In this document: positions 1 through 38,000 of the stretch, piece after piece
How the letters are laid out: the number at the start of each line of letters is the position of its first letter
How positions within the stretch are numbered: position 1 is the stretch's first letter
Source of the DNA: an uncultured Spirochaetaceae bacterium
GTDB taxonomy: Bacteria; Spirochaetota; Spirochaetia; DSM-27196; SLST01
Assembly (NCBI GenBank): GCA_964437265.1
Contig: CAYTGY010000003.1
Span: 1 to 38,000 of the forward strand
Length of the DNA: 38,000 nt
Direction: 5' to 3'
The notes under the pieces: generated by a model
What the model saw: only the letters and a program-made list of their open reading frames with translations
Told to the model about the DNA's origin: nothing
Database searches by the model: none
Translations under genes and position numbers: made by a program

Positions 1-1767
1 CGGCGTCCATCCGTCGTAGATATCCGCACGATGAACGGAGATCACATCTGACAGGTACAGTGGCAGCTTGTAGTGCGCCTGCGCAACCATAGCTTGGATT
101 TCCTGCACGAGCTCGATCTTCGCGTCACGGTCGAGCTCACTTCGCATCGCCTCGATCCGTGCGGCCAACTGGGGGTCATCCAGCTGTCCATAGTTGGAGG
201 AGCTTCCTCGCGTGACAAAGTGCGCGTTCATCATCAGGTCGATATTGGTGAAGTTGAAGATCACTCCCTGGATAGTCATGTCGAAATCGCCGGTGTAGTA
301 GCGGTCCTTTACCGCATTGCTTCCACCTTCCTCAAAGTAGATCTCGATGCCAATCGCCTCCAGCTGGACCTTCAGGTAGTTCACCAGGTTCTTGTACGTC
401 TGATTGGTGGTGACCGCGTATGAGAGACGGACACCGTCTTTCTCCCGGAACTTCCCACCCGCCGGCACCGTGTAGCCGGCGGCATCAAGAATCTCTGCCG
501 CGCGCATTGGGTCCGGCTCCGGGACGCCCGCGTTCGGATTAGCCAGGAACGACGACGGCTCAATCAGCCCGGCCGGCGCGGGTGAACCCTTTCCACGCAG
601 CACCTGGTCAATCAGCGCGTCCTGATCGATTGCCAGCGCAATTGCCTCGCGGACTGCCGGATCACACAGCGTCTCACGCGCGGGGGTCAGGTAGTCCGCC
701 GAGGGATTGAGGTTCAGGACCAGCGTGGTGAGAAAACGGCCGGGAGAGTAGGCAACCTCAACGTCTTCCGTGGACGCAAGGTTCTCCACATACGCTGAAT
801 CCACCGCGGGTAGCAGAACGTCAACATCACCCTTCTTCAAGGCATTGATGGCTACGTTGATGTCCAAATAGTTGATGAACTTGACCGTCTCCGGCTTGTA
901 GAAGTCCTCACCGCGCTCATCCATGAGATGGAAGCCTTCCCGTTTCCGAAGAACAATGACACCGGCGTTGGTCTCCTCAGTATCCAGCACGTACGGGCCA
1001 CTTCCAACCGGTTCTTTGAAGAGGTTCTCAATGAGTGGGATGGGGTTGGGGCTGTTGAGCTGGTTCTTGGGCGAGAGAACGTTCCATTTGTGCTCCGGGA
1101 GCATCAGGATCGTGGTGAACAACGGCGTAACGGCGCCCAACACCTTGCGTACGTGGAAGTACACCACGTTTTCTTCTCCGGGGCCAAAGCCATATTCACC
1201 CGGAAACTCGTGGTAGAAAACCCCCTGGCGTACCAGGTTCCAGTCACCTTCACGGTCGCGCTCATACTTGTGCAGGAGATCGCCGGTCCACGCAAGCGCG
1301 CCGGCGTGGTTGGTCCTGCCAAAGTCTGCGGCCAGATCAAAGGTGAAGTAGATGTCCTTTGCCGTCACCGGCACGCCGTCACTCCAGGTGGCGGACTTGT
1401 TGAGGATCACCTTCACCTCGAGGTACTCCTGATCCGCGGCGACGCTCGACGGCTCCTCCACGTACTCCCAGTCGGTGGCCAAGTTGGGCTCAAACTCGCC
1501 GGTTTCCTCGTCGTAGACAAACAGCGTGCTATAGATAGAGCTGGAGATGGTGGGCGAGATTCCTTGATTGGAAAGCCACGGCATATAGGTTGACGGGAGC
1601 GAGCTTGATACGTTGCCCACGTACAGGGTGAAGCTCTCATCCGCGGCCCGGCCGGAGGCACCGCCTGAGCAGCCCGTGATGATCAGCGCGGTTAGCACAA
1701 CGGCTGTCACGGGCGCCATGCGGCGCTGCGCCTGCGAAGGTCGATCTACTCCCGTGGAATTCACCAT
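1..1767 (-). CDS. ABC transporter substrate-binding lipoprotein, family 5 (peptide/nickel/oligosaccharide type); 3' end runs off the window
   Basis: Absent from the ORF track because it is open to the window edge. Reverse-strand translation from ATG 1767 reads MVNSTGVDRPSQAQRRMAPVTAVVLTALIITGCSGG (signal peptide plus lipobox ITGC). It stays open to position 1 (...QAHYKLPLYLSDVISVHRADIYDGWTP) with family-5 SBP-like blocks throughout. AAGGAGGAG lies at 1768-1776. The exact start could be ATG 1767, GTG 1764 or ATG 1719. Confidence 0.8.
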   Translation of the reverse strand, partial: MVNSTGVDRPSQAQRRMAPVTAVVLTALIITGCSGGASGRAADESFTLYVGNVSSSLPSTYMPWLSNQGISPTISSSIYSTLFVYDEETGEFEPNLATDWEYVEEPSSVAADQEYLEVKVILNKSATWSDGVPVTAKDIYFTFDLAADFGRTNHAGALAWTGDLLHKYERDREGDWNLVRQGVFYHEFPGEYGFGPGEENVVYFHVRKVLGAVTPLFTTILMLPEHKWNVLSPKNQLNSPNPIPLIENLFKEPVGSGPYVLDTEETNAGVIVLRKREGFHLMDERGEDFYKPETVKFINYLDINVAINALKKGDVDVLLPAVDSAYVENLASTEDVEVAYSPGRFLTTLVLNLNPSADYLTPARETLCDPAVREAIALAIDQDALIDQVLRGKGSPAPAGLIEPSSFLANPNAGVPEPDPMRAAEILDAAGYTVPAGGKFREKDGVRLSYAVTTNQTYKNLVNYLKVQLEAIGIEIYFEEGGSNAVKDRYYTGDFDMTIQGVIFNFTNIDLMMNAHFVTRGSSSNYGQLDDPQLAARIEAMRSELDRDAKIELVQEIQAMVAQAHYKLPLYLSDVISVHRADIYDGWTP

Positions 1768-1782
1768 CTCCTCCTTGCCCCG

Positions 1783-2442
1783 CTAGTAGGGGAACTGCAT
1801 CTGTTGCCCAAACCCGTGCTTTGAGACCGAGTTGTCGTAGATCTCCTCAATACGGAACACGTACGCCGGGCGCTCCTTCCACCGTTCTACATTGGGGGCG
1901 TGATAGACGTCGTGCTGCGCGTTCACAAACCGGTGGTAGATGTCATCCATGTGGATCTCCATCTGACCTCTGAGCTCGTAGGAGATCACCGGGGGCTGGT
2001 AGAAGATGAGTGTCGCCTCCGGATTTGCCTGGAGGTTCTCCCAGCTGTGTCGCTTTGCCATCTCAAGCGAGGTGATGAGCGAGAAATCGATCCGCTGCTG
2101 CGCCTCAACCGAATACAGGTGCTCAACCAGGATCTTGAGTCCCCGCTGGCTGTATTCTTTGTCATCCTTGCGGTAGGAGCCGATGTGCTCCAGGTAGGCG
2201 TCAAGCGTCTCCTGCATGAGCTCCGGCTTTGGCACCCACCCCACGCCCTTGATGGAGCCGTTGAGCCCAGCCGGCCCGTGTGAGATCAGCGCGGGGTTAT
2301 GCGAGGTGAAACTGAGAAACAGCTTCTCATGGCGTATCTCTTCACCATCATGCAGACGCCGAACGGTGTTCGCGCGAGTCTTGTAGGACCAATCAAAAAA
2401 GCTCTCCGCGGATCTCATCTCCACGTCATCGGTTACTGCCAT
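1783..2442 (-). CDS. hypothetical cytoplasmic protein (family not recognised; weak resemblance to split-barrel flavin-binding proteins)
   Basis: 219-aa ORF with an ATG start and AAGGAG at 2449-2454, 6 nt upstream. It sits 3 nt after the upstream lipoprotein gene and 15 nt before the SBP gene, so it is operonic. No TM segment or signal peptide. Confidence 0.6.
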   Translation of the reverse strand: MAVTDDVEMRSAESFFDWSYKTRANTVRRLHDGEEIRHEKLFLSFTSHNPALISHGPAGLNGSIKGVGWVPKPELMQETLDAYLEHIGSYRKDDKEYSQRGLKILVEHLYSVEAQQRIDFSLITSLEMAKRHSWENLQANPEATLIFYQPPVISYELRGQMEIHMDDIYHRFVNAQHDVYHAPNVERWKERPAYVFRIEEIYDNSVSKHGFGQQMQFPY

Positions 2443-2445
2443 GCA

Positions 2446-3495
2446 CTACTCCTTGACTACCGTCATTTCTACCGTCCCCAGATCCATAACACTGGGGTCC
2501 GCCTGCATTACCACGATGTACTCCACGGTATCAATGGTCAGCGTGTTGTCCGTGGCAAACGGATCCGCGCTGGAGATGGTACCGGTCATCACAAAAGGAC
2601 CGCCCTCACCGGGGCGCTCAGCCGGGTCCGTGTAGGTCAGCGTGAGCGCATAGGTATCACCAGAGGGCTCAATGGCAAAATCCCCACGCCCTCGCGGGCG
2701 GCTGGTGATCAACTCAAAGCGATTGGCGGGCTTGAGAACGAGGGTAACCGGTGTACTGCCGCCCATTCCCTTTGCGGCCTCCCCGTAGTAGGTAGTCATC
2801 TCCTCAGGGCCCAGCATCCGGAATGTGAACTCGCGGCTTGGGGTGTTCGGCGCGAGCGACAGTGTAGCCGTGATGGTCTTGGTCGACAGATCTATCCGGC
2901 CCGTGGTGGTTCCACCCTCAGCATCCGGGATGAGTGAGATCTCTCCGTCCTGGATGCGAAACATGCCGGTCTCACCGCTCAGCGTGTTCACGTAGCGCAT
3001 CCCCGGATTGAGCTCCAGAATCACCTCACGGTTTCCCATGACGGTGGTGAGATAGTCACCCAAGAATTCCTCATACACGTCATCTGGAGAGCCTACCTGA
3101 ATAAAGGCGAGATCAACCGGCGACTCGCCCAACGTGAACAGCGCGGCAACCATCCCCTCAGTATAGGTCCCCGAGTGTGGCGCGCCGTCCTCCGGGGTGA
3201 AGGTCAGCGTCCCATCAGCGCCAAGCTGGTAGGTCCCCTCTTCAACGAGTCCCATGATGGAGATGTAGAACTCGTAGGCCCCGTCCTCATCCATCACCAG
3301 CGAGACCAGCGGCTTGTTTGCCGGGGACATGGCCCACTCGCCTTCATACGTTCCCGGCGTCACGCCGGAGGAGGTCTGACCGGCGCCCGCACCCCCGCCT
3401 TCCGGTTCCGCGGCGTCATTGCCGCATGCGACAAGCAGTCCGACCGCCAACAGAAGCACCCACAGTACACGAATGCCCAACCTGACCGAGTTCAT
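2446..3495 (-). CDS. hypothetical lipoprotein with internal beta-rich repeats
   Basis: 349-aa ORF. The N-terminus MNSVRLGIRVLWVLLLAVGLLVACGNDA is a signal peptide plus lipobox (LVAC). GGAGGAGGGAG lies just upstream of the ATG. Recurrent G-T-Y/T-F-T-P-type segments suggest repeated small beta units. Confidence 0.75.
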   Translation of the reverse strand: MNSVRLGIRVLWVLLLAVGLLVACGNDAAEPEGGGAGAGQTSSGVTPGTYEGEWAMSPANKPLVSLVMDEDGAYEFYISIMGLVEEGTYQLGADGTLTFTPEDGAPHSGTYTEGMVAALFTLGESPVDLAFIQVGSPDDVYEEFLGDYLTTVMGNREVILELNPGMRYVNTLSGETGMFRIQDGEISLIPDAEGGTTTGRIDLSTKTITATLSLAPNTPSREFTFRMLGPEEMTTYYGEAAKGMGGSTPVTLVLKPANRFELITSRPRGRGDFAIEPSGDTYALTLTYTDPAERPGEGGPFVMTGTISSADPFATDNTLTIDTVEYIVVMQADPSVMDLGTVEMTVVKE

Positions 3496-3537
3496 CAGCT
3501 CTCCCTCCTCCGCTCATAGATGCCGCGTTGAGAGAGC

Positions 3538-3566
3538 ATGCTACGGCGAGGTGGGCGTGGTGTCAA
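3538..3566 (-). promoter_or_regulatory. candidate sigma70-type promoter for the lipoprotein/SBP operon
   Basis: On the minus strand: TTGACA (3566-3561), a 17-nt spacer, then TAGCAT (3543-3538). This lies about 40 nt upstream of ATG 3495. Confidence 0.35.
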
Positions 3567-3581
3567 CAGAGAATTGACGAT

Positions 3582-3610
3582 GGGGGCGCCGGTCACCCAC
3601 GCGAGCCCCC
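3582..3610 (-). terminator. weak GC hairpin downstream of the 3634-4014 gene
   Basis: GGGGGC (3582-3587) pairs with GCCCCC (3605-3610). There is no clear U-tract. Confidence 0.25.
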
Positions 3611-3633
3611 GCTTCATGAACTGCGCTACGTAT

Positions 3634-4014
3634 CTATGCAACGAATGATGAGAGGAGCTCCTGAATAATCCGCGGGTTATCTCCGCTCTGGATCGAGAGC
3701 GCTCCCAGGGTGTAGATGATCCGCCGCAGCAGGTCCACGCCCGTCAGGCGCGGAAACAGCATACGCGTGACACAGATCTCCCGGACCAGCGCCGGATCCG
3801 TGCCGTCCACCACCAGCTGGATGGCGCTGCGAAGAAAGGAATCCTGGACCTCATCAAGTCCGTCTTCCAGGGCCAACAACCCTTCGCGCCGCCCGCGCTC
3901 TGCGAAGGCCACCATGTGCTCCACGACCTCGGTGAGCGTGGCACGCTCGGCATCGTCGCACTCTGCCCGCTCATACAGCTCCACCGGCAGCAACAGCTCA
4001 ATTCTCCCACTCAT
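3634..4014 (-). CDS. small soluble protein resembling the cytoplasmic (MotA_N-type) domain of MotA/PomA stator proteins
   Basis: The track ORF 3634..4209 is trimmed to ATG 4014 ([14 protein letters not shown]...). The segment [38 protein letters not shown]...[13 protein letters not shown] matches, from memory, the conserved cytoplasmic module of Firmicute/Thermotoga-type MotA proteins. No TM helices are present. Confidence 0.4.
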
Positions 4015-4085
4015 GGCGAATACTCTACCAAGAGACGGCCGAAGGTACAAATGCGCACCCCGGATCGTGGTATACTGGCGGTGGT

Positions 4086-4158
4086 ATGCCCACACGCGTT
4101 TCCGTGGCCAAAGACACCGACGACGTTCCGGCATGGCTGGAGCCGGGAAGACACGCGG
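4086..4158 (+). repeat. left copy of the direct repeat (partner 20117-20210)
   Basis: 4086-4121 equals 20117-20152 (36/36). 4122-4158 versus 20174-20210 gives 34/37. The left copy lacks the 21 nt at 20153-20173. Confidence 0.9.
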
Positions 4159-4187
4159 CGGCCATCCGGTCAGAGGCGGGGCGGTAG
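4086..4187 (+). pseudogene. relic 5' fragment of a Uma2-family endonuclease gene (33 codons, then stop)
   Basis: It translates as [33 protein letters not shown]. The first 36 nt are identical to the start of the intact Uma2 gene at 20117. A 21-nt in-frame gap follows, then 34/37 identities, after which similarity decays. An extended -10 (TGgTATACT, 4068-4076) ends 9 nt upstream of the ATG. Confidence 0.7.
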
Positions 4188-4343
4188 TTCGCCGGGCGGT
4201 GTCCCACAAGAATCGCTATAGGCCTACTCGTTCTTGCTCAAAACGCGGCTCGGGAACAACAGACCCCCGACTCCGGTCCTTGCACGCGATGGCCGCCGGA
4301 TTCACAATGGACAAAGCACGAACATTCTCAGGAGGTTCTCCGC

Positions 4344-6893
4344 ATGGCTTTGGCGTCTCTTCCGACCGACGATTCGTGTCGATTCGTGAGCGCCCGTCCA
4401 ATCTGGCTCACGAGTCGCTCACGGGAGGCAAACGTCCAAGCGGGGTTTCGCGCGTCGGTGACCGCCCATCACGGCCGCTCGTATGCTATTCGCGTGACTG
4501 CGGCGACCGTCTACCGCCTTCTGGTCAACGGTCGTCTCGTGGCGTACGGGCCCGCACGATCACCGCACGGGTTTCTCCGCGTAGACGAAGTCCCCCTGAC
4601 GGAGCATCTCGATGACGGCGAGAATGCAGTCTGTCTCGAGGTCGCCGGGTACAACTGCGGGTGCGTCTACCAGGTCGGTCGCCCTTCGTTCGTACAGGCG
4701 GAAGTGTTCGAAGACGATAGGACAATTGCCGCTACCGGCGTAGGACGGGGGGTTGCGGCGATTCGGCTTTCCATGCGACATCAACGTGTCGTCCGTTTCT
4801 CCTACCAGCGTGCGTTTACCGAGATCTACACCATCAACCGGGAGAAGCCTGCGGCACGATGGAACGATCCTGGCGTCGACGTGGCGCCGTTCCGGAATTC
4901 GACGGAGGTTGTGGATCACGCGAGTCGGCTGTTGCCGCGCGGAACCCCTATGCCGAGGTTCACGCGGATCGACATAGGATCGCAGATCTCGCTCGGGTCG
5001 ATGGCCCCGATTGAACACCCCGCGGGGTTCTCGTATCCGCAGAAGCAGTTCTTCTCTTCTCCCAGTCCCGGCTACAAGACGTTCGCGTCGTTCTCGCTCG
5101 AGGAAATTCCTGAGAACCCATACTACACGCTTCAGGATTTCACCTTTCGCAGCGATTCACGAGGGCGGCTCGGAGCAGATCTCTTTCCTCGCCGGCTGAA
5201 GCGTAACCGATTCGCACTGTACGATCTCGGACGCATCGTCACCGGGTTTATCGGCACACGGGTAATCGTGGGAGAGGATGCGACCATACTCTTGGTGTTC
5301 GATGAGAAACTGACCGGCGAGGCGTTTGCGCACATGCCGCACTGGGCGACAATCAACGTGGTCACGTACCACTTGGGCGCATCCTCCTCACCGTACGATC
5401 TGCTCACATTCGAGCCCTACGGGCTTCGCTACGTTGCGGTGGTGGTGCTCACGGGAGACGTGACCCTCACAGACTTGTTCGTCCGCGAGTATGCATACCC
5501 GTGCACCGATTCGATAGTCTTCAGCTCGTCCGACGCTCGATTGGTGAGCCTTTTCTTCGCCGCACGTGAGAGCTTCCGACAGAACGCGCTCGACGTGCTG
5601 ATGGACAATGCCCACCGTGAACGCGGCGCGTATCTGTTGGAGAGCTTCTTCTCCGCCGCCTCGATCCCATTCCTCTCGCAAGACCCGGCTCCGGAGACCT
5701 GCACGTTGGAAAACTACGCGCTTGTCGATCGCTTTCCCGGACTGGAGAAGGGCCACCTGCCCATGGTCTATCCGTCCGACTTTCGGGCGGCATGTCCCTC
5801 ATTCTCCCTCTGGTACATCCTCGAACTCGGCGAGTACGTAACACGCATACCGAACGCCGACCTCGATCGTTTTCGACCTCTTGTCGAAGCGATCCTCGCC
5901 CGCTTCGAACAATTCCTCAATCGCGAAGGGCTACTCGAAAACGTTGGTCCCGATTTCTGGGAGTGGTCGGCAGCCAACGAGTTCACCAATGGCGTTCACT
6001 TCCCACTCAACATGCTCTACGCGAAAGCACTCGCCGTGTTCGGGCGTCTCTACGAGTTGAACGCCCCACGCGAGCGGGCAGCTGAGATTCGATCCAGGAT
6101 CATCGACAGATCGTTCGACGGTGAGTCCTTCCGCGACAACGCAACGCGCAACCAGGACGGAACGCTTCACGCCACGGGCAACCGCTCGGAGTACTGCCAA
6201 CATCTTGCGTTTCTTCTTGACACGGTCGACGCCGAAGACGTGCGTTTCTTCGAGCTGGCACGTCGTGTTGTCCACGAAATGGGCCCGATGCACGAACGCG
6301 AAATCCCTGAGGTCGCGTCGTACGGGCTACCGGGTGCTGCAAGCGCTCCGGTCTTCGAGGATGTGTCGCCGCACACCACGCGATTGGTTCCCCTTGGTCT
6401 CTCTTACGGCTACCTGTCGCGTCTCCGCTTTCTACTCCGCAGGCGCGAGTACCAAGCGGTGCTCGACGAGTGCATCCACGTGTTCCATCCGATGGCGTGC
6501 TTCGGAGGAACGCTGTGGGAGCACAAGTCGCTGCTCTGCGAGGTGACCGGCCTCCCCGGACTCGGCGCGTGCGGATGCAACCAGGGGTCCGCGTCCTTCG
6601 TCGGCGCGGCGGTGATCCGCGCGGCGGTTGGGCTCCAGCGTGTTGATCTCGCAAAGAGAACCGTGACGCTCGACTTCGCCGACGTCGAAATCCGACACGT
6701 GCGCTACCAGCTCGCCACCCCCCACGGCGACATCTTGATAGAGCGCACGAAGGATCCGGACGGGCCTCACTACGTGCGGTATTGCGTTCCCAACGCGTAC
6801 AAAGTGGAACTCGTGCCGCCATCCGGGCGGTTTCATATCCACGCGTCCTACTGCGAAGACATAGAAGAGGACAGCGAAGGAGGCGCTTCGTGA
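4344..6893 (+). CDS. GH78-like (alpha-L-rhamnosidase family) glycoside hydrolase, cytoplasmic
   Basis: 849-aa ORF with GGAGG at 4331-4335. The N-terminal pattern ARPIWL...NVQAGFRA...VTAATVYRLLVNGRLVAYGPARS...GENAV is typical of the rhamnosidase N-domain. A central MDNAHRERGAYLLE resembles the six-hairpin D-x-P-x-R-E-R-x-G-W block. No signal peptide. Confidence 0.5.
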   Translation: MALASLPTDDSCRFVSARPIWLTSRSREANVQAGFRASVTAHHGRSYAIRVTAATVYRLLVNGRLVAYGPARSPHGFLRVDEVPLTEHLDDGENAVCLEVAGYNCGCVYQVGRPSFVQAEVFEDDRTIAATGVGRGVAAIRLSMRHQRVVRFSYQRAFTEIYTINREKPAARWNDPGVDVAPFRNSTEVVDHASRLLPRGTPMPRFTRIDIGSQISLGSMAPIEHPAGFSYPQKQFFSSPSPGYKTFASFSLEEIPENPYYTLQDFTFRSDSRGRLGADLFPRRLKRNRFALYDLGRIVTGFIGTRVIVGEDATILLVFDEKLTGEAFAHMPHWATINVVTYHLGASSSPYDLLTFEPYGLRYVAVVVLTGDVTLTDLFVREYAYPCTDSIVFSSSDARLVSLFFAARESFRQNALDVLMDNAHRERGAYLLESFFSAASIPFLSQDPAPETCTLENYALVDRFPGLEKGHLPMVYPSDFRAACPSFSLWYILELGEYVTRIPNADLDRFRPLVEAILARFEQFLNREGLLENVGPDFWEWSAANEFTNGVHFPLNMLYAKALAVFGRLYELNAPRERAAEIRSRIIDRSFDGESFRDNATRNQDGTLHATGNRSEYCQHLAFLLDTVDAEDVRFFELARRVVHEMGPMHEREIPEVASYGLPGAASAPVFEDVSPHTTRLVPLGLSYGYLSRLRFLLRRREYQAVLDECIHVFHPMACFGGTLWEHKSLLCEVTGLPGLGACGCNQGSASFVGAAVIRAAVGLQRVDLAKRTVTLDFADVEIRHVRYQLATPHGDILIERTKDPDGPHYVRYCVPNAYKVELVPPSGRFHIHASYCEDIEEDSEGGAS

Positions 6894-8419
6894 ATCATCG
6901 GTCAAGGTCCCCCAACGTCCTGTTCATCGTGACCGATCAACAGCGATTTGACACCATCGGTGCGCTTGGCAACAGCCACATCCACACGCCAAACCTTGAC
7001 CGACTTGTTGCGCGCGGCGCCGTGTGTGAGCACGCCTACTCGCCGTGCCCCGTTTGCGTCCCGGCTCGCTACGCTATACGGACCGGTCGCGACCCGCTTA
7101 CAACGGGGTATTTCCAGAATGAACCCCCAATCCTCGCCGAGGGGTATCCCGCGGTGACCGAGGAGCGATGCGGAGAGTTTCTTGCGCGAGCCATGAGACG
7201 ACGGGGGTACCGCACGTTCGGGATCGGCAAGTTCCACACCATCCCGGTCAAGGAGGATCTGGGCTACGACGTCTACCAACGGTGTGAGGAGATGGACGGC
7301 TACCCAGACTCGTATGCACAGTTTATCTGGGCACACCCCGCGTACCGGCATATCGAGCAGCTCCACGGCGAGCGGACCGAGATGTACTACCAACCACAGA
7401 TGAGCCCGCTGCCGGCAGAGCTCACAGCCGAACGATGGGCAACCGATCGCGCGATAGAGCAGATCACCAAGGTGGACGACCGGCCGTACTTCGGAGTCCT
7501 CTCTTTTGTCGGCCCGCACCCCCCGTTCGCCCCACCTGTACCGTTTAACCGCATGTACGATCCTGATCGGATGAGAGATCCGATCGTCGGCCCTGAATCG
7601 GTGGACCTGATGGATCCACGCGTCGAGTGGAATCGATACTTCGTTTTCGCCGAGGATTTGAGCAACGCTCACATTCGCACGCTGCGCGCGCGTTACTACG
7701 GTGAGATCAGCTACATCGACTCGTGCGTCGGTCGGGTGATAGACACCATCGAACAAAGGTCGGATGCCGACGACACGCTGATCGTGTTCACCTCCGACCA
7801 CGGTGAGTTTCTTGGCGACCATCGAGCGGTGCAGAAGGAGAACTTCTTCGAAGAGTCCGCACATGTGTCAATGCTGGTGAGCCTACCGACGCGTATCAAG
7901 CCGGGGACGCGCATCGCGCAGACGGTGATGCTTACCGACCTCTTCGGCTTGGCCACGTCGGCCGCCTCCAGCCCCGAACTCCGCGACGGGATCGACCTCA
8001 TGGCACTGCTCGAAGGTCGACCGGCTTCAACCCCACGGACACGCTTCGGCTTCTCGAGCGCTCCGGGATCGCTTCACTTCCGAATGATGGCGCTCACCAA
8101 CACGTGGAAATACGTGTTCCACGCCAACGGTGGAGGCGAGCTGCTCTTTGACCCCGTCCATGATCCACACGAGCACCGAAACCTCATCGTCGATCGGCCC
8201 GACATGGCAAAGGCGGCACGAGCAGCCTGTGTTGACCGCCTCCGCAACGCTGCCGGAGCTGCCGCGCTCGACGGCGAGCGGCTGAGGTGCTTCCCAAAGA
8301 CGCGTCTTCCGCAAGAGCGCATCTACCAAATGAACGCGTTCCGCGGCGTCGTCGGGTTCCCTGAACACCCAGATGAGGTCGTATTCGCCGACCCAACTGG
8401 GTGCGACACTCCACAATAG
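6890..8419 (+). CDS. Cys-type sulfatase (formylglycine-dependent, S1 family), no signal peptide
   Basis: Contains NVLFIVTDQQRFD, SPCPVCVPARYAIRTGR (C-x-P-x-R at 7055-7069) and FTSDHGEFLGDH. I place the start at GTG 6890. It is preceded by GAAGGAGG (6876-6883) and overlaps the upstream stop as GTGA. The track ORF start at 6782 lies inside the upstream gene. Confidence 0.85.
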   Translation: MNHRSRSPNVLFIVTDQQRFDTIGALGNSHIHTPNLDRLVARGAVCEHAYSPCPVCVPARYAIRTGRDPLTTGYFQNEPPILAEGYPAVTEERCGEFLARAMRRRGYRTFGIGKFHTIPVKEDLGYDVYQRCEEMDGYPDSYAQFIWAHPAYRHIEQLHGERTEMYYQPQMSPLPAELTAERWATDRAIEQITKVDDRPYFGVLSFVGPHPPFAPPVPFNRMYDPDRMRDPIVGPESVDLMDPRVEWNRYFVFAEDLSNAHIRTLRARYYGEISYIDSCVGRVIDTIEQRSDADDTLIVFTSDHGEFLGDHRAVQKENFFEESAHVSMLVSLPTRIKPGTRIAQTVMLTDLFGLATSAASSPELRDGIDLMALLEGRPASTPRTRFGFSSAPGSLHFRMMALTNTWKYVFHANGGGELLFDPVHDPHEHRNLIVDRPDMAKAARAACVDRLRNAAGAAALDGERLRCFPKTRLPQERIYQMNAFRGVVGFPEHPDEVVFADPTGCDTPQ

Positions 8420-8516
8420 GAGTCGAAAACGCGATCATCTTGGGTCATTGCGCCCTGCCGGTGGCTGGTCCAAGCTGTCATCACACGGGCACGAGGAAGA
8501 GCGGAGGTGATGCGTC

Positions 8517-9497
8517 GTGAAGAGACCGCGCGATCGGTCCACAAGGGAACCCATTCACCCAGCACGGCGTCGACCACGATTGTTCGCCGCCACGGTGCGC
8601 AGACAGTACGATCTCTACCTTCTGGTGTTGCCGGGCATACTCTTTCTCCTGATGTTCAAATACTTCCCTCTGCTGGGAAATGTCATCGCGTTCCAGGATT
8701 TCAGGATCAACATTGGGCGGACCCTCGTCGATAGCATCCTGAAGAGCGAGTGGGTAGGATGGCGGCAGTTCGAGCGCATATTCCGGGATCCGAACGCATG
8801 GAACGCCGTGCGCAACACGTTCATCATCGCGGGATACAAGATTGTCTTCTTGTTCCCCATCCCAATCGTTCTCGCCATCCTGCTCAACGAAATGCGGCTT
8901 TCGTCCGTGCGCCGCGTCGCCCAGACAATCATCTACTTCCCGAACTTCCTGTCGTGGGTTGTTGTGGGAACCATGTTCGCGCAGATGCTCCAGGCGGACG
9001 GGCTGATCAACACGCTGCTCGGGATTCCCTTCGACCAGCGCGTCTCGTATCTCATCGACTACCGCTACTTCCGGCCGATCCTGGTGCTCACCGAGGGATG
9101 GAAGAGTTCAGGCTTCGCAACGATCATCTACTTGGCAGCGATCTCCGGCATCGATCCCGGACAATTCGAGGCGGCGACGGTTGACGGGTGCAATCGATTC
9201 CAGCGAATCCGTCATGTGACGATACCGAACATCGGCGGCACGATAGCGATGGTCTTCGTGATCAGCCTTGGCATACAGGTTGCGTACGGCTCCTTCGAGC
9301 AGGTGCTGATTCTCTCTAATCCCGCCGTCTATGAGACCGGCGACATCCTTCAGACCTTCTCGTACCGGAAGGGGCTCGGATCTATGGAGTTCAGCTTCTC
9401 CACGGCCGCCGGCATGTTGAACGCTACGGCGGGACTTATTCTGATCTTTTTGAGCAACTACTTCTGTAAGAAGGCGTTCGGCCGCTCTATCTGGTAG
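8517..9497 (+). CDS. carbohydrate ABC transporter permease, LplB-type
   Basis: Contains YDLYLLVLPGILFLLMFKYFPLLGNVIAFQDF, multiple TM segments and an EAA-like loop (EAATVDGCNRFQRIRHVTIP). GTG start with GGAGG at 8503-8507. The exact start is uncertain. Confidence 0.8.
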   Translation: MKRPRDRSTREPIHPARRRPRLFAATVRRQYDLYLLVLPGILFLLMFKYFPLLGNVIAFQDFRINIGRTLVDSILKSEWVGWRQFERIFRDPNAWNAVRNTFIIAGYKIVFLFPIPIVLAILLNEMRLSSVRRVAQTIIYFPNFLSWVVVGTMFAQMLQADGLINTLLGIPFDQRVSYLIDYRYFRPILVLTEGWKSSGFATIIYLAAISGIDPGQFEAATVDGCNRFQRIRHVTIPNIGGTIAMVFVISLGIQVAYGSFEQVLILSNPAVYETGDILQTFSYRKGLGSMEFSFSTAAGMLNATAGLILIFLSNYFCKKAFGRSIW

Positions 9498-9508
9498 GCG
9501 AGGATCGT

Positions 9509-10387
9509 ATGCGGAAAAGCAGAAAGACACAGCCATTCGATGTTGTCAACTACGGACTCTTCGCGCTGCTCTGTTCGGTCAGCTTGCTACCGTTCGTGCA
9601 CCTCCTGGCCAAATCGCTCAGTAGCCGCAACAGCGTCATCCGGGGCGAAGTCGCGCTTCTGCCGATCAACCCTCAACTTGAAGCGTACGCGTACGTGATC
9701 GGGAATACGCAGTTCTTGAACTCGCTGCTTGTATCAGTGTTTCTGGCGACCTTCGGGACGTTCATCAGCGTAACGCTGACTGCGATGGTCGCCTACCCAC
9801 TGTCCAAGAGCGGCTTTCGGGGACGGAAGCTCATACTGTACGCATTCGTCTTTGCCTGGCTGTTCGCACCCTCGATCGTGCCGGTCTTCTTCCTAATGCG
9901 CTCGCTGGGACTGTTGAACAATCTACTCTCGCTGATCCTGATTGATGTGATCTGGTGTTTCAACATGCTCATCGTCAAATCCTATTTTGAGGGCATTCCG
10001 GACTCTCTGCCCGAGTCGGCACAGATTGAGGGTGCGTCCAATATCCGCATCCTCTTCTCTATCATCATGCCTGTCGCGAAGCCGGTGATCGCGACGATCA
10101 CCATCTACTCGGCGTTTGGCTACTGGAACATGTACTTCTGGCCCGTGCTGTTCATCTCGCGACCGTCGCTCAAGCCGCTTCAGTTGTACATCTACGAACT
10201 GGTCTTTTCGGCGTCGAACAATCTGAGCGGCAACGTGATGGACGACGCCTCTCGGTTCAAGAGCGTTGTTCCGGACATCATCCGTTCGGCGACGGTCTTC
10301 GTCTCAATGATCCCCGTCATGGCGGTGTACCCATTCGTCCAGAAGCACTTCGTCAAGGGGATCATGCTCGGGTCGGTGAAAGGATAG
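9509..10387 (+). CDS. carbohydrate ABC transporter permease, LplC/YtcP-type
   Basis: 292-aa polytopic ORF with the loop ESAQIEGASNIRILFSIIMPVAKP. It starts 11 nt after the preceding permease gene. Confidence 0.8.
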   Translation: MRKSRKTQPFDVVNYGLFALLCSVSLLPFVHLLAKSLSSRNSVIRGEVALLPINPQLEAYAYVIGNTQFLNSLLVSVFLATFGTFISVTLTAMVAYPLSKSGFRGRKLILYAFVFAWLFAPSIVPVFFLMRSLGLLNNLLSLILIDVIWCFNMLIVKSYFEGIPDSLPESAQIEGASNIRILFSIIMPVAKPVIATITIYSAFGYWNMYFWPVLFISRPSLKPLQLYIYELVFSASNNLSGNVMDDASRFKSVVPDIIRSATVFVSMIPVMAVYPFVQKHFVKGIMLGSVKG

Positions 10388-10505
10388 CGATCTCGGTTTC
10401 GCCGCTCCAGCGGTTCGACCGCGGAGGGCAAGACCAGGACGATACGGCAGACGAAACGGACCGGGCGGTTCGGATCGCGCGCCAAAACCACAGGAGGCAA
10501 AGAGT

Positions 10506-11978
10506 ATGGCAAGAGCAAAGACGATCGCGGTTATCATTGTCGCGCTCGCGGTGGCCGGCACGGTGTTCGCAACCGGTCAGTCGGAGGGACAACAGGTCAG
10601 CCTGCGCATTCTCACGGACATGAACCCAGGTGACGACATGAACACGGACCCCGTGACGCAGCTCACCGAGGAAATCACGGGTTACAACCTCGAGTTCGAG
10701 AAGCTTCCCGACGACCCGGGCCAGAGAGCGCAGAGGCTTAACCTGGTTCTCGCCGCGGGCGAAGAAGTCGATCTCATTCGGCTCTCAAGCATCGGAGTCG
10801 CACAGGAGCTGATTCCGCAGGGGTACTTCACGCCGCTGGACGACCTGCTTGAGGAGTACGGACCAAACATCCTCGAGAACACGAGCGACGAGTGGTTCGA
10901 GCCGGTCACGTGGGACGGGAGCATTCACGCGGTTCCTATCAAGCGAACGTCGGCGGCGAGCATCGTTGGGTCGATCTACCGTAAGGACGTCTTTGAGTCC
11001 CTGGGGATTGCGGTTCCAACCACTCCGGCGGAGTTCCGATCGGCACTTACCGCGGTGCGAGAGGCGACCGACACGGTTCCCTATACGGCGACGGCATCGT
11101 TTCCCATGATTGACACCATCGCGAGCGCGTTCGGGATCTGCCTGAACGGGTGGTACGAGGTCGACGGGGAGCTCGTTCCCCGTGTCAAGATGGACGGATT
11201 CGTCCCCTACCTATCTTACGTCCGCGGACTCATCGAAGACGGGCTGATGGATCGCGAGATTGCGGCGAACACGGATCAGATCACGCAGGCGAAGATGGCA
11301 TCCGAACGCGCCATGGCGTCATTCTGGGCCTGGTGGTGGTGGCCTGCAAACGACGCGATCCGTGACAACGAGGGAGCGGAGCTCGGGTACCTACCTCCGC
11401 TTCGGTCCGAGCAGGGCGAGGGCATGGCCTGGCTGTGGGGAACAACACCCGAGTGGGCAACCGTCGTTCCCAAGGCAACGACGAAGGCAACACACGCCGT
11501 CTCCTTCCTGGACGCGCTCGCTGAAGACGGGAACTTCCAGGATATCTTTCTTGGCGAGCAGGGGGTTCATTACCGGCGCGAAGGAGACACGTACGTCAGC
11601 CTTCCCGCGTTCACTGAAGAGAAGGCCAATTCCTGGGTCATGCTCATGGTGACCAACGACGACTATCGCGCAACGTACCAGGCGATCTCCCAATCGGGAG
11701 AGGACCCGAACCGCGACGTACAGATGACGTACGAAGGGATGAAGAACGCCGCCGACCCCGTTGCGGTCGCCGACCCGACGGTCGATCTCTCTCCGCCGGA
11801 GGAGAACGGGCGATACGCGAACAACCTCGCGGCGATCGAGAACGAGTTCATCCTGGCGGTGCTCTCAGGAGTGCGCTCCGTGGATGAATACGAGCAGTTC
11901 ATTGCTCGGTGGGATGCCGAGGGAGGCGCGGAACTGACCGAGGCGTGGAATCGGGTGTACGCTGTGTCGCAGCGGTAA
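10506..11978 (+). CDS. extracellular solute-binding protein, large LplA-type (oligosaccharide)
   Basis: 490 aa with AGGAGG at 10492-10497. The signal peptide MARAKTIAVIIVALAVAGTVFATGQSEG has no lipobox Cys. Size and composition are typical of LplA-like SBPs. Confidence 0.75.
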   Translation: MARAKTIAVIIVALAVAGTVFATGQSEGQQVSLRILTDMNPGDDMNTDPVTQLTEEITGYNLEFEKLPDDPGQRAQRLNLVLAAGEEVDLIRLSSIGVAQELIPQGYFTPLDDLLEEYGPNILENTSDEWFEPVTWDGSIHAVPIKRTSAASIVGSIYRKDVFESLGIAVPTTPAEFRSALTAVREATDTVPYTATASFPMIDTIASAFGICLNGWYEVDGELVPRVKMDGFVPYLSYVRGLIEDGLMDREIAANTDQITQAKMASERAMASFWAWWWWPANDAIRDNEGAELGYLPPLRSEQGEGMAWLWGTTPEWATVVPKATTKATHAVSFLDALAEDGNFQDIFLGEQGVHYRREGDTYVSLPAFTEEKANSWVMLMVTNDDYRATYQAISQSGEDPNRDVQMTYEGMKNAADPVAVADPTVDLSPPEENGRYANNLAAIENEFILAVLSGVRSVDEYEQFIARWDAEGGAELTEAWNRVYAVSQR

Positions 11979-11991
11979 GATGCGAGAGCCT

Positions 11992-12042
11992 GCGCGTGGC
12001 GTGGACCGCCACGCGCGCCACGCGCGGAGTACCGCGCGTGGC
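11992..12042. terminator. tandem GC-rich hairpins between convergent operons (bidirectional terminator candidate)
   Basis: Hairpin 1: GCGCGTGGCG (11992-12001) pairs with CGCCACGCGC (12007-12016). Hairpin 2: GCCACGCGCGG (12017-12027) pairs with CCGCGCGTGGC (12032-12042). There are no U-tracts. Confidence 0.5.
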
Positions 12043-12050
12043 ATCATTCA

Positions 12051-13733
12051 TCATTCGTCGGACGCTCGGGCGGGCACTATCTCTATGAGATGAACCGCGA
12101 AGCACCTAATTGCGACGTCAAGCGTCAAGCAACCGGATATGACGCGATCAAAGGTTTCGGATGGTGCGGGAAACTCGGCGAGCGTCCGGTACCGTTGCTC
12201 CATCGCTTCCCAGTATGCCACGTGCGTCGGGTCAATCAACGCATGCCGAACATCCAGTTGGTCTCGAGAACGGAAGTAGTGGGCATCGCAGAGTCCGGCC
12301 GCCAGACGGTCGGTCTCCCACTGGTGCCAGAAGTCACCGTGCTGCTCGTCGACGACCCACGTCCGAACGCGTACAGGACCGGACAAGGGAAGACCTTCGA
12401 TCTGTATGCGAGCCTCAGCCGGGGGCAGGGGCGTTCGTACGTCCGGCGCGTGTCGAAACAGCAGGAGATCGCATCGCTCGCCGTGCGCGTCGATCCCGGC
12501 AATCACTCGCGTCATCTCTTCGGCGTCCTCGGATCGGACCGCGACCCGAACGTCATCGGCGAGATGCGAGACGAGGCGAAGTGCGTGCGTAGCCGAGGAC
12601 TCGATCCCGTGGAGAAGACCGCCGGTTCGCAGGACAGACCAGCGCGACCACGTCACAATGCCGTGTTCGAGCATGAGGTAGAGGGCCCACGCGGTCCAAC
12701 TCGCATCGTACACCGACCCGGGGCTCAGCCCGTGCCAGAGCCACTTCCCGTCGGTACCGAAGAGCATTGCGCCTTCGCTGACCTCAATGGGAACTGAGGA
12801 AAAGCCGTTCGTGTCCAGCGCGGCGCGTGTCCGCGCAACTTTGTCTGGGAGCCTGCTCAACGTCCCGGGTTGACCCGCGAGCGGTGTGTTCCATTCGTCC
12901 GACTCCAGCACCGCCGGCGCGTGATCGTAGTATGACACCGCGAAGAAGTCCAGGCGCGCGCCGATGCCGCCGGTTGCGTCGTTGCGTCCCGACGCACAAT
13001 GCTCAATGAAGCGCCGGGCGTCCCAGAACCCGTCGTCCATCATCGCATGCGCGCCAATACGGGTCCGCGCCGCCGGGAGAACGCGGTCGATCGCAGCAAC
13101 GCTCCAATCATAGAGCCTGAAGAACTCGTTCATCGACTCTCCGGGAGTCCCGTCGTCAGCCTCCCACCATGCTCGGTTCTCCATCTCTGTTCCGACGAAC
13201 CACCGCCACTCGGAAACCTCGAGATCCCCGAAGCGCGTGACAAGCGCCCGAACGAGCGCCTCCAGGTAGTTCGCGTAGACCGCGTAGTCGCGGGGGGGGC
13301 GGGAATTCACCCTGAACCAATCAATCTTGGGATTGCCGGACAGCTTGACGGGCACCGCATGCAGCTTGAGACACGGTTTGACCCCTTGGCGCAGCATGTT
13401 CGCGCACGCTCGTGTGAGGGGCGCGAAGTCGTAGTCGTCGAGGATCGCCGAATTCGACGGATCTTGGAAGAGGTCGCGGTCGAACTCGCACAGGCTAACG
13501 TCATCGCTTCCGCGGGGGTACCCGCGGTATCCACCACCGGATGCGATGAACACTTGCATCTCGGCGAGCCATGGGTAACGACCCTTGAGGTCACCGGCAG
13601 GGATCGACTCTGCCCACTCGTGCCAGACACGCTCGTCCGGAGTCGTACCCAGATAGTGCCAGAAACTGAGACTGCTGAACCGATTACCGATCGGCCCGTG
13701 GTCTCGCGATGCGAAGTCACAGACGAACCTCAT
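12051..13733 (-). CDS. GH39-like clan GH-A TIM-barrel glycoside hydrolase, cytoplasmic
   Basis: 560-aa ORF. The segment DYDFAPLTRACANMLRQGVKPCLKLHAVPVKL...PPRDYAVYANYLEALVRALVTRFGDLEVSEWRWFVGTEMEN parallels, from memory, the GH39 block YDF...GI+P...PP+DY..W..L...RYG..EV..W.FE+WNEPN. Here T-E replaces N-E at the acid/base position. The start overlaps the upstream stop (ATGA). Confidence 0.5.
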   Translation of the reverse strand: MRFVCDFASRDHGPIGNRFSSLSFWHYLGTTPDERVWHEWAESIPAGDLKGRYPWLAEMQVFIASGGGYRGYPRGSDDVSLCEFDRDLFQDPSNSAILDDYDFAPLTRACANMLRQGVKPCLKLHAVPVKLSGNPKIDWFRVNSRPPRDYAVYANYLEALVRALVTRFGDLEVSEWRWFVGTEMENRAWWEADDGTPGESMNEFFRLYDWSVAAIDRVLPAARTRIGAHAMMDDGFWDARRFIEHCASGRNDATGGIGARLDFFAVSYYDHAPAVLESDEWNTPLAGQPGTLSRLPDKVARTRAALDTNGFSSVPIEVSEGAMLFGTDGKWLWHGLSPGSVYDASWTAWALYLMLEHGIVTWSRWSVLRTGGLLHGIESSATHALRLVSHLADDVRVAVRSEDAEEMTRVIAGIDAHGERCDLLLFRHAPDVRTPLPPAEARIQIEGLPLSGPVRVRTWVVDEQHGDFWHQWETDRLAAGLCDAHYFRSRDQLDVRHALIDPTHVAYWEAMEQRYRTLAEFPAPSETFDRVISGCLTLDVAIRCFAVHLIEIVPARASDE

Positions 13734-14806
13734 GTCGGTAGTACCCCCATTTCACGGAAGAAACGCTCCGACTCACTTAGGTAGGAGCGATAGCTCGCAA
13801 GCGACACCTCAGGAGGTGTCTGGTGATCCACTGCGGGCAAGAACCTGCCGCGCCGGAACAGTGACGCAAGTGAAGCAAATTCGTCGGCGATCGCTTGGTG
13901 ACCGCACGCGATCACGCGTTTGTCGAACCCGCCCATGAACGCGGTCTGCGGATGCTCACTGCGCAGACAATGTAGATCCATTCCGGTTTGCCGCTCCATC
14001 GGATTGATACAGTGATAGCCAACACCGGAAAACCGACCGACAAGATCGGTGACGTTGCCGTCGCTGTCGAGCGCGATGACGCACCGTGCCTGCGACAGCT
14101 CCGGCACCAATAGACGGTGATAGGGCGCGACAAACTCGTCAAACATCTCCGGAGAGATCATCGGACCGTTCTTGTAGGCGAGGTCCTCGGAGACGCACAC
14201 CACCGCCGGCACACCCATGCCGTAGAGTGTTCTGACCGCGCGTATGTTGAACTCAAGCAGACGTCGATTGATCTCATGCATCAGCGCCGGACGGTCGTAG
14301 AAGGAGACCAGGTGTTCGGTGATTCCGAGCAACTCGCGAGGGTGCCAGAAGAACCCGTGAATCGGCACCCAGAGAATTCCGTCCAGGGATGCTGATCGTT
14401 CAAGCGCGCGTCGGTACTCATCGAGTCGCCGGTCAAGTTTCTCGGGTGCGTAGAGATCAGAGCACGTGCGGTTGAGGTCCGCCGCCGTCCTGACCCGTTC
14501 TCGCGCCCCAGCGCGATCGACGTCGGGAGCGACTTCGAAGAAGGTCAGCGGGGTCAGCCCGAACAGCGTGTGAAGCTCCTCCTGCGTCTCCAGTCCAGCC
14601 GGCAGGCCTTCACTTCGCCACCGGCGCAACGTGTCCGGGTGGTAGGGCATGATCTCAAGGCGTGGGAGGCGCTCGACCGGTGCACCGCGGACAAGGTGGT
14701 TGTAGAGACTCTCGGCTAGTGAAGAAGCACCGGGTGCTACGCCTGCCCGCAGTTCAGGTCGGTCGGCTGGTGAGGGCTCGCGACTATTCGTCTCTGAGGC
14801 ACGCAT
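13730..14806 (-). CDS. uroporphyrinogen-decarboxylase (URO-D)/MtaA-like family protein of unknown role
   Basis: The C-terminal two thirds (VPAVVCVSEDLAYKNGPMISPEMFDEFVAPYHRLLV...DSDGNVTDLV...INPMERQTGMD...GGFDKRV) look URO-D-like. ATG 14806 (track start 14809 is TTG) overlaps the GH130 3' end by 23 nt. Confidence 0.55.
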   Translation of the reverse strand: MRASETNSREPSPADRPELRAGVAPGASSLAESLYNHLVRGAPVERLPRLEIMPYHPDTLRRWRSEGLPAGLETQEELHTLFGLTPLTFFEVAPDVDRAGARERVRTAADLNRTCSDLYAPEKLDRRLDEYRRALERSASLDGILWVPIHGFFWHPRELLGITEHLVSFYDRPALMHEINRRLLEFNIRAVRTLYGMGVPAVVCVSEDLAYKNGPMISPEMFDEFVAPYHRLLVPELSQARCVIALDSDGNVTDLVGRFSGVGYHCINPMERQTGMDLHCLRSEHPQTAFMGGFDKRVIACGHQAIADEFASLASLFRRGRFLPAVDHQTPPEVSLASYRSYLSESERFFREMGVLPT

Positions 14807-15707
14807 CAACGAGACCTTTCAAGGGGGCGGTCGCAAGTCCGACGTTGGTGTCCGCAGCACCGTAGTAGACGCGCACCGTTCCGTCGTCATCAAGAAGCGC
14901 GTTGCACGTGAACACGACGTTTGCGACGCGGCCCCGCATCTCGTAGTCGTGTTCCGGCCAAAGGACAAAGTCGCGTGTGTAGCCGATGACTCGTGCCGGG
15001 TCTTCGAGATCGAGAAGCATCGCCTTCAGCCGGTAGACGAACCCGTTACACGTCGTGGAGACGGTGTGGTATATCTCGAGCCATCCCTTGTCGGTACGAA
15101 TTGGAACCGCGCCGGCACCCATCTTGTGACCATCGAAGAACGGCCGGCCTCGGTAGGTGAGCGGTTCTGATCTGCCCCAGAAAACGAGGTCCGGTGACCG
15201 GCTCACCCACATCGACGATGGATCGAGTTCGTTTCCGAACGGCCGATCGAACCGCGTGTACAGATCCTCGAACTTCTCCGGAAAGAGACACCCGTTTCGG
15301 TTGCCGAGCTCGCTTGCGGTGCACACGCGCTCAAATGACGCGAAGTCTGTTGTGCGCAGGATTCCAATGCGCACGTTGTTCTGCGAGAGATCACTCGCAT
15401 AGAGAATGACGAATTCGTTGTCGATGCGCGTAATGCGGGGATCGTACGTGTTCGTCTCAGGATGCGACGGGTCTACCTGCGGCATATGGACCGGTGCGGG
15501 ATCCGGAGTGAAATGCACCCCGTCATCGCTGCGCGCGATCCACAGCCGATGCACGTCGTCGAGCGTGGTGACGTCCATCATCATAAGGTACGTACCGTTC
15601 CACCGGATCGCGCCTGGGTTGAACGTGTAGAGCACCTGTTTGGGCATCATGGCGGGCGTCATGATCGGATTGCCCGCGTATTTGGTGAAGAGCCGATTTT
15701 CGGTCAT
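14784..15707 (-). CDS. GH130 family beta-mannoside phosphorylase/hydrolase
   Basis: Contains GNPIMTP...YTFNPGAIRWNGTYLMMMDV...DPRITRIDNEFVILY...MGAGAVPIRTDKGWLEIYH...VYYGAADTNVGLA, characteristic five-bladed-propeller GH130 blocks. ATG 15707 lies 2 nt after the GRE stop. No signal peptide. Confidence 0.8.
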   Translation of the reverse strand: MTENRLFTKYAGNPIMTPAMMPKQVLYTFNPGAIRWNGTYLMMMDVTTLDDVHRLWIARSDDGVHFTPDPAPVHMPQVDPSHPETNTYDPRITRIDNEFVILYASDLSQNNVRIGILRTTDFASFERVCTASELGNRNGCLFPEKFEDLYTRFDRPFGNELDPSSMWVSRSPDLVFWGRSEPLTYRGRPFFDGHKMGAGAVPIRTDKGWLEIYHTVSTTCNGFVYRLKAMLLDLEDPARVIGYTRDFVLWPEHDYEMRGRVANVVFTCNALLDDDGTVRVYYGAADTNVGLATAPLKGLVDACLRDE

Positions 15708-15709
15708 CG

Positions 15710-18052
15710 CTACGCCTCCATGGCCGTGCGCCGGAGAATATCCGACTGACTCGCTTCGTCAAGATTTGTGAAGTAGTCAACGTATCCACCGACGCGAACC
15801 ATCAAATCCCGGTAATTCTCAGGGTGAGCAACCGCGTCCTCCAGCGTCGCTCGGCTGACACAGTTCATCTGCAAGTGCGAGCCTCCACGACGGAAGAACG
15901 TGTTCACGAGCGCCTGAGTCTTCTGCCGCGCATCCTCAGTATTCAAGAACGATTCATGGAACCGGATCTGGCCGATTGTCCCTCCCGCCCAGTGCTTCCC
16001 ATCGAGTTTCGCCATCGAGTTGAGAACCGCCGTCGGACCGTTTCGCTCCGTTCCGGGGTACGCAGCATTCCCCGCGGCGAGCGCATGCTTCGCGAAGCGA
16101 CCGTCCGGCGTTGCCGGCGTGAGTAGCCCCTCGTACACGTGCGAGATTCGTGGTATCAGCTCAAAAACCCACTTGCCGTCGGTGTAGACACTCCTGCGAC
16201 TCGGTGGGTAGGGTTCCATCGCCTCGCGGCTCACCTCCTCAATGAGAGGAATCATCGCGTCTACGTAATCGTCGTCATTTCCGAACTTGGGCGCGTTCCA
16301 GAGTTTCTGCCGGATCTCCGGGTGTTCGGCAAAATCCGCCGCAAGCGCACGACCGAGTTCTTCCTGGGACACTGATTGGTCGTCAAAGACGCATTTCTTG
16401 ATGGCGGCGAGCGAGTTTACGACGGGAATGAAGTCGCTATGGCCCAAAGCCGGCTGGAAAAAATCGACGGCCTCCATGAGGCTTCCGCCACGCTCGATGC
16501 ACCCGCTCATCAGCGCCGATGCAAACGGCAGCGGGCGCAGGTCGACGTGCAGTCGATCCATAATCCCTATCCCGGCAGCGACGTACGGCGCGAAGTGCCG
16601 CACGGTTTCTCTGTACGCCGCAAAGAATTGCTCCCATGACTCGTACTCGCCCAGACGCGGCACAGCGGGCCCCATCTGCTTCCCGTTGTCCGGCATCACG
16701 CCGCCGTTTAGCACCAGTTCCAGCACGCGAACGAGGAAGATCGGTCGCGCGATCCCACCTCCGAGCAGGCGGCCTCCGATGACCGTCTCGTTGCAGCCGG
16801 CCTGACAATAGTCGACGGCAGCGGATCGTGGAATGCCGACACGGACGAGCCCACCAACGTAGTCCTCGTCGTTGATAATCGCGATCGATGCATCCCCCGC
16901 ATACGTGCTGTCCAGGATAGTTCGGATCATCCGCTGATCAATGGCAGGGTGCCACCGGACCAGAAGCGAAGGCTGCACCATCTGGGTGGCGCGATCGGCT
17001 GCGACACACAGGTACGAGACCTCGTTCGTCATGTCGTTACCGTCTATGTCCGCACCGCAAATCGTGATCGTCTGCGTCAGCGATATCCTCGTTCCGCCAA
17101 GCGTTATCTCCATGCACTTCATGTAGAGCGACTCCACAAGTTCCTGAGCAAACCCTTCGTGCAGAACGCCCGCGTCTCGATCTGCGCGGTAGCAGCCAAC
17201 CGTGTACTGGTCGAACCTGCCGAGCGAGATTGCAAACCCATTCTGTTCTAGGTGCATCACAAGGTGCATGAACCACGTCGCCTGGCACGCTTGCCAGAAG
17301 GTGCCGGCCGGATGAGCGGGAACGGTGCGGCAGTTCTCCGCTATGGCGTGAAGCTCCGCGCGTCGTCGCGGATCCTTCTCCGCCGCTGCAAGCTGGTCCG
17401 CGAGCTCCGCGTATCTGTGTGCGAAGCGGATAACCGCCTGCAACACAATGACTACCGCGCGGTTGAAATGATAGCCCCTCGCGTCACGCGCGTAGCACCA
17501 CTGCATCCGCTCGCGCGCTCGCTCAATGTAGGAGAGAAGCCCATGATTCACAACTTTGTCATACTCGACGACAATATGGCCTTGTCCCTCGTCGCGGCCG
17601 TAGGGGTTTCCGCATATCTCACGCGTGTCGCGCATCTCCTGGATCTCGGCAGGCATCACGGTATCAGCGATCTCGTGCATGCAACGGCCTCGCCAGAACT
17701 CGCGGATCCGCCTGAACTCACGCCGCTCCTCATCCGTCGCGAAGTCCGTCTCGTCGAGCTCGCGATCGAAGTCGAAGTGGACGTACCGGATCACGACGTC
17801 CTGAAACGTGTACTCCGGGTACATCTCGTAGTCGCCGAGCCGGGCAGCGTAGTTTCCTACGATCAACTCGCCCTCACGGATGAACACCGTCTTCTCGTCG
17901 AGCACTCGCGCTGCCGCACGGGCCTGCTGTACGACCGGAACCTCTGCAGCGTTGTCTGCGTACGCGTTGGTGACCAGTCGTGCTCGCTCCAAGTTCCATG
18001 CACTCGGGGCGGCGAAGAACTCATCCTTCAATCGTCGAACACGTTCGCTCAT
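15710..18052 (-). CDS. glycyl radical enzyme (PFL2/eliminase-like), substrate unknown
   Basis: Start trimmed to ATG 18052 (MSERVRRLKDE...), with AGGAAGGAG 6 nt upstream. It has a PFL2-type N-terminus (ERARLVTNAY...REGELIVGN), the Cys loop DYCQAGCNETVIGG, KFGNDDDYVD, ATPDGR, GGSHLQMNCV and the glycyl motif MVRVGGYVDYF near the C-terminus. Confidence 0.9.
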   Translation of the reverse strand: MSERVRRLKDEFFAAPSAWNLERARLVTNAYADNAAEVPVVQQARAAARVLDEKTVFIREGELIVGNYAARLGDYEMYPEYTFQDVVIRYVHFDFDRELDETDFATDEERREFRRIREFWRGRCMHEIADTVMPAEIQEMRDTREICGNPYGRDEGQGHIVVEYDKVVNHGLLSYIERARERMQWCYARDARGYHFNRAVVIVLQAVIRFAHRYAELADQLAAAEKDPRRRAELHAIAENCRTVPAHPAGTFWQACQATWFMHLVMHLEQNGFAISLGRFDQYTVGCYRADRDAGVLHEGFAQELVESLYMKCMEITLGGTRISLTQTITICGADIDGNDMTNEVSYLCVAADRATQMVQPSLLVRWHPAIDQRMIRTILDSTYAGDASIAIINDEDYVGGLVRVGIPRSAAVDYCQAGCNETVIGGRLLGGGIARPIFLVRVLELVLNGGVMPDNGKQMGPAVPRLGEYESWEQFFAAYRETVRHFAPYVAAGIGIMDRLHVDLRPLPFASALMSGCIERGGSLMEAVDFFQPALGHSDFIPVVNSLAAIKKCVFDDQSVSQEELGRALAADFAEHPEIRQKLWNAPKFGNDDDYVDAMIPLIEEVSREAMEPYPPSRRSVYTDGKWVFELIPRISHVYEGLLTPATPDGRFAKHALAAGNAAYPGTERNGPTAVLNSMAKLDGKHWAGGTIGQIRFHESFLNTEDARQKTQALVNTFFRRGGSHLQMNCVSRATLEDAVAHPENYRDLMVRVGGYVDYFTNLDEASQSDILRRTAMEA

Positions 18053-18084
18053 GCTCTGCTCCTTCCTACCTGTGTGCGAGGCGA

Positions 18085-19014
18085 TCACATGACCGTCGTC
18101 GTCAAACTGCTCGATTCGAGGCGAAGGACAAGGCGTTGTATCTCTTCCGCCGTGGGGGGCTCGACGTCTTCCATCGCGTACTCCAACCCAAGTCCCTCGT
18201 ACTTCGACGCGCCCATCCGGTGGTAGGGCATGATGTCCACCGGGCCGGTGAAATCGGCGTCCTTCGCAAACGTGATGAGCGCGTCGATGTTCTCCCTTGT
18301 ATCCGTGAGTCCCGGAATGAGGACAAGGCGCGCCCGAACATCCGGCACGAGGCGCAGTGCCGAACGGAAGCTCGCAAGGATGCCCTCATTCCTAACACCC
18401 GTGTAGCGCTCGTGCAGCGTCGGATCCATGAGCTTGAGGTCAAAAAGAATCCCGTCGAATCGGCGTACAACCGCGTCGAAGACGGGCGCCTCAGCGAATC
18501 CCGATGTGTCTAGGTACACGGTGACGCCTTCGTTGTGGCATGCATCCGCGATGGCAATAGCCGCTTCCGGCTGCCGCAGCGGCTCTCCGCCGGAGACCGT
18601 GACGCCTCCAAGCGAGGCCTCGTAGTAGTCGCGGTCACGCACCACCTGACGCATGATCTCCGACACCGAAACCACGCCGCCGTGAATTGCCAGAGCCTCC
18701 GCCATGCACACGCCGACGCACGCGCCACACGCGGTACACTTTGCATGGTCAACCGAGTGTACCCCGTGGACAATTTGCTGTGCCCCGTGCGGGCAGCGGT
18801 CGACGCATGCCCCACACGAGGTACACAAGCGCCGGCTGAAAAGCAGGACCGGCCCAGATTCGTGCGACTCGGGGTTATGACACCAGCGGCACCGCAACGG
18901 GCACCCCTTGAGGAACACTGTGGTACGAATCCCGGGTCCGTCGTGCAGACAGAAACGCTGGATGCGGAGGAGGTGTACTGACGTTGAGTCCTGGTCAACA
19001 CGCGTATCGTTCAT
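18085..19014 (-). CDS. glycyl-radical enzyme activating protein (radical SAM, PflA family with ferredoxin-like insert)
   Basis: Contains IQRFCLHDGPGIRTTVFLKGCPLRCRWCHNPE (CxxxCxxC at 18880-18903) and two CxxCxxCxxxC motifs (CTSCGACVDRCP, CTACGACVGVCM). The C-terminus has PYHRMGASKYEGLG. Start is ambiguous: ATG 19014, ATG 19035 or TTG 19056, none with a strong SD. It ends 32 nt before the GRE start. Confidence 0.88.
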   Translation of the reverse strand: MNDTRVDQDSTSVHLLRIQRFCLHDGPGIRTTVFLKGCPLRCRWCHNPESHESGPVLLFSRRLCTSCGACVDRCPHGAQQIVHGVHSVDHAKCTACGACVGVCMAEALAIHGGVVSVSEIMRQVVRDRDYYEASLGGVTVSGGEPLRQPEAAIAIADACHNEGVTVYLDTSGFAEAPVFDAVVRRFDGILFDLKLMDPTLHERYTGVRNEGILASFRSALRLVPDVRARLVLIPGLTDTRENIDALITFAKDADFTGPVDIMPYHRMGASKYEGLGLEYAMEDVEPPTAEEIQRLVLRLESSSLTTTVM

Positions 19015-19162
19015 CTTGCCGGTCCGCAGTGTCATACGAAGGAGATGAACGGACAATGTCTTCGGGCGTTGGCGTTTCCGACCCCAATCGTGGGCGAGGA
19101 ATCCAACGACCCAAACTGCCGTGGATGACTGGACGCAGCAAGTATGGTAGCATCAAAGCTAT

Positions 19163-20050
19163 ATGGCCGGAAGCCGAAGACCGACGCCGACGTGCGCGCG
19201 GACGGTCGCCCTGGATGAACTGGTAGACGTGCTTGAGCTACCGACCACAAGGATCAAGGTGTCCGGCGACGTGGAGCCGTACTGGAAACGGTGGTTCGAG
19301 TACTCATGCACAAATCGGTTGATCGCGTACCACGAGATCAGTTACGTCCTCAAGGGAAGAATCCACGGAGAGATCGAAGGCGATCACCTTGACCTCGCAG
19401 CCGGTGATATGTTCTGGATGGCCCCCCGTGCGCGCCACTCGATGACGTGGTGCGAGCAGCTCATCTACTACACCTTTCGGTTCTCCGTCCACGACCGATG
19501 CGAGGAGGTTTCCCTGAACCGGCCCTTCGTGCACTCCTCGTCGGCGGGAAGTCTCGAACCGCTCTTCAGCAACCTCGCGTCGCTTCTGAAGAACGATCCA
19601 GCAAATCCCTACCATGAGAAGAGAATCAAGGCCTACCTGCTCCTGATTGCAGCGCATATCGCTATGCCGGCTGGTTCGCCCCCGGCTGACACGGGAAACC
19701 GCGAGCTGACCGATGCCGAACGAAGCGCACTCTTCGAGTACTGCTCGCGATCCGGTTTCGCCGAAGTGGACTCATCGGTGCTCGCCGACTACCTTGGTCT
19801 CTCGCGCGACTACTTCTCTCGAGTGTTCAAACAGACGTTCGGGAAGAGCACGCGGAGTTGGCTTTTCGAACAGAAGATGCATTTCGCCGCGCGTCAACTG
19901 GTGGACACGGACCTACCGATTGAGGAGATCGCCGGCCACGCCGGGTATCTGGACGTCTATCTGTTTGCCAGGCAGTTTAAGCGTGTGCTTGGACTCACGC
20001 CCAAGCGGTACCGCCAACGGAACCGTTGGGGAATCCACGACGATACGTGA
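19163..20050 (+). CDS. AraC-family transcriptional regulator (cupin sensor plus 2x HTH)
   Basis: N-terminal cupin-like region (YVLKGRIHGEIEGDHLDLAAGDMFWM). The C-terminus LADYLGLSRDYFSRVFKQTFGKSTRSWLFEQKMHFAARQLVDTDLPIEEIAGHAGYLDVYLFARQFKRVLGLTPKRYR is AraC-type. It is divergent from the GRE operon. The start is uncertain (ATG 19163 or GTG 19229). Confidence 0.85.
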   Translation: MAGSRRPTPTCARTVALDELVDVLELPTTRIKVSGDVEPYWKRWFEYSCTNRLIAYHEISYVLKGRIHGEIEGDHLDLAAGDMFWMAPRARHSMTWCEQLIYYTFRFSVHDRCEEVSLNRPFVHSSSAGSLEPLFSNLASLLKNDPANPYHEKRIKAYLLLIAAHIAMPAGSPPADTGNRELTDAERSALFEYCSRSGFAEVDSSVLADYLGLSRDYFSRVFKQTFGKSTRSWLFEQKMHFAARQLVDTDLPIEEIAGHAGYLDVYLFARQFKRVLGLTPKRYRQRNRWGIHDDT

Positions 20051-20058
20051 AGGGCATC

Positions 20059-20075
20059 CTGAGGACGCTCCTCAG
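20059..20075 (+). terminator. short hairpin after the AraC gene
   Basis: CTGAGGA-cgc-TCCTCAG: a 7-bp stem with a 3-nt loop and no U-tract. Confidence 0.25.
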
Positions 20076-20097
20076 TAACGAATCGGGAGCCGCTTTG

Positions 20098-20106
20098 TGC
20101 TATAAT
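20098..20106 (+). promoter_or_regulatory. extended -10 promoter (TGcTATAAT) of the Uma2 gene
   Basis: TGCTATAAT ends 10 nt before ATG 20117 and there is no Shine-Dalgarno in between. This implies a very short leader or a leaderless mRNA. Confidence 0.5.
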
Positions 20107-20116
20107 CACCAGCGAG

Positions 20117-20210
20117 ATGCCCACACGCGTTTCCGTGGCCAAAGACACCGACTACGAGCTGCTCACCGCCGACGACTTTCTGGCATGGCTGGAGCCGGGA
20201 AAACACGCGG
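20117..20210 (+). repeat. right copy of the direct repeat (partner 4086-4158)
   Basis: See the left copy. This copy is the 5' end of the intact Uma2 gene and contains the extra 21 nt at 20153-20173. Confidence 0.9.
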
Positions 20211-20764
20211 ACCTGATCGATGGGGAGGTGGAGATGCACTCGCCGGTCTCACTCAAACATGCCGAGCTGCTCAACTTCGTCGATGCTATCTTGAGGCAGT
20301 ACATTGACCGACACGATCTGGGCACGCTCTTCCGCGAGGTGGTGGCGGTTCGTCTGAGCTCGCGAAACGTGTTCATGCCGGACCTTGCCTTCTACCGCGC
20401 CGGCAGAGAGGCTGACCTCCGTGATACCTATGCGGCCGGCGCTCCGGATTTGGTGGTTGAGGTGTTGAGCCCGCGCACGGCGGAGCGCGACGTGGGACCC
20501 AAGTTCGCTGAGTACGAACAGCACGGCGTCATTGAGTACTGGGTGCTTGATCCGGAGACGCTCGCGCACCGGTTCTACCGGCGACAGGGGGAGATCCTTA
20601 CCGAGTACGCGGATGAAACCGAGAATACGGCTGGAACCGGCGGCGCGGCGGCGACCATTCATTCAGAGACGGTGCCCGGATTCTTTGTCCGCAGGGAGTG
20701 GCTCACACCGGCCGCCGTGCCAAAGATTGACGCAGCGCTGACGGAGATCGAAGCCGCCCGGTGA
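20117..20764 (+). CDS. Uma2-family (DUF820) endonuclease
   Basis: 215 aa. Contains DGEVEMHSPVSLKHAEL...PDLAFY...APDLVVEVLSPRTAERDVGPKFAEYEQHGVIEYWVLDPE, the PD-(D/E)xK-like Uma2 signature blocks. Confidence 0.85.
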   Translation: MPTRVSVAKDTDYELLTADDFLAWLEPGKHADLIDGEVEMHSPVSLKHAELLNFVDAILRQYIDRHDLGTLFREVVAVRLSSRNVFMPDLAFYRAGREADLRDTYAAGAPDLVVEVLSPRTAERDVGPKFAEYEQHGVIEYWVLDPETLAHRFYRRQGEILTEYADETENTAGTGGAAATIHSETVPGFFVRREWLTPAAVPKIDAALTEIEAAR

Positions 20765-20772
20765 CCCGCACT

Positions 20773-21731
20773 ATGAGAACCATCACGATTCCTGGTACCG
20801 ACCTCTCGGTCTCTACGATTTGCTATGGGACGGCCACGTTGGGCGTTACGATGAGCGACGCTGAGGTTGCCCGGCTCCTCACCACCTACCGTGACCACGG
20901 TGCACATTCCTTGATACCGCTCACGTCTACGCGTGCTGGACCAACGCCGGCGCGGGATCGAGCGAACAGACGATTGCCCGGTACCTAACGGCGAACCCGG
21001 CTCCGGAGATAGTAGTTGCAACCAAGGGCGGACACCCGGGAATGGCAGGATACCGCAGCGTGGAGCGTTGGCTGGACCCGTGCCGGGTGCGCGCTTACAT
21101 CCAGGACAGCTTGGGCCGGCTCGAGCGGGATACCATCGATCTCTACTACCTGCACCACGACGACACGCGTTTCACGGTGGCGGAGATAATCGACATGATG
21201 AACCGATTTGTCACCGACGGATTGATCCGCTTCTTTGCCGCAAGCAACTGGACCGCATCGCGATTGGCCGCGGCAAACGCGTACGCGCGGCACCAAGGTG
21301 TACAGGGGTTCGTGGCTTCGCAGGTGGAGTGGAGCCTTGCGGAACGGGAGCCGCCTCCCCCGCTACCGTACGGAGCGCAGACGGTTTTCGCACAGCCTGA
21401 AGATCAGTCCTTTCACGAGAGAACGGGACTGCCGCTGTGCGCGTACTCTGCAACTGCCGGAGGGTTCTTCAGCCGGGTGCCGACGGCACAGGTCCCAGGG
21501 AACGACCGTGATACCCCGGCCAGCCGAAAGCGACTCCTACGCACGCGAGAGCTTGCCTCCGAGTACGGAAAGACGCCGACGCAGATAGCACTGGCGTGGC
21601 TCATGCACCAGCGGTTTCGCTGTATCCCCATCACCGGAACCACCTCAGTCGATCATCTGCGAGAGAACCTCGGTGCGGCTGCGGTGCTGCTCACGGCAGA
21701 CCAGGTACGCCGGCTGCGGGATGGGCAGTAA
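20773..21731 (+). pseudogene. aldo/keto reductase interrupted by a -1 frameshift near 20895-20905
   Basis: The N-terminal frame (MRTITIPGTDLSVSTICYGTATLG...YRDHG) stops making AKR sense after about 20900. The next frame continues FLDTAHVYA...SEQTIARYL...VVATKGGHP...IDLYYLHHDD... to the stop at 21731. That frame opens after a TGA at 20892-20894. The track splits the gene into ORFs 20761..20988 and 21042..21731. Confidence 0.7.
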
Positions 21732-21758
21732 CGTAGCGGACCGAAGGACGCGCCACCG

Positions 21759-22643
21759 TCATCTGTCCGCGCCACCGTGCGTGTCGGTTAACAGCGACCA
21801 CAACGGCGGGAAGGGACGGCCCATGTTGTCACGGCCGGTTGCCGGATGCGGGGAGAGATACGCCTTAAGCGCACGCAGGATCGGCGCATCAAAGCCTACC
21901 CGGTCCGCCTCATCAAGAAAGTAGTCGAACTCGGCGTACTTGTGGTTCATCGCATCCCCGGCGCCGGCGAGTACGTTGACGGCGATCTCATGGAACTGCG
22001 CGCGGAACCCTGTGTCTCCGCCGACCGCGCGCATCAGCGTCCCTTCGTCCACGCCGGCGGTTACCCCGTAGGCGATCGCCTCCGAGTACGCCGCGGTGAG
22101 AAAGCCCATGGCGAGCTGGTTGACGCCTTTGGTGATCTGTCCGCATCCCGACGGCCCGCAGTAGGTCAACCGCTCAGACGCCAGCGTCTTCAGGATCAGC
22201 CAGACCCGCTCGGCAGGCTCGCGATCGCCGCCCACAAAACAGTAGAGGCTCCCCATTGCACAGCCAATTGCCCCGCCTGAGACCGGCGCATCCAGCAGAT
22301 GCGCGCCGCGTTGGGCAAACAGCCCGTGGAGCCGCCGCGTCTGCGAGGCGACCGTGGTGCCCATATCTATGACGATCATTCCCTCACGGACCGAGGGGAG
22401 GATCTGCTCCTCCAAGACACGCACGGTGACCTCTGAGCTCGGAAGGCTCAAGAGGATCACCGAACACCCCTTGGCCACCTGCTCCGCGCTCTCCGCCGCC
22501 GCCGCGCCGATCGCGGTTACCGTCGCGGTCCGCTCGGGGTCCAGATCGAACACCAGCAGATCGTAGAAGCTGCGCACCAGGGTGGTGGCCATGCGGCCGC
22601 CCATCGCCCCAAGCCCAATAAAGCCGATCTTCTTTCGCTGCAT
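21759..22643 (-). CDS. NAD(P)-dependent beta-hydroxyacid dehydrogenase family oxidoreductase (3-hydroxyisobutyrate DH / tartronate semialdehyde reductase-like)
   Basis: Contains KIGFIGLGAMGGRMA, DAPVSGG and GQITKGVNQL. I prefer ATG 22643 (GGAGG at 22651-22655, 7 nt upstream). ATG 22661 is also in frame. It is the last gene of its operon. Confidence 0.8.
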   Translation of the reverse strand: MQRKKIGFIGLGAMGGRMATTLVRSFYDLLVFDLDPERTATVTAIGAAAAESAEQVAKGCSVILLSLPSSEVTVRVLEEQILPSVREGMIVIDMGTTVASQTRRLHGLFAQRGAHLLDAPVSGGAIGCAMGSLYCFVGGDREPAERVWLILKTLASERLTYCGPSGCGQITKGVNQLAMGFLTAAYSEAIAYGVTAGVDEGTLMRAVGGDTGFRAQFHEIAVNVLAGAGDAMNHKYAEFDYFLDEADRVGFDAPILRALKAYLSPHPATGRDNMGRPFPPLWSLLTDTHGGADR

Positions 22644-22663
22644 CTTTACGCCTCCGCTCATGT

Positions 22664-23767
22664 TCAGCTGTACTCCGGAATGTCCACGCGCTCGCCATCG
22701 CGAAGTGCCGACTGGTGAGCGCAGATACCTACCGACGTCCAGTTCGCCGCCTGCTCGGCATTCGGAAACGGCTGCCGACCATCGACCAGTGCGGAAACCA
22801 TCTCATGAACCAGATGCGGGTGAGAACCGCCGTGACCTCCGCCCTGGATGAAGGAAAGGTGCTCCTCATCAGCGATGCTCTGCGTGAACTTCCTGATGGG
22901 CTCAGGCAGCCGATGTGCGAAGTCGGGGACCGTTACGCGCTCGGGGATCTCCGGTTCAGGCCTCTTTGCGGTGTGGAGGACCGGACTCTCGCCTTCGATC
23001 AACGGCCACTCGAACGACTTCTTTGATCCATACACATCGATGCTCTCTCGGTACTGCCGCGCAGTGTCCCAGAGAAAGCGCCAGATGTGCGCGGCCACAT
23101 CCGAGTCCTTGATCTTGATGTGACACGACTCAACGGCAAACCGGTTGCCCGACCGCTCTGCTACCTCGGCATGGACACGTCCCGAACCAACGCAGCTCAC
23201 GTACTCGGCGAGCCCCCCGACCATCGCCAGGACCGGACTGACCACGTGGGTGGCGTAGTGCATGGGGATCATATCCTTCCAGTAGTCGGGCCACCCCTCC
23301 ATATCCTGCGGATGCGACGCCTGCAGGTACTGGATCTCACCAAGCTCGCCCTTCTCCGCGAGATCCTTCACATACAGGTACTCACGGCTGTAGACCACGG
23401 TCTCCGCCATCATATAGGTGAGCCCGGTCTGCTTGACCAGATCAACTATTTGGCGACACTCCTCCAGCGTTGTCGCCATGGGAACGGTACACATCACGTG
23501 CTTGCCGGCCGTAAGCGCGGCGATCGACATGGGGGCGTGATCCGGAATGGGGCTGTTGATGTGGACATAATCCACATCGGGGTCGCGGAGTACGTCGCTG
23601 TAGTCGGTGTACCGGGTGGTCACGCCAAAACGGTCGCCCACCTCGTTGAGCTTTGACTCGTCGCGACGGCAGATCGCGGCGATCTCCGCCTGCGGGTGCG
23701 CCTGATAGATGGGAATGAACTCCGCACCAAAACCGAGACCAATCAGACCTACTCGTACCTTCTCCAT
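22664..23767 (-). CDS. Gfo/Idh/MocA family oxidoreductase
   Basis: 367 aa. It has the Rossmann start MEKVRVGLIGLGFGAEF and then HVMCTVPMATTLEE (an EKP-like position). GGAGGGAG lies upstream of the ATG. Confidence 0.8.
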   Translation of the reverse strand: MEKVRVGLIGLGFGAEFIPIYQAHPQAEIAAICRRDESKLNEVGDRFGVTTRYTDYSDVLRDPDVDYVHINSPIPDHAPMSIAALTAGKHVMCTVPMATTLEECRQIVDLVKQTGLTYMMAETVVYSREYLYVKDLAEKGELGEIQYLQASHPQDMEGWPDYWKDMIPMHYATHVVSPVLAMVGGLAEYVSCVGSGRVHAEVAERSGNRFAVESCHIKIKDSDVAAHIWRFLWDTARQYRESIDVYGSKKSFEWPLIEGESPVLHTAKRPEPEIPERVTVPDFAHRLPEPIRKFTQSIADEEHLSFIQGGGHGGSHPHLVHEMVSALVDGRQPFPNAEQAANWTSVGICAHQSALRDGERVDIPEYS

Positions 23768-23797
23768 ACTCCCTCCGTTGGTCGCAGCACCGTAGCG

Positions 23798-24526
23798 TCA
23801 CTGCGCCGCGACCGGCGTGACTTCTCCACTGCGGCTGGACTCGAGGATTGCGTGAGACACCTCGAGCGCGCGCAGACCATCGTGCCCGGTGACATCCGGG
23901 GTCCTGCCGTCCCGGATGCAGCCGATGAAGTGTTCGTTCTCCGCGACAAAACCGGAGAGATCATTGCGGTCATTGATCACATCAATGCGCTCGTGCGAAA
24001 GCGACTCGATACTCATACCGCACAGCAGGGCGGGATCGGTGCGCCAGTTGTACTCAGGCGAAGAGCCGGCTCCGCGGGCGATCCGTTGACACCAGATTGA
24101 GGTGAGATCGCCAATGCTGCCTGAGTCGACCATCTCCTTGAGACGGATGAACCCGTGGTGAAAACGGAACTTGAATGCCGTGGCCAGCGTCACCCCGGCC
24201 TCTTTGGCTGCGGCGACTATCCGGGCGCCGTCCTCCACGGAGATCGCCAACGGCTTCTCGCACACGATGTGCCGGCCGGCGGCGGCGGCAGCGCAGGCTA
24301 TCTGCGCGTGAGTGGACGGCGGGGTGAGGATGTAGACGGTGTCTACCAGATCGAAGAGCTCTTCGAGCGACTCACACGCGTGGGCGCCGCACGAACGCGC
24401 CACCTCGCGCGCCCGCGCTGCGTCGGTGTCAGCCACCGCGGCCACCTGCGCGTCGGCAATCTGTTCAAGCGAGTCGATGTGCCGGCCGGCGATTCCGCCG
24501 GCACCGACGATCCCTACTCGTACCAT
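23798..24526 (-). CDS. Gfo/Idh/MocA family oxidoreductase, unusually short (242 aa)
   Basis: Contains MVRVGIVGAGGIAGRH, HIVCEKPLA and SIGDL. After SLSHERIDVI it jumps directly into the C-terminal helix region FVAENEHFIGCIRDGRTPDVTGHDGLRALEV. GAGGAG lies upstream. Confidence 0.7.
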   Translation of the reverse strand: MVRVGIVGAGGIAGRHIDSLEQIADAQVAAVADTDAARAREVARSCGAHACESLEELFDLVDTVYILTPPSTHAQIACAAAAAGRHIVCEKPLAISVEDGARIVAAAKEAGVTLATAFKFRFHHGFIRLKEMVDSGSIGDLTSIWCQRIARGAGSSPEYNWRTDPALLCGMSIESLSHERIDVINDRNDLSGFVAENEHFIGCIRDGRTPDVTGHDGLRALEVSHAILESSRSGEVTPVAAQ

Positions 24527-24553
24527 GATGCTCTCCTCAAGTGGTGCCGGCGG

Positions 24554-25384
24554 CTATCCTTTGATGCCGCCCTGCGTAATGCCGCGGACGATGTGCCGCT
24601 GCATCACGAAGAAAAAGATGAGAATCGGCGTGATGGCAATCAGGATTGCCGCGAATATCGCCGGCCAATCGGCAGTCCACTCGCCCCAGAGACTGTACAT
24701 TGCGACCGGAATAGTCATCACATTGCCACGTCTGAGCATCAGCATCGGCAACAGGAAATCGTTCCAGAACCACATCCCCTGCAAAACCGCGATGGTCGCA
24801 AGAATCGGCCGGAGCAGCGGAAAGACAATCTGGAAGAACATCCGGAACGGCCCGCAACCGTCCACCGTCGCGGCATCCTCGAACCCGCGAGGAACGCTCT
24901 TCACAAACCCGTGGATGATGAAGATCGCAAACGTCGCGTCCATGCCCCAGTAGGTGAGAATGACGGAGAATCGGTTGTTGATGAGGCCCAGCGTTCCGTG
25001 AACCCTGGCAAGCGGAATCATCACGGTGTGAAACGGGACAATCATTGAGAAGGTGATGATGTAAAAAAGCGCCTGGCTGTACCAGGTCTTGGTTCTGGCC
25101 AACTTGTACGCGGCCATGCTCGCCATGGTCTGGATCCCTGCAACCCCCATCACGGTGATGAAGAGCGAGTTGAAGAGCGTTCGAGAGACCTGCAGCGCCT
25201 CCCAGGCGCGGGCGAAACTGCTCAACTGGACCGACTCAGGCAACGAGATGAATGAGAGCATCACCTCCGGATAGGTCTTCAGCGAGTTGAGCACCAGGTA
25301 GACGAGTGGGACTATTGTCAGAACCAAGATAACTGCGGCGATGATCTGAAACAGAATGCGGCTACTCAGACGTGTTTGAAGCAT
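24554..25384 (-). CDS. carbohydrate ABC transporter permease (MalG-like)
   Basis: Start trimmed to ATG 25384 (MLQTRLSSRILFQIIAAVILV...), with GGGAGGTGG upstream and a TAATG overlap with the preceding permease stop. EAA-like loop: EDAATVDGCGPFRMFFQIVFPLLRP. Confidence 0.85.
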   Translation of the reverse strand: MLQTRLSSRILFQIIAAVILVLTIVPLVYLVLNSLKTYPEVMLSFISLPESVQLSSFARAWEALQVSRTLFNSLFITVMGVAGIQTMASMAAYKLARTKTWYSQALFYIITFSMIVPFHTVMIPLARVHGTLGLINNRFSVILTYWGMDATFAIFIIHGFVKSVPRGFEDAATVDGCGPFRMFFQIVFPLLRPILATIAVLQGMWFWNDFLLPMLMLRRGNVMTIPVAMYSLWGEWTADWPAIFAAILIAITPILIFFFVMQRHIVRGITQGGIKG

Positions 25385-26274
25385 TAGAGTTCCACCTCCC
25401 GCCGCTTGGTGTAGCGGACCTGAATGAAGGTGATCAGCATCACGCATAAGAAGAGGAAGAGCGCTTTCGCGGAGGCGTATCCAAAGTTGGACGCCTGGAA
25501 CGCCTCATAGTAGACATCAACCGCCATGGTCTCAGTGGAACCTCCAGGGCCCCCGCCGGTCATTGCAAACACAATTGAGAACACCTTGAACGCGGTGGCG
25601 GTTGACAAGAAGAGCGTTACCGTGAACGTGGGCATCATCAGCGGGATGGTTATGCTGCGAAGCTTGCGTAACGGCCCCGCTCCATCCATGTCGGCGTTCT
25701 CGTAGAACTCGGCGCTGATCATCTGCAGGCCCGCGTAGTAGATGGTCATGTAGTAGCCAACCGTCTGCCACACAAAGCTGATGATGATAGTGGCCAGCGC
25801 CGGAGCCTGGTCGCGATACCAGCTGATATTGAGCGCCTCGAGCCCGATCGCCTCTGCGGCCTGCGGAATGATCTTGGTGAACATCACCTTCCAGATGAAG
25901 GCGACGATCACCAGGCTTATCGCGTTGGGCATGAACACCAGCGCTCGCTGCAGTTTGGCGCCGCGCAGTTTCCGGGAGTCAAAGAGCAACGCGTAGGCGA
26001 ACGCCATGAAGTTCACCGTGAACACATAGATCAGCGCGAAGACTACCGTGACGGTGAGCGTCTGCAGAAAGCCCGTGTCTGAAATGAGTCGGACGTAGTT
26101 GTCGAACCCCAGAAACGTCTTCTCATTGGAGATGCCGTTCCAGCGGTGAAACGAATAGACCACGCTGTTTCCCAGCGGATAGAGGAAGAATGTGATGTGG
26201 AAAATCTCCACGGGAAGCACAAAGGCAAGAAACAGGAGCAGGTTCCGGCCTCGCTTGCCGACGGTTGTTTGCAT
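25384..26274 (-). CDS. carbohydrate ABC transporter permease (MalF-like)
   Basis: Start trimmed to ATG 26274 (MQTTVGKRGRNLLLFLAFVLP...). Loop: YENADMDGAGPLRKLRSITIPLMMP. The track ORF start at 26334 would run through the intercistronic hairpin. Confidence 0.8.
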   Translation of the reverse strand: MQTTVGKRGRNLLLFLAFVLPVEIFHITFFLYPLGNSVVYSFHRWNGISNEKTFLGFDNYVRLISDTGFLQTLTVTVVFALIYVFTVNFMAFAYALLFDSRKLRGAKLQRALVFMPNAISLVIVAFIWKVMFTKIIPQAAEAIGLEALNISWYRDQAPALATIIISFVWQTVGYYMTIYYAGLQMISAEFYENADMDGAGPLRKLRSITIPLMMPTFTVTLFLSTATAFKVFSIVFAMTGGGPGGSTETMAVDVYYEAFQASNFGYASAKALFLFLCVMLITFIQVRYTKRREVEL

Positions 26275-26298
26275 CAAGGTGCTCCGGTCAAAAGGATG

Positions 26299-26329
26299 CC
26301 CCCGACCACACGTCCGCTGCGGTCGGGGG
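26299..26329 (-). terminator. intercistronic GC hairpin after the SBP gene (attenuator/mRNA-stabiliser candidate)
   Basis: CCCCCGACC (26299-26307) pairs with GGTCGGGGG (26321-26329). On the minus strand it is followed by CATCCTTTTGA. It lies between the SBP stop (26357) and the permease start (26274). Confidence 0.45.
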
Positions 26330-26356
26330 AGCATTGAACTACGGCATCAACTCAGG

Positions 26357-27595
26357 TTACTCGTCCGGATACTGAGAGTCGATAGTCTCAAAGAACGCGT
26401 CGCGGTCACCGTCGCGGAGATAGCTCTGCATGGCGGGAGCGACCACCTGCATGTCGAAGCCGGTGGCCCACTTGTTGAACCCCCAGCGGTGCGTTTCCCC
26501 TGAGCTCAGGTACTCTTGCAGCGCCGCGTTGATATTGACTGTCTCGCCTCTCGCCTGAAATCCGTTGAAGGCCATCAACGAGCCGGCCTCCTCGCCCAAG
26601 ATCTGCATCTGCTCCGGCGCCATGAGCCAGTTCAGAAAGTCTTTGGTCTCCTGGATCTGATCGCCGCCTGCGTAGACCGACCATACCGCACTGACGTCCA
26701 CCGAGAGCGTCGCATCCTCAGGATTCTCCGAGACCGGAACGGCGAAGAGACCCGCGTTGAAATCGGGATCGATGCTGGTGATATTACCGACCGCCCAGAT
26801 GCCCTGAATGATCATGGCCGCCTGCCCCTGCGCCAACAGCGCGCAAGCGTCGTCAAAACCGGCGTCAAAGGGACGATCCTGAACATTGGCGTTCATGAGA
26901 TCCACAACATCCATCGCTCGGTCTATGCCTTCAACCCGAAACGTATCTCGCTCGCCGCTCTCCATTTCCTCGGAGAACTGGACGGGGTCACCCACCACCG
27001 GTGTGTGGATCAGTGAGAACAGGTGCCGGAGCGTCCAGACGTCGTTGTAGTAGCCGGCAAACGGGAGGTATCCCGCATCCTTCACTTGCTCCACAACCTG
27101 CTCAAGCTCACTCACGGTACGCGGAACGCTCATGCCTAGTTCTTCGGCGATGTCCATATTGTAGACCACGCCCATGGCGTTGGTTGCCGGCGGCATCCCC
27201 CAAAGCCGGCCCTCATGCCGACCGGTGTCCAAGATGCTATCGGGATACTGCTCAAGGACCGGCAGGTCACCGATCGGCTCAAGATGACCGGCCTCAGCGA
27301 AATCGATCAGCATGGCTCCGGCCTGAATAGCGAACAGATCATGGACATCGCCGCTTGCCAAGACGGTGCGGAGCGCGGCCCAGTAGTCGTCCCCGCCCAG
27401 CCGTACGACCTCCACCGTCACATTCGGGTTGGCTTCCTCATACGCAGGAACGATCTCCTTGAGCACACGAAGATAGTCCTGTCCATGCTGGTTGAACCTG
27501 ATGGTAATAGGTTCATTGCCCTGCTCCTCGGTTCCAGTGGCGAACCCGGCCACGCCGACGACCACCATTAGCATCAGTACGAAAACACGTTTCAT
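26357..27595 (-). CDS. extracellular solute-binding protein, family 1 (sugar)
   Basis: Start trimmed to ATG 27595 (MKRVFVLMLMVVVGVAGFATGTEEQ, a signal peptide with no lipobox), with AAGGAGGA upstream. About 412 aa with typical sugar SBP composition. Confidence 0.8.
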   Translation of the reverse strand: MKRVFVLMLMVVVGVAGFATGTEEQGNEPITIRFNQHGQDYLRVLKEIVPAYEEANPNVTVEVVRLGGDDYWAALRTVLASGDVHDLFAIQAGAMLIDFAEAGHLEPIGDLPVLEQYPDSILDTGRHEGRLWGMPPATNAMGVVYNMDIAEELGMSVPRTVSELEQVVEQVKDAGYLPFAGYYNDVWTLRHLFSLIHTPVVGDPVQFSEEMESGERDTFRVEGIDRAMDVVDLMNANVQDRPFDAGFDDACALLAQGQAAMIIQGIWAVGNITSIDPDFNAGLFAVPVSENPEDATLSVDVSAVWSVYAGGDQIQETKDFLNWLMAPEQMQILGEEAGSLMAFNGFQARGETVNINAALQEYLSSGETHRWGFNKWATGFDMQVVAPAMQSYLRDGDRDAFFETIDSQYPDE

Positions 27596-27642
27596 TGTAT
27601 CCTCCTTGTTGAAGAGCATTGCGCTCCTCAGTGAGTCATCTA

Positions 27643-27662
27643 CAATTGGATACATCCAATTG
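27643..27662. promoter_or_regulatory. palindromic operator CAATTGGAT-AC-ATCCAATTG
   Basis: 9-bp perfect arms around a central AC. The 18-nt core at 27644-27661 is identical to 36702-36719. It begins about 20 nt downstream of the -10 of the SBP operon promoter. Confidence 0.7.
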
Positions 27663-27682
27663 GTTCGTCTTGAACAGGAAGC

Positions 27683-27712
27683 AGTATAACCGCCCTTCTC
27701 GTCGTCTGTCAA
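27683..27712 (-). promoter_or_regulatory. candidate promoter of the SBP/permease/dehydrogenase operon
   Basis: Minus strand: TTGACA (27712-27707), an 18-nt spacer, then TATACT (27688-27683). Confidence 0.5.
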
Positions 27713-27779
27713 ATGGAAAGTTTCCTCGCTTCAAAGACGCGTATTCTCCACCTGAGAACGGCGGAAGGGAAGATCGAGG

Positions 27780-27808
27780 TTGACATTGGCCTCTGCTTGC
27801 CCAATAAT
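27780..27808 (+). promoter_or_regulatory. candidate promoter of the regulator/GH65 unit
   Basis: TTGACA (27780-27785), a 17-nt spacer, then AATAAT (27803-27808). GGGGAG lies 7 nt before ATG 27875. Confidence 0.35.
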
Positions 27809-27823
27809 TGGATATGCCCAATA
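27806..27823. promoter_or_regulatory. degenerate copy of the operator overlapping the regulator promoter -10
   Basis: AATTGGATATGCCCAATA matches AATTGGATACATCCAATT at 14 of 18 positions. The left half-site AATTGGATA is perfect. Confidence 0.4.
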
Positions 27824-27874
27824 TCCGTGTTAGCCGAGAGTTCTGTGTTCGGTGAATTGATGGGGAGATGACGT

Positions 27875-28987
27875 ATGCACGTTCAGCGAGACAGCAAAGA
27901 ACTCTTTCACCGCCAGCTGCGATCCATCCTGCTTGATCAGATCAAGGACGGAACGCTCGCTCCCGGACAAAAGATCCCTTCCGAGCGTGTCTTGAGTGAA
28001 ATGTACGGCGTAAGCCGCACAACGGCAAAGGCTACGGTCTTGCAATTGTTGAGCGAAGGTCTGGTGGTACGGGCAACCGGCAAAGGGACATTCATCAGCG
28101 AGGATCTGGACCGGGACCGGCTGCAGGTGGAGCAGACCGGCACTGTCGCGTTCGTCCTGAACAAGCGCCGGGCGTATCGGGTTCCGTTGATAGAGGACGC
28201 GGTCTACCTGAGTCTCTCGCAGAGCATCCAAGAAGAGATTGGCAAGAAGGGCATGCACCTCATGACCGCAACCGTGGATGACCAGGACGTTGGTGAAGTC
28301 GTTTCCTACAAGGCGCTCCTGGACAAGGTTGATGGTGTTGTGATTGCTGAACCCCGCAGCAGCCAGCTGGCCGAGTACGCACGCGCAAAGCACACCCCGG
28401 TGGTATTTGCAAGCCCAAGCGAGGAACACTCACCAATCGACACCGCTGACATAGACAACGAGCAGGCGGGCTTCGAGGCCGCGCGATATCTCCTGAACCT
28501 TGGTCATCGTCGGATCGCGTACGTGAAGGGACCCGAGGCGATTCTGGCAACGCGCCTGCGATATGAGGGATTCTGTCGCGCGTTGGCAGCGGCCGGCGAG
28601 TCGGTTGACGCAGGACTCGTCGCCTCCGGTGAGGGCTGGACCATTGAAGACGGAGCGCATGCGTTCACCAAGCTTTTGGCTCACGACCGCCCACTCACCG
28701 CCGTGGTGTGCACCAACGACCTGCTGGCAATCGGCGTGCTTCGCACCGCCCGCGCGAACGGCATATCCGTGCCCGATCAGGTGAGCGTGGTCGGCTGCGA
28801 CAACATCGAGTTGGCCGCACATTCAGATCCACCACTGACCACCATGGACAACCACATCCGGTCCATAGGAAGGGCCGCTGTCCGTCGCTTGATGGACCGC
28901 ATTGAGGGAGACGACGGACCGCCCCAACGGATACTTTTCCCCGCATCGATTGTGAAACGTGGGACGTGTGCTCGTGTCGCTCAGTGA
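27875..28987 (+). CDS. chimeric transcriptional regulator: GntR-type winged-HTH N-terminus plus LacI/PBP1-type sugar-binding domain (AraR-like architecture)
   Basis: The N-terminus LFHRQLRSILLDQIKDGTLAPGQKIPSERVLSEMYGVSRTTAKATVLQLLSEGLVVRATGKGTFI is GntR-like. The remainder (VDGVVIAEP..., RRIAYVKGP..., VVCTNDLLAIGVLRTARANGISVPDQVSVVGCDN) is LacI/GalR effector-domain-like. Confidence 0.8.
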   Translation: MHVQRDSKELFHRQLRSILLDQIKDGTLAPGQKIPSERVLSEMYGVSRTTAKATVLQLLSEGLVVRATGKGTFISEDLDRDRLQVEQTGTVAFVLNKRRAYRVPLIEDAVYLSLSQSIQEEIGKKGMHLMTATVDDQDVGEVVSYKALLDKVDGVVIAEPRSSQLAEYARAKHTPVVFASPSEEHSPIDTADIDNEQAGFEAARYLLNLGHRRIAYVKGPEAILATRLRYEGFCRALAAAGESVDAGLVASGEGWTIEDGAHAFTKLLAHDRPLTAVVCTNDLLAIGVLRTARANGISVPDQVSVVGCDNIELAAHSDPPLTTMDNHIRSIGRAAVRRLMDRIEGDDGPPQRILFPASIVKRGTCARVAQ

Positions 28988-31787
28988 CCGGGACGCCGTG
29001 GCCGGAATCATTCGCTCACGCCAGATTCAGGCTCTGGTGCTATACGGGCAGGAGCTGTGCTCGACGATCCTCTCTCTCCCGGACCTGTTGAGCTCCTTGG
29101 CAAAGACGGTGGGAGTAGGGACGCCGGAATCCGGCGGGATCGCCCTCTGCATAGCCTGTCCGGATCCGGAGCCGACGGCCCAAAGCTTCCTCAACGCCGG
29201 CGTTCACTCAATCTCGGCTATCGAGGTGGATGACGGTGATCTCGAGCGCGTGGTTCGCCCCGGACCGGAGGCCGCGGCGATCCTGCAGCGCCACTGCACG
29301 ACGAACGCGGCGCACATTGCGGTGCTGCATGACGGCTGCCTTTCTCACCTGCCGGCGTCCGACGCAGGCCCGCGATTGGTTGAGATTGCTCCCAGGATCG
29401 CTCCAGAAGTCGACATAGATGCACTGCTGCACACCGGTTGGCCCACACCGCTCAATCGGGACCCATGGGCGATCATCGAAGAGAGCCCCGATTCACGGCC
29501 ACCCGGCCACTGGGAAACGGTGCTGGGCTTGACAAACGGATACGTCGGGTGTCGAGCGACGCACGAGGAGCGCGGCACGGCTCTACGACGTTACGGTGCT
29601 ATGTTCATCAACGGCGTTCGGTCGAGACGGCCGTACTCGCACCCGGTTGAGTTCCCCGGATTCGCCACGCACTATCAGGGCATTGTCAACGTGGGCGAGT
29701 GGCGCCTCTTTGGTGTCCTCCGGGACGGTGCGCCGCTCGAGCCGCTGGATCCGGCACACCTGCGCTCTTACGATCGGCGGCTTAACCTGCGTACCGGCTG
29801 TGTGGAGCGATCTCTCACCACCGCTCACGGTGAGACCGAGCTCCAGATCAGCTCCACCTGGTTGGTTTCTGCAACGCGCCCGCACATTGCGGCGGCACGC
29901 TACGAAGTAACGCTCCCGCTGGGAAACTCTACGTGTGAGCACGAGCTCTTCGCGGAGCTGGTACGAACACCGGCCACGAATGCATTCGACGAACCGCGGG
30001 TTCGGGTCACGCGTGACGGCAGCGAGGAGCACACGGAGCCCGGCGGGCCCGAGACGGGACGGATCACGTGGCACATCCTTGCCGTGGAGAAGTCCGAGCA
30101 GATTGTGGCGATTTGCGTGCATACCGCGTTTACAGGTACGGAACCGCCACGCGAGTACGCGACCTCCGATGGACCACTCCAGCGAGCCCGCATGACCGGC
30201 GACCGCGCCGAAGTCCAGCGGACTCTCTGCATCCACGACGGCGTTCGCGGCGAGGAGGATGCGCTGCTCCAGAAGTGCCTAACGGAGATCCGTAGCTGCG
30301 CGGGGGTCGGCTTCCGCCGGCTGAGCGAAGAACAAAGCGCACACTGGAGACGGACGTGGGAGCGGATTGGCGTTCGTGTGGAAGGCCCGGACGCAGACCG
30401 GCAGGCGCTCCGGTACGCCCTGTTTCAGCTGCACTCCCACGCTCCCTCCCAAGACGGTCACTCGATTCCCGCAACCGGACTGGTTGGCGACGGGTATGGG
30501 GGGCATATCTTCTGGGACACCGAGATCTACATGCTACCGTTCTTCAATCTGACCAACCCGGACCTGGCACGTCACGCGCTGATGTACCGGTACCACCTTC
30601 TCCCGAGAGCACGGAAGCGAGCGCGGGAGATGGACGGGCGCGGTGCCCTGTTCGCCTGGAACACCATTGACGGCGATGAATGCGGCGTGGTGTTTGAGGC
30701 CTCTACTGCTCAGTATCACCTCAATTGCGCGGTCGCCTACGCGCTGTGGCAACACTATCAGGTGACCGGAGATGACGCGTTCCTGCGTGACATTGCCACC
30801 CCAATCGTATGGGAAACCGCGATCTTCCTATCTCACCTTGGGGCGCTTATCCCGGAACGCGACGGGTCGTTCTGCCTCAACGTGGTGTGTGGACCGGACG
30901 AATACGCCTGCGGCGTGGACAACAACGCGTACTTCAACTACATGACGCACTGGCACTTTGGGCTTGCGCTCCACCTGGTCGAGCGATGGACCTCAGAAGC
31001 GCCGTCCGCATGCGCCCGGATGCGCGAAGCGGCCGGTCTGGATCATGACGAGGCAGACAGGCTGCAACAGGCGCACGCCAAGATGTATCTGCCGCAGCCC
31101 AACGCGGACGGGATCATCCCGCAGGACGACTCGTACCTGACCCGCAATCCGGCGCAGATGCGGCTGATCGCACACAATACCGACATCCGCGATCTGATGC
31201 ACCCGCTCAATCTGTGGCGAATCCAGGTCACCAAACAGGCTGATGTCGTCCTGCTCTTCCTCCTTCGCCCCGACCTCTTTGATAACGCGACCCGCAAGGC
31301 GAACTACGACTTCTACGAAGCGCGCACCAATCACGGATCGTCGCTCTCTCCGGCGGTCCACTCGATTGTGGCCAACGAGATCGGATACCGTGAAGCGGCG
31401 TACCGTTACTTCAGCCACTCGGCGCGGCTGGACCTGGATGACTTTAAGCGCAACGCGTGGAAGGGCTTGCATACCGCCTGCCTTGGCGGAACCTGGTTGA
31501 GCGCGGTATTTGGCTTTGGCGGTGTTCGGATAACCGACGATGGGTTCACTCTCAACCCCAGGCTCCCCGATGCATGGGAGTCACTCGAGTTTCCGTTGGC
31601 CTACCGGGGAGCGCACGTCCGCGTGAGCTGTACGCACCGGCGAATCCGCGTCCAGCTTCGCGTGGGTGAGAAGATGCAGCTGACGGTAAACGGTGAGCTT
31701 GTGGTGCTCACGCCTGAACGATGTACGTGGGAATGGGAATCGGCCTCAGCCGGGGAGTTCTCTGCCGCAGAGCTCCCGCCAGAATGA
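28959..31787 (+). CDS. GH65 family enzyme (disaccharide phosphorylase-like) with about 167 extra N-terminal residues
   Basis: Recognisable GH65 sequence begins at DPWAIIEE...LGLTNGYVGCRATHEE (about 29460). Catalytic-domain blocks: GLVGDGYGGHIFWDTEIYMLPFF, ALFAWNTIDGDECG, TNHGSSLSPAVH. The GTG 28959 start overlaps the regulator gene by 29 nt. The true start is uncertain. Confidence 0.8.
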   Translation: MGRVLVSLSDRDAVAGIIRSRQIQALVLYGQELCSTILSLPDLLSSLAKTVGVGTPESGGIALCIACPDPEPTAQSFLNAGVHSISAIEVDDGDLERVVRPGPEAAAILQRHCTTNAAHIAVLHDGCLSHLPASDAGPRLVEIAPRIAPEVDIDALLHTGWPTPLNRDPWAIIEESPDSRPPGHWETVLGLTNGYVGCRATHEERGTALRRYGAMFINGVRSRRPYSHPVEFPGFATHYQGIVNVGEWRLFGVLRDGAPLEPLDPAHLRSYDRRLNLRTGCVERSLTTAHGETELQISSTWLVSATRPHIAAARYEVTLPLGNSTCEHELFAELVRTPATNAFDEPRVRVTRDGSEEHTEPGGPETGRITWHILAVEKSEQIVAICVHTAFTGTEPPREYATSDGPLQRARMTGDRAEVQRTLCIHDGVRGEEDALLQKCLTEIRSCAGVGFRRLSEEQSAHWRRTWERIGVRVEGPDADRQALRYALFQLHSHAPSQDGHSIPATGLVGDGYGGHIFWDTEIYMLPFFNLTNPDLARHALMYRYHLLPRARKRAREMDGRGALFAWNTIDGDECGVVFEASTAQYHLNCAVAYALWQHYQVTGDDAFLRDIATPIVWETAIFLSHLGALIPERDGSFCLNVVCGPDEYACGVDNNAYFNYMTHWHFGLALHLVERWTSEAPSACARMREAAGLDHDEADRLQQAHAKMYLPQPNADGIIPQDDSYLTRNPAQMRLIAHNTDIRDLMHPLNLWRIQVTKQADVVLLFLLRPDLFDNATRKANYDFYEARTNHGSSLSPAVHSIVANEIGYREAAYRYFSHSARLDLDDFKRNAWKGLHTACLGGTWLSAVFGFGGVRITDDGFTLNPRLPDAWESLEFPLAYRGAHVRVSCTHRRIRVQLRVGEKMQLTVNGELVVLTPERCTWEWESASAGEFSAAELPPE

Positions 31788-32627
31788 CGGCGAAGGTCTC
31801 CCGGCCTCAACGGTGAGAAGCTCCGCATCGCGGCAGAACTCGAGCAGCGCATCCGCGATGGGCAGGCGGTGATCCATCAGACCAGCCTCCTCGCTAAACG
31901 CGCCAAGCTGACCGTACTTGATACCGACGTCGTCTCCGGCTCCGTCTGCCATCTTTGCAAGCACGGTGCTGAAGAGCCCGCGGAAACCACCGTCGCCGCC
32001 AATCGCCCGCTCCATCGCCTCGAGATCGAGCCCCGCCCGCCTACCGAATGACGCTGCCTCGAGCACCGCGGCGTGCACCAATCCCATCCCAAGCTGATTG
32101 ACCACCTTCATCGCCTGGCCCTGCCCGCTCGATCCGCAGTAGACCACGCGCTGCGGGTCTCCTACCGCCTCCAAAATCGGCCGCACCGCTTCAACATCCT
32201 CAGCCCGGCCACCGGCAAAGACTCGCAAGGTTCCGGCTACCGCGCCCCCGCCGCCGCCGCTGACCGGTGCATCAACCAGCCGGGCGCCGCGCTCGGCAAA
32301 CGCGTGCGCCAACCGGACCGTCTCAGACGCCGTGGTGGTGCCAAAGTCGATGAAGAGCTGTCCTTCACGAGCGGCGGGAAGGAGCTCGGTCTGGGCAACC
32401 TCGACGAACACGGTGAAATCGGGAAGGCTGGTGCACACCACATCCGAGCGGGAGACCAACTCGGCGACGGACTCGGCCGCCGTCGCACCGTTCGCTACCG
32501 CTGCAGCGAGCGCTACAGGCGCGCGGTCGTACACAGAGAGCGGCGATGCCACAGACGCGATATGCCGAGCCATCGGGCCGCCCATCGTCCCCAAGCCGAT
32601 GAATCCAACGCTGAACCTGCTATTCAC
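31746..32627 (-). CDS. NAD(P)-dependent beta-hydroxyacid dehydrogenase family oxidoreductase (paralogue of 21759-22643)
   Basis: GTG start 32627 with GGAGGA 5 nt upstream. Contains VGFIGLGTMGGPMA, DAPVSGG and GQAMKVVNQL. Its 3' end overlaps the convergent GH65 gene by 42 nt. Confidence 0.8.
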   Translation of the reverse strand: MNSRFSVGFIGLGTMGGPMARHIASVASPLSVYDRAPVALAAAVANGATAAESVAELVSRSDVVCTSLPDFTVFVEVAQTELLPAAREGQLFIDFGTTTASETVRLAHAFAERGARLVDAPVSGGGGGAVAGTLRVFAGGRAEDVEAVRPILEAVGDPQRVVYCGSSGQGQAMKVVNQLGMGLVHAAVLEAASFGRRAGLDLEAMERAIGGDGGFRGLFSTVLAKMADGAGDDVGIKYGQLGAFSEEAGLMDHRLPIADALLEFCRDAELLTVEAGRPSPSFWRELCGRELPG

Positions 32628-32647
32628 GTGAGTCCTCCATGCGCGTA

Positions 32648-33763
32648 CTATTCGAGCGCGCCCATCAGGTGCTCAATCGAGGTCTCGAGTGCCTCGGTGA
32701 TCCTCTGCGGGTCGTCGTCCAGGTCACGCGCCTCAAGCTCAACAACGTATCCGCCGGTGTAGCCGATCTCGCGCATCGCCGCAAAGAGCGACGCGAAATC
32801 GACGGTCCCACGGCCAAAGACCGTGCTCGCACCGTCGCGGAGATCCTTGATGTGGCAATACGCAATCCGGTCGCGAAACGCCCCAAACGCCTCCCGCCAC
32901 GGAATCCCGGCCTTCTCAAAGTGCCCGACTTCCAACAGTACCTTGAGCCGAGGATCGCCGACCGCATCGAGCACCTCTTGCGCGTTGTCGATCGTGGCGA
33001 CCGGGGTTCCCGAGTGGTTCTGGAGCACCACGGTGAGCCCCAACTCCTGGGCTCGGTCGAGGATCTCACCAGCCACCGGCGGGTACGCCTCTCGTGTGGG
33101 CGCTTTGATCAGCACCACCGGAACCCCGGCCTCCGCGGCAAACTCCAGTGCTTCGCGTGCTCGTTGCAGGGAGCCGGCGTCCTCGGGGTCGGCGACGGGT
33201 AGATGCAGCGACGCGAACTCGATCCCGTACGGAGCGGCAAGTGCCCGGTAGAAGCCGGCGCCCCTGCTCGGATCGATCCCTGACGCAGGTCCTCCGGTGA
33301 AGAGTTCGAGCTTGCGGAATCCCAGCCGGTGGAAGATGGGCAAGAGCGCCTCGAGCGTCAGCGTGGGTAGGCACATAGGTGAGGCGATCAGACTGTCTGC
33401 GATGCGTTCGGTATGGAAGTCGCGCGCCGCCGTTGGGTAGGCGACGATCATCTCCGCATCCTCGTCTCCCACGCTCTGTGCACCGTGAAAGACCCCCGGC
33501 GGGAGGACGATGGTATCTCCGGCGTTGAGCTCGGCACGCTCCGCGCCCACCGAGTGGATCAGCTTGCCGCGCAGAAGGTAGAGCACCTCTTCGCATGAGT
33601 GATAGTGACGCGGATTGCTCATCCCCTGCTTGATCACCACTCTGCCTATTGTCGTGGACGCGGAGTTCCCGATCTGCCCGCCGGCAAGCCACTCGAGGCT
33701 CCCCCACTCCGCCTTGATCATCGCCGCCTGAGAATCATCCGCCGTACGTACCGAGAAATGCAT
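32648..33763 (-). CDS. fusion protein: N-terminal cupin domain plus C-terminal xylose-isomerase-like TIM barrel (sugar phosphate isomerase/epimerase family)
   Basis: Residues up to about 120 (GRVVIKQGMSNPRHYHSCEEVLYLLRGKLIHSVG...GDTIVLPPGVFHGAQ) form a cupin. The remainder (FRKLELF..., ASLHLP..., VVLQNHSG..., LLEVGHF..., CHIKD..., VVELE) has the AP-endonuclease-2/xylose-isomerase-like barrel pattern. GGAGGA lies 6 nt upstream of the ATG. Confidence 0.75.
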   Translation of the reverse strand: MHFSVRTADDSQAAMIKAEWGSLEWLAGGQIGNSASTTIGRVVIKQGMSNPRHYHSCEEVLYLLRGKLIHSVGAERAELNAGDTIVLPPGVFHGAQSVGDEDAEMIVAYPTAARDFHTERIADSLIASPMCLPTLTLEALLPIFHRLGFRKLELFTGGPASGIDPSRGAGFYRALAAPYGIEFASLHLPVADPEDAGSLQRAREALEFAAEAGVPVVLIKAPTREAYPPVAGEILDRAQELGLTVVLQNHSGTPVATIDNAQEVLDAVGDPRLKVLLEVGHFEKAGIPWREAFGAFRDRIAYCHIKDLRDGASTVFGRGTVDFASLFAAMREIGYTGGYVVELEARDLDDDPQRITEALETSIEHLMGALE

Positions 33764-33814
33764 GCTGAGTCCTCCGTCCTCTTTGTGTGCGCCATCAGCG
33801 CGCGATTTGCGCCA

Positions 33815-34639
33815 TTAGCGCCCGATTGCCGTGAACGCTTCCACCTGCGCTTTGATGGCTCGTTCGACGGGAAGCCGTTCCATTGAGCTCGCACCGTAGA
33901 ACCCGTTTACGCCCTCGCACTCGCGCAGGATGTAGGCGGCGTCGTCGGGCTCCGCAATCGGTCCGCCATGGCACAGGACAATCACGTCGTCGCGGACCGA
34001 CCGGGCGGCGTCGACGATACCGTTGATCACCGGCACGCACTCCTCGAGCGTGAGCGCGGTCTTTGCGCCGATCGACCCTGAGGTGGTGAGCCCCATATGC
34101 GCCACCAGAATGTCCGCACCGGCACTGGTCATCGCCCGAGCGTCGTCGCCATTGAACACGTAGGGCGTGGTCAGGAGATCCAGCTCGTGCGCCGTGGCGA
34201 TCATGCCGACCTCACGGTCGTACCCCATGTTGGTCTCCTCCAGGTTCGCCCGGAAGTTCCCGTCGATGAGCCCCACCGTGGGGAAGTTCTGAACGCCGGC
34301 AAAGCCGGTGGATTTGACCTGAGCAAGGAAGGTGGGCATGAGCCGCATGGGATCGGTTCCACACACCCCGGCTAGTACCGGCACCTTCTTGACCACCGGA
34401 AGCACCTCACGCGCCATCTCCATCACCACCGCGTTCGCATCTCCGTAGGGCATGAGACCGGCAAGCGAGCCGTGCCCCGCCATCCGGAAGCGGCCTGAGT
34501 TGTAGATCACAATGAGGTCGATCCCGCCAGCTTCCTCCCACTTCGCGCTGATTCCGGTGCCGGCCCCGCCTCCAATGATCGGCTTGCCTGCAGCGATCTT
34601 GTCGTTCAACGTCTTTAGTATCGATGTGCGATCAGTCAT
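33815..34639 (-). CDS. PEP-hydrolase-like TIM-barrel protein (Tm-1 C-terminal-domain family)
   Basis: 274 aa. The pattern [37 protein letters not shown]...[13 protein letters not shown]...[14 protein letters not shown]...VLCHGGPI is characteristic of this family, from memory. Its ATG overlaps the upstream stop (ATGACTGA). Confidence 0.7.
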
Positions 34640-35852
34640 TCGATTTCTCCTTCATGAGCGCGAGCAACTCGGAAGCGCAGCGGTCGGCGAATGCTTCGTC
34701 ATTGATGAAGCTGTCCATCTCAATCAGCGCAATGTCCTCGCGAAGCGTATCGCGGATTGCGCCAAAGAGCGCCTCGTTTGCCGCCGGATCGTAGAACGCT
34801 CCGTCGGGCCCGTCGATCATGCTCACGCCCTTGAGCGGGAGCAGAACGGTCACCGGCCCCGTGCTTGCGTTGACCTTCTCCGCAAGCGATCTACCGAGCT
34901 GCGCGTTCTCCTCCGGGGTGGTGCGCATGAGCGTCACATTGGGATTGTGCCGGTAGAAGGTGCGTCCGGCATGTTTCTCCGGAATCGTCTCAGGCGCCCA
35001 GAAGTTGACCATATCAAGGCAGCCCGGTGTCACTACGGCCGGGACACCGGTAGACGCAGCGGCGGTCAGCCGGTCAGGGCCGGCTGAAAAGACCCCGCCG
35101 ACAAGATCATCCGCAAGCTCGGTGGTGGTGATATCAAGAACGCCTGCGATGTGCCCCTCGCGGACCAGATTCTCCAGTGAACGCCCTCCGTTTCCGGTGC
35201 AGTGAAAGACCAGCACCTCATAGCCGGCTTTCGCCAGCGCTGCGGATGCCCGGTCCACCGCTTTGGTGGTGTTTCCAAACATTGAGGCGGCGATGAGCGG
35301 CTTCTCCTCACCTTCAGGAACCTCCGTCTCCACCATCCCACAGATCGCGCCCGCGGCTCCGGCAAACACGGTGCGGCTGATCCGGTTGATCCCGGCAACA
35401 TCAACAATGCTGGGAATCATCACAATGTCCTTGACGCCAACGTAGCCGGAGACGTCACCGCCGGCGGCAGTAGACACCATGACCTTTGGCACGCCGAGCG
35501 GGAGCTCGCGCATCGCCGCAGTTGCCATCGCGGTGCCGCCGGTCCCACCGAGAGCGAGGACCCCGTCAAGACGTCCCTGCGCGTGAAGCCGCGGAACAAA
35601 CGCGGCGACGGCGCGTGACATGAGCGCAACCGCTTCACCTCGGTCCATTGCATCAAGCGCCGTGTCTCCGGCTCCTATCGCGGCGAGCACCTCGCTCCTA
35701 GAGATATCCGGAGCAATGCTCGGCTCCTCTTTTGTGCCCACATCTACCACCACCGGCGTGTGCCCCCGCTCCTTGATCAGGTCGCGCAGAAACGCATACT
35801 CGCGCCCTTTGGTGTCAAGCGCCCCAATGAGAACAATCGATTTACGGCTCAT
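34632..35852 (-). CDS. UPF0261 / Tm-1-like ATP-binding domain protein
   Basis: Start trimmed to ATG 35852 ([39 protein letters not shown]), with GAGGAGGG upstream. About 406 aa. It is adjacent to its usual PEP-hydrolase-like partner. Confidence 0.7.
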
Positions 35853-35862
35853 CGTACCCTCC

Positions 35863-36663
35863 TCATGCACCATCGAATCTGCCGAACATCGCGCGCGCCT
35901 CTTCGAGCGTCTTGCGGTGCGCGACGGGGTCATCCATGTTCACGCTGAATGGTGAAAACTCCACCACCGCGTATCCGTCGTACCCGCGTGCGTCCATCGT
36001 CTCCAGATACCCAACATTGTCCGCCGTCCCTTCGCCAAACGGGGCAAAGTCCTTCTTCCCGAACTGCCGGTTGTCCTTGAGATGTATGTGCTTGATTCGG
36101 GATCCGAACTCGCGGGTTACCTCATCCAGCGCGATTCCGGCCGCATGGAAGTGTCCAACGTCCACACACAATCCCAGGTTGGGCGAGTCGAACCGGTCGA
36201 ACACGGTCCGGTAGTCATCGATGTTCTCAAGATTGAATCCCGCGTGGTTCTCAAGCGCGTAGGTCACTCCCATCTCCTCGCAGAACGGCAGAATCAGCTC
36301 GAGGATCGTGAGCACGCCGTCCAATCCGCCATACTCTCCTCGCCGCGCGCTGGTACCGCAGACGAGCGAGCATCCGAGCTCGCGGGCGGCCTCAACCACG
36401 CGCATCTTGTGAGATAGATCCTTGGTGAGTTGATCCCGCTCACCACCGCCGATCATGGTGGCGTAGAAGGACGAAGGACTGAGCCCGCTCTGTTCACACC
36501 GCGCCCGTACCTCCGCCACGCCCGTTCTGGTGAGATTGTGCGCGTGGAAGAATGCGAACTCCACATTGGAAAAACCAACCTGCGGCGCCAACTCAAACGT
36601 CTTCCGGAAGCTCGTATCGTCAAAGCTGTCAAAGCAGAGCGTGGAAACGGATAGGGTAATCAT
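35863..36663 (-). CDS. xylose-isomerase-like TIM-barrel protein (sugar phosphate isomerase/epimerase family)
   Basis: Start trimmed to ATG 36663 (MITLSVSTLCFDS...), with GAGGTG upstream. Contains YALENHAG, VDVGHFH, IHLKD and VVEF blocks. Confidence 0.75.
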   Translation of the reverse strand: MITLSVSTLCFDSFDDTSFRKTFELAPQVGFSNVEFAFFHAHNLTRTGVAEVRARCEQSGLSPSSFYATMIGGGERDQLTKDLSHKMRVVEAARELGCSLVCGTSARRGEYGGLDGVLTILELILPFCEEMGVTYALENHAGFNLENIDDYRTVFDRFDSPNLGLCVDVGHFHAAGIALDEVTREFGSRIKHIHLKDNRQFGKKDFAPFGEGTADNVGYLETMDARGYDGYAVVEFSPFSVNMDDPVAHRKTLEEARAMFGRFDGA

Positions 36664-36692
36664 GCATACACCTCGGTGCGGGAGTAGTGTCA

Positions 36693-36728
36693 CCGGTGTG
36701 AAATTGGATACATCCAATTTCACACCGG
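36693..36728. promoter_or_regulatory. 36-bp palindromic operator (17-bp perfect arms, central AC)
   Basis: CCGGTGTGAAATTGGAT-AC-ATCCAATTTCACACCGG. The core at 36702-36719 is identical to 27644-27661. It starts 8 nt downstream of the candidate -10 and ends 30 nt upstream of ATG 36663. Confidence 0.7.
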
Positions 36729-36736
36729 CTGCGCAC

Positions 36737-36765
36737 AGCATACCCGGTCACCTGTGAGCTGTCAA
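36737..36765 (-). promoter_or_regulatory. candidate promoter of the TIM-barrel/UPF0261 operon
   Basis: Minus strand: TTGACA (36765-36760), a 17-nt spacer, then TATGCT (36742-36737). Confidence 0.45.
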
Positions 36766-36828
36766 GCAAGCGCGTCGGGATCGGGCGACTCTGGCTTGCG
36801 CCGAACACACCGATCCGAACCATAATTG

Positions 36829-36837
36829 TGGTATACT
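36829..36837 (+). promoter_or_regulatory. extended -10 (TGgTATACT) upstream of vapB
   Basis: TGGTATACT lies 18 nt upstream of ATG 36856. AGGAGG at 36844-36849 lies between them. Confidence 0.4.
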
Positions 36838-36855
36838 TGAACCAGGAGGTGGTTC

Positions 36856-37104
36856 ATGTCGTTCACGATACACGGGATCGATCCGGAACTGGATGAGCGG
36901 CTGCGGCGGCGAGCCAGAGAAGAGCGGGTGAGCAAGAACCAGCTGGTGAAGCGTCTCCTCGCGCGTGCAGTTGGGTTGGGAGAACGCGGTGCCCAAGAGA
37001 ACGAATATCGGGAGTTCCTTGGCCTGTGGTCTGAAGATCAGCGGCAGAGGTTTGATGACGTACAGGAGAAGAACCAGCGCGTTGACCCGGAAGACTGGAA
37101 ATGA
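36856..37104 (+). CDS. vapB: type II antitoxin, ribbon-helix-helix VapB-like
   Basis: 82 aa. The N-terminus (MSFTIHGIDPELDERLRRRAREERVSKNQLVKRLL) is RHH-like. Its stop overlaps the toxin start (ATGA at 37101-37104). Confidence 0.75.
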   Translation: MSFTIHGIDPELDERLRRRAREERVSKNQLVKRLLARAVGLGERGAQENEYREFLGLWSEDQRQRFDDVQEKNQRVDPEDWK

Positions 37105-37508
37105 CCAGACGCGTCCTCATCGATACCAATGCGTACTCGGCACTGTTTGCAGGTACCGAGGCGATGGCCGACGCGCTACGGGAAGCAGAAGAGGTCCTGT
37201 TGTGTTCAATCGTGATCGGTGAGCTCCTCGACGGTTTTGTGGGAGGATCTCGAGAAGCCGAGAACCGGGATGAACTCACCAGGTTCAAGGAAAAGCCCCG
37301 CACCGTGGTAGTCCCGATTTCTGAACAGACCTCGGAGTGGTTCGCGCAGATCAAGCAGCAACTCCGTCGCAAGGGGTGTCCCATCCCCATCAACGACGTC
37401 TGGATCGCAGCGGCCTGCATGGAACATGCGGCGACGCTCTTGAGTCTGGACGCACACTTCTCGCAAATCGACGGACTCCTGAGGCACCCGACCGCGCAAA
37501 GCTCCTGA
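37101..37508 (+). CDS. vapC: PIN-domain toxin, VapC family
   Basis: 135 aa. Contains LIDTNAYSALF (first acidic residue), IVIGEL and INDVWIAAACMEHAATLLSLDAHF, the conserved acidic PIN positions. Confidence 0.8.
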   Translation: MTRRVLIDTNAYSALFAGTEAMADALREAEEVLLCSIVIGELLDGFVGGSREAENRDELTRFKEKPRTVVVPISEQTSEWFAQIKQQLRRKGCPIPINDVWIAAACMEHAATLLSLDAHFSQIDGLLRHPTAQSS

Positions 37509-37525
37509 AAAGCTCGCCACATCTC

Positions 37526-37554
37526 TTGACACTTTGCCCGAGTGTTTCTATAAA
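37526..37554 (+). promoter_or_regulatory. sigma70-type promoter of the TrpR-like/trpB2 unit
   Basis: TTGACA (37526-37531), a 17-nt spacer, then TATAAA (37549-37554). The -10 ends 11 nt before ATG 37566 and there is no SD. Confidence 0.6.
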
Positions 37555-37565
37555 TAGAAACACTC
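37540..37565. promoter_or_regulatory. 26-bp palindrome (operator candidate) covering the -10, the predicted TSS and abutting the start codon
   Basis: GAGTGTTTCTAT-AA-ATAGAAACACTC: 12-bp perfect arms. Confidence 0.6.
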
Positions 37566-37838
37566 ATGAGTACCACCATGGAGGAACTTGCCAAGCTACT
37601 CGCCGGAATAGATGACGAGCAGCTGATGAGCGAGTTCCTGAATGAGCTGTTCACGCCGACGGAGATTCACCGGATTGAGCAGCGATGGGAGTTGGTGAAG
37701 CTCTTGGAAGAAGGAGTGAGTCAGCGTGAGATTGCACGTCGGCTGGGGATCTCGCTCTGTAACATCACGCGCGGTTCCAAGGAGCTGAAGAAGCCGGGAA
37801 GCGCGTTTCGCACCGTCTTGGACCACAAAGGAGACTGA
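37566..37838 (+). CDS. TrpR / YerC-YecD family DNA-binding protein
   Basis: 90 aa. LFTPTEIHRIEQRWELVKLLEEGVSQREIARRLGISLCNITRGSKELK matches the Trp-repressor-family HTH core. Confidence 0.75.
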   Translation: MSTTMEELAKLLAGIDDEQLMSEFLNELFTPTEIHRIEQRWELVKLLEEGVSQREIARRLGISLCNITRGSKELKKPGSAFRTVLDHKGD

Positions 37839-37841
37839 AGG

Positions 37842-38000
37842 ATGCAACTGAACAAGGCCGTACTCGATGAGCGGGAGATGCCCGCCCAGTGGTACAACAT
37901 ACAGGCGGATATGCCGTATGCACCGCCGCCGGTGATCCACCCGCTGACCAAGGAACCGGTGGGACCGCAGGACCTTGCCCCACTGTTTGCGATGGAGCTG
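37842..38000 (+). CDS. trpB: TrpB2-type tryptophan synthase beta chain, 5' end only
   Basis: Not in the track because it is open at the window edge. It translates as MQLNKAVLDEREMPAQWYNIQADMPYAPPPVIHPLTKEPVGPQDLAPLFAMEL, the typical TrpB2 N-terminus (WYN...P..PPP..P.T.EP..P.DL..+F). AAAGGAG lies upstream, 3 nt after the TrpR-like stop. Confidence 0.7.
   Translation, partial: MQLNKAVLDEREMPAQWYNIQADMPYAPPPVIHPLTKEPVGPQDLAPLFAMEL

Follow-up and report, generated by a model that had tools for sequence, protein, structure and literature searches.

A 16-kb carbohydrate-utilisation island without mobility genes, probably acquired through recombination at the 5' end of a Uma2 gene in an uncultured spirochaete

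Population genomics of marine bacteria has shown that conspecific strains exchange the cassettes of flexible genomic islands by homologous recombination in conserved flanks. Another described system is the MccH47 island of Escherichia coli, which spans 13 kb, is bounded by extensive imperfect direct repeats and encodes no recombinase of its own (PMC3191183, PMC5426353). Its excision and integration have been demonstrated experimentally and are RecA-independent (Azpiroz, Bascuas & Lavina 2011 PMC3191183; Azpiroz & Lavina 2017 PMC5426353). Here, we analysed a stretch of 38,000 nt from an uncultured Spirochaetaceae bacterium (contig CAYTGY010000003.1; hereafter, the window), in which an earlier sequence-only reading had proposed a horizontally acquired block between two Uma2-derived repeats. 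Horizontal acquisition is supported by a compositional break and by empty sites in two metagenome contigs, designated L006 (about 98-100% nucleotide identity) and L005 (about 82%). We consider it likely that positions 4159-20116 constitute a strain-variable island that was acquired horizontally and entered via host recombination at the 5' end of the Uma2 gene. The features of the site are the following:

3634..4014, minus strand: gene of the native left flank, 126 aa, without a Pfam family; reference point for comparison with the empty sites
4015..4085, plus strand: native Uma2 upstream region (1 mismatch in 103 nt against the L006 upstream region; L005 upstream region homologous)
4086..4158, plus strand: left direct repeat, a truncated Uma2 5' remnant (alignment to Uma2 nt 1-94)
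4159..20116, no strand: inserted DNA, 15,958 nt, missing from L006 at this place (blastn of L006 against the window, alignment, composition)
20051..20116, plus strand: right end of the insert, a small hairpin followed by a putative non-native Uma2-type promoter (motif, shuffles)
20117..20210, plus strand: right direct repeat, equal to nt 1-94 of the intact Uma2 gene (repeat alignment, L006)
20117..20764, plus strand: intact resident Uma2 of the PD-(D/E)xK nuclease family, the insertion target (Pfam PF05685, E 8.6e-30)

Two pairs of segments match in direct orientation, namely 4086-4125 with 20117-20156 (40 nt, 98% identity, start-to-start spacing 16,031 nt) and 4117-4158 with 20169-20210 (42 nt, 93%, spacing 16,052 nt). 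The alignment bears out the earlier observation of Uma2-derived repeats in the same orientation 16,031 bp apart, and both matching segments belong to a single repeat, 73 nt long in the left copy and 94 nt in the right one, with a 21-nt in-frame gap flanked by CCGAC microrepeats. The longest exact run common to both copies is 36 nt, and the inserted DNA plus one repeat copy makes a unit of 16,031 nt. All remaining repeats in the window are at most 47 nt long at 60-80% identity, and none is comparable.

The gene that begins with the right copy is an intact Uma2, which scores 103.9 bits against PF05685 (cut-off 27), retains the PD..(D/E)xK core (APDLVVEVLSPRT), matches the PADLOC candidate defence family PDC-S03 (E 3.6e-24) and is 99.4-100% identical in nucleotide sequence to the L006 copy. 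Its best named matches are from Spirochaetota MAGs (64-72%). Three homologues at 71-72% (L087-L089) were considered as positional orthologues and rejected, because their contexts lack synteny. The left copy had been taken for a Uma2 paralogue, which was not borne out: it is a decaying or foreign-type 5' remnant, a 33-codon open reading frame (4086-4187) that keeps 24 Uma2 codons. Compared with Uma2 nt 1-94, it lacks 21 nt and carries 3 substitutions; all four differences lie 3' of nt 36, a clustering that, resting on four differences, has a probability of about 0.15 and is not significant alone. The remnant also diverges from L006 more than the adjoining native DNA does (3/73 versus 3/586 differences; Fisher p=0.02). 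Integration had been placed at or next to a Uma2 gene; it is indeed at Uma2, not beside the gene but inside its coding sequence, after nt 94. The island disrupts nothing functionally, as the second 94-nt copy rebuilds an intact Uma2 on the right.

The two copies are preceded by different sequences. On the left, an extended -10-like element (GTGGTATACT, 4067-4076) lies 9 nt ahead of the ATG within the native upstream region, forming a putative leaderless-type promoter, and this region is homologous to that upstream of Uma2 in L005 (0/2000 shuffles). On the right, the 66 nt that close the insert contain the hairpin CTGAGGA..TCCTCAG and, 10 nt ahead of the ATG, GTGCTATAAT (20097-20106); they are dissimilar to the native Uma2 upstream region, yet similar to the Uma2 upstream region of L005 (2/2000 shuffles). 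This promoter-like architecture recurs in the Uma2 orthologues of L005 and L087-L089, with motif enrichment as further evidence. A consensus promoter and terminator scan of both junctions gave no match. Likewise, the stretches that adjoin the repeats on the island side, 185 nt following the left remnant and 66 nt preceding the right copy, had no match elsewhere in the window or among the loci and proteins, and a hidden Uma2 3' remnant or second repeat was therefore rejected.

The uninterrupted site is present in both relatives. The first 103 nt of L006 correspond to window positions 3983-4085 with 1 mismatch and are joined directly to 20117-20797, and the L006 Uma2 equals the right copy, including the 21 nt (2 mismatches in 483 nt). 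L006 is a JGI contig recorded in 2 samples and reaches only 103 nt to the left of Uma2. L005, 583 nt long at 1.2x coverage, carries an orthologue of the 3634-4014 gene (84% identical), followed by Uma2 uninterrupted across the breakpoint. In both contigs, the 5' end of the left-flank gene and the intergenic region run straight into an uninterrupted Uma2; the block is thus absent at the same site in close relatives, confirming the prediction that 3634-4014 and Uma2 would be adjacent where it is lacking. The left-flank gene has flank-like codon usage, and its product resembles the cytoplasmic part of MotA and FliG_C-like proteins. The closest homologue of the product (P0122) is 84% identical; a 45% homologue of the gene (L004) lies in a context without synteny. 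A metagenome scan with a degenerate Uma2-start pattern, suited to catching junctions of the occupied, empty or circular form, yielded 0 matches; L006 itself went unmatched, so its sample is not part of the collection scanned.

L006 departs from the window at further points. It has a 198-nt deletion inside Uma2 and lacks the right flank 20798-36814, although that flank is compositionally native; the exchange of 16 kb for 0.7 kb starts 33 nt after the Uma2 stop codon, and a PIN module is found there instead. A TrpB2-like protein of L006 has its best GTDB match at 67% (Bacillota and Poribacteria MAGs).

The compositional break is seen in the choice of synonymous codons. The enclosed genes had been said, by eye and without computed frequencies, to prefer particular codons, and the counts agree. 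Inside versus outside the block, ACG accounts for.51 versus.36 and ACC for.32 versus.51 of Thr codons, GTC for.40 versus.29 of Val, CTG for.28 versus.37 of Leu, TCG for.35 versus.25 of Ser and CGA for.18 versus.12 of Arg codons. The pooled chi2 for block against rest is 151 on 41 df, a value reached by none of 2000 random 11-gene sets (mean 45, sd 11, max 107), and an exhaustive scan of all contiguous gene blocks places the maximum exactly at the GH78-like to AraC genes. Leave-one-out classification by codons assigned 11/11 block genes and 18/19 flank genes correctly. The left and right flanks are indistinguishable from each other (chi2 34, reached by 661/1000 permutations), whereas the block differs from each of them (chi2 101 and 122, 0/1000 permutations). 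Dinucleotide delta* is 76 between blocks versus 27-33 within blocks, and tetranucleotide usage switches near 3-4 kb and again near 19-20 kb. A break expected at about 4.2 and 20.1 kb is therefore found in codons, dinucleotides and tetranucleotides, but not in GC or GC3, which do not differ between block and flanks.

The foreign signal is genuine, yet modest: GC and GC3 are unchanged, and the codons of the block diverge by about 0.027 nats per codon. Measured as log-likelihood per 100 codons, they fit the host flanks (-2.7) better than any of the GRE-bearing contigs (-3.7 to -24). Given this modest difference, the donor was probably not very distant. The GRE-bearing contigs were rejected as donors, as none matches the block in composition, and neither a donor nor a second copy of the whole island was found.

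The 11 genes between the repeat copies are those listed in the sequence-only reading, which had recognised one enclosed module running from the GH78-like gene through AraC:

4344..6893, plus strand: GH78-like six-hairpin glycosidase-like protein, 849 aa, first gene of the operon (PDB match)
6890..8419, plus strand: Cys-type sulfatase (PF00884, E 2e-41)
8517..11978, plus strand: ABC sugar importer (PF00528 twice, PF01547), comprising the next three genes
8517-9497, plus strand: permease 1 (PF00528)
9509-10387, plus strand: permease 2 (PF00528)
10506-11978, plus strand: family-1 solute-binding protein (PF01547)
12051..19056, minus strand: core cassette, transcribed from 19056 to 12051 (Pfam), comprising the next five genes
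18085-19056, minus strand: radical-SAM activase (PF04055 with Fer4)
15710-18052, minus strand: glycyl radical enzyme, GRE (PF02901 493 bits, PF01228 94 bits)
14784-15707, minus strand: GH130 (Pfam)
13730-14809, minus strand: URO-D-like protein (Pfam)
12051-13733, minus strand: GH39 (Pfam)
19163..20050, plus strand: AraC-family regulator, last island gene, divergent from the activase-GRE operon (PF12833/PF00165 plus cupin domain)

This inventory holds, with the GH78-like protein identified through the PDB rather than Pfam: its residues 293-617 match rhamnosidase B (2okx, E 1.9e-12), and the gene has no Pfam match. The sulfatase carries a CVPAR motif and, on inspection of its N-terminus, no signal peptide; its start probably overlaps the preceding stop codon. 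With a plus-strand operon, a convergent minus-strand operon and an AraC regulator, the island is a complete carbohydrate-utilisation module.

The GRE has full-length PFL-like and Gly_radical domains and an adjoining radical-SAM activase. In the PDB, it is closest to B12-independent glycerol and diol dehydratases and to PflD/YbiW (1r8w, 5i2a, 8yjo, 8id7); in a tblastn search of plasmids with the GRE as query, glycerol-dehydratase-type GREs were the best matches, at only about 32-33% identity. Its best relative is 78% identical, a metagenome scan for the GRE returned 6 loci, all short, and neither the GRE nor the other proteins of the window were found on any other contig of the searched database. 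The order activase-GRE-GH130-URO-D-GH39 recurs in six other, unrelated genomic contexts at GC contents of 46-64% (five of six contigs measured), one of which adjoins a phage-type integrase and an rve transposase; this distribution suggests that the core cassette moves between genomes. The GH78-like, sulfatase, ABC and AraC genes have no counterpart in any fetched locus, and full-text literature searches for the GRE/GH130/GH39 combination returned nothing specific. The cassette is conserved in seven or more unrelated contexts, where its neighbours often include sulfatases and rhamnosidases, and has no characterised member. It probably performs a radical step in the anaerobic breakdown of a sulfated or deoxy-sugar glycan; occurring patchily and on an island, it makes a good target for enzymology.

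No mobility function accompanies this cargo. Pfam searches of the 11 block genes revealed no recombinase, integrase or transposase domain, intergenic gaps are at most 185 nt, no tRNA or tmRNA was found within 38 kb, no Rfam family was detected, and the ends share no terminal inverted repeats, nor any inverted seed of at least 9 nt. The earlier statement that integrase, transposase and tRNA are absent is thus confirmed. The locus has neither the tyrosine or serine recombinase nor the tRNA, tmRNA or gene 3'-end site of an integrase-dependent element, and neither the transposase, the terminal inverted repeats nor the short target duplication of a transposon, the duplication here being 94 nt. It does have the flanking direct repeats (73/94 nt with a 36-nt exact core) and the deviating composition of a genomic island.

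We infer that the block was gained rather than lost, that the crossover fell near the start of Uma2 and that it depended on the host. Incoming DNA would have carried a homologous Uma2 5' unit, consisting of a leaderless-type promoter and the first codons, and a crossover with the resident gene, carried out by the host's own recombination machinery, would have fallen within the 36 identical nt at its start. A perfect match of 36 nt is close to the minimum for RecA-type recombination. The route may have been Campbell-type integration of a circular intermediate or, equally, a double crossover with a donor already so arranged. At the left junction, the native promoter and nt 1-36 would then lead into the foreign-type remnant, with the island after it; at the right junction, the island would give way to the foreign-type promoter, after which nt 1-36 continue into the resident Uma2. 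Run backwards between the two direct repeats, the exchange would remove the island and restore the empty arrangement of the relatives. The position of the differences 3' of nt 36, the extra divergence of the remnant and the Uma2-type promoter at the right end make such a crossover plausible, and decay of a duplicated target after insertion could produce the same picture of differences.

Several other histories have to be weighed against entry by crossover at Uma2. The block might be ancestral at this site and have been lost from L006 and L005 separately by recombination or slippage between the repeats. Precise deletions classically arise between direct repeats, recombination in nt 1-36 would yield exactly the L006 arrangement of native promoter and right-copy Uma2, the divergence of the left remnant (p=0.02) fits a longer residence, and L006 has more deletions nearby, 198 nt in Uma2 and 16 kb to the right. 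However, two independent precise losses would be required, in a strain at about 98% and in a relative at about 82%, and neither the codon, dinucleotide and tetranucleotide shift confined to 11 genes nor the non-native Uma2-type promoter at the right end would be explained; we regard this history as unlikely, and an earlier entry by the same route would still be needed if it were true. There is a similarly small chance that the DNA entered by illegitimate or homology-facilitated illegitimate recombination, or by break repair, with the 94-nt duplication made in situ and the left copy decaying afterwards, which requires no Uma2 homology on the incoming DNA. The 96-98% identity of the copies where aligned, the gap between CCGAC microrepeats, typical of slippage, and the insignificance of the clustering by itself agree with such an event, but the duplication would have to begin exactly at the ATG, a Uma2-family promoter architecture before the right copy is unexpected in arbitrary foreign DNA, and the remnant diverges more than neighbouring native DNA between the same two strains.

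An assembly artefact, in which a foreign 16-kb molecule or an excised circle was threaded into the contig via the shared 36 nt, would account for the switch of composition exactly at the repeats and for the failure to find the GRE and other proteins of the window on other database contigs. It is nevertheless very improbable: ordinary reads and the k-mers of a final assembly are far longer than an exact repeat of 36 nt, a Uma2 5' unit would have to be attached to both ends of the second molecule, a 16-kb circle without a replication gene is implausible as a plasmid, and of everything sampled, the host comes closest to the block in codon usage. We give hardly any credence to an explanation without transfer, in which the codon shift stems from the expression level or the functional class of the operons, and the repeats from a separate duplication on the spot. 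Identical GC and GC3 inside and outside and the small divergence would suit it, but the flanks contain the same functional classes (ABC sugar importers, glycosidases and regulators) and are uniformly flank-like, the signal spans both strands and all 11 genes, and the empty sites directly show that the block is an indel.

Two near-identical strains differ structurally at three points that all involve one 650-nt Uma2 gene, namely the island at nt 94, the 198-nt deletion in L006 and the 16-kb to 0.7-kb swap. A promoter-like motif, GTGSTATAMT, lies at three of these boundaries, and an 18-nt version is also found upstream of Uma2 in unrelated Spirochaetota MAGs. It is conceivable, though in our estimation a long shot, that Uma2, a candidate single-gene defence nuclease, with its leaderless-type promoter is a dedicated docking point for recombinase-less cargo cassettes. 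If true, active promotion of capture by Uma2 or its promoter-proximal segment, for example through breaks made by the nuclease and mended with homologous Uma2 units of foreign origin, would represent a new mechanism of cassette acquisition; a literature search for Uma2 as an integration target returned nothing specific.

Viewed soberly, this is a genuine but fairly ordinary acquired island. Its value lies in being a natural case, cleanly resolved, in which an operon-scale catabolic module came into a genome with no mobility gene, and in which both junctions, the empty site and a plausible signature of reciprocal crossover are readable in sequence alone. It suggests that a short piece from the 5' end of a gene, together with the promoter, can act as a landing pad and, for genome scans, that the choice of synonymous codons can reveal islands from donors of equal GC.

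Classical integrase islands and prophages, bounded by attL/attR usually at tRNA 3' ends, resemble the present locus in their direct repeats, one of which rebuilds the target gene, and in atypical composition, presence or absence among strains and accessory metabolic cargo. They differ in that the locus has no integrase, excisionase or tRNA, its target is the 5' end of a protein gene, and its repeat is long (73/94 nt) and imperfect. With flexible genomic islands, it shares the absence of mobility genes and different cassettes at the same position, the window having the island and 16 kb of sugar genes and L006 having neither, but a PIN module. Here, however, the cassette is bracketed by its own duplicated target and is compositionally distinct, pointing to an original acquisition that was not conspecific. 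Characterised dehydratase and eliminase GRE clusters (glycerol dehydratase, propanediol dehydratase, PflD/YbiW) likewise have full-length domains and an adjoining activase, whereas the GRE of the window is only remotely similar to their members and sits with GH130, URO-D-like, GH39, sulfatase and rhamnosidase-like proteins. The nearest counterpart is the MccH47 island, and the present island belongs to a known kind. Both are small cargo islands (13 kb there, 16 kb here) with long imperfect direct repeats and no recombinase, as in the description of that family (PMC3191183); related strains have empty sites, and in both cases the exchange is placed within short stretches of identity in the repeats. 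They differ in that excision and integration are experimental there and predicted from sequence here, in that the repeat here corresponds to the beginning of a protein gene, promoter included, whose integrity is restored, and in cargo, which is catabolic here and a microcin system there.

The gene at the left flank of the block (3634-4014) has its closest homologue, 84% identical, on L005, a 583-nt ENA metagenome contig from a relative, where it precedes an intergenic region with homology to window positions 4015-4085, itself followed by the start of a Uma2 gene. This Uma2 start contains the 21 nt missing from the window's left Uma2 copy (4086-4158) and runs 31 nt beyond the breakpoint of that copy, matching the window's right copy (20117-20210). 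A search with Uma2 returned, in addition, a 98%-identical fragment on L006, a contig of 3914 nt from JGI 3300012009 that is recorded in two samples. Comparison of L006 with the window by blastn yielded four matches:

L006 1-197, window 3983-4158: ~98% identity apart from a 21-nt gap
L006 104-429, window 20117-20442: 99.4% identity
L006 424-580, window 20641-20797: 100% identity
L006 1324-2509, window 36815-38000: 94% identity

In a four-way alignment, the upstream region of L006 corresponded to that of the window's left copy (1 mismatch in 103) and its coding sequence to the window's right copy. An uninterrupted Uma2 gene neighbours the left-flank gene both in a near-identical strain (L006) and in a more distant relative (L005), and this contiguity marks 4159-20116, a stretch of 15,958 nt, as an indel delimited by a repeat.

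This repeat is the only outstanding direct repeat in the window and was detected as two segments:

4086-4125 versus 20117-20156, direct: 40 nt, 98% identity
4117-4158 versus 20169-20210, direct: 42 nt, 93% identity

Together, the segments form a single repeat with a left copy of 73 nt and a right copy of 94 nt. The right copy is the beginning of an intact Uma2 gene (20117-20764; PF05685, E 8.6e-30), and the left copy a 33-codon ORF (4086-4187) in which Uma2 homology ends after nt 73; tblastn across the window revealed no further Uma2-derived segment. A 21-nt in-frame gap, situated between CCGAC microrepeats, and three substitutions distinguish the two copies. In the left copy, every one of these four differences falls 3' of nt 36, and the longest exact run common to both copies is the first 36 nt counted from the ATG. 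Divergence from L006 was 3/73 in the left remnant versus 3/586 in the adjacent native DNA (p=0.02).

Although GC is equal in the block and its flanks, with GC3 of 0.68-0.79 in both, synonymous codon choice differs (inside/outside the block: Thr ACG.51/.36 and ACC.32/.51; Phe TTT.21/.37; Val GTC.40/.29; Leu CTG.28/.37; Ser TCG.35/.25; Gln CAA.25/.13). The pooled codon chi2 for the block was 151 (41 df), a value reached by 0 of 2000 random 11-gene sets (mean 45, sd 11, maximum 107), and an exhaustive scan of all contiguous gene blocks placed the global maximum at exactly GH78-like to AraC. By leave-one-out likelihood, 11 of 11 block genes were block-like and 18 of the 19 others flank-like. Codon use in the left and right flanks was indistinguishable (chi2 34, reached by 661 of 1000 permutations), whereas the block departed from each flank (chi2 101 and 122, 0 of 1000 permutations). 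Furthermore, dinucleotide delta* (x1000), for which gene calls were not used, was 76 between the block and the right flank versus 27-33 between the halves of either, and the tetranucleotide profile (4-kb) changed sign at ~3-4 kb and ~19-20 kb. Thus, the break is real and coincident with the repeats, yet modest, at ~2.7 log-likelihood units per 100 codons.

The sequence-only reading had proposed a block acquired horizontally at or next to a Uma2 gene, bracketed by direct repeats and distinct in composition from its flanks. The repeats are confirmed, in the same orientation; the synteny comparison that it called for was positive, with 3634-4014 adjoining Uma2 in both contigs; and acquisition is supported by the empty sites and by composition. 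Its by-eye codon preferences (ACG, TCG and GTC in the block; ACC and CTG outside) agree with the computed fractions, and the break at ~4.2 and ~20.1 kb holds for codon choice, dinucleotides and tetranucleotides but not for GC or GC3.

Re-analysis recovered the same enclosed genes as had been listed from the sequence:

849-aa GH78-like protein, without a Pfam family; PDB sequence match, rhamnosidase B
sulfatase, Cys-type
two ABC permeases and a family-1 binding protein
GH39, URO-D-like, GH130, GRE and radical-SAM activase, on the strand opposite to the GH78-like, sulfatase and ABC genes
AraC regulator

All intergenic gaps in the island are of 185 nt or less. The lack of integrase, transposase and tRNA, also remarked earlier, was borne out: domain searches detected neither recombinase nor transposase domains in the island, and neither tRNA nor Rfam families were found in the window.

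The gene order activase-GRE-GH130-URO-D-GH39 was found again in six otherwise unrelated neighbourhoods (L001, L003, L096, L097, L099 and L100) and, with the window, is kept in at least seven genomic contexts, with one to three URO-D-like genes; the L097 cassette is devoid of GH130 and URO-D. Identity to the window's cassette is 71-78% for GRE, 72-75% for GH130 and 48-59% for the remaining three genes, and GC spans 46-64% in the five cassette contigs measured. Among the neighbourhoods are TonB-receptor, sulfatase-rich and PVC-like contexts, with sulfatases, a rhamnosidase, GH2 or GH43, and MFS or TonB transport as frequent neighbours. In L100 (5279-8777), a phage-type integrase (PF00589, with DUF6538) and an rve_3 transposase fragment lie 1-4 kb from the cassette, which ties it to classical mobility genes elsewhere. 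Judged from these contexts, the core cassette is demonstrably mobile. None of the six cassette loci has a counterpart of the GH78-like, sulfatase, ABC or AraC genes; thus, the island is a composite whose assembly had already taken place in a donor with a similar base composition. Neither a donor nor a second copy of the island was found in GRE homologue, metagenome and plasmid searches. The GRE falls within the dehydratase/eliminase clade, its best matches in the PDB being glycerol/diol dehydratase and PflD/YbiW; no PDB relative of the URO-D-like protein was found, and a full-text literature search returned no paper on the GRE/GH130/URO-D-like/GH39 combination. This uncharacterised cassette is the most promising lead.

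The empty state in two relatives at different distances, the confinement of the compositional deviation to the block and the mobility of the core cassette all favour gain in the window's lineage over loss. That the block is ancestral and was removed from the relatives by two independent precise deletions would account for the same empty sites, and is unlikely. Equally doubtful is an illegitimate insertion with in-situ duplication of 94 nt and subsequent decay, which would account for the shortened, diverged left copy; under either explanation the block is still an island delimited by repeats. That the assembly joined two molecules through the 36-nt identity to form a chimera is very improbable, given the shortness of this identity and the fact that nothing else sampled is as close to the block in composition as the host. 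Codon bias without transfer, which would bear on the compositional deviation, is the least probable of these explanations.

Along with gain, the fine structure of the junctions suggests a route of entry. The right copy is preceded by 35 nt that are dissimilar to the native upstream region and resemble that of Uma2 in L005 (2 of 2000 shuffles). These 35 nt have an architecture common to Uma2 orthologues, with GTG[G/C]TATA[C/A]T 6-10 nt before the ATG, a distance implying that the Uma2 transcript may be leaderless:

20097-20106, upstream of the right copy: candidate imported promoter, GTGCTATAAT

Three copies of the motif GTGSTATAMT are present in the window (4067-4076, 20097-20106 and 36828-36845) versus 0.03 expected, each at the boundary of a strain-variable segment, 9-20 nt before the start codon of one of the two Uma2 copies or of a VapB-like gene. 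The 18-mer preceding the VapB-like gene, GTGGTATACTTGAACCAG (36828-36845), recurs without change ahead of Uma2 in two MAG contigs from Spirochaetota (L087 and L088). Its sites outside the window are:

L087 412-429
L088 2350-2367
L006 1337-1354

GTGSTATAMT is a promoter-like element common to unrelated genes and genomes. The incoming DNA would have carried a Uma2 5' unit in which a promoter and the first codons were followed by a remainder both truncated and diverged. Recombination of this unit with the resident Uma2 by one reciprocal crossover, placed within nt 1-36, would yield the present arrangement, as would a double crossover with a donor already so arranged. Because the island encodes no enzyme for such a crossover, we infer host recombination. 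The reverse reaction between the repeats would regenerate an L006-type site. The native Uma2 promoter would now be directed into the GH78-like operon, and transcription of Uma2 might come from the imported promoter or from AraC read-through.

To the right of Uma2, window positions 20798-36814 (~16 kb; 14 sugar-metabolism genes with native codon usage, including AKR, two Gfo/Idh/MocA, an ABC importer, a GntR/LacI-type regulator, GH65 and a PEP-hydrolase-like/UPF0261 pair) are absent from L006, which carries in their place 743 nt (581-1323) with a DUF6364-like antitoxin candidate and a PIN gene. L006 retains the first ~25 nt of the aldo-keto reductase gene, followed by the PIN module, and this second ~16-kb strain difference has the appearance of a replacement in L006 rather than of a simple deletion. 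Uma2 of L006 has an in-frame 198-nt deletion at 424-429 (window 20443-20640), with loss of the PD..(D/E)xK core APDLVVEVLSPRT, and is probably inactive; the gene is intact in the island-bearing window, where it matches the PADLOC phage-defence-candidate family PDC-S03 (E 3.6e-24). VapBC-type modules lie downstream of Uma2, in the window as follows:

36856-37104, plus strand: ribbon-helix-helix antitoxin, 82 aa, of a VapBC-type pair
37101-37508, plus strand: PIN toxin, 135 aa, of the same pair
37566-37838: TrpR/YerC-like gene, after the pair
37842 onward: TrpB2-like gene, start only

Together, the PDC-S03 match and these modules suggest a defence/toxin-antitoxin-type hotspot. A minus-strand 263-aa ORF at 36863-37654 is spurious, since its GC3 (0.58) is below its GC2 (0.62). 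Within the sugar-metabolism region, the aldo-keto reductase gene (20773-21731) contains a single frameshift near 20900-20910, from the frame of 20773 to that of 20775, in which the motif ...TFLDTAHVY carries on; the frameshift either marks a pseudogene or stems from a sequencing error. The second Gfo/Idh/MocA gene (23798-24526) encodes just 242 aa, its Pfam match skips from C-domain position 52 to 172, and ~100 residues appear to have been deleted internally.

The island carries no recombinase and its site no tRNA target, as an integrase-dependent element would have, nor does it show the transposase and inverted ends of a transposon. The evidence supports its assignment to recombinase-less genomic islands, a known kind. 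Its closest described analogue is the 13-kb MccH47 island of E. coli, which likewise combines long, imperfect direct repeats with the lack of a recombinase; the MccH47 island excises and integrates within short identical segments independently of RecA (PMC3191183, PMC5426353). In addition, the locus is reminiscent of the flexible islands of population genomics, in that the window and L006 hold different content to the right of Uma2.

Follow-up and report, generated by a model that had tools for sequence, protein, structure and literature searches.

A minus-strand operon of an uncultured Spirochaetaceae bacterium encodes an intact glycyl radical enzyme (GRE) and its dedicated activase. The two proteins mark out a rare clade of their own among the CxE-type GREs, to which the 1,2-eliminases and the PflD/YbiW isomerases also belong; no matching report was found in the literature searched. 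We consider it probable (about 0.6) that the GRE is a new CxE-type radical C-O lyase for a cytoplasmic sugar derived from a sulfated rhamnose/mannose glycan. The preliminary description of this DNA had proposed a radical eliminase acting on a sugar released inside the cell, and the computational evidence supports this proposal. The enzyme may be either an eliminase in the strict sense or a ring- or ether-opening isomerase of the PflD/YbiW type, which the same evidence does not distinguish.

Organization of the GRE operon

The window, i.e., the whole stretch of 38,000 nt analyzed here, carries the operon at positions 12051-19056. The following genes are discussed:

18085-19056, minus strand: activase (maximal ORF; start probably ATG 19035 or 19014)
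15710-18052, minus strand: GRE, 780 aa from MSERV
14784-15707, minus strand: GH130, phosphorylase-type beta-mannoside enzyme without signal peptide
13730-14809, minus strand: URO-D-fold protein (start uncertain; the gene caller chose ATG 14650)
12051-13733, minus strand: GH39-like clan GH-A hydrolase
19163-20050, plus strand: divergent AraC-family regulator (domain match)
8517-9497 and 9509-10387, plus strand: two ABC permeases (domain matches)
10506-11978, plus strand: ABC solute-binding protein (importer as a whole, 8517-11978)
6890-8419, plus strand: S1 sulfatase, Cys-type (CVPAR), most likely start GTG 6890
4344-6893, plus strand: GH78-like (alpha-L-rhamnosidase-like) protein, 849 aa

The ORF coordinates agree with the earlier proposal of a five-gene operon with short gaps or overlaps; the activase and GRE genes are 32 nt apart, the GRE and GH130 genes are 2 nt apart, and at the other junctions the maximal ORFs overlap. 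The GH130, URO-D-like and GH39-like identities were likewise recovered with Pfam (2.6e-48, 3.4e-10 and 5e-15, respectively). The sulfatase and importer genes had been placed under the divergent AraC regulator, but they are located on the plus strand, convergent with the GRE operon, and AraC control of them is not visible here.

Among solved structures, the nearest relatives of the GH130 protein are the uncharacterized TM1225, followed by the phosphorylases RaMP2 and UhgbMP (1e-57 to 1e-40), while entries labelled as putative glycosidases or hydrolases matched at 1e-9 or weaker. The AF2 model of the URO-D-fold protein (pLDDT 95.8) superimposes on human UROD with a TM score of 0.72-0.76 at 14% identity. 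Candidate catalytic residues of the GH39-like hydrolase are E183 and E317/E320. The 849-aa GH78-like protein has no Pfam match but resembles rhamnosidase B (2OKX; E = 1.9e-12). The sulfatase lacks a signal peptide and is therefore taken to be cytoplasmic.

Catalytic residues of the GRE and its activase

The GRE matched the PFL-like (1.5e-147) and Gly_radical (9e-27) domains. The motifs KFGNDDDYVD, ATPDGR and MVRVGGYVDYF given in the preliminary description were all found, and the codon positions that it assigned to Gly756, Cys420 (16793-16795) and Glu422 (16787-16789) agree with ours. The key elements are:

15785-15787, minus strand: Gly756, radical-bearing glycine in RVGGYVDYF
16787-16795, minus strand: Cys loop core C420-N421-E422, with the catalytic Cys and the CxE glutamate
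17576-17602, minus strand: clade-invariant loop Y151-G-R-D-E-G-Q-G-H159; His159 corresponds to His164 of glycerol dehydratase (GD) by alignment
16139-16162, minus strand: active-site strand E631-L-I-P-R635-I-S-H638
18880-18903, minus strand: CPLRCRWC of the activase, the CX3CX2C motif for the SAM-binding [4Fe-4S] cluster (from the translation)

Cys420, Glu422, His159 and Gly756 are invariant among the 32 clade members, which share 45-100% identity. The replacement of the hydrophobic middle residue of the Cys loop by Asn, pointed out previously, is a feature of the clade (N421 in 30 of the 32 members); V or I occupies this position in GD, two propanediol dehydratases (PDs), a YbiW homologue, PflD and HypD. 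Four invariant loops (YGRDEGQGH, GCNET, GGGxxR and ExIPRxxH) are specific to the clade and were not found in its nearest outgroups. Active-site positions were mapped by sequence alignment to GD, which placed the charged invariant residues R153, D154, E155, R436, E631, R635 and H638 in the pocket. The AF2 model of the GRE (pLDDT 92.6) has TM scores of 0.89-0.93 to all solved eliminases, with the clade-specific loops being its least confident parts (pLDDT 71-85).

The activase scored 308.7 bits against TIGR02494 (cut-off 174) and contains Radical_SAM and Fer4 domains; CPLRCRWC and two CxxCxxCxxxC motifs were present as described previously. Its gene lies directly upstream of the GRE gene in all 14 loci surveyed.

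Separation from characterized GREs

The GRE clade forms a monophyletic group on a long stem and is sharply bounded, consisting of about 32 clusters at 45-100% identity, with the next sequences at 37% or less. At the clade edge, bit scores fell from 774 to 452 in a word-indexed search and from 846/597 to 454 in an exhaustive search of 1.84 billion representatives; the latter found 2 representatives inside the clade versus 1619 with E <= 1e-30. Identity of the GRE to GD, PD, YbiW-like, PflD and HypD proteins is 31-33%, compared to 34-58% among those enzymes. No NCBIfam equivalog cut-off was reached by the GRE, the best score being that for HpfG (426/1000), followed by HypD (403/1100), PflD (394/1109) and CutC (375/1050). 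Against the subfamily model TIGR01774 the GRE scored 524 (cut-off 678), whereas its ordinary neighbours scored 660-930. Tight clustering inside a characterized clade, with the substrate-contact residues all conserved, had been named beforehand as evidence against the proposal; the GRE was found to lie outside such clades, as it misses the equivalogs and the GD/PD contact positions are replaced.

Gene neighbourhood across the clade

The context survey comprised 14 distinct loci, with relatives in MAGs of Verrucomicrobiota and Bacteroidia. Besides the activase (14 loci), recurrent partners were sulfatases (9), GH130 (9), GH39-like (7), URO-D-like (5), GH2 (4) and Sugar_tr (3) proteins; enzymes of the rhamnosidase or mannanase type also recur near the clade GREs, as do sugar importers. 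Co-occurrence with carbohydrate genes, on which the earlier proposal depended, was seen in 13 of the 14 loci examined; locus L007 holds little of the common gene set and its neighbourhood differs. The order GRE-GH130-UROD-GH39 is retained in L002, L004, L006 and L016, at 68-78% GRE identity, and the carbohydrate association persists down to 45% identity, with MAG relatives of the loci spanning two phyla. In L016, the sulfatase/importer genes and the GRE-operon genes form one co-directional cluster beside an AraC gene, which is orthologous to that of the window and occupies the same position; this cluster holds a sulfatase orthologue (60% identity) and importer orthologues (59-67%).

Within the subclade of at least 59% identity, the GH39-like protein accompanies the GRE more persistently than any other partner, and one GH39-like orthologue found without a GRE adjoins rhamnose-catabolism genes (an FGGY kinase, an aldolase/dehydrogenase fusion and a RhaT-like transporter). 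A rhamnose link is also indicated by GH78-like genes and GH106 in the loci. The orthologue families of the GH39-like and URO-D-like proteins are similar to the GRE clade in their small size and are found on the same contigs; members of the wider URO-D-fold family are located in sugar loci. Sulfatases number 2-6 in many loci, and Bacteroidia-type loci show the arrangement GH26-sulfatase-GH2-sulfatase-AE-GRE-Sugar_tr. The glycoside hydrolases vary by lineage (rhamnosidase-like and GH39-like versus GH26/GH2 mannan-type) and therefore do not point to one shared substrate.

Alternative functions and comparison with known enzymes

One sub-case of the main reading, whose probability is contained within the value given above, is a radical sulfate-ester eliminase, in which a ketyl radical beside a sulfated carbon would expel sulfate from a sugar sulfate that S1 sulfatases cannot handle. 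To our knowledge, such an elimination is without precedent. The theme that recurs most generally in the loci is sulfatases or genes for sulfated glycans, and sulfatases flank the GRE directly in several Bacteroidia-type loci; moreover, three invariant arginines lie in or near the mapped pocket, and the release of sulfite from sulfonates by related GREs follows this logic. We nevertheless regard this sub-case as rather unlikely, since the invariant E631 aligns with the sulfonate-anchoring Arg of HpsG and IslA, the same system includes a cytoplasmic sulfatase in addition to the several sulfatases of many loci, and the neutral-sugar-type transporter Sugar_tr adjoins the GRE in three loci.

GD and the PDs (1R8W, 5I2A and 9RCO) are, by a small margin, the best overall matches to the window GRE (388-374 bits, TM 0.91-0.93). 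They share with it the Cys, the Glu and the general-acid His, as well as an activase type with two extra ferredoxin-like clusters. Along with the rhamnose-/fucose-related genes recurrent in the loci, this is consistent with a microcompartment-free 1,2-propanediol/glycerol dehydratase that disposes of propanediol from the lactaldehyde of rhamnose or fucose fermentation. Such a role appears improbable, however, as the GRE is only 31-33% identical to these enzymes, versus 55-58% among GD and PDs, and their diol-binding residues are replaced. In all 32 clade members, H281 of GD is changed to F, Y339 to T (with an 8-residue deletion, relative to GD, before T326), D447 to I/V/L/M, Y640 to I and the WHD motif to GGx, in a mapped pocket that is rich in invariant charged residues. 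In agreement with the preliminary description, microcompartment and aldehyde-handling genes were not seen: neither the window operon nor the genes listed for the other loci include an aldehyde dehydrogenase, an alcohol dehydrogenase, a phosphotransacylase or a shell protein.

PflD and YbiW are GRE isomerases and C-O lyases of anhydro-hexitol phosphates (1,5-anhydromannitol-6-P and 1,5-anhydroglucitol-6-P) and the only characterized GREs acting on sugar rings (PMC13450708). A known function of this type, with the window GRE opening the ring of a phosphorylated anhydro-hexitol ("anhydroglycolysis"), would fit the retained CxE and His, a fold TM of about 0.9 and a mechanism established for sugars. 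The His159 loop RDEGQGHIVVEY resembles TDKGQGHIIIDY of PflD, which is its sole PDB match (TDKGQGH), and the Cys loop GCNETVIGG is most like GCIETAVGG of YbiW. Even so, we give this function little credence. Identity is 30-32%, the PflD equivalog score is far below its cut-off, Asn replaces the Val/Ile of CxE, and the remaining pocket positions are unlike those of both enzymes. In none of the 14 loci does a gene for a PTS, a sugar kinase or a fructose-6-phosphate-aldolase-type enzyme adjoin the GRE; the neighbours are instead sulfatases, GH130, a GH39-like protein and sugar importers. HypD (trans-4-hydroxy-L-proline dehydratase), HpyG, HpzG and HplG also combine a ring substrate with a CxE eliminase/isomerase mechanism. 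HypD has an "ET"-type Cys loop and a His at the H638 position, but its equivalog score was sub-threshold (see above), its pocket residues are not shared by the window GRE, and no proline/amino-acid context is present.

The GRE and activase could also be mere neighbours of glycan genes and serve an unrelated metabolite. Verrucomicrobiota and Bacteroidota are very rich in sulfatases and CAZymes, and genomic background could therefore account for part of the co-occurrence; the lineage-specific hydrolase sets and the divergent L007 neighbourhood are also in line with chance proximity. The co-directional genes with tight gaps or overlaps, the conserved gene order, the association down to the most distant members and the equally rare partner families on GRE contigs make this quite improbable.

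IslA, IseG and HpsG (C-S lyases) and HpfG (a dehydratase) share the CxE eliminase framework with the window GRE, and in their reactions a ketyl radical loses an anionic leaving group, but despite the sulfur-compound theme of the loci, a C-S lyase for sulfonates (isethionate, DHPS or a sulfoquinovose derivative) is very unlikely, given that the HpfG/HpsG models, the top equivalogs, score only 408-426 versus 1000, Glu631 occupies the place of the sulfonate-anchoring Arg (R672 in HpsG, R678 in IslA), sulfatases indicate sulfate esters rather than sulfonates, and, in agreement with the preliminary description, no sulfonate-pathway genes were seen in the loci, sulfite reductase and sulfoquinovosidase included.

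Proposed pathway

In the preferred reading, a C-O lyase for a glycan-derived sugar, the GRE would catalyze the radical step in a cytoplasmic pathway that processes a sulfated oligosaccharide with rhamnose and/or beta-mannose units. The oligosaccharide would be taken up by the ABC importer and dismantled by the cytoplasmic sulfatase, the GH78-like protein, the GH39-like hydrolase and the GH130 phosphorylase. The GRE would then convert one of the released sugars, or an O-substituted sugar beyond the reach of carbonyl chemistry. Since rhamnose and mannose in their ordinary free form can be handled without radical chemistry, the substrate would have to be unusual.

By analogy with GD, PflD and YbiW, the activase would install the radical on Gly756, from which it would be transferred to Cys420. 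The resulting thiyl radical may abstract hydrogen from one of the sugar's carbinol carbons, for which C2 of a manno- or rhamno-configured ring is a guess based on the PflD-like loop. Glu422 would deprotonate the hydroxyl of this carbon to give a ketyl radical, and cleavage of the C-O bond at the neighbouring carbon could be assisted by His159 as general acid; possible leaving groups are OH, sulfate, an ether (methyl or other) and the oxygen of the ring or of the glycosidic bond. Return of the hydrogen by Cys420 would yield a deoxy-keto sugar, which may be processed by the URO-D-fold protein or, in other lineages, by an AP_endonuc_2 or DHDPS-type enzyme. If true, this would represent a previously undescribed radical step in sugar breakdown, with sulfated plant or algal sugars as the type of source glycan for the clade loci.

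Gene content and organization of the operon

Five co-directional open reading frames (ORFs) on the minus strand, between positions 12051 and 19056, encode the glycyl radical enzyme (GRE), its radical SAM activase and three further proteins, with gaps of 32 nt and 2 nt and all other gene ends overlapping. An 849-aa ORF, a sulfatase gene and the genes for two permeases and a binding protein are located on the plus strand, convergent with this operon.

Features of the GRE locus
18085-19056, minus strand: radical SAM activase, likely start ATG 19035 or 19014; CPLRCRWC and two CxxCxxCxxxC motifs
15710-18052, minus strand: GRE, 780 aa; PFL-like (PF02901), 1.5e-147; Gly_radical (PF01228), 9e-27
14784-15707, minus strand: GH130 protein, 3' of the GRE gene; Pfam, 2.6e-48
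13730-14809, minus strand: URO-D-like protein, 3' of the GRE gene; Pfam, 3.4e-10
12051-13733, minus strand: GH39-like protein, 3' of the GRE gene; 5e-15
19163-20050, plus strand: AraC-family gene, divergent from the GRE operon
4344-6893, plus strand: 849-aa ORF, distant GH78 relative (rhamnosidase 2OKX, E = 1.9e-12)
start most likely GTG 6890, plus strand: Cys-type sulfatase without signal peptide
plus strand: two ABC permeases and a solute-binding protein

The GRE and activase genes are intact. The activase scored 308.7 bits on the GRE-activase model TIGR02494 (cut-off 174) and carries the CX3CX2C motif of a radical SAM activase as CPLRCRWC; the positions that the preliminary description had assigned to this motif and to Gly756, Cys420 and Glu422 were correct on recount. 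The glycan enzymes in the window are apparently all cytoplasmic. No RNA family was found in an Rfam scan of the whole window, which therefore offers no riboswitch clue to a ligand, and a promoter and terminator scan of the GRE operon yielded no more sites than shuffled sequence. The cytoplasmic 849-aa ORF shares 4 nt (GTGA) with the start of the sulfatase gene and matched nothing in Pfam or, by tblastn, in the other loci; its link to GH78, through Bacillus GL1 rhamnosidase B, is weak.

Several other genes were observed in the window. A gene for a Uma2-family putative restriction endonuclease (20117-20764, plus strand) lies between the AraC-family regulator and the next sugar locus. An aldo/keto reductase ORF of 229 aa (21042-21731, plus strand) matches Pfam model positions 86-287 only and is overlapped by an ORF read in a different frame (20933-21400, plus strand), so this gene (20933-21731) may be frameshifted or truncated. 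A second carbohydrate locus (21759-31787) encodes a HIBADH-like dehydrogenase, two GFO/IDH/MocA oxidoreductases (one of only 242 aa), an ABC sugar importer, a regulator that combines a GntR-type HTH with a LacI-type sensor, and a 942-aa GH65 phosphorylase-type enzyme. Consecutive minus-strand genes at 32648-36741 encode a cupin/AP_endonuc_2 fusion, a PEP_hydrolase-like protein, a UPF0261 protein and another AP_endonuc_2 protein; to our knowledge, the PEP_hydrolase-like and UPF0261 proteins form a conserved pair without characterization.

A rare clade outside the characterized GRE families

The protein belongs to the GRE superfamily, as it has the PFL-like ten-stranded barrel domain, the C-terminal Gly-radical domain, the catalytic Cys and an adjacent activase. 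Its AlphaFold2 (AF2) model (pLDDT 92.6) makes the PFL-like fold certain, but matches all solved eliminases at TM 0.89-0.93, and the fold search therefore does not separate the candidate families. The least confident parts of this model are the clade-specific loops.

The clade to which the GRE belongs is rare and separate. A word-indexed search of 5.8 billion proteins found 32 clusters with 45-100% identity and at least 774 bits, while the next match had 36% identity and 452 bits. An exhaustive HMMER search of 1.84 billion representatives at 50% identity, in which 1619 representatives had E <= 1e-30, placed only two in the clade (846 bits, and 597 bits for a 510-aa fragment), with the next match at 454 bits. 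Neighbour-joining analysis of 124 sequences placed the 32 clade members in one monophyletic group on a long stem. Identity to the B12-independent glycerol dehydratase (GD), two GRE 1,2-propanediol dehydratases (PDs), a YbiW homologue, PflD and HypD was 31-33%, whereas those enzymes share 34-58% with each other, and the closest PDB entries up to 2026 reach no more than about 32% identity to the GRE.

The GRE reached the cut-off of none of the NCBIfam equivalog models, scoring 394 against 1109 for PflD (NF007437), 375 against 1050 for CutC (TIGR04394) and 403 against 1100 for HypD (NF043068; a true HypD, P0055, scored 1283). It scored 86 against 994 on the formate-lyase model TIGR01255 and 524.3 bits on the PFL2/glycerol dehydratase subfamily model TIGR01774, below the cut-off of 678.2 and therefore outside that subfamily; ten neighbouring GREs scored 660-930 on the latter. 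Every test for membership in the GD/PD, PflD/YbiW, IslA/IseG/HpsG, HpfG, HypD, CutC and PflB families failed. With a separate monophyletic clade and all these cut-offs missed, the tight clustering inside a characterized GRE clade that the preliminary description had named as evidence against its own proposal was not seen.

Active site of the clade

The active site was mapped by sequence alignment to GD and compared among the 32 clade members. GD residues C433, E435, H164 and G763 correspond to C420, E422, H159 and G756, all invariant in the clade. By comparison, GD H281 is replaced by Phe, Y339 by Thr (following an 8-residue deletion), Y640 by Ile, and D447 by Ile, Val, Leu or Met within an invariant GG(I)xR436 loop. 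From the diol-binding set of GD (H164, H281, S282, Y339, D447 and Y640; structure 1R9D), only H164 is kept throughout, S282 being found in half of the clade members.

In the CxE class of GREs, a Glu on the Cys loop acts as the base (2026 review, PMC13450708). The GRE carries this arrangement as C420-N421-E422 and is predicted to work like the CxE eliminases and isomerases. The Asn at the middle position, previously pointed out as unusual, is found in 30 of the 32 members, compared to Val or Ile in GD, the PDs, the YbiW homologue, PflD and HypD; the Gly loop is likewise as unusual as claimed, with RVGGY present and G756 invariant but surrounding residues that differ from the usual RVAGYSA.F. 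The strings YGRDEGQGH, EQNGF, ISLTQT, GCNET, GGGxxR, ExIPRxxHV and GYVDYF are specific to the clade and absent from the closest outgroup sequences.

Formate-lyases such as PflB and TdcE carry an adjacent Cys-Cys pair, unlike the GRE, which has a single Cys in AGCNE. The position of GD His164, which presumably corresponds to Asp216 in CutC, is His in the GRE. In peptide-level PDB searches, the His159 loop matched only PflD (TDKGQGHIIIDY in PflD and RDEGQGHIVVEY in the GRE), and the best match of the Cys loop was YbiW (GCIETAVGG compared to GCNETVIGG). In these searches, the sulfonate-anchoring Arg of the C-S lyases (HpsG R672, IslA R678) aligned with the invariant E631 in the active-site strand; the comparison covered the second Arg of the Arg-Gln-Arg anchor, since the homologues retrieved included no C-S lyase.

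Judged from these alignments, the clade has kept the CxE/His machinery and lost the diol- and sulfonate-binding residues, giving a predicted pocket different from those of diol dehydratases and C-S lyases. This pocket seems to resemble locally those of the two sugar-acting GREs, and its many charged and polar invariant residues would suit a polyhydroxylated, possibly anionic, substrate.

Conserved association with sulfated-glycan genes

The window and thirteen further loci were compared by tblastn and ORF clustering; L005, a Phytohabitans locus with 25% identity, was left out as an unrelated GRE. The activase gene is immediately upstream of the GRE gene in all 14 loci. Sulfatase and GH130 genes are found in 9 loci each, GH39-like genes in 7, URO-D-like genes in 5, GH2 genes in 4 and Sugar_tr genes in 3. 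The order GRE-GH130-UROD-GH39 is retained in four loci (L002, L004, L006 and L016). In L016, whose GRE has 68% identity, the gene set of the window forms a single co-directional cluster beside an AraC gene; its sulfatase, permeases and binding protein, at 60%, 65-67% and 59% identity, are orthologous to those of the window. A subclade with 45-50% identity has the order GH26-sulfatase-GH2 (beta-mannosidase type)-sulfatase-activase-GRE-Sugar_tr, with AP_endonuc_2, an AGE-family epimerase, GH130 and more sulfatases in the vicinity; one of its relatives is a Bacteroidia metagenome-assembled genome (MAG), and SusD is present in another locus. Enzymes of the GH78-like, GH106 and GH29 types appear in other loci, as does a DHDPS-type aldolase gene that immediately follows the GRE gene.

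The embedding among glycan genes that the preliminary description had proposed to examine recurs among the 14 loci, in gene counts, gene order and the L016 cluster, and the GRE is conservedly embedded among importers and enzymes for sulfated glycans that contain rhamnose or beta-mannose. Relatives from resolved genomes carry the labels Opitutaceae, Chthoniobacteraceae, Bacteroidia and, in one MAG, Nitrospiraceae. The latter holds L002 (76% identity), whose closest relatives are Verrucomicrobiota MAGs; its label may reflect a binning error or horizontal transfer. In L009 (positions 1-7789; GRE relative with 47% identity), five consecutive large ORFs of 430-767 aa without any Pfam match lie upstream of the URO-D, activase and GRE genes.

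Partner proteins

The closest solved relative of the GH130 protein is the uncharacterized TM1225, followed by the phosphorylases RaMP2 and UhgbMP, with putative glycosidases far weaker. The GH39-like family comprises about 32 clusters with 44-59% identity (next relative 30%), many on the same contigs as a GRE; E183 is invariant and E317 and E320 are near-invariant, making these plausible candidate catalytic residues. An orthologue with 54% identity on a 1.7-Mb contig (L019, 10001-11695) occurs where the GRE is absent and adjoins an FGGY kinase, an aldolase/short-chain-dehydrogenase fusion, a DeoR regulator and a RhaT-like transporter, neighbours that point to rhamnose.

The URO-D fold of the URO-D-like protein is confident (AF2 pLDDT 95.8; TM 0.72-0.76 at 14% identity). 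Its orthologues travel with the GRE, and the wider family is found in GRE-free sugar loci (e.g., L017, 8001-8996; L018, 8001-9014) near fucose isomerase, AP_endonuc_2, GH88 and ABC sugar importers. The invariant residues of the family (R, W, E, ED, DxD, E, K, DH) include acidic, Lys and His residues that suggest a sugar-converting enzyme, and the family may represent an unrecognized group of carbohydrate-converting enzymes. A corrinoid methyltransferase that demethylates O-methyl sugars was also considered and seems unlikely, as no locus encodes a corrinoid protein, the sequence reads DSDG in place of MtaA-type zinc ligands, and the wider family occurs in ordinary sugar loci.

A proposed radical C-O lyase

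We propose, with a probability of roughly 0.6, that the GRE is a radical C-O lyase, either an eliminase or a ring- or ether-opening isomerase, whose substrate is a sugar liberated in the cytoplasm. Cys420 would take a hydrogen from a carbinol carbon of the sugar, a ketyl radical would form through Glu422, and His159 would help an oxygen substituent leave the adjacent carbon. The deoxy-keto sugar product could then be passed to the URO-D-fold enzyme or, in other lineages, to an AP_endonuc_2 or DHDPS-type enzyme. Unmodified rhamnose and mannose can be handled without radical chemistry, so the enzyme probably acts on a modified sugar. This could be an anhydro sugar, a resistant glycoside, a sulfate ester or an ether (O-methyl or other), all of them equally compatible with the data. 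Elimination of a sulfate ester is one form of this reaction, counted within the same estimate, and is unlikely to be the specific answer.

Outside this proposal, a diol dehydratase for propanediol derived from rhamnose or fucose would accord with the retained H164, yet most other diol-binding residues are lost. The preliminary description had claimed that diol-pathway genes are lacking and, indeed, no microcompartment shell or aldehyde dehydrogenase gene was found in the whole window, nor any phosphotransacylase gene; this function is quite improbable. There is similarly little chance of a PflD/YbiW-type enzyme for a sugar phosphate: in spite of the loop matches, identity to PflD and the YbiW homologue is 30-32%, the PflD model score is far below its cut-off, and no PTS, kinase or fructose-6-P-type aldolase gene, the context expected from the E. 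coli loci, adjoins the GRE gene in the 14 loci. That the GRE is an unrelated neighbour of the glycan genes is hardly probable either, given gene embedding conserved across these loci. A C-S lyase is the most improbable function, because of the invariant E631 at the anchoring position.

Implications for anaerobic glycan degradation

GREs perform chemically hard anaerobic reactions. The only GREs known to act on sugars are PflD and YbiW, both of which use phosphorylated anhydro-hexitols in enteric bacteria, and whole GRE clades are still without an assigned function (2026 review, PMC13450708). Our literature search found no report tying a GRE to GH130, sulfatases or polysaccharide-utilization loci, all matches being incidental co-mentions. 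More tentatively than the C-O lyase itself, we suggest that this clade could be the first GRE to serve as an integral catalytic part of polysaccharide-utilization systems, breaking a sugar C-O bond by ketyl-radical chemistry. Its targets would be bonds that, in the absence of oxygen, are beyond the reach of hydrolases and carbonyl-based enzymes; candidate reactions are the elimination of sulfate, of methanol or of some other ether substituent, and the opening of a ring or of a glycosidic linkage.

A defined target is now available in the GRE and its activase, along with two partner families that are themselves rare (GH39-like and URO-D-fold) and a clear set of signature motifs for metagenome mining. 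If the suggested role is true, the clade would represent a reaction class that is new among GREs and acts on non-phosphorylated carbohydrates, common to anaerobic Verrucomicrobiota and Bacteroidota, and a GRE in sulfated-glycan loci would bring a radical step into anaerobic polysaccharide degradation. Sulfated, methylated or ether-linked sugars are otherwise thought to need oxygenases; such a step could account for the mineralization of these modified algal and cyanobacterial sugars in anoxic sediments, lakes and guts.

Follow-up and report, generated by a model that had tools for sequence, protein, structure and literature searches.

Gene organization of the locus

The window, the whole 38,000-nucleotide stretch of DNA analysed, contains two minus-strand operons with a plus-strand regulator-GH65 pair between them, and the coordinates and Pfam families agree with those of the initial annotation. 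Operon 1 begins with the gene for a solute-binding protein (SBP; 26357..27595; SBP_bac_1 and SBP_bac_8). It continues with two CUT1-type ABC permeases (permease 1, 25384..26334; permease 2, 24554..25447; both BPD_transp_1), a short Gfo/Idh/MocA protein of 242 aa (23798..24526) and a full-length Gfo/Idh/MocA dehydrogenase of 367 aa (Gfo367; 22664..23767), and it ends with a beta-hydroxyacid dehydrogenase of 300 aa (bHADH1; 21759..22661; NAD_binding_2, 1e-38). The best PDB matches of the SBP (124 bits) are the sugar ABC-transporter binding proteins 6PQL, 2HEU and 2HQ0/2I58, which we take to be RafE, the raffinose-binding protein of S. pneumoniae.

Operon 2 starts with a xylose-isomerase-like TIM barrel (TIM266; 35863..36663), followed by a UPF0261, Tm-1-like ATP-binding protein of 406 aa (34632..35852), a PEP_hydrolase-like TIM barrel of 274 aa (33815..34639; PF09370, 'TBST', 7.5e-133), a fusion of a cupin with a xylose-isomerase-like TIM barrel of 371 aa (cupin-TIM; 32648..33763; Cupin_2 and AP_endonuc_2) and a second beta-hydroxyacid dehydrogenase of 293 aa (bHADH2; 31746..32627). 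The UPF0261 stop and the PF09370 start overlap by 8 nt.

The regulator (27875..28987, 370 aa) is of the AraR type, with an N-terminal GntR winged helix-turn-helix and a LacI/GalR-type sugar-binding domain (Peripla_BP_1/3). Its stop overlaps the start of the GH65 gene (28968..31787, 939 aa; GH65 N, m and C domains) by 20 nt, and the 3' ends of the GH65 and bHADH2 genes overlap each other by 42 nt. A Pfam search of the non-overlapped candidate ORFs of at least 180 aa found no sugar kinase (ROK, FGGY or PfkB) and no HAD-type beta-PGM in the window; their absence, as noted earlier, holds for this stretch.

Operators and the AraR-type repressor

The 18-bp palindrome AATTGGATACATCCAATT is present in exactly two copies, operator O1 at 27644-27661 and operator O2 at 36702-36719, at both operon promoters as had been proposed. 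It was never met in 100 shuffles, even when 3 mismatches were allowed. O1 lies 3' of the operon-1 promoter (27683..27712, minus strand; TTGACA, 18 nt, TATACT; 11/12 match) and O2 lies 3' of the operon-2 promoter (36737..36765, minus strand; TTGACA, 17 nt, TATGCT; 10/12 match); the spacing between -10 hexamer and operator is 21 nt for O1 and 17 nt for O2. A degenerate third site, OR (AATTGGATATGCCCAATA; 27806..27823), overlaps the -10 hexamer of the regulator promoter (27780..27808, plus strand; TTGACA, 17 nt, AATAAT; 11/12 match). When the 16.5 kb from 21000 to 37500 were scanned for sigma-70-like promoters, these three operator-bearing promoters were the top three.

Two relatives syntenic with the window, L003 and L004, were used for footprint comparison. 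O1 is unchanged in both, OR is kept as TATTGGGCACATCCAATT, and O2 reads AATTGGAYGCRTCCAATT. Both hexamers of the operon-1 promoter and the -35 hexamer of the operon-2 promoter are conserved. The three operators, the -35/-10 hexamers and the ribosome-binding sites form conserved islands, while the surrounding intergenic DNA has diverged.

The operator core ATTGGATAYATCCAAT recurs at a different locus, L171, where four copies, against an expectation of 0.15, surround a regulator-GH65 pair. One copy precedes the SBP gene, and the others precede the regulator, the permeases and a GH78 rhamnosidase gene. The two loci have in common only the regulator (61% identical), the GH65 (51% identical) and an unrelated ABC system; therefore, the recurrence ties the palindrome to the AraR-type repressor. 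This GntR-HTH/LacI-domain protein appears to control the two operons and its own gene. Judging from the sequences, it would bind a 16-18 bp palindrome at three promoters, with one operator overlapping the -10 hexamer of the regulator-GH65 transcript and the other two just downstream of the operon start sites, and a sugar effector would release it. We regard this regulon architecture as highly probable. The earlier proposal of a single regulon has gained independent support from the operators kept in L003 and L004, from their recurrence in L171, and from genes split between the operons here and contiguous in L174 and L002, as described below.

GH65 enzyme

The best PDB match of the GH65 is kojibiose phosphorylase (3WIQ, 297 bits). 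By comparison with CsKP, for which residue roles have been reported (PMC11442529), it retains the catalytic acid (GPDE) and the equivalents of S631/S632, H675, Y337 and K596/Q597. However, the phosphate-site residue K330 of CsKP is replaced by Thr in 5/5 members of the clade, and the +1 motif (W-N..A) matches that of no characterised specificity. The enzyme looks phosphorylase-like, yet it lacks the phosphate-site Lys/Arg.

The five members of this clade carry an orphan N-terminal domain of 160 aa (28968-29447 in the window), for which no homologue was found among 1.84e9 representative proteins. The dN/dS of this domain is 0.19-0.27.

Dehydrogenases and TIM barrels

Gfo367 belongs to a very large and highly conserved family (>8000 matches); the best 120 matches are 76-91% identical across phyla. 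The best PDB matches of bHADH1 are tartronate semialdehyde reductase and HIBADH, and those of bHADH2 are 2-(hydroxymethyl)glutarate dehydrogenase and HIBADH. Both xylose-isomerase-like TIM barrels have sugar epimerases and isomerases as their closest matches in sequence and fold. All of these dehydrogenase and TIM-barrel assignments hold at the family level only.

The short Gfo/Idh/MocA protein, which the initial annotation listed as an operon component, is a decaying remnant. Its C-terminal domain is internally deleted, and its orthologue in L003 has shrunk to 162 aa with more in-frame deletions and loss of the EKP motif. It is not a second working dehydrogenase.

Gfo367, bHADH1 and TIM266 are split between the operons in the window, while they form a single contiguous operon in a Spirochaetaceae MAG. 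L174 has the contiguous order XylR-type regulator, Gfo (80% identical to Gfo367, heading the Gfo-bHADH-TIM operon), bHADH and TIM. In L002, the TIM266 homologue comes immediately after the bHADH1 homologue, and a cupin-TIM, a bHADH2 homologue and a GH63/trehalase-like glycosidase come next. The dehydrogenases adjoining the TIM266 homologues in L174 and L002 are 57-59% identical to bHADH1 (57% in L174), and the TIM barrels that follow them are 48% (L174) and 45% (L002) identical to TIM266. This contiguity points to one pathway spanning both operons. Elsewhere, the trio occurs with no glycosidase nearby. A XylR-type regulator adjoins it in L174 and L173, and monosaccharide-type binding and transport genes are close by in L173, which suggests a free monosaccharide as the substrate. 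Conversely, the regulator-GH65 pair of L171 occurs without the trio.

The cupin-TIM fusion is rare, with only about 10 such proteins found; H53, H55, E59 and H93 are invariant. It adjoins the UPF0261/PF09370 pair in the window, L002, L003, L004 and L009. Separate TIM and cupin genes adjoin the pair in L099, a cupin adjoins a fused UPF0261-PF09370 gene in L156, and in L166 a cupin comes immediately after UPF0261. These independent arrangements tie the cupin to the pair, and the cupin/TIM family is also linked to Gfo dehydrogenases.

The UPF0261/PF09370 pair

The UPF0261 protein matches Tm-1 (277 bits) and MarK (9MPY, 219 bits). MarK, described in 2025 with its kinase residues shown, phosphorylates phenolic hydroxyls, and no other activity is known for the family (PMC12624787). 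The window protein retains the ATP-site residues D13-T14-K15 (D-T-K) as well as counterparts of G195, H219 and H304 of MarK. G195 and H219 are ligands of the acceptor hydroxyl in MarK, whereas the residues of the aromatic pocket have given way to more polar ones in the window protein. The best PDB match of the PF09370 TIM barrel is 2P10 (399 bits).

The initial annotation suggested that the pair might supply a phosphorylation step. The MarK precedent, the D-T-K motif and the retained acceptor ligands favour this idea; however, the pair is found alone or in non-sugar contexts in most genomes. No partner was recurrent (107 Pfam families among 91 neighbours), and the PF09370 protein keeps 67-79% identity in Planctomycetota, Pseudomonadota, Armatimonadota, Bacillota and further phyla, which suggests one universal substrate rather than a pathway-specific step. 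Because the pair is autonomous, very conserved and usually outside sugar loci, its role in this regulon should not be assumed.

Proposed pathway and comparison with published systems

Taken as a whole, a repressor-controlled regulon for an alpha-glucoside pathway is our best explanation of the locus, with a probability of roughly 45%; the biochemical scheme itself is tentative. The ABC importer would bring in an alpha-glucoside-type oligosaccharide, and GH65 would split its alpha-glucosidic bond, releasing beta-glucose-1-phosphate (or free glucose) together with a polyol or a sugar other than glucose. This second product would then be oxidised with NAD, isomerised or epimerised in a metal-dependent step, and reduced by Gfo367, TIM266 and bHADH1. 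UPF0261, the PF09370 TIM, cupin-TIM and bHADH2 may go on to isomerise it, phosphorylate it with ATP, and take it through a cleavage or phospho-enol step to a terminal reduction. The substrates, the order of steps and the UPF0261/PF09370 chemistry are all conjectural. The order with GH65 first and the aglycone processed afterwards, as originally proposed, fits the trio without a glycosidase in L174 and L173 and the regulator-GH65 pair without the trio in L171.

The closest published analogue is ycjM-W of E. coli, where a single regulated locus combines these families: GH65 YcjT, Gfo YcjS, TIM YcjR, ABC transporter YcjNOP and repressor YcjW. GH65 and YcjT are 30% identical over the full length (290 bits), TIM266 and YcjR 21% over the full length (E = 1e-5), permease 1 and YcjO 28%, and permease 2 and YcjP 25%. 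The match is partial, since Gfo367 resembles YcjS in the Rossmann domain only and the window lacks counterparts of the Zn-ADH YcjQ, the beta-PGM YcjU and YcjM. The initial annotation could name no matching pathway; the ycj cluster does not match gene for gene, but this partially matching system had gone unnamed. YcjQ, YcjR and YcjS convert D-gulosides to D-glucosides in E. coli. By analogy, the redox and isomerase enzymes might act on the intact imported glycoside (C3 oxidation, epimerisation and reduction) to give an alpha-glucoside for phosphorolysis by GH65, which would suit two TIM barrels related to epimerases. We consider this order unlikely given the missing ycj-type genes and the signs of a free monosaccharide substrate in the trio loci; it also leaves UPF0261, PF09370, cupin and bHADH2 unexplained.

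Oxidative, non-Koshland cleavage of the LgdA/B1/B2/C, AL/BT1-3 or DgpA/BC type appears improbable. Here Gfo367 would form a 3-keto-glycoside, a dehydrogenase would reduce the 3-keto-glucose, and GH65 would take another bond of the same oligosaccharide. The levoglucosan set (PMC7676230) has the same make-up of two Gfo and two 'sugar phosphate isomerase' TIM genes, and so does the P2B11 cluster (bioRxiv 10.1101/2024.03.25.586180), but the second Gfo of the window is the decaying remnant. The top PDB matches of Gfo367 are DgpA1, DgpA and LgdA; however, its likeness to DgpA and LgdA is confined to the NAD domain, and its NCBIfam scores lie far below the cut-offs for levoglucosan (71/650 bits), glycoside (44/750) and disaccharide (39/650) 3-dehydrogenases. 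Neither TIM266 nor cupin-TIM matched a known 3-keto-glycoside lyase at E <= 1e-3 in the sequence search. Relatives of the TIM and cupin genes do adjoin Gfo genes, and in one case a GH116 gene. In a fold search with the cupin-TIM model (AF2, pLDDT 90), the A. tumefaciens 2-hydroxy-3-keto-glucal hydratase AtHYD comes at rank 18, with isomerases and epimerases at the top; this fold result is generic. Such a scheme also assigns no part to the kinase pair or to either bHADH. The DgpA/DgpBC and LgdA/LgdB elimination 'hallmark' invoked initially is thus reduced to a family-level resemblance.

It is also quite improbable that UPF0261/PF09370, and perhaps Gfo367, act on a common metabolite in some general way that is not specific to this sugar (for example in signalling, in the repair of metabolites or in a phospho-enol or ketone-activating step) and are merely co-transcribed with a sugar pathway of GH65, TIM barrels and dehydrogenases. 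The conservation of PF09370, the lack of a recurrent neighbour and the phenolic activity of MarK favour this view, as does the enterobacterial arrangement, where the two genes form a unit accompanied by a small divergent gene. Against it, the pair sits under the operator, flanked by TIM266 and cupin-TIM, and its gene junctions are tight or overlapping; the embedding is the same in L002 and L009 (cupin-TIM 49% identity) and also in L099, and cupins of the same family adjoin UPF0261 in three further arrangements.

The alpha-glucoside regulon proposed here is ordinary in its design. Several of its enzymes, among them a split bacterial form of the plant protein Tm-1, are without a known role in sugar metabolism.

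Organization of the locus

The locus is a predicted repressor-controlled glycoside catabolic regulon, a type of system that is already known. Several of its parts are uncharacterized, namely a GH65 enzyme with an orphan domain from a clade of five members, a cupin-TIM fusion of a rare kind and a split Tm-1-like pair, and they make the locus a good starting point for functional assignment. No published account of this gene set or of its pathway was found in literature searches. Two operons lie on the minus strand. Operon 1 (27595 to 21759) encodes a CUT1-type SBP, two permeases, a short Gfo/Idh/MocA protein (242 aa), a 367-aa Gfo/Idh/MocA protein (Gfo367) and a beta-hydroxyacid dehydrogenase (bHADH1). 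Operon 2 (36663 to 31746) encodes a xylose-isomerase-like TIM barrel (TIM266), the Tm-1-like ATP-binding protein UPF0261, a PEP_hydrolase-like TIM barrel (PF09370, or TBST), a cupin-TIM fusion and a second beta-hydroxyacid dehydrogenase (bHADH2). The genes for a 370-aa regulator and a GH65 enzyme are located between the operons on the plus strand. This arrangement, determined from open reading frames (ORFs) and Pfam matches, agrees with the initial annotation down to the coordinates of the genes. The initial interpretation is sound in outline and requires four corrections, which are given below. The gene junctions within both operons are 2–51 nt long or overlapping, and the G+C content of the window is approximately 60%. 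A Pfam search of the non-overlapped window ORFs of at least 180 aa detected no ROK, FGGY or PfkB kinase and no HAD-type beta-phosphoglucomutase. Two related loci, L003 from a JGI metagenome and L004 from a Logan assembly, are syntenic over the whole locus, and their proteins share 74–96% identity with those of the window, with the exception of the short Gfo protein. The convergent 3' ends of the GH65 and bHADH2 genes overlap by 42 nt (31746–31787), as they do in L003 and L004, and no terminator-like structure was detected there.

The short Gfo protein had initially been listed as a shortened Gfo/Idh/MocA of operon 1. Comparison with Pfam indicates an internal deletion that removes most of its C-terminal domain. 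It is the least conserved gene product of the locus (69% identity, versus 83–96% for its operon-1 neighbors), and further in-frame deletions in the L003 orthologue have removed the EKP motif and left 162 aa. The gene is a decaying remnant, and the initial interpretation needs correction on this point. The nearest PDB entries of the SBP are the sugar ABC-transporter binding proteins 6PQL, 2HEU and 2HQ0/2I58 (124 bits), which represent the raffinose-binding protein RafE of S. pneumoniae.

Operator, promoters and regulator

The 18-mer AATTGGATACATCCAATT occurs as exact copies at 27644–27661 and 36702–36719, which confirms the earlier claim of an identical 18-bp palindrome at both operon promoters. 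No copy is expected by chance, even when three mismatches are allowed. A third, degenerate copy is located at 27806–27823. A consensus promoter scan of positions 21000–37500 gave five matches, which is about the chance number; the top three of these, with scores of 11/12, 11/12 and 10/12, coincide exactly with the promoters at the three operator sites. The −10 hexamer of the regulator gene (AATAAT) overlaps its own operator by 3 nt. The operators of the two operons begin 21 and 17 nt past the −10 hexamers and therefore cover roughly +11 to +32, a position typical for a repressor. The intergenic DNA of L003 and L004 has otherwise diverged, and what stands out in it as conserved islands are the three operators, the ribosome-binding sites and the promoter hexamers (−35 and −10).

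The N-terminus of the regulator is a GntR winged helix (PF00392, residues 14–74, E = 1.4e-15), and its C-terminus is a LacI/GalR-type effector domain (Peripla_BP_1, Peripla_BP_3 and Peripla_BP_4, residues 107–365). The NCBIfam families CytR, RbsR and PurR match the C-terminal part only. This chimera is the architecture of the AraR subfamily. The more distant locus L171 has in common with the window only a regulator (61% identical), a GH65 enzyme (51% identical) and an ABC system; the latter is unrelated, and the SBPs of the two loci are not homologous. The core ATTGGATAYATCCAAT or a close variant occurs four times in L171 (0.15 expected), once each upstream of the genes for the SBP, the regulator-GH65 pair, the permeases and a GH78 alpha-L-rhamnosidase. 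The presence of the same core around a 61%-identical regulator indicates that the palindrome travels with the regulator. We assign the palindrome to the AraR-type regulator as its predicted operator.

AraR of B. subtilis also combines a GntR winged helix with a LacI/GalR-type effector domain. Its operators are 16-bp palindromes with A/T flanks, located at promoters or downstream of them, and one is at the promoter of its own gene, all of which resembles the present system. The operator sequence is different here (ATTGGATAYATCCAAT), and translation of the GH65 gene is coupled to that of the regulator gene. Control of divergent catabolic operons by a repressor that responds to a sugar is a textbook design and is ordinary when taken alone.

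The Gfo367, TIM266 and bHADH1 trio

The two operons are linked by more than the operator. Contiguous homologues of Gfo367 (80% identical), bHADH1 (57%) and TIM266 (48%) follow a XylR-type regulator gene in L174, a Spirochaetaceae metagenome-assembled genome (MAG). In a Spirochaetales MAG (L002/L033), the gene order is PF09370, bHADH1 homologue (59%), TIM266 homologue (45%), cupin-TIM (49%) and bHADH2 homologue (46%), followed by genes for a GH63/trehalase-like glycosidase and a sulfatase. Since Gfo367 and bHADH1 are encoded in operon 1 and TIM266 is encoded in operon 2, their joining elsewhere links the operons independently of the operator. On these sequence comparisons, the two operons are predicted to encode one pathway.

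Gfo367 belongs to a family with more than 8000 matches, the best 120 of which are 76–91% identical and include proteins from Devosia, Jiella, Pleomorphomonas and Spirochaetaceae. The conserved trio, with Gfo367 at 76–91% identity, spans many named taxa, including Alphaproteobacteria and Spirochaetaceae. The family (369 aa) is 76–91% identical across phyla, and in both loci examined (2/2), L174 and L173 of Devosia oryziradicis, the gene is preceded by that of a XylR-type regulator (PBP1_XylR with an AraC HTH). The likeness of bHADH1 and bHADH2 to tartronate semialdehyde reductase, 3-hydroxyisobutyrate dehydrogenase and 2-(hydroxymethyl)glutarate dehydrogenase is at the family level only. In L004, one additional bHADH gene and two further xylose-isomerase-like TIM genes (1363–3946) lie upstream of the operon-2 homologue, and no operator copy was found at these genes.

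GH65 enzyme

The GH65 gene starts with a GTG at 28968 and overlaps the stop codon of the regulator gene by 20 nt. The N-terminal, catalytic and C-terminal GH65 domains are all present, and they are preceded by a 160-aa N-terminal extension. The extension is genuinely coding: it is conserved at the amino acid level in L003 and L004, with dN/dS values of 0.19–0.27 at dS values of 0.4–1.5. Pfam gave no match to it. An exhaustive HMMER search of 1.84 billion representative proteins returned no true homologue of this domain; the sole match, a PKD-repeat protein, was judged to be spurious. The AlphaFold model of the enzyme, made from five sequences, was too poor for use (pLDDT 55.7); its extension has a beta-alpha-beta pattern at pLDDT 60–84.

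The enzymes nearest to the catalytic part are kojibiose phosphorylase (CsKP, PDB 3WIQ, 297 bits), glucosylglycerol phosphorylase (4KTP), YcjT of E. coli (6W0P) and maltose phosphorylase. The roles of residues in GH65 phosphorylases have been compiled (PMC11442529). The catalytic acid (E483 of CsKP, in the GPDE motif) is kept relative to 3WIQ and in all five clade members. The equivalents of S631/S632, H675 and Y337 are kept in the alignment with 3WIQ and in the clade (HGSSLSP, GLHTA and GYGGH), as are those of K596/Q597 in the 3WIQ alignment. A Glu base is absent from the enzyme. The retained phosphate-site residues and the lack of a Glu base make the enzyme look like a phosphorylase. Other positions depart from those of CsKP. 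The phosphate-site Lys/Arg (K330) is replaced by Thr (IPATGL) in 5/5 clade members, and instead of the WET motif of kojibiose phosphorylases (W391, E392 and T417), the enzyme has W, N and A (W-N..A). Loop 3 is approximately 11 residues shorter than the long loop 3 of 3WIQ. The Thr, the W-N..A motif and the short loop are common to the five members.

A word-indexed search of a collection of 5.8 billion protein clusters found no others besides these five at an identity of at least 51%; the match after them is 31% identical, and the window enzyme is at most approximately 31% identical to the characterized or named GH65 enzymes found. GH65 enzymes with the non-glucose aglycones glycerol and L-rhamnose are known (PMC11442529). 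With its altered phosphate site, unassigned +1 motif and orphan domain, the clade may have a new phosphorylase specificity, which could be of practical value for glycoside synthesis.

UPF0261/PF09370 pair and cupin-TIM fusion

UPF0261 matches Tm-1 of tomato (277 bits) more closely than the aromatic kinase MarK of N. aromaticivorans (219 bits), and all three belong to the same fold family. The D-T-K motif with the ATP-site Lys (K16 of MarK and K20 of Tm-1) is kept as L-D-T-K-G at residues 12–16. Restoration of this lysine activated MarK 1600-fold (PMC12624787). The equivalents of G195, H219 and H304 of MarK are also kept. Both the ATP-site Lys and the ligands of the acceptor hydroxyl are retained. 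In contrast, T196, F283, I285 and H348, which form the aromatic pocket of MarK, are replaced by N, M, N and I, respectively. These replacements make an aromatic substrate unlikely, and we infer that UPF0261 would be a competent kinase acting on a more polar substrate.

The UPF0261 and PF09370 genes are adjacent and co-oriented with an 8-nt overlap. Tm-1-like proteins contain the PF09370 TIM partner as well, whereas it is encoded by a separate adjacent gene in the window. MarK is reported as a homodimer with no mention of a PF09370 partner, and Tm-1 is known solely as an inhibitor of viral replication. Our search of the literature on PF09370, PF06792 and UPF0261 gave nothing beyond MarK and the paper on the origin of Tm-1. 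A fused UPF0261-PF09370 gene, as in plant and fungal Tm-1-like proteins, is present on a metagenomic contig (L156, 10387–12516, 710-aa ORF), where it is convergent with a cupin gene; this cupin and the corresponding half of the window fusion share 58% identity.

The PF09370 protein matches 2P10, a structure without an assigned function, with 399 bits and shares 67–79% identity with its relatives across many phyla, including Planctomycetota, Armatimonadota, Bacillota, Bacteroidota, Alpha- and Gammaproteobacteria and others (L011–L090). Such high identity is unusual for an enzyme whose function has not been assigned. The nearest relatives of the pair are found in MAGs of Planctomycetota, Armatimonadota and Sumerlaeota. 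UPF0261 adjoins PF09370 in 70 of 85 loci, and the other window genes do not. A Pfam census of 91 same-strand neighbors in approximately 60 genomes gave 107 families and no recurrent partner of the pair. In enterobacteria, the two genes form a unit of their own; in Providencia, Proteus, Morganella, Serratia and Erwinia, the pair is accompanied by a divergent gene of approximately 210 aa. The initial annotation proposed that the pair may supply a phosphorylation step. The retained kinase residues speak for this role, but the initial view needs correction in that the pair is autonomous.

The cupin-TIM fusion is rare, and approximately 10 such proteins were found. Its cupin keeps the His-x-His...Glu...His metal motif, and conserved Glu, Asp and His are retained in its TIM barrel. 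The AF2 model of the fusion has high confidence (pLDDT 90). A Foldseek search with the model placed Art22 isomerase, IolE, UlaE and ketose 3-epimerases at the top, a generic result that does not discriminate among functions; the 2-hydroxy-3-keto-glucal hydratase of A. tumefaciens (AtHYD) ranked 18th. Metagenomes commonly encode stand-alone cupins with 50–60% identity to the cupin half. Their commonest neighbor is a Gfo/Idh/MocA gene (7/29 loci), which is a moderate association only. Relatives of the TIM half adjoin a Gfo gene, either with a separate cupin gene (Phycisphaerae) or with GH116 and an ABC importer. UPF0261, PF09370, TIM and cupin are separate genes in L099, a cupin gene stands beside the fused UPF0261-PF09370 gene in L156, and UPF0261 is directly followed by a cupin gene in L166. 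Thus, a cupin beside UPF0261 recurs in independent arrangements.

Comparison with known catabolic systems

The closest published analogue is the ycjM-ycjW cluster of E. coli K-12, which comprises the kojibiose phosphorylase YcjT, YcjQRS for guloside-to-glucoside conversion, the importer YcjNOP(V), the beta-phosphoglucomutase (beta-PGM) YcjU and the repressor YcjW. The initial annotation stated that the gene set matched no nameable pathway and missed this analogue, in which the GH65 enzyme, Gfo, TIM barrel and importer all have counterparts. Both are repressor-controlled loci with a CUT1 importer, a GH65 enzyme, a Gfo/Idh/MocA protein and a xylose-isomerase-like TIM barrel. However, the correspondence is at the family level. 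The GH65 enzyme is 30% identical to YcjT over the full length, but it has an additional domain at the N-terminus and its +1 motif is different. TIM266 matches YcjR and the permeases match YcjO and YcjP weakly over the full length, the SBP matches YcjN weakly, and Gfo367 matches YcjS in the NAD domain only. No counterparts of YcjQ (Zn-ADH), YcjU or YcjM (GH13_18) were found in the window; therefore, the full set of ycj-type components is not present. The regulator is of the AraR type with a GntR HTH, whereas that of ycjM-ycjW has a LacI HTH. The window also differs in having two divergent operons with an autoregulated regulator-GH65 unit, and it additionally encodes the two bHADHs, the cupin-TIM fusion and the UPF0261/PF09370 pair.

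Oxidative-cleavage systems are a weaker match. The levoglucosan (LgdA/B1/B2/C), gut AL/BT1-3 and P2B11 gene sets combine a Gfo protein and 'sugar phosphate isomerase' TIM barrels with an ABC importer and a repressor (PMC7676230; bioRxiv 10.1101/2024.03.25.586180). The Gfo and TIM composition that these sets and the Dgp system have in common with the window was initially regarded as a hallmark of oxidation and elimination routes. This hallmark is weak here: the likeness is at the family level only, and no lyase-specific feature was found. Gfo367 matches DgpA1, DgpA and LgdA in the N-terminal domain only, and its scores for the NCBIfam families LevoglcsnDh, BT_2158 and BT_2159 are far below the cut-offs. 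The TIM barrels gave no sequence match at E ≤ 1e-3 to PDB entries of 3-keto-glycoside lyases and hydratases. Unlike in the oxidative-cleavage sets, the second Gfo protein of the window is degenerate, which leaves no functional second Gfo reductase. The kinase, cupin, bHADH and GH65 components are absent from the Lgd, AL/BT1-3 and P2B11 sets.

Genes flanking the regulon

At 20117–21731, a gene for a Uma2-family putative endonuclease precedes an aldo/keto reductase ORF. This ORF, located just downstream of operon 1, lacks approximately the first 85 profile positions and is probably a truncated or frameshifted gene. A second carbohydrate cluster on the minus strand (12051–20050) encodes a GH39-like protein with a weak alpha-1,4-L-rhamnosidase match, a URO-D-like protein, a GH130 protein (beta-mannoside phosphorylase-like) and a 792-aa glycyl radical enzyme of the PFL2/glycerol-dehydratase family with its radical-SAM activase. 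An AraC-type regulator gene adjoins it on the plus strand. The best specific matches of the glycyl radical enzyme are the sulfopropanediol dehydratases HpfG and HpsG, far below the cut-offs. The content of this cluster implies that the organism lives anaerobically and possibly metabolizes diols or deoxy-sugars. At 6782–11978, the gene for an arylsulfatase-like sulfatase (545-aa ORF) precedes those of a second CUT1 ABC system with two permeases and a 490-aa SBP. Neither Pfam nor NCBIfam gave a match for three large ORFs at 2446–6893, one of 349 aa on the minus strand and two of 299 and 849 aa on the plus strand. At the other end (36856–37838), directly upstream of the operon-2 promoter, the gene for a FitA-like RHH antitoxin of 82 aa shares 4 nt with that for a PIN-domain toxin of 135 aa, and a TrpR-like 90-aa ORF follows the two genes.

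Proposed pathway and candidate substrates

Four modules would act under one operator: the AraR-type repressor translationally coupled to GH65; the CUT1 importer; the trio of Gfo367, TIM266 and bHADH1; and UPF0261, PF09370, cupin-TIM and bHADH2. The imported glycoside would be cleaved by GH65, its non-glucose product would be handled by the trio, and the kinase block would act last. This order is favored because the trio occurs elsewhere with no glycosidase nearby and because the regulator-GH65 pair of L171 stands without the third and fourth modules. The neighbors of the trio elsewhere are a XylR-type regulator (L174 and L173) and monosaccharide-type binding and transport genes (L173). The GH63/trehalase-like enzyme that takes the place of GH65 beside the same core in the Spirochaetales locus fits a shared aglycone reached via different alpha-glucosidases.

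One lead for the aglycone is L-rhamnose or another 6-deoxy sugar. A GH78 gene is under the same operator in L171, and the window encodes the weakly rhamnosidase-like GH39 protein and the diol-dehydratase-type glycyl radical enzyme. A glucosyl-rhamnose phosphorylase of GH65 is known (PMC11442529), which we also count toward this lead. The SBPs of the window and L171 are unrelated, and L-rhamnose is kept as a lead only. A second lead, a glycerol- or glycerate-type aglycone, stems from the GH63/MGH1-like glycosidase that replaces GH65 in L002, and nothing further in support of glucosylglycerate or glucosylglycerol was found; this idea was neither adopted nor rejected. Sulfated sugars are a third lead. 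Sulfatases adjoin the conserved core in L002 and L010, and one is present in L171 too, as in the window. Both bHADHs weakly match sulfolactaldehyde reductase, and the nearby glycyl radical enzyme resembles sulfopropanediol dehydratase. A sulfoquinovose or sulfated-sugar route was not adopted because all of the scores are far below the cut-offs. The L-threonate/D-erythronate pathway (LtnD/DenD, OtnI, OtnK and OtnC), considered for its bHADH, TIM isomerase and kinase, was rejected as an assignment and is retained only as a loose analogy, since the NCBIfam scores are far below the cut-offs (ThreonDh, 102–111 bits versus 350; OxoTetrIsom, 28 bits versus 325), and no DUF1537 kinase or class II aldolase (OtnC) was detected by Pfam and NCBIfam among the locus proteins.

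Returning to the kinase block, we propose a tentative reading, to which we give roughly one chance in five. The UPF0261/PF09370 pair would be a bacterial split form of the plant and fungal Tm-1-like proteins and, with cupin-TIM, would constitute an undescribed ATP-dependent module that phosphorylates the enol or a hydroxyl of a keto-sugar and then cleaves or rearranges it. The module would replace a sugar kinase and an aldolase for the non-glucose half of an alpha-glucoside, freed by a new GH65 specificity that carries an orphan N-terminal domain.

Only two activities have so far been assigned to the UPF0261/PF09370 family: that of a single aromatic kinase (2025) and virus resistance in tomato. 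The shared operator sets this widespread and extremely conserved pair in a defined inducible sugar pathway with few candidate partner enzymes, and the long-open function of the family thereby becomes approachable by experiment. If the proposed reading is true, the entire UPF0261/TBST family would gain its first physiological substrate context from this regulon.
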